A stretch of DNA of 64,000 bases from Oopsacas minuta. Lineage: Eukaryota > Animalia > Porifera. The position numbers and the translations under genes are program-made. The stretch's first letter is position 1. The number at the start of each line of letters is the position of its first letter. Positions 1-64,000 of the stretch are shown here, piece after piece. The DNA is taken from the NCBI GenBank assembly GCA_024704765.1, contig JAKMXF010000333.1:124001-188000 (forward strand), written 5' to 3'. Under the pieces are notes generated by a model. It worked only from the letters and a program-made list of their open reading frames with translations. It made no database searches and was not told the DNA's origin.

Positions 1-60
1 TATATTTAGTGAAGTTTTATTGAATTCTATTTACTTCCTTGATAAACACGATAAATACAT
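1..60. repeat. Left arm of an inverted repeat (partner 1028-1087), cut by the window edge
   Basis: The reverse complement of 1-60 matches 1028-1087 at 52/60 positions with no gaps, compared by hand. Confidence 0.9.
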
Positions 61-405
61 AGTTATGCGACAATTTCAAAATTGCACATCGTAAATCTTT
101 TCCTTGACAACGGACGAATAAACAGACAAACAGACAACAATTGAGACTTAATAATATAGGTTAACCCCTCCCATTAATGTGTTTTCAGGCGATTCCAAGC
201 ATTGGCGCGGGTTTTAGGAAACAAAATTGTTTCTCTTTAGTAGCAGCAATTTCCCATGGTGAGCCTGAGGGCTCTCCATGGGAAATTGCTGCTACTTCTT
301 GTCTAAATTTCGGTCCCCGCCTCAAAACTTGGGGATCCAAACCCCCAGGTACCCAAACTTAGCACCTATTATTCAATTTACTCATTCTGATGTGTATTCA
401 CTTAA

Positions 406-450
406 ATTGACTTCGCTCAAATGGGATTCGCTCAAATGGGATTCGCTCAA
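406..450. repeat. 15-bp tandem repeat x3 (atgggattcgctcaa)
   Basis: Exact copies lie at 421-435 and 436-450, with a 12/15 copy at 406-420. Confidence 0.85.
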
Positions 451-1027
451 CTGAGTTTCACGAGTTATACAGGTTGTTCTGAGCACGCTCCTAGCTTTCC
501 TCCTCTCAAAATTTCATACGCCTAAATGAGTAAATTAGCGTTATGGTATTGGGAGATATCTTCAACTTTTAAGCTCCTAAATATCTCTTGTATTCTTCTA
601 GAAATTAATTAAAACCGCTAATCATCCATAATTCTTAATATATTAATACACGTTAGACAATTTCAAAGTTGTGAAAATGTATCCAGCATATACATCTAAA
701 TGATTAATCATATATGTATATGTATACAGGCGCGCCACCATGAGGAGTGGCAAAGCGGGGGCAGTTAATTTTGAAGGGGGCAGTTTTTCATGCAATCATA
801 TCTAAATACAGGTCCATAACCACCCAAACGCTGCTAAATTCTAGTTTGTGACGTTTGACTCGTGCTCAATCGGACTGCACAAAGTATTGTGTCGTCGGCC
901 CTGATATAACCATATACATAATATCCAATTAAATGAAGAAACTTTCATTTTACATCACTTAATTCTTCATTGAATATCTCATGTACATAAAATTACATAT
1001 GAGAAACTTTGGTTCCTGAGTATAAAT

Positions 1028-1087
1028 ATGTGTTCATCGTGTTTATCAAGGATGTAAACAGAATTCTATATAACTTGATTAAATATA
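1028..1087. repeat. Right arm of the inverted repeat (partner 1-60)
   Basis: atgtgttcatcgtgtttatcaaggatgtaaacagaattctatataacttgattaaatata versus revcomp(1-60) atgtatttatcgtgtttatcaaggaagtaaatagaattcaataaaacttcactaaatata. Confidence 0.9.
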
Positions 1088-1095
1088 TCCAACAT

Positions 1096-1463
1096 GCTGA
1101 ATCCGATTTTCGTACTTTTGGATTAATCATATGTAAATTTATTGTTGTTTTTTAGAATATAAGTAAACAAATAGTTGAAATCTCAAAATATACGTAGAGA
1201 CGTGCTCTTAACAGCTGCAATGTGGTAACCAAGTTAGCTGAATCCGAATTCCGCTTTCTCAAGTTTCTCATGAGCAAGTTAATTGTCGTATTTATGAATA
1301 TTAAATAAACAAATAGTTGAAATCTCAAATTTACTTAGAGAATTGCTCTCAACAGAAATATAGGGGTAATCAAGTACGCTGAATCTGAATGTCGCATTTT
1401 CATGTTTCTCATATGCGAATTTTTGTTATTTTTGTGAATATAAAGTAAGCAAATAGTTGAAAT
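1096..1463. repeat. Diverged ~141-bp tandem repeat, ~2.6 copies
   Basis: gctgaatc(c/t)ga recurs at 1096, 1237 and 1378 (period 141). aaatagttgaaat recurs at 1169, 1311 and 1451. Confidence 0.9.
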
Positions 1464-1489
1464 ATATATTTTTATTTATTCATTTTGCA

Positions 1490-1582
1490 ATGTTTATACT
1501 TTGCCAAATTCGAGGTACAAAGTGTTCGCAACCGCGGTCAGTTCTTTTACTATCCCAAAACTTATTAATACTTCTGAGCTGA
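1490..1582 (+). other. 30-codon upstream ORF in frame with the giant ORF, ending in TGA 3 nt before ATG 1586
   Basis: ATG 1490 reads MFILCQIRGTKCSQPRSVLLLSQNLLILLS, then TGA at 1580-1582, ACT, and ATG 1586. Whether it is translated is unknown. Confidence 0.4.
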
Positions 1583-1607
1583 ACTATGATATTTATAATG
1601 TTAATAG
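1579..1607 (+). other. Candidate 3' splice acceptor (…ataatgttaatag|GG), phase 1
   Basis: An AT-rich tract ends in TAG|G at 1605-1608, with a branch-like ctgaac at 1579-1584. Splicing here would enter the giant frame in phase 1, just before the first module. Confidence 0.3.
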
Positions 1608-1618
1608 GGTGTCAAGCT
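1586..1618 (+). other. Possible short N-terminal signal peptide (MIFIMLIGCQA|V)
   Basis: A hydrophobic stretch ends in small residues (C-Q-A) directly before the first, N-terminally truncated module. At 11 aa with no charged n-region it is short, so the true start may lie in an upstream exon. Confidence 0.35.
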
Positions 1619-4600
1619 GTTTCTCTAACCAGCAGCACATTGGACTTGAACATCGGATTCCTAACTCTAACCTTTGACGGTGATATTAATGATACCACGG
1701 CTGATTGTACCAAAATTAATATCCAACAGAGAAGTACTGGCGGAGTGGTTATTCCTTTAAGCAACTCGTTTGTAGCAAACAGTCTTTCTACGACTGAACT
1801 ACTTTGTGATCTTGATATAGACAAGATAACTCTGCTGAGGAATCCTAGCGTTGCAACTCGTATTAACAATACATTTATCAATGTTCTTGTTGGTGCTAAT
1901 ATCGAGGATACATTAGGCATACCTGTTCGTGTACCTATAATGTCTACTTTACCAATAAATGATACTACGAATCCATCTCTTGATCGTTTTCTGTTATTTG
2001 ATCTAAACTTGGGGCTTTTAGAACTAAGTTTTGATGATTATGTTGATCCAACAACTTTGAATACCACAGCCCTAATAATACAGTTTGATTTCGAAACCAA
2101 TTATTCAATGCCTGAACTTTTCTACAGATTAACTGGCGGTACATGTTCTGCTAGCTGTGAAAATAGTAAAACTTTATATATTACATTATCACCAGCTGAT
2201 CTCAATCAAATTAAAACCCGGCTTCAGGTGTGTACTTCAAAGACAGATTGTGTACCCACGTTCTCAACTTTCTTCATACAGGACTATGCTGGCAATCCTG
2301 TTGTTGTCGCTGCAAATGTGGAAGAATTGGTTGCTGAGAGATTGTTAAGAACATTCGTTTCGGACGTTACGTCTCCTAACTTAACTGCTTTTGATATTGA
2401 TCTTGAGGCAGACACCATAACGCTATTTTTTGACGAACCTGTTGATGCGGTGGATACTCTTAATGTAAATTTAATGACGTTACAAGGTTCTAAAACAGAC
2501 CTTACTGATTCTGTATCTCTCTTAGATACATTTACCTCTGATACTTATGAGTTTGTAGTAACTCTTTACCTCAGTTCAGACAAGCAGTTAATCAAAGATT
2601 CTGTTTTCTTTAATAGTGAGAATGACACATTCATTTCATTTACATCTGATGCAATTAAAGATATTGCGGGTAACAAAGTTCTCCCAATACTATCTACTGA
2701 TGCGCTACGTGTTAGGAATTATACTAAAGACACGACTCCTCCCTTTCTCATCTCTTTTGAACTTGATCTAGATGCTAACTCTATAACATTTTTATTTTCT
2801 GAATTGGTCCTCGTCAATTCTCTTATCCCAGTAACTAACATATTTCTATTGAATAACACAACTGGAAATGTGAATATCACTTTAGGAGGGATTATACAAG
2901 GCGGTCCTTTCACTCAAAACTCTGAATTAATTTCTATAACTCTGCTGTTAGATGATGAGTCGATTAGTCGTATCAAGCGTGACGATAGGATTGGTAATAG
3001 TACAGCTGATACTATATTAGGACTCTTTTTTGGTGCGTTTCAAGACAGAAATGATCTCTACAATCGGGCAGATACAGTACAGAATATATCCTTCGTTCCT
3101 GATATGACTCGACCCAGTCTGATAGAATTCATTCTTGATATGAACGTGGGAGAGCTATTGATGACTTTTGATGACGTCATTAACTCTACTTCGGTTATAT
3201 TCTCATCCATTATACTTCAAAATGATGGTTCTGACCCAACCCTGGAGAGAGAGTTAACCGGTGGTGTATCTTCCTCAGATAGTAATCTTGTTCTCACTCT
3301 AGGACTTGATTTTGATGATGTAACTTACCTCAAAGGTACTCTTGGTTTGGCAATAACCTCTGCTAATACCTTTATTAGCATGTTTAACGACGCTTTCTTG
3401 GATACTAATGGTTTCATGATCAATCCAATCGGTCCTCGAAGTGCACTTGCAGCTTCAATGGTAATCCCAGACACAACTCCGCCAATTCTCCAATCATTTA
3501 GATTAGACATGGATAGTGACAATCTCTATGTTACATTTGATGAGCCTGTGAAAGAAAATCCAATCATATTCTCCCAAATTGCTATAATAAATTCATCTTC
3601 TTCCTCACGAGCTGAAGTTATTCTGTCGGGAATAGATTCAACAATGATTAGCCACACGAAAAGAGTTATCACTCTTAATCTCAATATCGATGATACAAAT
3701 GATCTCAAGGAAATACGAAACCTCGCTACTAATGAAAATAATACTCTAATCGATTTCCTAAATGACACATTTCAGGATACTGTTGATAATGGTATAATTG
3801 GATCTGTCATACCTTCTCTACTGCTTGTACCTGATAGTACTTCACCACGTTTGCAGGAATTTGTTCTTTTCGATTTAGATTCAGGAACTTTTACACTTAG
3901 TTTCAACGAGCCAGTAATTGAGAGTGCTGTTAACTTTACTGCTCTCAGCTTCCAAAATGATTTCGAAACTAACATATCGAATCCTGAAAATTTCTACACC
4001 CTAACCATGGCAGTAGTAATACCAACTAATTCCACACCAACTCTACTGGTTACTTCACAGTTTTCCAATTATGATTTGAATCAGATTAAATTGAGAAATG
4101 GGCTGTGTGAAGAGAGCACTAACTGTGTTCCTACAATTGAAATGAATTTCATTTCTGATAGAGGGACTACCCCTAATCCTTTATCCGCTATAGTTAATGA
4201 TAGGACGTTTTTAATTGAAAGACTCTTACAAAATTTTGTAGACGATGCGACATCTCCTAATCTCCTTAATTTTACACTAGACCTCAGGACAGATCAATTG
4301 CTATTGACATTTGATGAACCTGTAAACGGACTCGTACTAGACTCTTCTCTTATCTCCCTGCAAGACAGAGCTTCTAATGCCAATTCTTCTGTCGTAATTG
4401 CAATCACTGGAGCTACCACAACAGATATCAGAGAAATTGTAGTTACTATCCAGCTGGGCGATGTAGCTCGTAACTTAAGAGCATCTGGATTCAATAATCC
4501 TAACAATACATTCCTTTTCGTCTCTTCGGGAGCTATTACCGATGTGTCTACTCTCTCCAACCAATTAGTAGATATTCCCAATGATAACGCACTCCAAGCT

Positions 4601-7600
4601 TTGGATGTATTTATAGATGATATCACACCGAATATTACATCTTTCGTTCTAGATCTAGATAGCAATCAGTTGCTGTTAACCTTCTCAGAAGCGATTAGGG
4701 CAAGCGAGGCTAATTCTAGTCTATTCTTTCTACAGGATACATTTAGTCTATTTGGTTCTCCGGTAGAGATCGAGCTAACAGGGAGTTTATTTATTGATGA
4801 GAATGGAAATCCTATAGGAGATGGAGTCGATATAGTTACAGTCAATTTAGCGTCAAGTGCTATCGCATTACTGAAGACCAATGATGACATTGGAACAAAT
4901 TTATCCAACACATATATCCGTATAGACACTTTTGCTATTATTGATATGACTGAACTTGCTAATATCGTTGCAGTCAGTCAGGCATCTTCAGTAATACCTG
5001 ATACTACAAGATCACAACTGTTATCTTATGATTTAGATATGGATGTCGGCCGTCTTGACTTTACTTTTGATGATGTTGTGAATTCAGAATCTGTTTTATT
5101 TTCATCTTTCACTATACAAGATGGATCCAATGGTGTCCAGAGGGTACCACTAACTGGTGGTAATGTCACCAGCATTAGTGGATTTGTCTTTTCGTTCCTT
5201 CTCACTGACCCTGATCTTACTAATATAAAGTTGGTGGGTACATTAGCAACAGGTATAGGGGATACCTATGTTATTATGTCAGCTGACGCTTTGAATGACG
5301 CATCTGGTTTGGATGTGATTGCTATTACAAACGGTAATGCATTGCAAGTTACGAATTACACAGAGGATAGTACAGCGCCAACTCTACTGGGATATACACT
5401 TGATTTAAATTCTGGTACATTTTCTATGACATTTAGCGAGCCACTATCAAATTCTAATCCAAATGTTACTGCATTCGCTTTACAAAATTTGGCCATAAAT
5501 TCCACAAGTATGGTGCGCTTGACTTCACCTCCTAATTCGATTTCACCATCTCCTAATCGCACCATTTTCGAAATAATCATAATTGACGCTGATTTAAATA
5601 CCATTAAATTGGATCTTAATTTAAGCACTAATGTTAATAATACTTTTCTAGTGTTTGATGCAGGTGCGGTATCCGATAGGTCTGTACCTCCTAATGACAT
5701 TTTAGCACTAGCTATAGGCCAAATGGCTCTTGATTTTTTTCCTGACACTACACCTCCAAATTTTATCCGATTTTTGTCATTCGATTTAAATTCTGGGACC
5801 TTTGTGTTAAATTTTGATGAGCCAGTAGATGTCAGCACTGTAGTACTATCCTCTCTCTCATTTCTTAACCACTTGACAAATCCCACTGAAGAATACATTT
5901 TAAAATCTTCTGTATGTAACTCTTCTCTTGATTGTATCAATGGTGCTCAGGTACCCTTTGTTCTGAGTATTGACGATCTGAACGAAATCAAACGACGAGA
6001 ATCTCTGTGTACTTCTATGCTTGATTGTTATGCAACTAACAATCGTACTTTCATACAAGATATGGTCGGAAGTAATATCACAGATATTTCTGTTATTCAA
6101 GTAGAGACTTTTATACAAGATACTACTGCTCCTAATTTACTAGAGTTTGTTTTAGATTTGAATACTTCCGTCCTTTCTCTAACTTTTGATGAACCAATAG
6201 ACGTAACTAGCTTAATTGTAAGTGGTATTTCTATACACAAGAATAGAACAACTGTGTCCAATATTACTCTATCTGCTTCTACAGCAGCGAATACTGTAGC
6301 TACAAGATTCTTGATGCTAGAACTGAATGAAGATGGTAATTCTTTGAAAACAGCTTCCTTTGCAACTAATTTGTCAGATACATTTCTCTCAATTCAGGCC
6401 ATAACCATCAGTGATGTAGCACTTACAGATAATCTAGTCACTAGCATTCCTCTCAGTGAGGCTCTACAAGCTACACAATTTATACCAGACACTACTCCTC
6501 CTACACTTCAGAGTTTTGCTCTCGACCTTAATACCAACCAGCTGATTATGACTTTTAATGAACCAATTCGTGCAAATTCCTCTCTCCAAATCAATCAAAT
6601 TTATTTGCAGAATAGTTCATCTAGCCCAACTTTGTCATTTCCTCTTATCGGAGAAGTTTTTACAACTTCTGGTTCCCCAGTATTCGATGGCTTACAAGTA
6701 CTACGAGTTGATCTTGACATCCCTTTAATTTCTGATATAAAGACAAATATGAATGTAGGTACCTCCATGTTAAATACATTTCTCAGAGTTAATGAATCTA
6801 GTTTCACAGATATGGTGGATCTTCCAAATACATTTTCAATAGTACAAGTAGTTGATTTTATCCCTGATTCTACTCCTGCAGAACTTTCGCAGTTTTCACT
6901 AGATATGGATGAAGGTATTCTCTCACTACTATTTACTGATGCAATTCTTACCTCAACGATTGATTTTTCATCACTGCTAATTCAAACGGTGCCTATCTCA
7001 GATGGATTAGTCCAACTTTCTGGAGGTAATATATCAGGCAATGCTCTTGAAGTAGATATTTTAATTTCAGCACAAGATCTAGTTCAATTGAAAATAAATA
7101 ATTTATTAGCAACGAGTATAAATACTACATTCCTTTCATTTGGTATTGGTGCAATTCTAGACACTAATGGTTTCTCTATTCCTCCAATTTTTTCCGCTAT
7201 TCAAGCCTCCGCCTTTACTCCTGACGAAACTTCACCCAATTTAGCCAACAGTACTCTTGATTTGGATACTGGCAGTATTACTTTATTTTTTGATGAGCCT
7301 ATTGATATACTTTCTTTAGCTTTTGACAACTTAACTATTCAGAGCTCTACGAGCCCAGCTCTAGAGAGCACTACATTAACTGGTGTTGGTAATATTGAAA
7401 ATCTTGATAGCAGTTTTACACGAATTTACATCCCTTTGATAGACACAGATCTCAACAGCCTAAAGATTCAGACTTCACTCGCTACTGCTCTATCTAACTC
7501 CTATATCTCTTATTCTATGTCACTACTTACAGATGTTGCTGGAAATCCTATTACTCAGGATTTGAATGGAGTTCAATTTGGATCTTTTATCGCTGATATG

Positions 7601-10600
7601 ACAAATCCTTCTTTATTTTCATTTCTCTTATTCGACCTCAATACTGGGGAGTTTATATTTCGTTTCGATGAGCCTATAGATGTTACTGCAATCGATTTCA
7701 CAGCTGTCACTTTTCAAGAGGATTTTACAATTGACCCAATTATTGGTGGTTTTGTAACTCTATCTGATGGCATCTGTGATGCTGCTAATGGTTGTGTTAA
7801 TGGACAGAATGTCTCCTTTCAAATTCTCCAAGAAGATCTTAATAGAATCAAGCAGTTCGACGGTCTTTGTGAAGCTACTACTAACTGCGCTCCAGTAATT
7901 GGTTATAATTTCATCTTTGATTTAGCTATTCCCGCTAATCCTTTAAATATAATACCAAACGCTAACACCTTCCTTAGCCAAAGAATATTAGATACCTTTA
8001 TTCCTGACACAACAAGCCCTCAACTTGTAGCATTTGATTTGGATCTTTTGAATGACATAATAGTCTTTGAATTCGATGAAATAGTTGATGGTAATCTAAT
8101 AGATGTCCGTCTAATTACATTACAGGCATCTGCATCTAATGGCCCTACTGTTACACTTAATGATGCAGTAGAAATAGAATCTAGAGCTGACGTAATTACA
8201 TTTCGGTTGCTGTCGGATGCCAGAAGGATTAAAAGCGCACCTTTCGCAACATCAAGAAGTAATACTTTCCTTTTTCTACCTAATCTCACTGTACAGGATG
8301 TGTCTGGTAATTTCATTCAGGCTATCCTAAGTTCAAATGCTTTACAAGTACGGAATTATATCAATGACACTGTTCCTCCTACTGTGCAATCATTTAATTT
8401 AGATTTAAATTCTGGTCAGGTTTGTATCACTTTTAGTGAATTGATATTTTCTTCAGAAACATTACTCAACCTCAGTCGTTTTTTCCTGATAAATGAGAAC
8501 TCCTCTACTCCTTATGTCTCTATCCCACTGACTGGAGGTATATTAGATACTACTGGCCAGTCTGAAATTTCTCAAGCCTGTGTCAATCTTTCAACTGATG
8601 CACTTATTGCCATTAAAGGAAATACAAGCATTGGCATAAACCAAGGCAATACATTTCTTTCCTTAGAAACAGGTGCTATAACAGACAGAAATGACCTGCC
8701 TAATTTGTTAGACAGGACAATGGTTAACGTTATCATACAAGACGCAACTCCTTCAAACCCAATTGAGTTTGCTTTGGACATGAATACAGGGATAGTATCA
8801 CTTACCTTTGATGATGTTATAAATTCTTCACTCATAGACTTTACTGGTCTGCGTTTACAAAACTCTGAAATGTTAACTTTGTTATCTGAAATGGTAATAT
8901 TGACTAGTGGCACTCTTCTCAGTCCGACTGGATTTGTGATTGATTTTAGGATTAATGATACACAACTAGTCTTAATTAAGAGTATGCTTAACCTTGCTAC
9001 TAACATTGAAAACACATACTTATATGTAGAGTCATTTTCATTCACTGATACTTCCTATCCATATGTCATTCCTGTCAATTCAGACACTCTTCAAGCCAGT
9101 AGATTAACCCCTGATGCAACACCGCCTATTCTTATTAACTTTACGCTTAACTTAAATAGCGATATACTTATATTAACATTTGATGAGCCGATGAACACAT
9201 CATTAGTCAATGCTGCCGGGTTCGTGATTCAGAACACTCAAATATCTCCAATACAATTCGTACGTCTACAGGGTAGCGATGATATCTTTGCCAACAATCT
9301 ACTCACTGAAATCACGATTCAATTGTATCCTTCAGACGTTAATTTTATTAAATTGAACGAGAGTCTGGCTAGAAGCGAACAGACTACTTATTTGACATTT
9401 GACAATGGATCTGTATCAGATGTCTCTGGTAATACTATCATAGGTGTTGCTATAGGGATTGAAGCCTCTTCATTCGTAGCTGACAAAAATTCTCCTTCTC
9501 TCACCTCTTTCAATATCTATGATAATAATCAAGGTCTTATTGAGCTGCAATTCAACGAGCCAGTCAACACAAGCAGTATTAACATCACTGGGCTAATCTT
9601 ACAGAGGGACTTCTTTGTACAGCCATCTGTGCTATCTCAACGCTCATTCCAACTCACTCAAGCCTTTTGCAATAGAACTTTTGATTGTATGAATGGATTT
9701 ATTATTACAATATCATTTGGGCTTGATGACTTCAATGGTATTAAACTGAATGAATATATCTGTACCTCTACTACAAATTGTGTACCACAAATTGAATCAT
9801 CATTCATCAAGGATATGTCTGGAAATGAAATAAATGAATTGCCGAATACTGCTACATATCTGGAGGCTAGATTGTTGCGTAGTTTTATTGATGATTCTAC
9901 TGATCCAATTTTGTATTCTTATGAACTTGACCTTAATACTAACATCTTGATCGCTAGCTTCAACGAACCTATCAATGTTAAATACTTTAACGTTACTGGT
10001 ATCACACTTCAATCCTCTCAAGTAAATGGGGATGAGATTACCCTATCTTCATCCACAGTTTCTGGAAAGATTGCAATAATTGTTACGATTGACCTCAACG
10101 ACGATGCTAACTTCCTAAAAGCAGCTGACTTCGCTACAAATACATCTAATACATATTTATATCTCCAAACTTACACAACTTTTGATCTATCTAATGCTCG
10201 TAACCCTGTTAAACAAATTCTATCAACTGATGCATTGCAAGCTACTACTGTTACGTCTGACACTACTCCACCTCAAGCCATCCAATTCATCCTTGATTTG
10301 AATAGAAATAAATTGTTTATTACTTTCAGTGAACCTATCAAAGCTATAGCATTGAATTTGACTAGAATTACTCTTGAAAATATGGATAGTCTGAGTCCCA
10401 TTGTTTCTATTCCTCTCTCTGGGACCTTGTTAACTACTAACGAGACTACCCTTACCAATGGGTTAATTGCTGTTTGTCTCATTATTGATGATCCTACCCT
10501 TTCAAATATCAAATCAAATGATTTGATTGGAACAAGAATTGAAAATACTTTTCTCGTTGTTACTTCTGGAGCGTTCTCTGATATGAATGATCAGTTGAAT

Positions 10601-13600
10601 ATGGACCACCAAATCCAATCCAATCAAGTCATTTCGGATCAAACTTTGACCCAAATTGATAACTTTTCACTTGACCTTAACTTAGGATTGTTGCAACTCA
10701 ATTTTTCAGATGTTATCGACGCTAGCTCTGCTAAAATAAATTCTATCTCTTTCCAAGACGCTCCGCTTGCAAGTTACCGTGTTCCATTGACTGAAGGCTC
10801 AGTTATTTTTTCATCGCCACTATCTGTTACTGTCCAATTGACCAACGATGACATAATTTCCCTAAAGAGTACTCCTATCATTGCTACTTCGATATCTACC
10901 ACATATCTTGTTATGAGAGCTGATGCTTTTTCAGATATTTCTAATTTAAATATTCTTTTGATTCCTGACGGATCAGCTCTAAGAGCATCCTACTTTATTC
11001 CTGATGTAACTTCTCCTAATTTTGTTAACTTCACTCTAGACATGAATGTTGGTATACTATTGGTTACCTATGATGAACCATTGGGTGTTAATTCTGTTAA
11101 CGTAACCTTAATCACCATTGCAAATATGACTTCATCAAGTACATCTATTCCCGTTACTGGATATTCTGATATCAACTTTTACAATAGCAGTACTATTATT
11201 GCTATCACCTTAACTTTGTTAAATCTCAATGCTATCAAAGCTGATCAGGGTATAGGTAATTCTCAGGATAACACGTTCTTACGCCTACTAGAAGGCACAG
11301 TGTTAGACGTAGCTGGTAATCCTAACAACTTAATAAATACAGGGATTGGTGCTTTTATTGCAGATCAGACTGGACCTACACTCACTTCATTCCTACGTAT
11401 AAATATAGATGTTGGAACGATTCAATTCGAATTTGACGAACCTATCCTAGTATCAAGCATTAATCATTTGGGGTTTACTCTTCAAGACGATTTCTATAAC
11501 AATTACACTGATATATCATCTTTCTATACTCTTGAGAAGCCCGTTATCTGTACTGTTGCTGATGGATGTGTTGATAGTACAATTCTTAACTTTACTCTCG
11601 ACCCTGATGATCTGAGCAATATCAAGGAACGATTAAGCGTTTGTACAGTGAGAACTAATTGCGTCCCTGTCTTTGAATCCTCTTTCATCACAGATATGGC
11701 TGTTGTACCTAACTATCTAACTGCAGTACCTAATGGTAGGACTAATCTTGATGAACGATTATTGCAGGAGTTCTTATCTGACACAAGTAATCCAACTCTT
11801 GATTTTTTCTCTCTCAATCTGATCAAAGATACTCTCACCCTCACATTCAGTGAGCCAGTAGATGTATCTTCCATACAAGTTTCTAACATACTTCTGCAAT
11901 CATCAGCTACTGGTGGAGAAAACCTCACATTATCATTCAGCACTGCAAGAGGGAGTATTGCAAAGATTATCATAATTGATCTCAATGAAGATGCTCCTCT
12001 CATAAAAGCTGAGAATATCGCATCTTCTGAAAACAACACATTCCTCTCAATTCAGAGCGGCACCGTGTTTGATGTTGCTCTCATCCCTAACCCGCTAATA
12101 GCTATATCTTCTGACAATGCTCTTCAAGTCGATGAATTTATTACAGATTTTGACCCCCCGTTTTTGCAATCCTTCGAGCTGAATCTTAATCTCAATCAGT
12201 TAATATTAACCTTCAATGAGAGAATAAAAGGAGCTCAATTATACTTGTCTCGTTTAAGTTTACAGGATTCTGATAATTCACCCAACTTTGCCATTGTCCC
12301 AACTGGCACACTTACAGACATGTTTGGAGAACCTGTTACCAACGATATACAGATTATTTACATTAATCTATTACAAGAACCAGCTCTTTCTTTGAAAACC
12401 AATCCTGATTTCGGAACATTCCAGAACAATACATTTCTCTCTGTAGAATTCGCAGCTTTTGAAGATCTTATTGGTTTACCTAATGCTCCTGATACTACCC
12501 AGGCTTCATCTGTCACGGAAGATGTGACTAGAGCTAGTGTTGAATCTTTCACTTTAGACTTAAACACAGCTCAGCTCTTACTAACTTTTAACGATGTAGT
12601 AGACAACTCAACTGGCATATTTAATGGTATAACTATCCAAGAGAGACAGCAAGGAGCTCTTCGTGTCACATTAACCGGTGGTAGTGTAATATCACCAAGT
12701 GGCTATGTCATTGTCATTCTGCTAGAGAGCAGTGACATTATTCGCCTCAAGAGTACGTCAGGACTTGCAATTTCTGAATCTGATACATTCTTGGTTATCA
12801 CTGATGCGGCTTTTAGAGATACCGCCGGGAGAAACATTATCGCAATTCAAGATAGTGGAGCTTTACAGGTGAACCCATTCATTCCTGACCGCACGCCTCC
12901 TCTATTGATTGAATTCACACTGGATATGGATAATAGTGAGCTCAGTGTTACCTTTGATGAACCTATCAATCCTGATTCTATCATTTTCAATCGACTTCGG
13001 CTCTTGAACACATCTGTAATTTCTGCTCAAATTGAAGTTGTAACACTATCAACTCCTATCTCCTCCATTCCCTCTCCAGATTTTACTGTGTTTTTGATAA
13101 CTCTCAACACCACATCTGACATTGAAAGTTTAAAATCTATCGCAGGCTTAGCCACCGATATCAATAATACCTTTATTCAAATCCTTGATGGAGCTTTTGT
13201 AGACATGGCTGAGGTTAGTAATGAAGCAAACCAAACTCTTAATCCAATCGTTAAAGCTTCAGACCTCATGCCAGATTTACTATCACCTTTTCTAGTTACT
13301 TTCATACGTGTTGATATGAATTTAGGTCTCGTGACATTATCCTTTAATGAACCAGTTGATGTCTATTCTGCTAACTTCATAGAATTCACTTTGCAAAGTG
13401 CTTTTTCTGTTAATTTAGCCGAAACCTCTGCTTACTATACCCTCAGCGGAGGAATTTGTCTCTCTTCATTTGGATGTAGCGCTGGATCTGAATTTACTTT
13501 TCAATTGAATGAAAATGATCTTAACCAAATAAAATCTAGAAATGGCTTATGCATCTCATCACAGACTTGCAGTCCAACTTTTACTTCAGATTTTATTACA

Positions 13601-16600
13601 GATCTATCAGTCCCTCCTAATAGTGTGAATGAAGTTACGAATGCTTTTACAAACTTAAATGAGAGAAATTTACAAGAATTTATTCCCGATACCACTAATC
13701 CTGAACTAATAGCATTCGACCTGGATCTCAACTCTAACCAATTATTTTTATTCTTTGATGAATTCGTAGATCCTAATTCTGTCCGTGTAGATGGCATAGC
13801 ATTACAGGGAGCTTCCAACTCCAGTATGAATATTTCTTCTTTCAGTTTATCCGCCGCAACTGTAGATTCTCTCATAGTTTCTTCTATGATAACTCTGAAT
13901 CTAGGAGTTGATGCTCGACCACTTAAGATCTCAGGCTTTGCTACTGAAGAGAATAATACATATTTAGCATTAACACCAATTTTTATTCGTGACACGAATA
14001 ATAATCAAGTTGTGGAAATCTCAGCTGAAAGTGCTGCACAAGTGAGAAACTTAACTGATGATACCTCTCCCCCAACCTTAACATCATTTGTTCTTAATCT
14101 CAACACCGACCAGCTTACTTTCACATTTAACGAACCCTTGAAAGCTCCATTAACTAATATTAGTGGGTTTGAACTCCAATCTTCCAATTCTATAAATCCT
14201 ACACTCTCTATTGCCATACTTGGTGATATTAGCAATTCACTAGGCTTGCCTCTTCAGAATGGAGACTCTATAATTGTGATCTCTTTAACATCATCCACAA
14301 TTCTAGCAATCAAGGGCGATCCTGATATTGGAACTTCACAAAGTAATACCTTTTTGAAGTTGGAGTCTTTCACCATATTTGACACAACTGATCGACCTAA
14401 TTTTGAAATTATTCAAGCTGTATCTTCCATCATGCCTGATACCACACCTGCTACACTTAGCTCATTCGTTATTGATCTCAATAGTAATCAGTTGATACTT
14501 ACATTTACTGACGTTGTCAACAGCAGTTCAGTCATATTTAACTTTATTGTCTTGCAGGATAATCCTTCAGCTGTACAATCTCTCCGTCTCTCTCAGGGAA
14601 TTAGTTCTGGTGTTAATGATTTCACATTTTCACTTAACTTAACTCTATTTGATGTTATAGAACTCAAGGACAATACTAATCTTGCAACAGATATTTCTAA
14701 TGCATATATTACCTTCAGATCCTTCACATTCACTGATACCTCAGGTCTTTCAGTAGTAGCAATTAATGACGGTAACGGAAAAGCTGCCCAAGAAGTCATA
14801 CCTGATAGTATACCACCTATACTAGTGTCCTTCAATTTGAATTTGGACACTGGTGTTCTCATTCTGATATTTGATGAGCCAGTTGATATCAGCTCCCTGA
14901 ATACTTCCTTAATTACCATTCAGAGTACCAGCACTTCCCCAATCTTCACTGTTTCTCTAACAGGTCTAGCCAACATTTTTGCTGAATCTCCGTCAACTGA
15001 GCTAGTTATCACCCTTCTCGAGACTGATCTCAATGCTCTACAAATTAGAAGATTTCTTGCTGTAACCAACACATCTACTTATATACTTTTGGGTTCGGAA
15101 ATCCTCACTGATAAATCTGGCAATCCTTTTCAAGCTCAGCTAATCGGTACAATTGTAGATGAGTATACTGATGATCAAACATCTCCTTCATTAGTCTCCT
15201 TCAGTAGCTTTGATCTCAATGAAGGATTAGTTACATTAACCCTTAGTGAACCTGTAGATGTGACTTCAATAAATGCCTCAGCTTTTGTTCTACAAAATAC
15301 CATTGTCATTAACACTGTTCTCTCCGATACATTCTATAGATTAACTGGATTTATATGCAATGATAGCTTCTCGTGTATAGACAATGATACTATTACATTT
15401 GGCATCACTGATACTGACCTGAATGAGATTAAACGCAGAACTAGTCTCTGTAGTGTAATGAGCAACTGTGTTGTACAAATTGATGGAAATTTCATCACTG
15501 ATCTCTCTGCTCTTTCGAATCCTATCATTCCTCTTCTAAATGTGTTTTCAGGTGCTGATCGGAGACTTCTTTCAAATTTTATTCCTGACGTCACATCACC
15601 GGAGCTAATTTCATTTTCTCTCGATCTCAATTCTACCACTATTACGCTATTTTATAGTGAACCTGTTGATGTATCTACAATTGCAGTTACAGGATTTCTA
15701 ATACAATCTAATAGTACCCTCCCTGCTGATTATGTGCAACTGTCTAGATCTTCTATTACAACAGTTTCTAGTTCACAAACTGTAATCTTTGAATTGGGAT
15801 CGGATGCTGATTTACTAAAGGCCAAGCCATTTGCTACTTCTATTAATGATACTTTTATTGTAGTATTTATCAATGCTACTCAAGATGTTGCTCTACCTAC
15901 TCCGAACTCAATTCAACCTATTCTACGCTCCAATCCATTGCAAGCTACGGATGTAATCTCCGATTTTATTTTACCTGAATTATCTAGTTTCATTCTTGAT
16001 CTCAACACGAACACACTCCGCTTGACTTTTTCAGAAGCGATATTAAGTACTAACATTAATGTTACTAAACTCAGTTTACAGAATTCACTCAATTCTCCTT
16101 CTTCAACTCTCCAAATTGCAGGAGATCTCCTTGACCCAAACAATAACCCAATACTTGATGGTGCTACCATAGTATATATCCGGTTGGACGACCAATTTGT
16201 TGTTGACCTCAAGTCAGATACATCTACAGGAACAAATGTTCTTAATACCTTTCTCAGAGCTAGCGACGACACTTTCCAAGATACTCGCAATCAACCCAAT
16301 CTATTATCTATTACCCAGGCTTCAAATGTCATTACAGATACCTCACCTGCAGAACTCTTCGATTTCTCTATTGATATGAATATTGGCCTACTTGTACTGT
16401 CCTTCACTGATGTTATTAACCCGATCACTGCTGTATTCTCCTCTATTACCTTACAAAATGCTGCCTCTGCTACAGTAACATTTGAGTTAAGTGGAGGAAG
16501 CTCCAATAGCTCTTCTGGATACTTTATAAATGTTTTCCTCAGCGAATTTGATTTGATTTCAATCAAACGTCAGCCTCAACTATTCACTAGCGAATTCAAT

Positions 16601-19600
16601 TCCTATATTACTATTCGTGCTGACGCTTTTAAGGATATTGCCAATCAAGATCTAATTGCAGTTACCGATGGAAATGGTATTCAAGCTACTAGCTTCATAG
16701 TTGATTCTACAAGTCCTATTCTTATTGACTTCTCGTTGGATATGAACACAGGTGATTTATTCTTAACATTTGATGAACCTATTTCGGATGGTTCGAGTTA
16801 CATTTCTGGTATCACTCTACAGAATAGGAATGTTTCATACACTCAATCTTATCAATTGACGATTGCAGAAAGCATATCTTTTAATGAAGATTCTAGGATT
16901 GCAACTATACGTTTATCATTGTATGATATTCAAAATCTGAAGAATCTCACTAATCTTGCTGTTAGTGAGGCAACAACTTATCTAACTCTTGATGCTGGAT
17001 TCAATGACACAACTAGTAATCTTATTCAGAGTATTTTGACTGGAAAGATAGTGAATGTGTTCACTACCGACTCTACTGAACCTTCTCTAGTATCTTTTCT
17101 TCTATTTGATCTTAATAATGGTTTAATCTCTCTTGCTTTTGATGAACCTGTTGATGCTTCAAATCTTAACTTCACTGAAATTACTTTACAGAATAGTCTG
17201 CTAGTTCCTCTTTCCAACACTCAATCATATTATTCTCTGAGTGATGGAGAATGCACACCTCAAATAGCTTGTATAGATGGACTTAATATAACTCTACGCT
17301 TACTTGAAGATGATTTAAATGAGATTAAATCTCGTACCTCTCTTTGTACTGATGTCTCTAATTGCTACATTTCATTCGGCACAAATTTTATTCGCGACCT
17401 TGCCATCCCTCAAAACAATGTATTACCACTTCCAAATGAATTGAGTAATACAATTGAACGACAATTGAGACAACTGTCACAAGATGTCACAGATCCTCGT
17501 TTGCTTACTTTTGACTTGGATCTAAATACTGATTTCTTAACTTTATATTTTGATGAACCAGTCAATGTAGCTACACTTGATGTTGAGTCTATTACTCTTC
17601 AAGAAAATTCTACTGGAGGGAACATGGTCCCGCTAAGCTTGGCTTCTTCTAACCAAACTATTGCTATTATTGTGATGCTCAACCTTAACCAAGACGGGAA
17701 TAATATTAGAGCAGCCCAGTTCCAAAACAACACACACATTTCTATCCTCTCTTCTACGATATTTGATGTAGCTTTAGAACCTAACCCAGTACAAGCTATA
17801 CCCTCTTCTAATGCTATTTCTGTTTCTCAATTCACACAAGATAACAGTACTCCTGCTATTCAACAGTTCGTTCTTGATTTAAATCTAAACTTGCTCATCC
17901 TAACTTTCACAGAAATTATTCGGGCATCTGAGCTGAATATCAATAATTTTACTTTATCAAACTCTATGTTGACTCCTACCATAACTATACCTCTTGAGGG
18001 TGACGTCTATGATTCACTAGGCCTGCCATTAAGTCAGGCTGTAGAGATTTATGCTCAACTTTCAGAATCAAATATTGTAGACATTAAAAACAATGTAAAT
18101 ATTGGGACTATTACTGGGAACACTGTTCTCTCTATTGTGTCTGGTTCCTTTTCTGATCTCTCTGGACATTACAATGAAGAACAGAGTCTATTCGCTGTTC
18201 ACATTATTCAAGACACCACACAAACTAGTCTGAGTGTTTTCGATCTGAATATGAATACTAATCAGATCGTTCTAACATTTGATGATGTGGTGAATATATC
18301 ATCAGCTCAGCTAACCTCTATTACTCTTCAAAACAATTTCTTAGCTTCAGAGAGTGTTCCTCTGACTAATGGTGATATCTTACCTCCTGATGACTTTACT
18401 GTCAGAATAGACTTGGATCCTCAAGATGTAATTTTGATTAAAGCGAATACTCTCATAGCGACATCAATGGCCAATTCATACCTCATTCTCCGTGCGAACA
18501 CTTTCTTAGACCCAGCAGGACAGGATATAGAAGGCATTCCCGATGGTAATGCCATACAAGTACATCTCTTTACTCCGGATACAACTCCTCCCTTGCTTGA
18601 ATTCTTTAATCTGGATATGAATCTAGGAATTTTATTTATTAGTTTTAATGAGCCTATTAATGAAACTTCAGTCCGCATTGACTACCTCAGTATCCAAGAT
18701 TCATTAACTCCTTTCAACTCGATTGTTAATTTAACTTCCAATAATGAGTATACTCTTATATTCGATTCAACTGTATTATATCTTCAGTTGTCTGACTATG
18801 ATCTCAACACAATCAAATCTGAGTCACAGATTGCAACCAGTAGAAACGATACATACCTATCCTTCAGATCAGGAGCAGTTTCTGATGTATCAGCTGTTCC
18901 TATTAGCAACATCACTGGGAGACAGGTTACCAATTTTACTACTGATACCACTTCACCTAATCTCCTTAGTTTCATATCATTCGATTTAAATTCTGGTCTG
19001 CTTACCTTTCAATTTGACGAAGCTGTATCTGTATCACCTCTCAACTTTTCAGCACTTATCCTACAGAGCAATTTCCTCTCAGATTATTCAGATCCTCTCA
19101 CTTTCTTGCGATTAACAACTGGCGACTGTTCTTCCTTAATTAATTGTAGGAACGGTGTTACTATCAATTTTGAGCTCTCCGATAACGATCTTAATCAAAT
19201 CAAACTCAGACCTAATCTGTGTACTTCTATTATCAATTGTTTTCCGGTTATTTCAAGTTCTTTTCTTAGCGATCTTGCTGAAATCCCAAATCCCCTCAAC
19301 ACTGTATCAAATGGAGCTATCCAGCTGAACGAGAGAGTTCTCGGCCAGCTACTCCCAGATACTACCAATCCTTCTTTATTGTTTTTTGACTTAGATCTGA
19401 ATGCTAGTATTTTAATACTAACGTTTGATGAAGCAGTAGATCCACGCTCTTTAGATATTTCTAGTATTGCTATTCAGTCTGCTAGCAACAGCTCCACGCA
19501 GATTTATCTATCTACTGCTACCATATCCTCTCTTGATTTTACAACCGTTGTTGAAATCCAATTGAACAATGATGCTAATTTTATCAAGGTTTCTGGATTT

Positions 19601-22600
19601 GCAACCAACTTATCTAATACGTATATATCTATTCTAACAACTGCGATCACTGATGTGTCGGATAATGACGTAAATGAAATCTCAGTTGAGTCAGCCATCA
19701 ATGTTACCAACTTTCTGTCTGATTTTACCCCTCCTACACTTCTCTCTTTTACTCTGGATTTGGACGCGAACGAAATTATATTTACCTTTTCTGAATTTAT
19801 CAATTCTTTAATTGACCTTTCAAAGTTTATTATTCAGGGTACAGCTTTTGGTTCTGGGCCCTCTGTTTCTATTGACGGGATCTTGACAGACTCTTTAGGT
19901 GCGAATTTAACTGACGGTGTTGATATCGTTCGTTTAATTTTAAGCACAACTACGATTGGTTCTATCAAATCTCTCGTGACACTCGGTACTCACACAACAA
20001 ACACTTACTTCTCTATTGACGGCAGTGCGTTTAGCGATATTTCTGGGAATGACAACCTAGCAGAATTCTTAGGAGCTGCTAATGTTATTCAAGACGTTAC
20101 TCCTGCTGAATTGCAGTCTTTTGATTTGAATTTGGAGCTGAATGCACTTTTACTCAGCTTCACAGATGCTGTTGAGCCTTCAAACTTTGATTTAAGTCTT
20201 ATCCGTATTCAAAATGCTGCTACTGCTGCGGTATTCATTAGTTTAACAGGCGGTATATTGTCTCAAACTCCATCTCTATACCTAACCATACAATTGTCTA
20301 AAGATGATATCGATTCTCTAAAGGATACATCATTTCTTGCTTCCTCAGATTCAGATACATTTTTGACGATAAATGCTTCTGCAGCTAGAGACACTAGCGG
20401 ACAAAATATAGTAGGAATCTCTGATGGATCAGCTCAACCAGTTAATATATACATACCCGACCAAAGTCCGCCAGTGATTGGCGGTTTCACTCTAGATCTA
20501 GATGGTGATACTCTTACTCTCACATTTGACGAGCCGATAGCATTACCTTCGCTAGCTATAGAGAAGATTACAATTCAGAACTTGGATATATCTCCTACTG
20601 CCTCTCTGACACTTAATGGTTTTCGAACTGTTTCTATTCAACTTAAATCTACCATTCTGGAAATTGAGTTATTGGAGAGTGATGTTGACGCTATCAAACT
20701 CAATACTTTACTCGCTACTAATAGTCTAGATACATTCATTGTCTTACTTGACAATTTAATTAACGATACTGCTAACAATACATTTATAGGAAGTAGTGTT
20801 GGAATCAGTCCTTTCAGTTTCATTCCTGATACTACTTCCCCATCTCTTGTTTCGTTTGCTAGTTTTGATCTAGACAGTAGTTCTATTCAAGTTAATTTCG
20901 ATGAACCTGTCGATATATCCACTTTAACATTCTCAGGATTTACATTACAAAACGCTCTCGATGTTAATATCAGTGATCCACAAACTTTCTTCACCTTGAG
21001 TTCAAGCACGTGTTTACCTAGTCTTAATTGTACAAGCGGTAAAAATATAACTTTTTCATTGAGTGATTCTGAGTTGAATCGCATCAAACTTCTTACTTCC
21101 CTCTGTACAAGTAATTCCAATTGCTTTTTGACTATAGATGAATCTTTTATAGAAGATCATGCTGGAAATCTTGTTAGAACTTTATCAAACCTTTTTGCCA
21201 ATTCAACAGAACGCTCGTTAACTTTATTCATTCGTGATATTACACGACCTAGGCTTGATTCTTTTGATCTCAACCTTAACAACGATCAGCTTACATTGGA
21301 ATTTAGCGAGGCTATTGACACTTCCACCTTGGATGTTACTCAGATTAACCTCCACGATGTAGGAGATGGTACTGGATCTACTCTCTCATTAGAATTCTCC
21401 AGCATACTAACTGTGGGTCTTACATCAATCATTCTTCAATTAGGAGGCGATGGGGCTACTATCAGATCTTCTGGATTTGCGAATTCTGAAACCAACACAT
21501 TTCTATCTATTTCTGAATTTGCAATTAGTGATTTATCAGATCCACCCAATCAGATTGTCCCTAGGCTAGCTAACAATGCTCTTAACGTATCTTTCTTCAC
21601 AGCTGATGATAAAAACCCAGAAATATCATCATTCACCCTTGACTTAAATTCCAGTTCGATAATAATCGTCTTCTCCGAGGCTGTGAGAGCTGCTACTGAT
21701 TTCGATCTCTCTAAATCTCTTCTCCTCAATCAAGACACTGATGCTGCTCCAGTTAGCTTTCCTATCGGTGGAACTGTGGTTACTGTTGATGATGGACCAA
21801 TAACAGACGGTCTTACTTCCCTAAAGATATTATTAGATGGGCCCACAACTACAAACATTAAGGGAGATAGTCGTATTGGAACTTCTATCTCGAATACATA
21901 TTTGTCTTTCCTTGCTGGATCTTTTAGCGATATTTTTGGTCAAGTAAATTCACCAATTAATCCGCCGATTCAAGCTTTCACTGTTATTGATGACGTCACA
22001 CCTGCTACACTCAGTAACTTCACTCTTGACATGAACTCTAACACTTTAACTCTTACCTTCGATGACGTAATCGATTCTAGCTCAGTTTCTAGCTCATCGA
22101 TAACGATTCTCAACTTACCTGAATCTTTTCAGCTCACCAGTGTGACTACCGTATCTAATAACGATTTTGTTGTGGTACTAACTATATCTGAATTTGATAT
22201 AATCGGAATTAAAAGTACAGCGAACCTAGCGACTTCTCTGGAAACTACTTTTCTCTCTCTCTTGAGTACGGCATTTCAAGATACATCTTCGCTGCCAATT
22301 AACCCTGCAGTTCAAGTTCAAGTTAATAGATTTTTTGACGATATTACCCCTCCTGAAATGAATTCGTTTAGCTTAGATGTAGATTCTGCAACTCTTATTC
22401 TTTATTTTAACGAACCAATGAATATTACCACACTGAAAGTTGGTATGTTAGTCTTACAGGATCGTGTCTTGTTTGCTACTACTACCTATTCTATTACGTC
22501 AGGTAATGTAACGATAAACTCGAATCTCACTCAAATCTCTATTGATCTAGCTTATAGCGGGGACTTAGGGTTTATCAAAAACATCACATCAATTGCCACC

Positions 22601-25600
22601 CAACCATCCAACACATTTCTGCAATTTGCTACCGATACCATTCGAGATACTTTCAATAATAGTATTGGTGGAACTACAATTGGTATTCTTCCACCTCAAT
22701 TCTTTCCTGACTCTACTTCTCCAAATATCGTATCTTTCCCCCTGTTTGACCTCAATTCGGGACTTCTGACTCTGATTTTTTCAGAACCTATTGTCGTTCA
22801 GACACTTAATTTCTCTGCATTTACATTAACTCATACATTTATCGAAGATTTCTCAAACCCTGAAAACTATTATACACTTACTGGAGGAATCTGCACAGCC
22901 AGTATTTCCTGTATTGACAGTAATGAGATTACTTTCAAGTTGACAGATTATGATCTTAATCAAATAAAATCCAGGCTACAACTTTGTATAGCTACAGATA
23001 GTTGCTTACCTGTAATCGATGGTTCATTTACTCACGATCATGCACTCTTACCTAACTTCTTAACCCCTGTACTCACTGGATTTGATCTTGTTTCAAATAA
23101 AGTTTTGTCTGAACTCTTGCTTGACACTACCAGTCCATCTCTAATTGCCTCCCAATCAACTTTGGATCTTAACGCTAACTTAATTACCTTTGTATTTGAT
23201 GAGCCCGTACAGATATCTAGTCTCATGGTTAGTTCTATTGTAATTCACGAACTTATGACTGGTGGTCAATCATATTCCCTTTCTACATCTGCAACGTTGA
23301 GTTCAAACCTTACCTCTGTTACTCTCAGTCTCAACTCCGATGCAGATGAATTGAAAGCTAGACGCTTTGCTACATCTGAATCTAACACTTTTATCAGCAT
23401 ATTTAGTACAGCCATTCAAGATGTTGCCATGCCCCCTAATCAGGTAACAGAACAAACATTTGACAATTCCCAAGCTCAACAAATTGGATTTTTGATCAGA
23501 GATATGACTGATCCAAGTCTTCAATCATTCGTACTAGATTTGAACAACAATCAGCTCAGACTTACTTTCACCGAGAATATTAAAGCTTCTGCTATTAATT
23601 TGACTTTGATATATATTCATAACTCAACCAGTTCATCTATTATTATTCCTATATACGGTGATCTATTGAATAGCACCGGAGCAGCAGCTACAGACGGTAT
23701 TAATGTTGTGTTTATCCAATTGCTTAACAACACAGTGGTTACTCTCATAACTAACGTGGATGTGGGAACAGCTCAGAGTAATACATATTTGAGAATTCTA
23801 GATGATGCCTTTGTTGACATGAATGACCAACCGAATTTAGCCCAAATTACGCAAGCATCATCGGTGTTGCTGGATAATACTCCGGCAACCTTGACAAGTT
23901 TCAGTTTAAATCTCAATAGTAATCTATTAGAACTCACTTTTGATGATGTGGTAATTCCTTCTTCTCTGGTGCTGACTAGCTTCACAATACAAGATGCCCC
24001 ACTCTCAACTGAAAGACATACTTTTCTGCTTAATCCGACTGTTTCCTCTTCTCCAAGTCTCAGTATTATAGTTCCTATCTCTAGTGTAGATATTATCCAG
24101 ATCAAGAGCAACATTAATCTTGCTACGTCTATGTCTAACACATATTTGTCTTTCAGGATTGGTGGAATTCAGGACGTTGCACTAAGGAACGTTAACCCAA
24201 TTCCAGATGGGAGTGCTATAATTGCATCTTCTTACATGAACGATACTATCAATCCTATCTTGTCTAATTTCTCGTTTGATCTTAACAATGGCGAGCTATC
24301 CTTGCAATTTGATAAACCAATATTAGTATCATCATTTGATCTATCAGCTTTTACTCTACAGAGCTCTGTTGACAACCCTCTACAATCTCTTATACTCTCT
24401 ACCTCTGTATCTACTATATTTAGCTCAGATCTCACGCTGATAACCATTACTCTATCTCCACAGAACCTATACTACATTAAGACAAACAGATCTCTTGCAA
24501 TAGATGAATTCACTACATTCTTAACTGTTAACTTCAATGCTTTAACTGATACTGCTGGTAATCCTATTCTAACCATTACAAGTGGACAGTCCGTATCCGA
24601 ATTCATTCCGGATACAACTAGACCGAATCTAGTTTCATTTCAGTTATTAGATCTCAATGAAGGTTTAATAACACTTAGATTCGATGAACCAGTACTCCCT
24701 CCCCCCGTATTCTCTGGCTTCACTCTACAAAACGATTTTATGACTGATATTACAGATTCACAGCTGTTCTATACCCTCATTGAAGGGATTTGTACTGAAT
24801 CACTAGGATGCACTACCTCTAGTAACATTACATTCCAACTATCCACCTATGATATTAATCAAATTAAGTTTAGGACTGATGTGTGTATTCAAGCAACAAA
24901 TTGTGTCCCATCATTTACTGAAATATTCATTACAGATGTTGCTAAAATCCCCAATAACGTTACTGAAGTATCTAACTTCAGAACTCTGATTACTGAAAGA
25001 CTTCTTCTTGATTTCATTGAAGATACTACTGAGCCTACCATAGTTAGTTTTGATTTAGATCTTGATGAAAATATTCTAGTTATCACATTCGATGAACCTG
25101 TTGATGTATCTACTCTCAATGTGTCTGTTATATCTCTTCAAGAGTTTGTTAATGGTGGGGATAGAATTTCCCTTGAAGGCTCTACTTCTTCTGACACACG
25201 TTCTATAGTTGTCACAATTGATATCACCCTTGTTTCAGAATCGATAAAGTCATCTTCCATAGCTCTTGATACAAACACTACCTTCCTAGTTTTAGATCGC
25301 ACTGCTATTACGGATGTAGCATTTGACCCAAACTTCGTTGCAGCCATTCTTTCTTCAAACGGGCTTAGAGTTACTAATCTAACTTTCGATACAACTCCTC
25401 CCACCATCACATCATTTGTACTTAACTTGGACACAAACCAACTCATAATTACATTTTCAGAATTTGTAAGTACTACTATTTCAATCTCCAATTTACTGTT
25501 ACATAACTCTTCCTCATCCACTCTCATTAATGTTACAATTGATGGTACACCTGTTAGCGATACAGGCTCAGTTGCTCCAGCGAATGCCCAGATTATCTAC

Positions 25601-28600
25601 ATTGATCTTTCAGGACAAACAATCTCTTATATCAAAACCAATATATTCATTGGTTCCAGCATTGCCAATACTTTTCTAACCGTACAACCAGTCTCCTTCT
25701 TTGATGTTGGTAATAATCCTAATCCATTACTCTCCAACATTCCTTGTACAGCAGTTATTGCTGATGCTACTCCAGCTACATTATCCTCTTTTACAATTGA
25801 CCTAGAACAAGAGGAAATTATTCTAACCTTTGATGATATCGTAGAATCCTCAGGCAGTCAACCTCAGTTCATCATTATACAAGATGCTGCTTTAGCCAGC
25901 ATCCAGGTTCCTCTAACCGGCGGTACCCCCATTGCTTCTACAGGCCTCTCTATTACTATCAAACTTGTTGTTACTGACATAGTCCTTCTCAAAAGTGATT
26001 TGGGTATAGCAACATCTGAGAATGACACATTCATTACTATGCGAGCTGATGCTTTCGATGACGCATCTGGGTTTGATGTACTTGCAATTACAAACGGAAA
26101 TGGATTACAAGCATCTGGTTATTTAAAAGATTTAACCCCTCCGTTATTGCGAAGTTTTGGTTTGGATTTGAATCTTGGTCTATTGAGTCTCAGTTTTAAC
26201 GAGCCTGTTAAGGATACTACTCTTGATCTTTCCTTGTTCACCATACAGGCTCTTAGTCAGAGTCCTATCCAATTTGTCCAACTGAGTACTCAAATTTCAG
26301 CTGTTTCTAACGCGAATTTGACATTTGTGACAGCTGCGCTTGTAACTAGAGATGTCAACCTGATTAAAGCTAATGAATTTCTAGCGACTTCTCCTTCCAA
26401 CAGTTTCATAACTCATAGAACTGATGGTATATCAGATACTTCTGACAACCCAATCGATTCTATAAGTACTGGAGTCTCAGTCATCAGCTATGTATTTGAT
26501 GCAACAAACCCAAACCTCTTGAATTTTACACTAGACTTAAATTTGGGAAATCTAATACTCACCTTTGATGAAACAGTACGTGGCAACACTCTAACAGAAA
26601 CTAGTATAGTGCTACAGAGTACACAGAATGGCTCAGGTTCTAATCTATTATTATCTGACGTGTTTAATTCTCCTCAGGAGAATTCTGATATTCTCATTGC
26701 ACCTTTGGATCCAGCTGATTTGAACAAACTCAAGTTGCTCCGAGATCTTGGAACCAATGTTAACAACACCTATCTCACTGCCAGCCAGGGATTTGTTAGC
26801 GATATGCGAGAACAACAAGGTACAGCTGTACTCGTAGCTATCCAAGCGATATCCATTATCGATGACAAAGTTCCTCCTACCCTTCTTCTATACAACCTCA
26901 ATCTTACAGATAGCACTGTCAGCTTCAGTTTTAATGAACCAATTCTTATCTCTTCTCTCAACCTTACCCGATTTGTTATTCATAGTAACAGAGCTACACT
27001 ACTACCAGGGACTATATCCATCACTCTTGTTTTAGATAGTATTCTCTCACAAGATAGCGACTTCATAACAGCTGTCTACACTGAACCTATTCTGTTTTCT
27101 TTACGTGACACTCCTAACATTGCTAATTTTAGAAATAGTACATTTCTGACTTTCAGTGAAAATGCTTTTACAGATATATACGGGAACCCCAATATTGCCA
27201 GAGATTTGAATGATGGAATACAGGTGAATATCCTTACTGATGACCTTTCAGGTCCTCTGATGCAATCTTGGGCGATTGACATTGATAATGGACAGATTAC
27301 ATTAACTTTTAATGAAAATGTTGTCCCTCAGAATCTCCAAGCTCAGTTTATTACAATCATTGATACTCCGGGTGGGAACAATTTTTACCGACTTACCGGC
27401 GGATCCACAAACCAGATATCTGAAGTTTCTACGTTTTCATTTAATCTCACATTGATTGATTTGAATAATCTTAAGGCGAATCCTAATCTCGCAACTAGTG
27501 TGACTGACTCTTTCATAATTCTTGAACCAGAAACCTTAACTGATGTAAAGTATAACCCTATTGCTGTAGTATCTAATTTCTCTGCTATACAGGCTTCAAA
27601 CCATTTTCCGGATGCAACTCCTCCTATATTAATTGGATTCGAACTTCAAATGGAGGGTGGGACTATTCCACTACTGCTCGTACTCACATTTTCTGAGGCT
27701 GTTTTAAGTGCATCCATTAACCTCACTAGTAATTTCAAACTTTATGACACTATTGATAATACAGGTATTTCTTACACAATATTATCAGGAATTATACTAA
27801 CCCCGAATTCTGATATAGTAGTGATCCAGCTCTCTAGCTTTGATCTTGATAATATCCAAGCACTCTATCCTCTTGGGTCTACAGTTAACACAACATTCCT
27901 AACTGTACCTTCTGGCGTAGCACAGGATAGCGTGAATTTACCATCAGCTGAGATTACATTGCCTTCTCCCCTAAGAGCTAACGCTATTACTGCTGATCTT
28001 GTTCCTCCTACCCTTGTTTCATTTTCACTAGATTTGAATTTAAATATTTTGACTCTGACCTATTCTGAAGCTGTGAATATTACAACTTTCGATATTTCTA
28101 TCGTTACTCTACAGAATCGCATTCAGAATTTTACGAAATTCTTGAATCTCTCAAGTGGTAATATTTCCATTCCATCACCTAACTTGGTTTCTATCATTCT
28201 ACCTGTTACTGATATTGCTTTCCTAACTAACAGCAGTGATTTTGCTGTTTCAAATGTCACAATATTTGTGAAGGTACTTGCTGCTTCTATTCAGGATATT
28301 GCTACGAATGAAGCCTTCGGTTCTGTAAATGACAATGCTATCTCTGGTGTATTTATCCAAGATAGAACTTCTAGTTCTCTGCTCTCGTATTCACTGGATC
28401 TTGATTCCAATTTACTTAGTCTTACATTCGGTGAAGTGATGAACTCTTCAACTTTTGATCCCTCGTATAATATTCAAATCCAGAATGGACCGTCCAATCT
28501 AGTACGGTTTGTTTCTGTCCTCCTACTTAATCCAGCTGTTACATTCTCTCCTGATGGTTATGTCATTACATTTTCTCTTAATCAGACTGATGTGCGAAAT

Positions 28601-31600
28601 TTAAAGAGAAATACCGGATTGGCCGTATCATCTGGTACAACCTTTCTCTCCATTTCACCAAATACTATTCGAGACAATAATGGGAACCCTGTACAGGCTA
28701 TTTTTGATAACGACGCACTTGAGACGGTTAATTTTATCCCCGACACTTCTCCTCCTATTCTTACAATTGTGGAGATTAGCATGGACACAGGCATCCTCAT
28801 ACTTTCCTTTAATGATCCTGTAGATAGAAATTCTCTTTTGTCGTCAATAGTGTTATTTGCAAACGATACTACTCTCGTTAATACTTACAACCTTACAGCA
28901 GATTCTATCATTTCATCACAGTTAGAAGATGATTTCTATGTACGAATCCAAATTGGAGAATCTGATTTAGATCAACTAAAGATCCGTGGGATTTGTACCA
29001 GTAATATCAGCTGTTTTTTTCAGACTTCTCAAGGTGTTGTCTCTAATTTTGCTGGTCTATCGAGTGTACAGACACTCATCAGATTATGTGATATCTTTAT
29101 TATCGATACTACATGTCCTTATCTAATGGAATTCTCAATTTTAGACCTAAACAGCGGTTATATCCAGCTGACATTTACTGAACCAGTTATCCCTAGTTCC
29201 TTCACTCCATCTAGATTATTCTTACAATCTTCTCTGAGGGAATTACAACGATTTAATTTCATCCAATTATCTTCCGATTATCTGAATTCCATCGCTTCAC
29301 GCGTTCTCACATTTACCATCAATAAGGCCACTCTCTCCAGCATAGTTTTAGATACCCTCCTCTGTACTGATGAGACTAATTGTTATCTCTTGACACAACA
29401 GGGAGCTATCAAAGATACTTCTGACAATGATAACTGTCCTACTACACCCACTAACCTATTTAATGAATTAGGGGTGCAACTGCAATCTCTGTTACCAGAC
29501 ATAACTCGTCCCAACTTGACAAATGTGTGCTTTGACCTAAACAATTGTACTATTATTCTTACGTTTGATGAACCTATCCTCTACGAGTCCATCAATCTAA
29601 CTGCATTGACTATTTATTCTAATGAGTTAGGTTCAGGCTCTAGTTTCTCTCTAACAGGGGGTTATGTATATCCGTTGAATTCTGAAAATATTACTATAGA
29701 GATGGACATTATCGATAAAAACGATCTCAAACGCAACCTCATAATTGCAACCGACTCTTCAAACACATTTTTCTCAATTACCAGTCAATTCGCCACTGAT
29801 CTAGCATTTAATGTATCTACTTCTTCAGATGCGAATCCAGTGAATGCTATTGTACCCCCAATTTTGCTTCCAGTGTCTAAATTTATTCTTGATGACACCC
29901 CTCCCGACTTACTACGATTTGTTCTCAATTTTAATGTTGACATATTGACCTTATCTTTCTCAGAGCCTGTCATTGAGAGTTCTCTGACAATGATGGTTAT
30001 TACCTTTTCTACGTGTCTTATTTCAGAACTAAACCCATTTAACCTGACTGTGGTTAATTATTACACAGATGATCTGATTGAATTTGTTATCTACCTAACT
30101 GATACAGATGTCACTAAATTTAAGCTTTTGGGATATACCCAAAACGATGTCTGTTTATCTATTTATGAAGGTGGAATAATTGACCTGGCTGGAAACTCAA
30201 TACTTATGATAAATAATACTCTAGCTTCTCAAGTGATTTCTGATACAACCAGACCATCTCTGCTCCGATTCACGTTAGATATGCTGAGTGGAGCTCTCAA
30301 CCTCACATTTGATGACACCATGCAAATCTCCACGTTTCAACCTACATCTTATACTATTCAAGATAATGAGTATTCTATCCCAGACAATCAATATACCCTC
30401 ACAGAATCTACTACAATTTTCATGCCTATGGATGCTTACACTATTCAAGTGAAATTATCTAATGAAGATCTTCTTGGGATTCGTTTAATTCCAGGATTGG
30501 CAGAGTCTAATGTCTCTACTTACCTCACGATGCGAGCATCAGCTGTTGATGACTTTGAAGGCATAGATATATTAGCTATCACTAACGGAAAAGCTCTTAA
30601 AGTCTCTTCATTTATCTCAGACAATCTAGCTCCGAGTCTTGTCCAATTTGACTTTTGTCTTGACGTTGGTAAAGTTATTTTATCATTCTCGGACAGCCTT
30701 AACATATCTACATTATTTATTCCGTACATAACACTACAAGATGACGTAACTGCCACTCGTATTCTAAATCTAGCTGGTGGAGAGGCTAATATTACCCAGG
30801 ATGGGAAGACTATCACAATCACTCTCTTAGAATCCGATCATAACAGGTTGTTGTCTGATCCCCTATTTGCAACTAATCGGAACAACACTTTTATAACCAT
30901 TCAGGCTAATGTTATATCAGATCTTGCTGAGAATCCTTTCTCTCCTCCGATTCTTGATGGGAATGCAGTTCAGGCTACAGTTTTTAAAAATGATTCTCTA
31001 CCAGTTGAATTGATAAGTTTTACGTTGGATGTAAACACTGGGGTAATGATGTTAACTTTCTCTGAAACAGTAGTTAATAACAGTTTTGATGCTACTGCTC
31101 TTACTATTCAAGGAAGTGCTAACAGTACAAATGAAGAATATTTTACTTTAACTGTAGATAGTAGTTTCTCTCAACTTGACCTAACAACTGTCCGTGTTTA
31201 TATTGGTAGTAATGATATTGAAGGACTAAAGTCACTACGATCTGTTGCTAAAGTAACCTCCAATACTTACATTTCCCTCGCTAGCCAGCTGATACTAGAT
31301 ACTAGTGGGAATCCAACCAAGATTATACCACTTTCTGACGGACTGCTTGCTAGTAGCTTCACTCCAGACACTGTGGATCCTTTCCTCAGATCATACACTC
31401 TTGATCTCAATATCGGACAAATTATACTCACATTCTCAGAGACTATAGATCCGATCACTCTTATAATTAGCCAACTTAAAATACAGAATAGTGTTGCGTC
31501 GATTGAAAATCAACCAGTAGGAGGTACGTATGCTGACAATACAGCTATTATTCTGAGGATATTTCTCTCCACTGAGTTTTTAGATGATTTAAGATTAGAC

Positions 31601-34600
31601 ACCAATTTAGCTACTTCATCATTAAACACTTTTCTAATTTTTGCTGCTGGAACAATCCAGGATACCTCAGGAAATGATATTGAACAGATTATTAATGGTC
31701 TCGCGGCTGCTGTTGATGTTTATATTGCTGATTCTCAATTCCCTACTTTAGAGTTTTACACCCTTGATATTGACTCTGGTATCCTACTTCTCTCATTCTC
31801 TGAAGCAATCAATACCGCAACTCTAAACCCTGACAAAATAGTTTTGCACAATAATTTAAATTTATCTCTAAGTGACAAGACATACAGTCTCCAATCAAGT
31901 TATTCACTGATACCCTCTCCTACTCTTGTTTTTAATTTAACGCAACGGGACCATTTTAGTATTAAGTTGATTGAAGGCCTTGCTACAGAGTTAGGAAACA
32001 CTTTTCTAACTTTGGAGTCTAATGCTTTGAAAGATTTCGCTGACAACTCTGCCCCAAATTCAACATCTGGATTTGTTCCGTCTCAGTTTACAACCGACAT
32101 TACTCGTCCTTTCCTTGATTCTTTTTTGCTAGACTTAGGTACAAGTCAACTGAATCTCACTTTTGATGAACCTGTGCTAGCTTTCACCCTCAATGTCCCA
32201 TTTATTTCTCTTCAGGATTCTATCTTATCTCCGAATCCTTACACTCTCACCACCAATAGTATCCTTTCTATTTCTGTGAATGGTGTAGTACAATCTATTG
32301 ATTTGAGTAACGATGACTTAAATGCTATAAAGGGTCAAGGGATAGGAACGACAGAAGCTACTACTCTGCTCTCATTTGCCAAGAACATGGTGGAAGATAT
32401 GGTTGGTAATGGAATTCTAGCTCTCCCGAACAGCAATCCTTTAATGGCATCCCAGGTAATCCCAGACGTAGTGGGACCTCTTGTCACCAGATTTGAGCTA
32501 GATCTTAATGATGGAAGGGTCTTGTTGACTTTTAGCGAATCAATTAACATCAGTTCATTTGATCTATCACAATTCACAATTCAGAGCGATGCTTCTAATA
32601 CTCCTTCTGAAAGTGTTGAACTCAGCTACCAAACAAACGAATTCGAAGACTCTATCTTGTCATTAGTCGCAACTATCACAAACACTGATTTGAACAATTT
32701 GAAAATTCTATCTTTGGCTAGTTCCACAAGCGATACATTTATTGTATATACTTCGAATGCTTTTACTGACAGACTTGGAAATCCTGCTACTGTTATTTCT
32801 CCTTTGATTGCTTCACTTATCATTTCCGATAAAAATCGTCCTTCTATGATCAATTTTGACCTCGACTTGGACCAAGGCACGATAACCTTCCATTTTGATG
32901 AAGCAGTTAACTCTAGCACAATTCAAATGCGTGAATTTACTCTACAAGATCAAGATAGTGTCACGAGTTTGTTTGTCAGAGAATTGGACGGAATTCCCCC
33001 AGATCTGTCATCCTCTAATGTCACTATTCTGTTTACAACTGATGTATTAAATGAGATTAAGATTAAGGATCTCTGTACCTCTGTATTTAACTGTTTCATT
33101 CTATTTACTCAGAACGCGGTCAGAGATTTAGCCAATAACCAAGTCAATCCTCAGCTCAGTGGCCTCAACATAAGTATCTTCACTCCAGACACAACTTCAC
33201 CAGTTCTTACTCAATTTATTCTGTTTGATCTTAATAGTGGATTGTTATCACTATCCTTCAATGAAGCTGTTGATGTTTCATCAATCGACTTCACTGGCCT
33301 TCAACTACACAGCTGGTTCCAGCCAATTGTTGCATTTACCCAAATAAACATTACCTCAGGAACTTCTGATAGTGAGAACGGACCTGCTATTAATTTCACG
33401 ATATCTAACGAAGATCTTACTGCAATCAAGGCCAATACTAGGCTCTGTAATATTCAAAATTCTTGTTGGGCTCGAGTCACAAGCAGTTTTATCCAAGATA
33501 CTAATGGACGACCGATTGAAGAACTCCTTACTAATACTGCATTTGTTGATAACGAATACGCTCAGACTCTGCTTCCTGATATAACTTCCCCTCGTGTTCT
33601 TTCTTATAATCTAAGTATGGATACTGGGAATCTTTTTATTTCATTTGATGAACCGGTAAATCCTCAGACGTTAGAGAGAGAAGCTTTAACATTCCAGTCA
33701 GATGCTACTTCTTCTATTAATTACACTCTTACGGGAGGGACTATTGTAGGTGCAGCATATACAACCTTGCTGCAATTTATAATAAGCCCTCAAGATCTGA
33801 TTGAAATTAAAGCAATTGACAACCTAGCCTCCGACCGTCAAACTACCTTTATAACCTATACAGATGAGTTCATAGACGATACCTTTCAGATAGATGCTGA
33901 TTCCGTAACCGGAAACCCTATTGAACCCCGTACAAATGGTCAAGGCCTCCAAATATCATTTTATTTTGCTGACGAAACTCAACCCAATTTAGTCGAATTT
34001 ACACTATTCGATTTGAATACTGGAAGCTTTGTTTTGTTTTTTGACGAGCCTGTGGATATTTCAACTTTTGATTCTTCTAAATTATCTCTACAATCCGAAG
34101 TATCTACTGGAGACGGTCACACATTACTTTCTACTGATGTCGAATTCTCTTCTCTATCTCTGAATAAACTGATTATCTCTATTGCTTTTAGTGCAGAAGA
34201 TGAGAGGGAATTAAAACTCCTTCCCAACCTTGTCTCGTCCATTTCTAATACTTTCATTTACGCATCTAGTGGATTCATAAGTGATAGGTCTGGTAATCCT
34301 GTACACCCAATTTCACAGTCAGCTGCTATACCAGTTGTTCAATTCCTTCCTGACACTACCCCTCCTCGATTGATTGATTTTGATTTTGACCTCAACGAGG
34401 GATTGCTTATCCTAATCTTCAATGATATTATGGACGTTGATAGCTTAAATCCTACTCGAATCACTATCCAGGCTAACATTAGTTCTACGAATACTTATTC
34501 CTTAACTAGTGGTACTTCTAGTATAGAGAATGGATTTGTTGTCAATTTTACTTTATCAGCTTTTGATCTCAACAGGATTAAGGCAACCCGAAATCTTGCT

Positions 34601-37600
34601 GAAGAAATGGAAACTAGTTTCTTGACAATGACATCTGACACAATAACTGACGTAAGTGGAGTAGAAGTTATTTCTATTTCCAGTGGTAACGGTAGACAAG
34701 TGAGAATATTCACACCTGATCAGCTGCCTCCAACTCTTCTGAATTTCACTTTTAGTTTTGAAACCTCTATCCTCGAACTCTCATTCAGTGAGACAGTAGA
34801 TCCCCTCTATTTTAACCCCCAGTCTGTTATTCTACAGAGTGTCCGTAACATCACTGTAGGTAATGCCACTATTTTCCCTCTATCCAGCAATTCAATTCCA
34901 GATTCCGACATACCAAGCAATATTCTCTCTGTCAGATTAACTGAGAATGATCTTAATACAATCAAATCATTGAGAGGTCTAGGCACCATGAGGTCTAATA
35001 CATTCCTTTCCATCAGCTCCGATGCAATTCGTGACATGAGTTCTCTGAATATTATTGAGATTCCGCAAACTGGTGCTCTCCAGGCTTCATCTTTAATTCT
35101 AGACGCTCGTCCTCCAAGCCTTGTTGCTTTTGAATTGGACCTAAACACGAATACCCTAAATTTAAATTTTTCTGAAACCATCTCCGTCTCATCTCTCGAC
35201 CTTAGTAAATTCTTCCTCAGAAGTGGTCAGACTATATTTTCTCAAGAATACGCTCTTACTAATGGAGATATTTCCTCTCATGACTCCCCTTATGTCGTTA
35301 TTTCTCTCTCACTTAATGACTCAAATGCCATCAGGGCTGACAGAATCCTAGCTATTGATGAATCTTCTACCTTCCTCCAAATTTCAACTGATGCCTTCCA
35401 AGATGCAGCTGGTAATATTGGTACCCCTCTAGGAATTAGTCAGGCTATTCAAGGAAGATTTATTGCAGACATTACTGGTCCTACAGTCGTGAGTTATACT
35501 TTAGATCTCAGTTTAAATACTTTAATTCTTAGCTATTCAGAGACAGTAGATCCCCTCACCTTCAATGCTACTCTATTCACATTCCAGAGTTCTCGAGCAA
35601 ACTCAATATCATCTAGAACTCTCATTGGAGGGTCGCTGACCTCTCTTACTCCCTCAGATGTGCTTACTCTCATTCTATTGCCATCTGACGTAGTCTCTCT
35701 TCAAACTGACAGTAACATTGCTACAGCATTGGGGAATACTCACATATCTTATGCCTTAAATGCAACACTAGACATGTCAGGAATAAGTCTACAACCTCGA
35801 GGAACTGATGAAGGGTTACAAGCCAGTCTTGTACTATTAGACACAGTCCCACCAACACTCACTAGTTATTCCCTTGATATGGATGAGGGAATATTAATCC
35901 TATCATTTTCGGAGAATGTTTTAACAGAATCTCTTATTACTAACGCTATCACATTCCAGAGCGAACAAATTTCAACACCTACAACTTCAACGGTTTTACT
36001 AACCGATAGTATTGTTGTTTCAGATGGCATTAGTACCGATATACAAGTCAATTTGAGTACTTTTGATATAATTACCCTAAAATCCATCATTTCTCTTGCT
36101 GATGCTGCATCTACCACACATCTCACTCTATTTACCGATGCTGTTCTTGATATTAGCAACAATGGCATAATAGAGATTACTCCATCTGATGCTCTTTCTA
36201 TTCAGATTTCAGATTTTATTCCCGACACTACACCCCCAGTGTTGGTAGCTTTTAATGCTTATCTCGTTACTGAACCGTTATTGCTTCAGTTGATATTTGA
36301 TGAACCAGTTAATCCCACCAACTTCGTTATAACTCGTGTTGAATTAAATGCAGGATCATCATTCTCCACCACCAATTTCGTATTGACAGTTTCTAGTTCA
36401 TTTACATTAGACGGAAATTTGATAATTGATATTTCTGTTGGCTCCTCAGATTTAGAGGAAATCCGTAACTTATCTCCTCTTCTTCAATACAACAGCACCT
36501 CATTCGTTAGTCTAGAATTTGGAACGACTACTGATAGTGCTGTCATCCCTAACTCTAACTTTCCCATATTCAACTTCACTATTACTAATTACAATGTAGA
36601 TCTTATTCCTCCTCTTTTGTCTAACTTCACCTTGGATTTGGATGTTGGATTGCTTCTGCTAACATTCAATGAACGAATACTTTCAAATACATTCGATCCA
36701 AACATCATTACACTTACCAATAATATTTCTGATTCTTTATTACTCTCATTCTCAACAGCTGATTCCTTTTCTGAGGATATTATTAGAGTTATCCTATCGC
36801 CTGATGAACTAAACCTCATCAAGAATAACTCGTTATTCGCAACTGACATAAATAATACTTATATGAACTTCACTGATGGACTGGTATCGGATGTTGCTGG
36901 TAATGATGCTATATCCTTGCTAACTCCTATTGGAGCTGGTTTCGTTTTTCCTGATATCACTGCCCCTAATCTTTTGTCTTTTGGCTTTAATCTTGACACT
37001 TGTGTCTTTACTCTTCTTTTCGATGAACTTGTCTCTCTAGCATCATTTGACGCTAGATTCGTTACTTTACAAGATTCTAGAGCACAGTTCCCTTCTTTTA
37101 TGTATACCCTCACTGGTGATATGAACCCTTATTTGAGTGGACTTAATTTGTATTTTGAATTGCTCCCAACTGATAAGAATAATATCAAAGCTATCCCTCA
37201 ACTTGCATCTGCAGCATCTAACACTTGGTTGTCTGTTCAGTCTGATCTTATTCAAGATTCTTCAGCTAACTATGTTGCTTCGATTCGACCTAAGAATGCT
37301 ATCCAGGTTAGAAACTTTGCAAGCGATAATATCAATCCACAATTGATCAATTTCGATATTGACCTCAATGTAGGAGAAGTAACCTTGATATTTGATGAGA
37401 CAATGAATATATCTACTCTTATGTCTGCACAGTTTATACTAATCAATGAGAGAGCTATCTTACCTGAAATTTCTCTCTATCTCAATACTTCTAGTGTGGA
37501 GAACTTCCAGCCATCAACCATTGTTTCACTTATTCTTAGCGATGACGAGCTAACTTTCATCAAATTAGCACCAACATTGTGTTCATCTACTCTCGCAGCT

Positions 37601-40600
37601 GATTGTTTCATTTCAGTAGAAGGATCAGCTGCTATATTAGATCAAGTGGGCATGGCTCTACAAGCTGTTCCCAGCACTGAAGCTATACCTGTAAATGCTG
37701 TTACTCAGGACAATACTCCCCCTCTTCTTGTCACCTTTTTGTTATTCGATTATGTAAACAGCTCCATTCGTCTTTTGTTCAATGAACCTGTGAATTCTTC
37801 AACAATGATATTTTCTAAGATTAGAATTCAGAGCCTCTTCTCTGATATATCAGATGCTTATTTCCTTACCACAGGCTTTGACCTTACTCAAGAAAACTCT
37901 GCAATTATTGAAATTGGTATTACTCCATCAGATCTATTTGTTATCCAAGAAAGAATCAATCTCTGCTTTAACCCAGGAAGTTGTTATATATTTTTCCAAC
38001 AAGGTGCAGTTGCTGATGTCAGTGGAAACCTAATCGATGAGTTTAGCTTAATCTTTCCCGGATACCCAGCGTTCTCTCTCCGAGCAGATTCCAGTCCCCC
38101 TTCTCTACTCTCTTACACTATTGACTTGGATGCTGGAATAATATATTTTGTGTTCAGTGAACCAATGCTGGCTTCGTCTCTAGATCCAACCGGTATTACG
38201 ATAGGAACTAGTTCACCTCTTACTAATCCTATTACTCTAACAGGAGGAGTGACGAACTCTTCAGATTCCGATCAGACTATATTCTTATATTTCTCACAAA
38301 CTGACCTTAACTCAATTAAATCTAATATACCATCATTCTCTCCGAATGATACTTACCTTGAATTACAGTCCACAGCTATTTCAGATGTTAACTCAAATCC
38401 TGTCGTTAGCATACTGTCTTCCCCTCTCCTAGTGTCTGATTTCTTCCCAGATAATACTGGACCGACCTTGATTAGTTCTAGTTTAGATTTCAACTCTAAT
38501 CTATTAACTCTCACATTCAACGAACCAATAAATATAACTTCACTGGTTATCTCAGGAATCCAATTATATTCTAACTCGAACGTTACATCTCCTAGTGTTT
38601 CCCTTAATACCACCGCATCCATTCAATCTCTGTCTAATGAGATCGCTACCCTATTACTGTCTTCGTACGATATCACTCAAATTAAATCTACATCAAATCT
38701 TGCTACATCTAAGCTCAATTCTTTTATATTTTTATCAACTAGTTCTATCTCTGATTTCAGTGACAATTTTAATGCAGACATAGGGCCAATCCCTGTGACA
38801 TCATTCATCCCTGATTCATCACGTCCAATCCTAGTATCTTATACCCTAAATATCCAGCCTGGTTTGTTATCCCTTACTTTTGATGACCTTATGAATGTTT
38901 CTACATTTGATGCAACTGCTATCACTATTCAATCTACTATGCTTTCTACCACTGGAAATGTTTATCTATTAACTAACTCGACAGTGGTTGCAACATTTGT
39001 TAACGCTTTTATTGTATCTATTCAACTCTCTGACTATGATCTTCTTAGAATTCGTGACAATACTATGGTGGCGACTAGCGAAAGCAACCTCTTCCTCACT
39101 ATTCAAGCATTTGCTCTCGATAATGTTGATAAAATCGATTTGTTGGCCATTACTGACGGAAAAGCATTGAATGGAACTTTAATATCAGACTTTACTCTTC
39201 CTTTCCTTGATCAATTTATTCTAGATCTAAATGATGGCTCTCTTTACCTTGTGTTTAATGAATTTATTCTAGAATCTTCCTTCAACCTTGCGAGTGGAAT
39301 TACATTACTCGATTCTCCTTCTTCATCAAATATTTTGGAAATCAATACAGGTTCTTCAACGCGTAATCAAGATGGAAAAACATTAGTGATCACACTTACT
39401 TCTGAGGATAGAAATTCGTTAATCCTCAATTCTAACCTTGGTACCTCTACTAACAATACATATATAACTTTCCCGAGTGATATTATCCAAGATTTGTCTT
39501 TCAATTCTATCCTCCAACCATCGATCCCAATCCAAGCATTAGCTATTATTAACGATACTAAATCTCCACAACTTATCGACTTTTATATTGACTTAAATCT
39601 TGGTATTCTCTCTCTAACATTTTCTGAAACAGTTACCACTGAGGTCAATTTCTCTTCGATTTCCTTCCAGTCATTTTCAAGCATATCTCTCTCTGTAGAA
39701 AACTATACACTTAATGATGGTAATCCTCTCTCGACCAGTGGGGTTTCATTTAATATTAGATTTTCAACATCCGATCTGAATGCCCTCAAAGCTAGAACTC
39801 AGCTCGCTACTTCTACATCTAATACTTTCCTCAGTATCCAGGATACTTCTTTTACAGACCCTTCTGGTAACTCTATCATGGAAATTGCAGCTGACTCTGC
39901 ACTAAAGGCATTCGCAGTCATTGAAGATGTCACCAAACCCAACCTATTGAATTTTGATCTTGACATGGATACAGGAATCATCACCTTCACATTTGATGAG
40001 ACTATTTTGGCTTCTAATATTGATTATTCAAAGATCTTGTTATTTTCCAATTTAAACATATTCCAAGCTCAATCAAGATACACCCTTACTGGAGGAGTAG
40101 TTCTTACTGGAAATTCTGATGTATTATCTGTGTCATTGAGTGTAACAGATCTTTTCAATCTTCAAGCAGACACGGTCCTTGCAGTGAACGAGACATCCAC
40201 GTTAATTTACCTTATGGACGATGGTGCACCAAGCGGTTCTTCGTTAGCTTTTGTTGATACTAGCGCAATGATGAATTATGTTATCCGTTCAGCAGGATCT
40301 GATGGTCAAGCTGTAAGGAGTTTTACTCGAGATACATCTGCCCCAATTCTTAATAATTTTATCCTTGACCTTAACACAGGTAATCTTGAGATGGAATTCA
40401 ATGAAGTTGTTCAAGTAAATTCCATTACCAATCTTACTAATTTCATTCTCTATGGTTCTTATAATGTCACAGTTGCTCAGTCTTACAACCTTAGTGGTGG
40501 ATCTGTAACAACCACTTCAAATTCACAGATTATTAAGTTAGTGTTGACTGACTCTACCCTCTCCTCGCTCAAGGCTGATGTTACAATAGCTACTCAGCCT

Positions 40601-43600
40601 AATACGACGTTTTTGAGGATACTTGAAAATGGACTGCTTGACATGGTTGGTAACGGAATAAATTCTACAATTCTTCTACAAGCGTCTCAGGTAATTGTTG
40701 ATGAAGATAACCCAACTCTGAATTCTTTCATTTTAGATCTTAACCTGAATCGAATCTTGCTTACATTTTCTGAGGTGATTAACGCTACTAATTATGATGT
40801 TACTTCTATCACCCTGTACAATCATGGCTCTATTCCTACTACTGACTCAATTCAATTGGATTCTGATAGTCTGATTATATCAAATGTTATATCAGATACT
40901 GTTGATATTCAGCTCAGTTTTGATGATCTAAACAAATTGAAGAATGATTTATCAATAGCGACGAATATCAATGATACATTTATTGCAATCCTTGAAGGCT
41001 CTTTAGGTGATATTTCTCTCAACCTTCTTATCGGTATTGCTATACCTGACCTGTTAGCAGCTTCTGAAGTTTTGGTAGATTCTACCAGTCCTTTTCTTGT
41101 TACATTTGATCTTGACATGAACACTGGCTTGTTAACTCTTGTATTCTCTGAGAGCATAAATGAGGGGTCTCTTCAATCCACTGCTATTACTTTTTACGCT
41201 TCTAACCAAAGCACTGCTGAATCCTACTCTCTCCAAATTTCTTCTATTACAGTATCTAAATCATCTGCAACTACTCTTCAGTTTATTATACCTTCTTCTG
41301 ACCTGAACCAGCTTAAGGTTTCACGTGAATTAGCTTTCTTCTCTAACAACACGTTTATTTCCTATACTTCTGACCTGATAGCTGATACTTCTGGTAATCA
41401 AGCTGAAGCTAAATTACCAGACGACGCAGTTCCTGTTGGAAATTTCACTCGAGACATCTCTTCACCCTTTCTTGTTACATGGGACATGAATATAAACAGT
41501 ACAGGGAATTTCGATCTTCATTTCTCTGAGACAATCGACATTTCCTCTCTAGACCTTTCACAAATCCGTATACAGATATCAGAGTTCGTTCCGGGTGAAG
41601 TAATCCTACTCCCTTCAGTTAGTTTCAAGCCTCTCTTTAATTCCCCCGATGTTACGATAATTTTCAACAACACAGACTTGAATGAAATTAAACGATTACA
41701 ACTATGTACTTCCCAACAAGATTGTTACATTTCGTTTCCTAGCACTGCTCTAAGTGACGTATTTGGTAATATGGTCGTACCTCGTACTGTTAACCAGGGT
41801 CTTCAAGTGGATATGTATATTCCGGATACAACTCCACCAGAATTATCTCAGTTTGTAGAATTCAATAAGAACACTGGGGAGATAATTCTAAGCTTCACAG
41901 AAACAATTAACTCCTCTTCTGTCGAGATATCTAACGTCTATCTTCAAGATTGGTATCAAGATGATACCAATCTCAACTCACTCATTCAACTTTCGCAAGT
42001 AGAAATCCTTACCGCTGATAGTTCAAATCTAAAGATTCGTCTTTCATTAAACGATCTCAATTTCATTAAAGCAGATGATACACTCTGTAATGGCGGTTCT
42101 ACCTGTTGGATCCGATTCTATTCCATGTTTATTGAAGATATGAATGGGAATCCAATTGTCAGTGTACTAAACAACACTATTTTCCAGGATACTGAGTTTG
42201 CTGATATTTTTATTGCTGATACAACACCTCCTAACCTTGTTCTCTTTGAATTTGACCTCAATGAAGGCATATTGTTATTTTCTTTTGATGAGACAGTTGA
42301 TGTCCAATCTTTTGACGCACTCAAAATAACCTTCATCAATTCTGCTGGTAACGTATCTCTGACCCTAACTGGCTCTAATATCCTTACCTCTGGTAATGGT
42401 GTAACCTCCTCTTATCGTCTATTAGTCCCAGATCTGATATCTCTTCAGGCTAATGATGATCTAGTCACGAGTAGTACAACGACATCCATTCTATATACAA
42501 ATTTTATCCAAGATACTAGTTCTAACGATATAGTATCTGTTAACACAAGTGTTCGGGCATCTACTTACACTGATGATTCTACTCCTCCTTTTCTATTGGA
42601 ATTCTCAGAATTAGATATGAACCAAGAGACTATAACATTCTCTTTTAACGAGCCAATTAACGAAAACCTTATCGACTTTTCAGGAATATCTCTTAATGGA
42701 GTACCTAACACTACCTTGGCTACATTAACTGGAGCTAAGTCTATTATTACACTTTTCTTCCGAACAGAAATTATTCTATTTCTGACTGATAATGATGTAC
42801 GCTCTATCAAAATCCAAAGTCCTAACATTGCCACTAGCCAAGCCAATAGTTTTATATCTCTTCAATCATCTGCTTTCCGGGATACTTCAGGGAACCAAGT
42901 AGTTTCCAATTTAGCGCCAATTCAAGTTAGTTCCTTTATTGCTGATACCAAGAGTCCGGAATTGCTATCTTTTGACTTGAACATGAATACTGGTATTTTA
43001 TTGTTGACATTTGATGATTTGATGGACATTTCTACTGTTAGATTCACTGAATTTGGATTCCAAAGTATCAGAAATAATAATCAATCCTCTACGATTGTAT
43101 TTTTAACTGAGGGAACTGTTTTATCATCTCTTGATTATGACATCACCATTCAAATCAGTCCCTCAGACCTTGACCAAATCAAAGGTAGCGGTGTGGCTCT
43201 TTCAATGAACACAACATTTATAGTATTAAGTGCGAATGCAGTGTTAGATGTAGCTGGTGTACTACTAGTACCTATATTAGCTGAAAATTCTCAACGAGTT
43301 ACTAACTTTGTCCGAGATACTACGCTTCCCGAACTGTTATCATTTGTATTTGACCTTAGCCTTGGAGTAATTCAGTTACAATTCTCAGAAGTAGTAGTTA
43401 CTGAATTCCTTGATCCAAGCAATATTATCATGCAATCTACTCGTATACTCTCCTCCTCTACAGAGGTAGTTAGTTTGAATGGTGGTACTCCATCAACTAC
43501 ATTTCCTTCTAGGGAATTCAATCTAACTCTCATTACAGCTGACGTTAACATTATCAAAGGCAATCTTCACATTGGAACCAATAATTTTGATACCTTTCTT

Positions 43601-46600
43601 GCCATTACTTCCGGCTTAGTTAACGACACTTTTAACAATCGACTTCAAGAGATATCTTCTTCCAATGCTTTGATGGCATCTGACGTTCTCAGTGACATCA
43701 CTCCTCCCATCCTGGAATCTTTTAGCTTTGATCTTGACTCTGGACTAATAATAATGACATTTAGTGAATCCATTAATTCCAGCAATCTGCAGGCTACAGC
43801 ATTCACTCTTCAGGGCAAGGACGTAGTCACGATATTAGATAATTTGGAACATACTATTATTTCCGCTGAATCATCTCAAGAAAATACAGCTATCATTGAA
43901 ATTTCGATTAGCACTACTGATTTAAACCTGATAAAAAGTAACAGGCTACTTGCTACATCTGTAAACACAACATTTATAACATATACTGATCAAGCAGTGA
44001 CAGATACAAACGGTCAGCCCATAGTCACTAGATCTGTAGGATTACAAGTATCTGAATTCATTGTTGATGAAACTTCCCCATTATTACTCTCCTTTGAAGT
44101 AGATATGAATATCGGTATTCTCACTATAACTTTCTCTGAAACAATTGACCCTGATACTGTTAATCCTTATAGTTTTACTCTCTATAGTGATAGTCGTATA
44201 TTCCCTACACAGCTAATATTAAATCTAACTGGAGGAACAGTTATTCCTACTCCTTCTGATATATTGATATTTACACTCAGCTTTGATGATGTTAATGAGC
44301 TCAAGTCAATTGATAATTTCTATACTCTAGAATCTAATTCATTTTTATCAATCAGAAGTACAGCAGTACAGGATATGTCAGAAAATAATGTGATTGCAAC
44401 ATTAGAACCAGTAATCTCTTCTGATTTTACTCGTGATGGTACCAATCCTATGCCTACACAATTTGATCTTGACCTCAATACCAACACTCTTGAGCTAACA
44501 TTCTCTGAAACTGTGGTAGGTAGTCAACTTGATATTACAGGCTTAACAATTCAAGATTCATTGACCCTGCCTACTCAATTGATTCAACTTACTGGTGGTA
44601 GTATTTATCCCTCTCTTGGCCCCATTTTGAATATTTCCCTGTTACAATCTGATATCAACTATCTTAATCAATTTTTAACATTGGCAAGCTCTAAAGAAGA
44701 TACTTTTCTCAATGTCCAAGCTAGTATTGTGACAGACACCAATAATAATCCTAATGATGAAGCCAATCTACAAGCTAGGAATTATACTGTTGATACTTCT
44801 CCCCCAACCCTGGCAAACTTCTCCCTTGATCAATCTGGTATTATTCCAACTGTTTTTCTCACATTGACTTTCTCAGAAACAGTTCTGGCTAGCTCACTCA
44901 GACCCGAACTATTCTCACTGCACTCAACCTCTCTGGGGGCTAACCCTATTGCCCTTGCTGGTTTCACTTCAGCATTAAACGATGTTATAATCATCTTGTA
45001 TCTAGACTCATTAGTTGTCAGCCAAATTAGAAGCCAGCCTCCAATAGGCAAAAATGTGAATTCTACTTACCTTAGCTTCCAATCTAATGCAATACAGGAT
45101 GTATTTTCTATTCCAATTCTCACTGTCCCTACTTCTACAGCTATTCAGTCAAATGCTCTAACTGCAGACTTTATATCTCCAATTCTTTCTAGCTTTGTCC
45201 TTAATCTGGATACACAAGAGATAATACTGTATTTCAGTGAAATAATCCAAGGTTCTACTTTTGATACTTTTAACATTGCTTTACAATCTGTATCTTTTGA
45301 TAACGCGACATCTTATAATTTTGGTGGTAGTTCTACCATGCCCACCAACTCATCTACCATCACAGTGATTCTATCTTCGTCGGACTTTACTGTTATTAAA
45401 AATAATACAGATTTTGGTGTCTTTCCCAACAATACTTTCCTCACTCTTTTGCCTGGTTCACTAATCGACTTGTCGCGCAATCTTGTCACGCGTATTAGTA
45501 CTTTGAATGCATTGATGGCAAGTAGGGTAATAAGAGATCAAACTTCTCCTAGACTTCTATCATTTTCTCTTAACCTAATTACAGATGAGTTCACGCTCCT
45601 ATTCTCAGAACCAGTAAATCCTGCTAATTTCGATTCCCGCCATATTTCGCTCTTGGACTCACCGGCTGTGCTTCCGAACGTTGCACATACTCTGCAAAAG
45701 CAAATTGAAGTTAGTTCTTACAACTTTTCTACTGTAATTATTTTCAAAATCTCATTTGAAGATTCTGCCACTCTTAAGACTCTGGCTACTTTAGCTACCA
45801 GAGTGGAAGATACTTACCTTGCTTCTGATCCAGAAGCCGTTACTGATGTGGATGGGAATCTCCTTGAGAGAATTTCTCAATCGAATGCCATTCGTGCAAC
45901 TTCATTTATTGCTAAAGACATACCTTCTAGCCCTATATCATTTACTATTGATTTCAACAGCAGGACTATTTCTATTACATTCGATGATCAAGTTAACGCC
46001 ACAGCATTTAAAGTTGAGTTCTTAACCATTTCTTCCCTGTCACAGAGCATTCAACTTGTAGACAGCAGTCCCATACCTGGAATTACTCAGACTGTAATTA
46101 TCCAACTTCATGATGATGAGTTTGTACAAGTTACACTAAATGGTATCTGTTCTACAGTCAATTCTTGCTTCCTTGATATCCTTGCAGGTGCTGCTGTAGA
46201 TATATTCGGTGAACCAACAGCATCCGCTTCTCTTAACAGTACACAACTTATGATAATTTCTGATGACACCAACCCAATGCTATCTCAATTTGATTCGTTC
46301 GATCTCATTAATGGATTTGTGAATCTCACTTTCTCAGAAGCAATTAATCCAAATACCCTCAACCTTACTTCAATTAAGCTTCAGTCTTTATTTGATGCTC
46401 CTGAGCAATATATTCGCCTATCTCAAGCGGATACCTTCTCTCCCAATGGAACTTCTATCACTATAGAACTAAGTAGAATTGATTTGGACCGTATCAAGCA
46501 ACTTGATAACCTCTGTACTATGCGAGGGAATTGTTATGTCACTTTAGACGCCTATGCTATACAAGATTTGTCTGGAAACTTTAACCAGCCAGTACCAGAT

Positions 46601-49600
46601 GCATTCCCAGGGATTATCGTACAGACATTCATTGTAGATAATATTGCCCCTACATTGTTAGCATGGGATTTAGATTTGAATCAAACTCGTATTTATCTGT
46701 ATTTTTCTGAACCAATATCAATCAGTTCATTAGATCCGACTAGTATTACAATTCAGACTTCTCAAGGAATTATTGATTCTGTATTTTTACTAACACTAAC
46801 TGATGGATTTTTACTCACAGCAAGTGATTCTGATAATATTTGTCTTATGCTTTCTTCTGCTGATGAGTTTGCTATCAAATCAACACTTCTTCCATTTAGT
46901 AGCACCGAATTCTTTTTATCTGTAACCAATACAACATGTTTAGATCTTGCCTTTAGGCCTAACTCACTTGAACCCATTCCTCCAACTTTAGCACTAGGAG
47001 TACGTGATTTCACAAGAGATACTATTCCTCCTAATGTTACTAGCTTTATACTGGATTTCAATACTAACTCACTCCTCATAACGTTTGTTGAACCTATCAA
47101 TATACGGACTTTTTCGATTCCTGAAATTTCTCTCTCTTCTACGAGGAACTTATCCGACCCTACACTTTCTATCGTTAACCTAACTGATGGTATTGTTAGG
47201 ACTCAAGACAATCAGTCATTAACTATTACTATTGAACTTGATATAGATGATTTAGTGTCTATTAAGTTAAATCCTTACCTTGCTAACAGTTTAAATGACA
47301 CATTTCTATCTATTTCTTCCCTTGCCTATACTGATGTTAGTTCTAATATGAACTTAGCTACTGAAGCTCTACAAATTGAAGAACTAATTCCTGACATAAA
47401 TATGCCACAACTAACCTCTTTCTCAATTGACATTGTACCCGGCCTGCTAAACCTGACTTTTGATGATGTTGTTAACATTATTACATTTGACTCTTCTGCC
47501 TTAACTATCCAGAACTTGATGAGTCGAACAGCGGGTTACTCTCTGACTACCTCATACAGCATTGGGAATCAGTCTGGCTATATCATTCGTGTTCAGTTAT
47601 CATCAATTGATCTTCTTGCAATCCGCTCTAATCCTCTAATTGCAATTAACAGGGAGTCTACTTACCTGACTATTCAGGCATTTGCTATTGATGGACTTAA
47701 CGGATTAGATCTACTTGCAATAACTGATGGGAATGCTCTTTTGGTGTCGCAATTTGTACAGGATACTTTTCCTCCAACTATAACAGCTATTGAATTTAAC
47801 TTAAACTTTGGTACAATTACTCTAACATTTAACGAATTTATTAATCAGAGTACTTTTGATATTGATCTAATTGTAATCAAGAATACTACTGGTAGTCAGG
47901 CTCTTACAATATCTCCTGGAGCCCCTCAAAGCGTAGAAACCTCAGAAGATGGTTTCTCGCTATCTATAACTCTATCGCAGGTTGTATTAAATGAGATTAC
48001 TCGTCTCACAAATCTCGCTACTTCCCGTTCAGATACTTTAATCTCTGCTTCATTAGGCTATATACAAGATTATTCCGGTCTAGACGCTATTACATTAATA
48101 GATCGGGTCGTTGACGTGTTCGTCAATGATACAACTAACCCTTCACTAACTTCATTTGACCTAGACATGAATACTGCTGTCCTGACATTGGTTTTCACTG
48201 AGACCGTCTTGGCAAGTTCTCTAAACGAATCACTTATCGTACTCCAACCTTATTCCAATTCTTCCACAATACCTAGTCTAACCTATGCTTTAACATCTGC
48301 TACCCTTCTTAGCGGAGACGATAGCATTATGCAGATTCAGATTTCTAAATTTGACATCGATTCTTTGAACCGGATTGACTTAGTCGCCAAGACTGCTCAC
48401 CGTACATACGTATCGTTTGGCTATAGGTTAATTCGTGACATGAGCCTGAACTTTGTTACTCCTGCACCTGTTGATAATGCTATTGCTATCAGAAGTTTTA
48501 TACGAGATTCAACCTCGCCGGATCTAATCTCATATTCTCTAGACTTGAACACTTATATACTCTCCTTAAGCTTTGATGAAGTAGTATCCTCACAATCTAT
48601 CAGATTCTCTGAGCTGAATATTCGAGCTTCCCCTTTTCTCATTAATCCGTCTGTGTCCCTTTCTGATGGCAGCCTCTCTGCTTTGGATAATGATGTCATT
48701 AACTTTCAACTAACCACCGCTGACCTCGACCTTATACAAAGTGATACAGATCTTGCTACTGACGTTTCGAACACTTATATCACATTTAGCTCTAATTTCA
48801 TTACTGATGTATTCTCGAATGCGGTTACCCCCCTTACCCTCCAGGCCGATAATGTTATTGTAGATACAAACCCTCCATATCTAGTTGAGTATTCTTTGAA
48901 TATGTCGAATTCATTGCTATCATTGACGTTTTCAGAAGTTATTGATCGTGACTCTGTAGTACCTTCTCTGTTCCAATTTCGCAGTAACACACTAGGGAGC
49001 CAGACATACAACCTTCAGGCAACTTCTTACACAGGAAATAACAATAGAATCATTTTAATTACTCTCGGAGAGTCAGACTTTTTCGCTCTCCAACTTGATT
49101 CTGCTATCGCCGTTTCTCAAGATACCACGTTTCTATTCATTCCCGTTGGTGCCGTTTCTGATACAGCAGGAAATACAAATCTTGCGACAACTCCTGGTCT
49201 ACCAGTTACTAATTTCTACATGGATGTTGTTGGCCCCTATGTCATAAGTTTTACTCTTAATATTGGGACTGGAGTATTGTTTTTAACCTTTTCTGAGCCT
49301 GTTGAGTTAAATATTAACATCTCCGCTATTACTCTCATCAACGCTAATCTAACTTCAACAGCTACTCAATCTCTCCCTCTGTCTATTTTAACAACTTTTA
49401 CTAGTTTAAGCTCTCTTCTATTTGAAGTACAAATGACAAGTTCTGATTTCAGTCAGTTACAATTAAGTTCTCTATTGGGAACAAGTATTACGAATACCTT
49501 TATTGCACATACCTCAACACTTGCAATAGATCTAGTGTCAGTACCAGCTCGATCGATTGGGTACGATAGGTTTGCTGTACAAGCTGCTCAAATTCTCACT

Positions 49601-52600
49601 GATATAATACCTCCTTCACTTCTCTCATTTTCGTTGGATATGGATTTAGGATTGATTTCATTGACGTTCAGTGAGGCAGTCAACATAACTAACTTCTCTC
49701 CCACAACTATAGTACTACTTAGTCTTAATTCAACTGATTCATCTATTTCAACATTTACTCTAACTGGAGGTACTATTTATGCGCTTAGCCCTTCTGTTAT
49801 TGACTTCATGCTCTCAATTTCTGATTTTTCTGATATCAAGAAACTTAGAAATCTTGCTACTTCTCGTGAGGACACTTTCCTCTCCCACTCAGCAAACCTT
49901 ATCACAGATTTATCGGATTCCTTAACGTCGTCCATTCTTCCAGATAATGCCTTACAGGTTTCTGAATATACCCCTGATACTACTGGCCCTATTCTCCTTA
50001 ACCTAACTATTAACTTTAATGACAATGTGGTGACACTATTGTATGATGAACCAGTAAATACAAGTACTCTGCTTACCAATTTGATTACATTATCTAATGA
50101 CCAGGGTTCTAGTATTTCCCTAGCAACAGGATTAATACTATCTAATATTCCAGATGAAGAGGTGTATTTCGTATTAGAACAACAAGACCAACATATGTTG
50201 AAGACTATTAGCTTTGAAAGTGTGTGTTTATCAAGTTGCTCACTTACAGCTCCTGCTGGGATTGTATTCGACATCGCTCCAATTCCTATTCAATCCCAAG
50301 AGTTAGCAACAGCTAATAATATCTCTGCTAACATAATCCCTGATATAACACCACCTACACTTACCCAATTCATCAGTTTTGATCTTAATCTTGGCCTTAT
50401 CTTCCTATCCTTCGATGAGCCTCTTAATGTTAGCTCTATTCAAATACCATTCCTCTCATTAAATAGTGATTTCTTTGACTCTGAGTCAACTATCAATTTG
50501 ACTAATGCAACAGTTCTATCAACTCAATTCGACGTCATGCTCAGGTTAGAACTTGTACCAAGCGATTTAGATAGAATCAAACTTGATACAGATACCTGCA
50601 CTAGGCAAAGAGACTGTTACATCAGGTTTTCTTCCGATTTTATTGTTGATAGTAGCAATAATCCTATTCTTGCGGTTATTGAGAATGTAATTCCTACAAC
50701 AATTGAATACCCACTCTCTCTTGTACCTGATACTGAGCCTCCTCAACTCATTTCATTCGACATTGATGTAAATATTGGTGTGATTAATATGACATTTAAT
50801 GAACCAGTAGACAGTACTAGTTTCCAACAGCAAGTTCTTACTCTGCAAAATGCATTTTCAAAGACAACAGACTATGTTCCTTCCTCAATTTTTATTACTA
50901 GTCCTAATGGCCGCGTTCTTCAGGGTCAGCTCCTGATAATTCCAGATATAGAAAATATCCAATCAGATTTTGAGCTCGCAATTAGTCCAAACTCCACTTA
51001 CATTAGCTATTCCTCAAGTTTAATTGACGATATGGCAGGTAACCCTATTCAAGAACGACTAGACAATGTTAATCCCCTCTTGGTATCAGGCTTCATCGGG
51101 GACACAGTGAGCCCTATTTTAGCATCATTTGTGACATTTAATTTGAATGCAGAAACTTTTACAATTAGTTTTAACGAGCCAATTAACAACGGTACCTTAA
51201 ACATCTCTGCTCTTTCTTTTTCGAGTGATTCTTCAGGTACTACACGTATTTTCCTTACTGGAGCAAAATCAATAAGTGCAACTCCTGACCAGAAAGATCT
51301 TGTTGTCTCTCTTACGGACAATGACGTTACTACAATTAAGCTAAATCCTGCTCTCTGCACGAGTAGAACAGATACATACATATTTATGGAACAAGATGCT
51401 ATTCGTGATGTTGCTCAGAATAGTTTGGCAGCTTCTGGATTTATACAAGTAGGCTCTTTTGTACCTGATACCACTGCCCCTGAGTTAATCGAATTTTCTC
51501 TTGATATTGACAGTGGAGTGTTACATTTAACCTATTCCGAAGTTGTTAGAACTTCGTCATTAAACCCTATTCACTTAACCCTGCAGAACACCATCCCTCC
51601 TACTTCTACACTATCTCTCTCAGGTGGCTCTACACTCGATCCCAATAATCGATATTTTTCTTTAACCATTTCAGACACAGATCTCAATAATCTCAAGCGT
51701 GAAGTAGATCTTGCTTCATCATTTAACACTACCTTCATTGCAATTGCTCCTTCATTTATTACTGATGTGTCTTCTATTCCCTTGAGGAGCATATCTTCTT
51801 CGTCACCAATCCAAGTTTCTAATTTCTATTCAGATCAAACAGCTCCTGAACTCATTGCCTATACATTCAACCTTGATAATCAAGTACTTAGTCTTCAGTT
51901 TTCTGAAGCTATTGATGAGCAGACTTTCGACGAACAACAATTAACCTTACAATCTGACCTTATGGGCCTATTTGGAATCGGAGTATCATCTCTCACTCTC
52001 ACTGGCAGACAGGATCTTATCCTAATTGGTACTACAGTTCTTAACCTTACCCTCACTGATCAAGATACCAACTTTATTAAGACTGATGTCAATTTCGCTG
52101 TCAACACCAATACAACTTTTATTAGCATTACAGATGCTTTAGTAGTTGATTTCAATAATAACGCCATACTAGCAATTGATCAAAATACTGGATTAGAAGC
52201 TTCGGTATTTCTACCCGATAACCAGCCTCCATTGCTAAGTGCTGCTTCAATTGACTTGAATACTGGTATCTTGCTGCTAACCTTCAGTGAGACCATCAAT
52301 GCGCTTTCTTTTACTCCAACTCTTGTTCAACTGAGTAGTGAGATTGGCTTAACTTCTCCCTCTACAATATTATACCAACTAACCGGCGGAAATCCCTCGA
52401 CAGTTAATACAACAGAAGTTTCTTTAAATCTTACTTCTGCTGACCTGAATTCTATTAAACAAATTGAGAATCTCGCTTCCCCTCAAAACCCTGGATTTGT
52501 TACTGTACAAGCCAATGGTATTGGAGATATGGTTGGGAATAGTATAGCATCCGTCTTCATTGGCATAGAGTTGGATCCCTATACACCTGATAGTATTAAT

Positions 52601-55600
52601 CCAACTCTCTATGATTTCACGTTTGATTTAGACCAAGATTTCCTCCTGCTAACATTCTCTGAGACAATCAATGTCAGCAGCGTTATTCCTAGCGAAATTG
52701 TTATTCAAAGTACATCATCATCTCTTCTTTCATTTCATCAGCTTACAACTTCTACTGTTTCTTCTTTGTCTAACTCTGATATTATTGAGATCCTAATATC
52801 TAGATTTGATAGTAATGAGATAAAGAAACAAACCTCGCTTGCAACTACTGCAAATTCAACATTTATCTCATTTGGAGCAGATTTCGCTCGAGATATGAAT
52901 CTGAACCTTATCCAACCAATTCAATCTGTCTTTGCACTTAGAGCAGAGGTTTATAATACTGACGTTACACCTCCTTCTCTCACAAGTTTCTCTCTAAATC
53001 TTGATAATGGAAACCTAAATTTGACTTTTGATGAAACAATTCTGTTGGATAGTTTCATTGTGGAGAATATCGTTTTGCTGGATGGTCGTGGTACAGGAAG
53101 ATTTGTTTTGACTAATACAAGTGTCCTCACTACTGACTCAGATAGTGACGTTCTTACCGTTCTTGTAAGCAATGAAAACCTAAATTTTATCAAGGAAGAT
53201 TCAGATCTTGCTACTACCGATCTCACTACTTTTATTTCTTTTTCTCCTCAACTGGCTCAAGATATGTCTGGTATTGACATAATATCAATTCCAGAGTCAA
53301 ATCCAATGATAGTCAGTTTCTACTTTGCTGACGAAACTCCTCCATCTTTGACCAGATTCGATCTACTCATGACACAAGGCACAGAACCGCTTCAACTAAT
53401 ACTTTATTTTGATGAGACTGTTCTCTCTGACACGTTCGTTGTATCTAGAATTGTTTTGCTTGACAATCTTGTCCCCTCATTTAGCTACAGATTAACAAAC
53501 AGAGATGCTCTGGTACAGAATTCACCCTCAATTATCCAACTAAACATATCGGACACTGATATTGCTGGTATTCGATCTCAAAAACCTCTTGCTCAAGATG
53601 TTGATAAAACCTTTCTTACCATTGAGGCTAACTGCATTCAAGATACTGAATTAATTCTCAATATTGAGAATACCATTCCTGTAACAGACTATACTGCAGA
53701 TTTGGTCAATCCTCAACTTTCTTTGATTCTCGGAGCCCTCGACCTAAATACTGGTATACTCTCCCTTACCTTTGATGAAGATATAAATGTTGATACTACA
53801 AGAATTGAGTTTGTAACCTTTCATAATACAATTAATAGTACTGGAGATAACCACACGTTATTCAATGCCACTGCAATGTCTTCGTCGAATCCTGTGGAAG
53901 TACTCGTTGTTATTGGTGAAGAAAATCTTGACTTTATCAAGACTCTTCCTAATATATTTGATACATTAGCCATTTACCTAGACTTACAATTTGACTTTAT
54001 CAGAGATATTGCCAACAACCCATCAGATCCTACGAATGCTAATTCTCTGCCTCTAATTTTGGTCCTTACAGACTCTACTAATCCAGATTTAGTTAGTTTC
54101 AGAATTGATCTGATGGATGGTTTTTTGGTATTTTCTTTTAGCGAAACTGTGGACACCCTTACTCTTGATCCTTCTCTTTTCACTCTTCACAATTCTGGTT
54201 CAATACAGAGCCATACCCTTACTGGTGGTACTGTTGATTCTACACAACGCTATTCCACTTATCTTACTCTCAATCTTGATGAAGATGATCTCAATGACAT
54301 CAAAGCACAGAATAACCTAGCGGTAAATCTGACAACTAGCTTTATTTCTGTACAAGTCGGTGGTATTCTCGACACATTTGAGAATTCATTGAATGCAAGG
54401 AGTAACCTCCCTGCTTCTATGTATGGCATAGACGAAACTCCTCCAACCTTGGTGTACTTTTCTCTTGACCTAAACTCCGCGGTTATCACTTTATCTTTTG
54501 ATGAAACAGTTCAGATTGGCACATTTGATTTTACTAGAATAACTCTATTGAATTCAATCAACGGTAACATTACGTATAGTCTACAGAGCAGTGTTCATAC
54601 TGATTACAATGCAGAGATAGTTCAAGTGTATTTATCACTACAAGATTCTAACTTTATTAAAGGCCTAAGATTATGTGACTCTCAAATAAACTGTTTTATC
54701 TCAATCACTCCCGAGCTAGTGCAAGACATGGTGAACAGACCAGTAATTGAGATACCACGAAGTGCTCCTCTTCCAACATTTAATTTTACACGCGATAGCA
54801 CAGCCCCATCCCTGGAAGAGTTCGTTGAATTCAATCTAATATCAGCTACTATTAAATTATCTTTTTCAGAAATTATTGATGCTAGCAGTTCTAATATCAC
54901 AGCTATCACTTTGCAATCCTTCTTTGAATCTCCTCAATCTAGTAGGACGCTTCTCTCTGGTACAATTAATTCAACTGATTCGACTGAGTTAGATATTATC
55001 ATCGGCGAAGTTGACATTCTAAGGATTAAGGAAATTGGAGATATTTGTGACCGACGTTCCCATTGTTATATCACACTAACCTCGTTTTTCATTCGTGACT
55101 TTGCTGACAATGCTAACAATCCTATTACTGACGGTCCTCCTGGTTATGTAGTGACCAGGTTCATATCTGATTCCACACCTCCTTACCTAATATCTTACAA
55201 TCTTGACCTTGATAATTCAATGTTAACTCTATTTTTCAATGAACCAGTTGTCACTTCATCCCTGGATCCAACTGGGATTTCATTTCAAATCTCTCCTCTT
55301 TCACAAGTTGAAGATCAGATACAACTCACTGGAGGGTTTTCTAATAGCAGTGATGCCTCTCCTACTATTGACTTCTTTGTTAGCAGAATTGATCGGAATA
55401 TAATTAAGAATAGTAATATTGCAAAATCTAAGGATACAACCTTTCTCACACTAATAAGTGGTACAATTACCGATTCTGCTATCAATAGGAATCCTATTGT
55501 AGCTATTACTAATGGGAATGCTACGCAGGTTACCAACTACACTGCAGATACTACTGCCCCTATATTGAAAACATTCCAGCTAAATCTCGATGCACATGAG

Positions 55601-58600
55601 ATACTTCTGAGCTTTGATGAACCTATTTCTACCTATACTTTTAACATCACTTCGATATCATTACAGAACTCTGCTACATCCCCTTCAGTTTTACTGAATC
55701 TCACAGACAGTTCAATTTTTGAACAATTGATATATTCTGAAACAATTACTATTTTACTTTCAGAAATTGACATTGTTAGCATAAAACTGGATAATAATCT
55801 CGCTACAGATTCTAATAACACATTCATAAACTTGCTCTCAAATACTTTGGAAGATTCCTTTGGTAACAATATCTTAGATACTTATGGTCATCAGGCTATT
55901 ATTAATTTACAAGACATTACCCGTCCAGAATTGATTGAATTCTCAATCGAAATGCAGACCGGTAGACTAAATTTAACATTCAACGATGTAGTACGTGCCA
56001 ATACCTTTGATCCTACAGCAGTGATGATTCAGAGAGGTCAGAACTCTTTACCAATGCATCAAGCTACACTAACCAGCTCTACCTCCGCTTTATCAGTGAA
56101 TGATTTCATTATCTATGTTACTATCAGTATCCAAGATCTTATACGAATCAAAGAAGTACCATTCCTCGCTGTCAACAAATCCACTACATATCTTGTGATG
56201 CAAGCATTTGCTATAGACGACTTATTGGGAGTAGATGTGTTAGCAATTACTAACGGTAAAGCGATTCAAGTGGAAACTTTCATCGCTGATAATATCCCTC
56301 CAGAATTATCTGAATTCAGTTTTGATCTCAACTCTGGAACATTAACTCTAACATATACAGACACTGTTGCTGCAGACAGTTTATCAATTACATCTATTAC
56401 ACTTAGTGATTCTGATTCAATTATTGCAAATCGTGTAACTCTTACCAATGGAACCGTCTCAAGGTCATTATTTGGGAATGAAGTGACATTGACAATCGAC
56501 AACGATGATCTAAATACAATTAAAGAGGAGACTACTCTAGCTATCTCCAATACGACGATTTATCTTTCTGCACAGCCTGATTTTATTGTTGATCTTGCTG
56601 GAAACTTTGCTCCTGAGATTTCATTAACAAGTCCCATACCAGTATCTCAATTCGTTAGCGACACAACTGGAGCAATTTTAACATCATTTGATTTGGATAT
56701 GAATACAGGGATTGTCACATTATACTTTAGTGAAACTGTAAATGCATCAACTATTGACCCTTCAGCAATAACCTTGATGCCTCAGAGCGATTCAACATCT
56801 CGCATTTCAGAAACTTTTACCCTGAATGGACAAACCAGTACTTCAACTATTAACAAACCAGTTGTCACTACCTTAATGTTATTTAATGATGTTAACTCTA
56901 TAAAAGCTATTACTACTCTTGCTTCTAACGAAAATAACAGCTTTATTGCTCACACCTCTCTCTTAATCCAGGACATGAGTGGTAATCTAGCCATAGCTAG
57001 GAGTATTTCTAGTGGTATTCAAGTTTCATTATATCAACCTGATGTTGATCCACCTCAACTCAATTCATTCGATTTAGATATAAACGTTGGTACCCTGATC
57101 CTTTCATTCTCAGAAACTATGCGTCCTTCATCACTAAACTTTGGACTGATTACTTTACAAAGTTTTGCTAACATAAGTGATCCGGACTCCTCTTTCTATA
57201 CACTACAAGGATCCGTTTTCTCTCCAATAGAATTTTCTACCGTTACTATAACACTCTCTGATACTGACTTGTTTGCGCTCCAGCGTGATGACTTGCTTGC
57301 AATTTCTCAAGTGACTACTTTCATTAGTTTTCTTGAAGGCGCTATATCAGATACTACTGGTGTACCTGTTATATCTACTTCTAATCAAACAGCCACTATG
57401 GTTTTTCTATATACCGAAGATACAACTTCTCCCTCAGTGCGATACTTCGACCTCGATATGGATGAGGGAATTTTACAAATTCATTTTGATGAAGTAATAC
57501 GTATTAGCACCCTTAATACAAATTCCTTCATTCTCTTGAGTGGTAACAATACTACAGATAATCCTACTACTTTGAATGATTTATCCCTGAACATATCTGA
57601 AAATTCACACATTCTCACTTTTGTTATTGGTTTGGATATATTAAACACTCTGAAAGCGAATATTGCCATAGCTCGGGATAGAGGAACAACATATTTACGT
57701 CTGCTAAGTGGTTCTTTACTGGATATGTCTGCCAGAAGTTATATTGAAACATTTCCTATTCCCGTTCGATTCTTTACTTCCGATACCACGAACCCAACTC
57801 TCCTATCCTTTTCTTTGGATCTAAATTTAGGTGAACTAAGACTAGTATTTGATGAGACTATGAATACTAATCCCTCTGATGTGTTGATTCCTGGATTGAC
57901 GATTCAAAGAACTATTTCAGACTCTAGTGAATCTGTTCCACTAAGAAATGGTAGTACTGTAGGCACAGGGCTCCCTTCGTCTGCGGTCACTATTGATCTT
58001 TCTGAAGAAGATTTGAATCGACTAAAATCTCAACCTACCTTAGGTACTGATGTATCAAATACTTTTCTAACTATTTTACAAGAGACAATCCAAGATATGA
58101 ATTCTAATCCAGTCAATCAAATTACTCCTCTTCAGGCCAAGCAGTCTAATTCTGTAGTACCTGATACGATCTTGCCTAACCTTGATGCATTTGATTTCGA
58201 TCTCAATACAGGCTTGCTCAATCTCACCTTCTCAGAATATGTGGATATTTCAACCCTTGAGCTTTCTGAACTAACTTTTCAGAACCTCTTGAATTCACCA
58301 ACTCGTTTCTATGCTCTCACATCTCAGTTATCTTTAGAGCAGTATGTAACGATAATTTCTATACAACTTACTGATTTTGACCTTAACGAGATAAAGAAGA
58401 GACATACTCTCAACCCCTCTTGCTGTGACTCTAATACCACTACATTCGCATCAATTACTGCATTGCTTATTCGTGATGCTAATAACAACCAAGTATCTCC
58501 TCGTTCACTCCCTGTTACAATATTTATAGCTGATACTACTCCTCCATCTTTTGACGAGTTTGTATTAGATTTGAATTCTGGCGAGCTCTCACTTGCATTT

Positions 58601-61600
58601 TCTGAGACAGTTGTTTCTGGATCTCTAGTTATAACCAGTATTACTCTACAGAGTGGTCTTACTAATACAAGTACGGTATTGACCTTTACAGGTGGAGCAG
58701 AATTGAATGGAGATGGAAATATCCTTAGAGTTGGTCTCAGCATCACAGATCTTAATGAGATTAAAAGGCTAAGGCTCTGCTTTCAACAATCTTCATGTTA
58801 TGCCTCGTTTCCATCCTCAGCCCTTCACGACACAAGTTTAAATTTCGTTGTCAACACCACATTCTCACAGCCAATACAGGCCACAAGTATTATCTCTGAT
58901 ACCACCTCTCCTCGATTATCTTTATTTTCCATTTTTAACCTAAACCAAGGTTTCCTTACTTTGGTATTTGATGAAACTATTGAACCTGCTTCTTTAAGAC
59001 CTGAATTGCTAAGTTTGCACATATTTCCAGTAGATTCGGACAGTTATCAACTTTCCTCCAATGCTTCATTCAGTAGTGAAGTTTCAACTAACATCACCAT
59101 TAATCTTACAGCGATTGATGTAGAACAAATCAAACTGAATGAACAGTTATGTTCTCTCCGGTTAAGTTGTTGGGTGAGATTCACTTCCTCCTTCTTGGTA
59201 GATAGAAGTAATAATATGGTTACACCTGTTTCTGAATCTGAACTGGATCTGAATCAAATTCCTAGTGTTTTCATTGGTGATAGTATTAGTCCTGATATTA
59301 CTAATTATTCACTCGATCTTGATGCGAATCGCTTTGTGCTTACGTTTGATGAACCACTTCGTCTTGATAGCTTTACTATATCAGATATATCGATTTTGAA
59401 TTCTTCTAATTCCTCGGGCTCATACTACCAACTTCAAACCAATGATATCTTATCAGGATTTAGCAAGATTGTTTCTTTCACATTGCAAACCGTAGATGTA
59501 TTTGCTATAAAATCCAATAGATTCTTAGCAACTGATATAGATTCTATCTATCTTAGTTTCAGCGATCAATTAGTTACCGATATGGCGTTAAACCCTGTCA
59601 TTCCACATAATGTAACTGGAGAATTGGTCAAAGTTTCAGTTTTTGTTCAAGACATGACAAAACCTCTCCTTATAAACTTTTTGGTGTTGGATATAAATAC
59701 AGGCCAGCTTCAACTTGAATTTGATGAACCTATTGACATAGAAACATTTTTCGTTCAAAGTTTATTCTTAACTAATGATTTTGCTATCTCCACCTCGGTT
59801 AATTTGACAGGAGGAACTGTTGAAACACTGAATTCTGATTCTACAATTTTCCTGTACTTTATTTCCGATTCAGATTACCGGGTTCTGAAGCTTGACCCTA
59901 CAATTGCCACTGATAGAATTGATAGTTTTACTTATATTCTTTCAAACTTTATCTCTGATTATAGTGGGAATTTCTTGGATGCCGTAGTGACACCTCGGCA
60001 AGTGGTTACATTCTTTCCAGACATAACTCAACCTCAATTACTTTCATATGATTTAAACATGAATACTGCTCTCTTATTGCTTACATTCGATGATGTTGTT
60101 ACTAGTAACACACTTGATGCAACTAAGTTTACACTCCAATCTACTAGGTCTGGCATTGGTAGTTCATATCAATTGACAGGTGGTTTCAGCAATATTACCA
60201 ATGATTACGTTATCACTATTATGCTCATGAATTCTGACCTCAATTTCCTAAAAGCCTTATCTGATTTGGCTACTAATGAAAATAATACTTATCTGAGCCT
60301 TCAGTCCGAAGCAATCATGGACAGTTTCGGTCAACCAGTTCGCTCTATTATCATTTCCCAAGCACTCCAAGTATCTAATTTTACTTCTGATATGATAGAA
60401 CCTACCCTAGATATGTTCACCTTCGATGTTGGCTCGGGTGCGCTTACATTTACTTTCTCTGAAACAGTGAACATCAGTACATTCAATTTGGGCACAGTTA
60501 TACTTCAAAATACCGGGAACGGGAATAACCAGGACACCATCTCAATTACACTTTTTGGAGGATATACCAGTCCATCTGATGTTGGTGATATGTTTACAAT
60601 ATTTTTGAATACTTCAGATCTAAATACAATCAAAGAACAACCTAATCTAGGGACAGAGGATAATAATACTTTTATTTCAATTATATCTGGTACCATATCC
60701 GATATGAATGGTAACCCAGTGGTTGGTATTCCTATAACGGCAGCGCTCGGTGCCACCACTCACATACCCGATCTTCAGCCCCCTTCTCTTGTGAGCTGGA
60801 GTTTAGATATGGATAGTGGCATGGTGATTCTCACATTCTCCGAGAGCGTCTCTGCCCTATCTCTTAAACCAGAATTATTTATTTTACAGCACTCAACTTT
60901 ATCAGTTGGCGATCAAATTCAGACTATATCCTTCTTGGCATCGAAAGCTGGTCATGATAATCCTATACTATTCTTCACTCTTCCTTCTGATGACTTAAAT
61001 GCACTTACAAGCAAAATTCAGATTGCTACCTCACAAAGCAACTCGTATATCCGCTTCCAAACAGGTGCAGTACAAGATTTGAATTCTAATTCTATTAATG
61101 CCGTCGGTAATGGAGATGCTATTCAGGCTGAAACTTTCACGCGTGACATGAAAGCTCCAATGCTCGTCAGCTTCACCCTTGATCTTGGTACAGAAGAGTT
61201 AATTCTAACTTTTGACGAAACAGTACGTGGTTCCAGTCTCATTGTATCTAAGCTCTCCTTAGTCAATTCAAATACCTCTTCTTCTGGCCTTATCAACATC
61301 ACAGTTGAGGAAATTGATACTACAGCAATTAACTCAAGCATATTACGTATACAGCTAACCATTGACTTTCTCAACGAAGTGAAAAGATTTGTCACGATTG
61401 GGACTGAACCTTCGAATACCTACTTGATTCACGAAAGTAATGTTGTGGCAGATATGAGTTCCAATCCAGCCGATTCTCTCATTCTCCAGCTTGCAGTTCA
61501 AGCCCAACAAATTAACAGAGACACTCAATCTCCATCTCTTAATGAATTTGACCTCGATTTGGATACCAATTCTCTTGTTATCAGTTTTTCTGAAACTGTT

Positions 61601-64000: not shown

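Follow-up and report, generated by a model that had tools for sequence, protein, structure and literature searches.

The glass sponge Oopsacas minuta carries a single open reading frame (ORF) of 147 kb that is filled, at 99.4% coverage, by 395 modules of ~124 residues, all of one type. We conclude that this is probably one intact, intron-less gene, and infer that its product would be a secreted, stiff, micrometre-long extracellular rod acting as a periodic scaffold. The ORF (C333:125583-272792) comprises 49,070 stop-free codons, contains no N and no introns, and predicts a product of ~49,069 residues (5.36 MDa, pI 4.05). The window, meaning the whole 64,000-nucleotide stretch of DNA that was analysed, covers the first two fifths of this unbroken exon, and another 85 kb lies 3′ of it:

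1586..64000, + strand: giant single-exon ORF, first 20,805 codons (first ATG at 1586, open from 1583)
148793 on the window's scale (G000:C333:272793), + strand: stop codon TAA of the giant ORF, downstream of the window
1586..1621, + strand: N-terminal leader, short and hydrophobic, a candidate signal peptide (from the sequence, Kyte–Doolittle values and homologue P0018)

Frame +2 is open from position 1583 to the end of the window (20,806 codons), and the remaining five frames carry 0.03–0.13 stops per codon. Codon-position bias of the giant ORF is strong. The same contig bears eukaryotic genes and has the GC content of the sponge, whose published genome is compact (61 Mb in 365 scaffolds, 36% GC). 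In the published annotation of that genome the giant ORF is absent as a single protein, and the longest protein listed has 13,808 aa. A six-frame scan of contig positions 84001–301265 with a module HMM found no module-like DNA besides the giant ORF, and the neighbourhood 3′ of it is rich in transposons, with transposase-like ORFs that contain a hAT dimerisation domain.

Both ends of the ORF were inspected. At the N terminus, hydrophobicity of the leader is weak (19-aa Kyte–Doolittle mean 1.5–1.7), and a homologue, P0018, has a clear signal peptide immediately ahead of the equivalent truncated first module. Alternatively, the N terminus may lie in an exon further upstream that is spliced to an AG acceptor near 1608; a scan of the 6.6 kb upstream of the ORF for a signal-peptide exon found no strongly hydrophobic ATG-led ORF. 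At the other end, the ORF stops within module 395, of which only HMM positions 1–54 are present, and the remainder of this module was not found in the 28 kb downstream. We considered a GC–AG intron after the last Gly and rejected it, as in the sequence such an intron would run into stops in all three frames. The 3′ end inside module 395, where homologues stop too, is a candidate end of the gene.

An HMM built from 128 seed modules found 167 modules of ~124 aa starting inside the window, in line with the ~167 copies of one module proposed in a first-pass annotation made from the sequence alone. The starts (1622, 1961, 2363 ... 63782) and their mean spacing of 374.5 bp likewise reproduced its copy coordinates and its ~375 bp period, and the truncated first copy, placed there at 1619, begins at 1622 by the HMM. 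The motifs that it named are present in the consensus, but they are not universal: a strict D-x-x-x-P start was found in 151 of the 167 window modules, F[SDTNA][ED]x[VIM] also in 151, a DLNxIK-like segment in 104, D-x-x-[GASN]-N in 79 and an LTGG-like turn in only 33. Across all 395 modules, conservation is 100% at D1, 98% at D102, 94% each at P5 and F23, and 85% at E25. Modules abut one another: the median inter-module gap is 0 aa, and the longest is 28 aa. Pairwise identity among them is ~26% and reaches at most 51%. At the DNA level, TRF found no tandem repeats inside the ORF, and self-blastn of the entire ORF returned seven HSPs, each shorter than 100 bp. Because the modules are only ~26% identical and share almost no DNA similarity, the array is old and is not an artefact of assembly.

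For the fold, we modelled one module and one pair of adjacent modules with AlphaFold2:

43694..44065, + strand: module used for the single-module structure model
60020..60769, + strand: two-module stretch used for the tandem model (pLDDT 96.3, pTM 0.88)

The single-module model (pLDDT 95.1, pTM 0.87) is all-beta save for one helix at residues 74–82, which is the DLNxIK segment, as expected from the earlier suggestion of a beta-sandwich with a helical insertion. A Foldseek search with this model, the check that had been proposed for it, returned an Ig-like sandwich fold. The closest solved structure is the Ig-like domain of the Geobacillus S-layer protein SbsC, residues 258–358 (VIA-align Z 9.2, rmsd 2.7 Å over 101 residues, Foldseek E 1.9e-3), followed by CopC and other E-set sandwiches; this agrees with the proposed likeness to Big_5/SbsA-type domains. 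Scores of the two-module model indicate a fixed, defined junction between adjacent modules in the predicted structure, and no solved two-domain arrangement in the PDB fits this tandem model (rmsd 6–10 Å).

The suggestion that the modules might form an unnamed family also held, in that no Pfam model reaches its cut-off with the module. Scans of two 1000-aa pieces gave no match to Big_5 (PF13205, curated cut-off 23.6 bits). Among 60 single modules scanned at E up to 10, Big_5 was the sole recurring Pfam family and appeared in seven, all below threshold (best E 0.0013), and when all six frames of the genome were searched, the Big_5 HMM had no match at E ≤ 0.01, while the controls did match. The module consensus includes the D-x-T-x-P start, the F-S/D-E-P-V strand and the near-terminal D-x-A-G-N that the first-pass annotation named as Big_5 hallmarks. 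Pfam matches to DUF7638 and DUF7234 were at chance level and were discarded. A profile sequence search of the PDB gave a single match (E 0.43), and the nearest clusters in the ESM Atlas are unnamed, apart from one SWM_repeat cluster (0.92) that serves as a lead only. The view that the module is a remote Big_5-like E-set domain missed by every curated model is thus supported. Compared with Big_5 and SbsC (PDB 2ra1, 4uj6), the sponge module shares the beta-sandwich fold and the weak, recurring HMM matches; it differs in its ~15% identity, its extra DLNxIK helix, its eukaryotic host and its occurrence in arrays of hundreds.

Along the ORF, the 395 modules are organised as 13 five-module units, followed by 14 units of 23 modules each and a final 8 modules. 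The parts of this plan that fall in the window, with examples of the Cys-bearing modules, are:

1622..26128, + strand: zone 1, modules 1–65, 13 units of 5 (from lag-5 identity and Cys register)
26129..64000, + strand: start of zone 2, modules 66–167, the first 4.4 of 14 units of 23 (from lag-23 identity and Cys register)
26129-34717, + strand: unit 1 of zone 2 (from module coordinates)
1961..2350, + strand: module 2, example of the four-Cys type, with a C-x2-C and a C-x5-C pair (Cys at HMM positions 57, 60, 85 and 91)
32828..33565, + strand: modules 84–85, two-Cys pair at positions 19–20 of the first 23-module unit (from Cys register)
37325..38062, + strand: modules 96–97, two-Cys pair at positions 8–9 of the second 23-module unit (from Cys register)

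Both the 5- and the 23-module periods lie above every shuffle. In zone 1, lag-5 identity was 0.350 versus 0.282 in shuffled arrays (highest shuffle 0.305); four Cys mark the second module of each unit (two Cys in unit 2), and the Pro of D-x-x-x-P is missing from every fifth module. In zone 2, lag-23 identity was 0.299 versus 0.264 ± 0.002, and two-Cys modules recur as pairs at positions 8–9 and 19–20 of almost all 14 units, with a nested offset of 11. Identity within a phase of zone 2 is only 26–36%, compared with a background of 26%. The C-x5/6-C loop of modules 96–97 sits where other modules have their commonest N-x-T sequon.

Fragments from other sponges align with the O. minuta array module for module on single diagonals (z ~9–12). 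P0064 from Corticium candelabrum corresponds to modules 345–395, P0061 to 331–395, P0062 to 127–186, P0059 to 61–121 and P0016 from Geodia barretti to 375–383, and eight fragments with clear diagonals terminate exactly at O. minuta module 395. By these fragment alignments, module number and order are kept between sponge classes. Outside the Oopsacas lineage, orthologues are predicted to have ~335 modules and a single 5-module unit. A closer relative, presumably another hexactinellid, yielded the fragments P0036 and P0045, the latter from an ENA assembly:

33188..35836, + strand: modules 85–91, match to P0045 (78% identity over 821 aa, ungapped)

Orthologues sit on multi-megabase sponge scaffolds, the fragments, which reach 7,987 aa, were called as single ORFs, and a family member of 7,574 aa was read from a single Oscarella transcript. 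In Ephydatia, the longest annotated protein has 37,921 aa. Members were found in the sponges Ephydatia, Dysidea, Geodia, Corticium, Oscarella and Oopsacas, and in the choanoflagellates Salpingoeca rosetta, S. infusionum, Acanthoeca spectabilis and Choanoflagellata sp. UC4; this range is that of the named matches and makes no claim of absence in other groups. A few homologues from outside O. minuta come with a precomputed PF13205 match. The O. minuta genome itself has paralogous giant genes on contigs C27, C210 and C199, built from the same ~124-aa module (E down to 1e-33). They have ~127, 118 and at least 23 modules, versus 395 in the giant ORF, and some are multi-exon, in contrast to its single exon. 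The O. minuta sequence LOD99_2129 maps to C199 at 99%. A literature search on sponge Big_5 domains, giant proteins of sponges and choanoflagellates, and super-repeats in Porifera found no paper on this module family.

Several features of the predicted protein are consistent with a location outside the cell. NxS/T sequons are in excess over the whole ORF (1004 versus 858 ± 25 in shuffles), and Cys is restricted to C-x5-C and C-x2-C pairs. Nowhere in the protein does a 19-aa window exceed a Kyte–Doolittle mean of 2.2, so that no membrane segment is predicted, and no domain of any other type was found. Homologues have signal peptides and fusions to TNFR_c6, TIG, Calx-beta or fn3 domains. Because the leader of the giant ORF is short and weakly hydrophobic, the case for secretion draws mainly on analogy.

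Following this logic, the protein would be secreted and glycosylated, and would form a rod ~1.6–2 µm long, assuming ~4–5 nm per module. The acidic residues conserved close to the borders of modules (D1, D13, E25, D74 and D102) may bind calcium, by analogy with cadherins and the stalks of bacterial adhesins. In the extracellular matrix or the cell coat, the rod would then provide a structural scaffold or a ruler, and Cys-loop modules every 11–12 modules (~50 nm) could be shown to a periodic partner, in a manner resembling the super-repeats of titin on the thick filament. For cadherins, the likeness of the acidic border residues is an analogy only: Pfam scans of 2000 aa and 60 modules gave no match to the family, and the best cadherin structure aligned to the tandem model with Z 4.2.

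The nearest parallel in overall design is titin, whose A-band region consists of 6 × 7 and then 11 × 11 domain super-repeats at ~4 nm per domain. Both are giant chains of ~100-residue Ig-fold modules joined by zero-length linkers and arranged in two successive super-repeat zones; domains that share a position in the unit resemble one another more closely, and species agree in the number of modules. Titin works inside the cell and combines Ig with Fn3 domains, a kinase and spring regions, and its gene has several hundred exons. The sponge protein, in contrast, has only one type of module, from another Ig-like family, is encoded by one exon, is ~40% longer and has extracellular hallmarks (sequons, Cys pairs and acidity). 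The resemblance is one of analogy, not homology. Giant bacterial RTX adhesins, such as the ice-binding adhesin of Marinomonas with its stalk of ~120 repeats, have Ig-like extender regions whose repeats are nearly identical in sequence. They offer a second analogy, with long acidic runs of Ig-like modules of near-equal length and a rod presumed to be stiffened by calcium. RTX adhesins end in domains for ligand binding and secretion, however, and the giant sponge protein has neither; its repeats are ~26% identical, and the tandem model is a poor match to any solved adhesin pair (rmsd 7–10 Å).

Such stalks underlie one rival explanation, in which the protein mediates adhesion or self/non-self recognition at the cell surface and its array only holds a binding end off the cell, in the way of giant RTX adhesins of bacteria or the aggregation factor of sponges. 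Tandem Ig-like modules of bacterial-adhesin type, the TIG, Calx-beta, TNFR-type Cys-rich or fn3 parts of other family members, and the predicted acidic, glycan-rich character of the chain would all suit this reading. We nevertheless consider it unlikely, given that one module type makes up 99.4% of the protein, with no membrane segment, anchor signal or different terminal domain, and that RGD, LDV and KGD motifs occur at chance level, without enrichment. The proteins of the sponge aggregation factor have Calx-beta and Wreath domains; the scanned pieces of the giant protein contained no Calx-beta or other aggregation-factor domain. Conservation of module number and order between classes is also the opposite of what a fast-evolving recognition gene would show. 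The strict unit structure would suit the release of equal pieces, as would be expected of a polyprotein or multi-product locus in which cleavage or internal promoters yield smaller units of, for example, 5 or 23 modules, and 555 internal Met codons and the lack of a protein of such size in the annotation point the same way. This second rival appears less probable still: furin-type R-x-[KR]-R sites number only two in 49,070 residues, as chance would give, and neither is periodic; dibasic pairs are likewise as frequent as expected by chance; linkers at module borders have zero length; and fragments of orthologues as long as 7,987 aa are single ORFs, with the 7,574-aa Oscarella member read from one transcript.

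The ending of the ORF in mid-module, beside hAT-type transposase-like ORFs, and a module type best known from bacteria might instead suggest a gene that does not work, be it an artefact of assembly, a symbiont contaminant or a recent pseudogene cut at its 3′ end by transposon-rich DNA. This we regard as highly improbable. Without selection, a frame of 49,070 codons cannot stay free of stops, there are no internal DNA repeats able to mislead an assembler, the contig carries eukaryotic genes at the GC content of the sponge, and orthologues on multi-megabase sponge scaffolds have the same terminal module. An intact gene for a secreted extracellular rod thus remains our preferred explanation.

A stronger version of this explanation is that the whole array is translated as a single chain, which would make it the largest protein known in any eukaryote (~49,069 aa and 5.4 MDa, glycans not counted) and an extracellular counterpart of titin, a micrometre-long ruler. 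We put this forward tentatively, as a possibility well short of probable, and hold with the same reserve its corollary that the 23-module (11 + 12) plan was fixed before the sponge classes diverged. If expressed as read, the ORF would be the longest protein-coding exon, and its product the largest predicted protein, in a eukaryote. The predicted protein exceeds every eukaryotic protein found in the literature that we checked, including titin and PKZILLA-1 of Prymnesium parvum (45,212 aa, 4.7 MDa), which was published as exceeding titin. Like the sponge ORF, PKZILLA-1 comes from a giant eukaryotic gene overlooked by standard annotation; it is an enzyme assembly line with transcript and peptide support, whereas the sponge ORF is longer and is predicted from sequence to encode a structural array. 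If expressed, it would clearly illustrate how a giant gene can escape standard gene calling.

The strict super-repeat plan, kept module for module across sponge classes, suggests a periodic scaffold or a gauge of length outside the cell; we know of no comparable protein in early-branching animals. On the stronger reading above, the family, which has so far turned up in sponges and choanoflagellates only, may contribute to something that these two groups have in common, for example the fibre mesh of the feeding collar or the flagellar vane. As an unnamed domain family of sponges and choanoflagellates, it bears on the question of which extracellular structures pre-date animals.

A run of 20,806 codons in frame +2 begins at base 1583 and reaches the end of the window without a stop, and the longest open run in any other window frame was at most 196 codons. 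With downstream DNA added, the giant ORF ran for 49,070 codons without a stop, ending at a TAA at position 272793 of the same contig (C333), with 0.03–0.13 stops per codon in the other frames of this stretch and a strong codon-position bias (G 25% at position 1, 10% at positions 2 and 3). A single HMM found 395 modules. Together they account for 99.4% of the ORF, and gaps between them never exceed 28 aa, which leaves no room for an intron or another domain. The predicted product has a mass of 5.36 MDa and a pI of 4.05, carries 1004 NxS/T sequons (shuffles gave 858 ± 25) and has just 226 Cys; a scan of it found no membrane-like hydrophobic stretch. Coding-strand GC skew was strongly and steadily negative across window 1–64000 (−0.07 to −0.25). 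Antisense ORFs of 157–194 aa also lie within the giant ORF; they appear to be a side effect of sense-strand codon bias rather than genes, given that the reverse strand includes a frame with just 0.03 stops per codon:

Window 5356–5940, minus strand, antisense ORF
Window 8572–9045, minus strand, antisense ORF
Window 13501–13995, minus strand, antisense ORF
Window 49777–50274, minus strand, antisense ORF

The assembly comprises 61.46 Mb in 365 contigs, and the published O. minuta genome has 365 scaffolds and 36% G+C (PMC10280926). Since the longest protein in the published annotation is 13,808 aa, the giant ORF is not annotated there as one protein. For size comparison, PKZILLA-1 (45,212 aa, 4.7 MDa) was published as exceeding titin, and the longest predicted bacterial ORF that we found has 85,804 aa.

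The seeds for the module HMM were 128 modules, each cut at a D-x-[TSVA]-x-P start. The HMM placed 167 module starts in the window (1622, 1961, 2363 ... 63782) at a mean spacing of 374.5 bp and a median inter-module gap of 0 aa, reproducing the count and coordinates of the first-pass annotation. The motifs named there held as consensus features but not as universal ones: F-x-E-x-V occurred in 151 of the 167 window modules, a DLNxIK-like segment in 104 and an LTGG-like turn in 33. Near-invariant across all modules were D1, P5, F23, E25, D74 and D102. Module-to-module identity was about 26% (maximum 51%), Tandem Repeats Finder reported no repeat inside the giant ORF, and self-blastn of the entire ORF gave only seven HSPs, each shorter than 100 bp; the array must therefore be ancient, and repeat mis-assembly cannot account for it.

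Fold prediction of a single module, one of the checks suggested alongside that annotation, supported its proposal of a beta-sandwich with a helical DLNxIK insertion. With 60 modules supplied as an alignment, AlphaFold2 returned a confident single-module model (pLDDT 95.1, pTM 0.87), whose beta-sandwich contains a single helix (residues 74–82, the DLNxIK segment). The top solved structure was the Ig-like domain of the S-layer protein SbsC (residues 258–358; Z 9.2, rmsd 2.7 Å over 101 residues, Foldseek E 1.9e-3), after which came esterase-associated sandwiches, alpha-2-macroglobulin MG domains and CopC. No Pfam family reached cut-off when pieces and single modules were scanned; Big_5 was the only recurring family (7 of 60 modules, best E 0.0013, below cut-off), the Big_5 HMM had no match in the O. 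minuta genome, and a PDB sequence profile search with the module was blank (best E 0.43). By sequence searches, then, the module stands outside every curated family, and the earlier suggestion of a Big_5-like but unnamed family agrees with both the structural and the sub-threshold matches. A literature search found no paper on this module family. The two-module model was also confident (pLDDT 96.3, pTM 0.88), which argues for a defined module junction; a PDB structure search found no solved tandem pair matching it.

Mean identity plotted by lag peaked at 5, 10, 15 ... and at 23, 46, 69, 92 and 115 modules, the two periods occupying separate zones of the array. Lag-5 identity in modules 1–65 was 0.350, against 0.282 in shuffles (highest shuffle 0.305), and lag-23 identity in modules 66–395 was 0.299, against 0.264 ± 0.002. 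The Cys pattern gives the unit register directly. The first zone consists of 13 units of 5 modules, the second module of each being Cys-rich with 4 Cys; the sole exception is module 7, in the second unit (window 3833–4231), which has 2 Cys and has lost the C-x2-C pair. The second zone repeats a 23-module unit 14 times. Positions 8, 9, 19 and 20 of the unit are 2-Cys modules almost throughout (one unit lacks the position-19 Cys), and no whole module has been inserted or deleted across the 322 modules of this zone. The array closes with eight more modules, the final one comprising only the first 54 module positions. The Cys pair of a 2-Cys module occupies HMM positions 85 and 91, a C-x5-C loop directly after the helix and the commonest sequon site in other modules; 4-Cys modules add positions 57 and 60. 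Within the 23-unit, phases 9/20 and 12/23 resemble each other (0.29–0.30 versus a background of 0.262), indicating an older 11+12 duplication, and phases 2 and 5 of the first zone resemble these same pairs.

About 660 module candidates were found in the O. minuta genome, 395 of them in the giant ORF; others lie on contigs C27 (an 11,222-aa open frame), C210 (several exons) and C199, to which the O. minuta protein LOD99_2129 (P0029) maps at 99%. Word searches returned 58 and 78 homologous proteins, and all named matches came from sponges (Ephydatia muelleri, Dysidea avara, Geodia barretti, Corticium candelabrum, Oscarella pearsei and O. minuta) or choanoflagellates (Salpingoeca rosetta PTSG_06209, S. 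infusionum, Acanthoeca spectabilis and Choanoflagellata sp. UC4). Some carry signal peptides, or extra TNFR-type Cys-rich, TIG, Calx-beta or fn3 parts.

The modules of each homologous fragment were aligned to the HMM, and every diagonal against our 395 modules was then scored. Of the fragments, eighteen fell on one clear diagonal (z ~9–12 for the long ones), with runner-up diagonals 23 modules away from the best; they include:

P0059, 61 modules, our modules 61–121
P0062, 60 modules, our modules 127–186
P0079, 57 modules, our modules 252–308
P0061, 65 modules, our modules 331–395
P0075, 56 modules, our modules 340–395
P0066, 53 modules, our modules 343–395
P0064 (Corticium candelabrum), 51 modules, our modules 345–395
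P0089, 47 modules, our modules 349–395
P0016 (Geodia barretti), 9 modules, our modules 375–383

Same-position identity across species (~0.36) exceeded same-phase identity within the protein (~0.30), indicating that the 23-module array is older than the split of these sponge lineages and that module number has been held since. The N-terminal fragment P0059 starts where our protein starts, yet is co-linear with our modules from 61 onward, which suggests that other sponges have one 5-module unit, amplified to 13 in the Oopsacas lineage. The longest annotated protein of Ephydatia muelleri (37,921 aa; PMC10280926 supplementary file 2) may be a counterpart, as its size is near that predicted for an orthologue carrying just one 5-module unit (~335 modules). 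Fragment P0045 was 78% identical to our modules 85–91 over 821 aa without gaps; the same gene is therefore present in a closer relative.

At the 5' end, the first ATG (1586) precedes a short hydrophobic stretch, after which comes a first module without D-x-T-x-P. The N-terminal fragments P0074, P0043, P0059 and P0018 begin at the same point, P0018 with a clear signal peptide. An upstream exon could possibly join at an AG acceptor near 1608; a scan of the 6.6 kb before the ORF found no convincing candidate. A 141-bp tandem repeat (2.2 copies, 78% matches; window 1151–1463) lies just upstream, in the presumed promoter/5' region. At the 3' end, the stop falls directly past the LTG turn of module 395. 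Of the fragments with clear co-linearity, eight finish no more than a few residues away, five of them sharing the ...G-N end; the boundary is therefore conserved, as either a true C-terminus or a conserved exon end. A six-frame HMM scan of the 28 kb from the stop to the contig end did not find the rest of module 395; this stretch, which the mid-module end borders, holds transposase-like ORFs. The flanks include a hAT dimerisation domain and a PHD-finger ORF downstream and, ~20 kb upstream, an ORF with a Tc1/mariner-type HTH and DDE_3. An RRM-domain ORF upstream supports a eukaryotic gene neighbourhood. In the flanking pieces L009, L013 and L015, these ORFs are:

L009:1146–2183, plus strand, transposon-like ORF
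L009:3070–3858, plus strand, RRM-domain ORF (Pfam RRM_1, E 2.8e-15), ~17 kb upstream of the giant ORF
L013:1999–2601, minus strand, transposon-like ORF
L015:1141–2935, minus strand, transposon-like ORF

The locus thus encodes one intact giant ORF with a single module type of confident Ig-like fold, its modules abutting at a confident junction, and the product combines extracellular hallmarks and no anchor with a conserved two-zone super-repeat. An artefact or pseudogene is excluded by the ORF itself and its orthologues. The evidence goes against an adhesion stalk, which this protein would have to form with neither a binding end nor an anchor and with a module plan that is conserved, not diversifying. 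It also goes against a polyprotein, as the product has no periodic cleavage sites.

We propose instead a secreted protein in the form of a stiff rod, polyanionic and coated with glycans, which at an assumed 4–5 nm for each of 395 modules would measure ~1.6–2 micrometres; calcium at acidic junctions may stiffen it. The layout of 13 × 5 and then 14 × 23 modules parallels the two-zone super-repeats of the titin A-band (6 × 7 and 11 × 11 domains, ~4 nm per domain), which acts as a ruler. The rod may likewise serve as an extracellular scaffold or ruler, its Cys-loop modules being offered to a periodic partner about every 50 nm.
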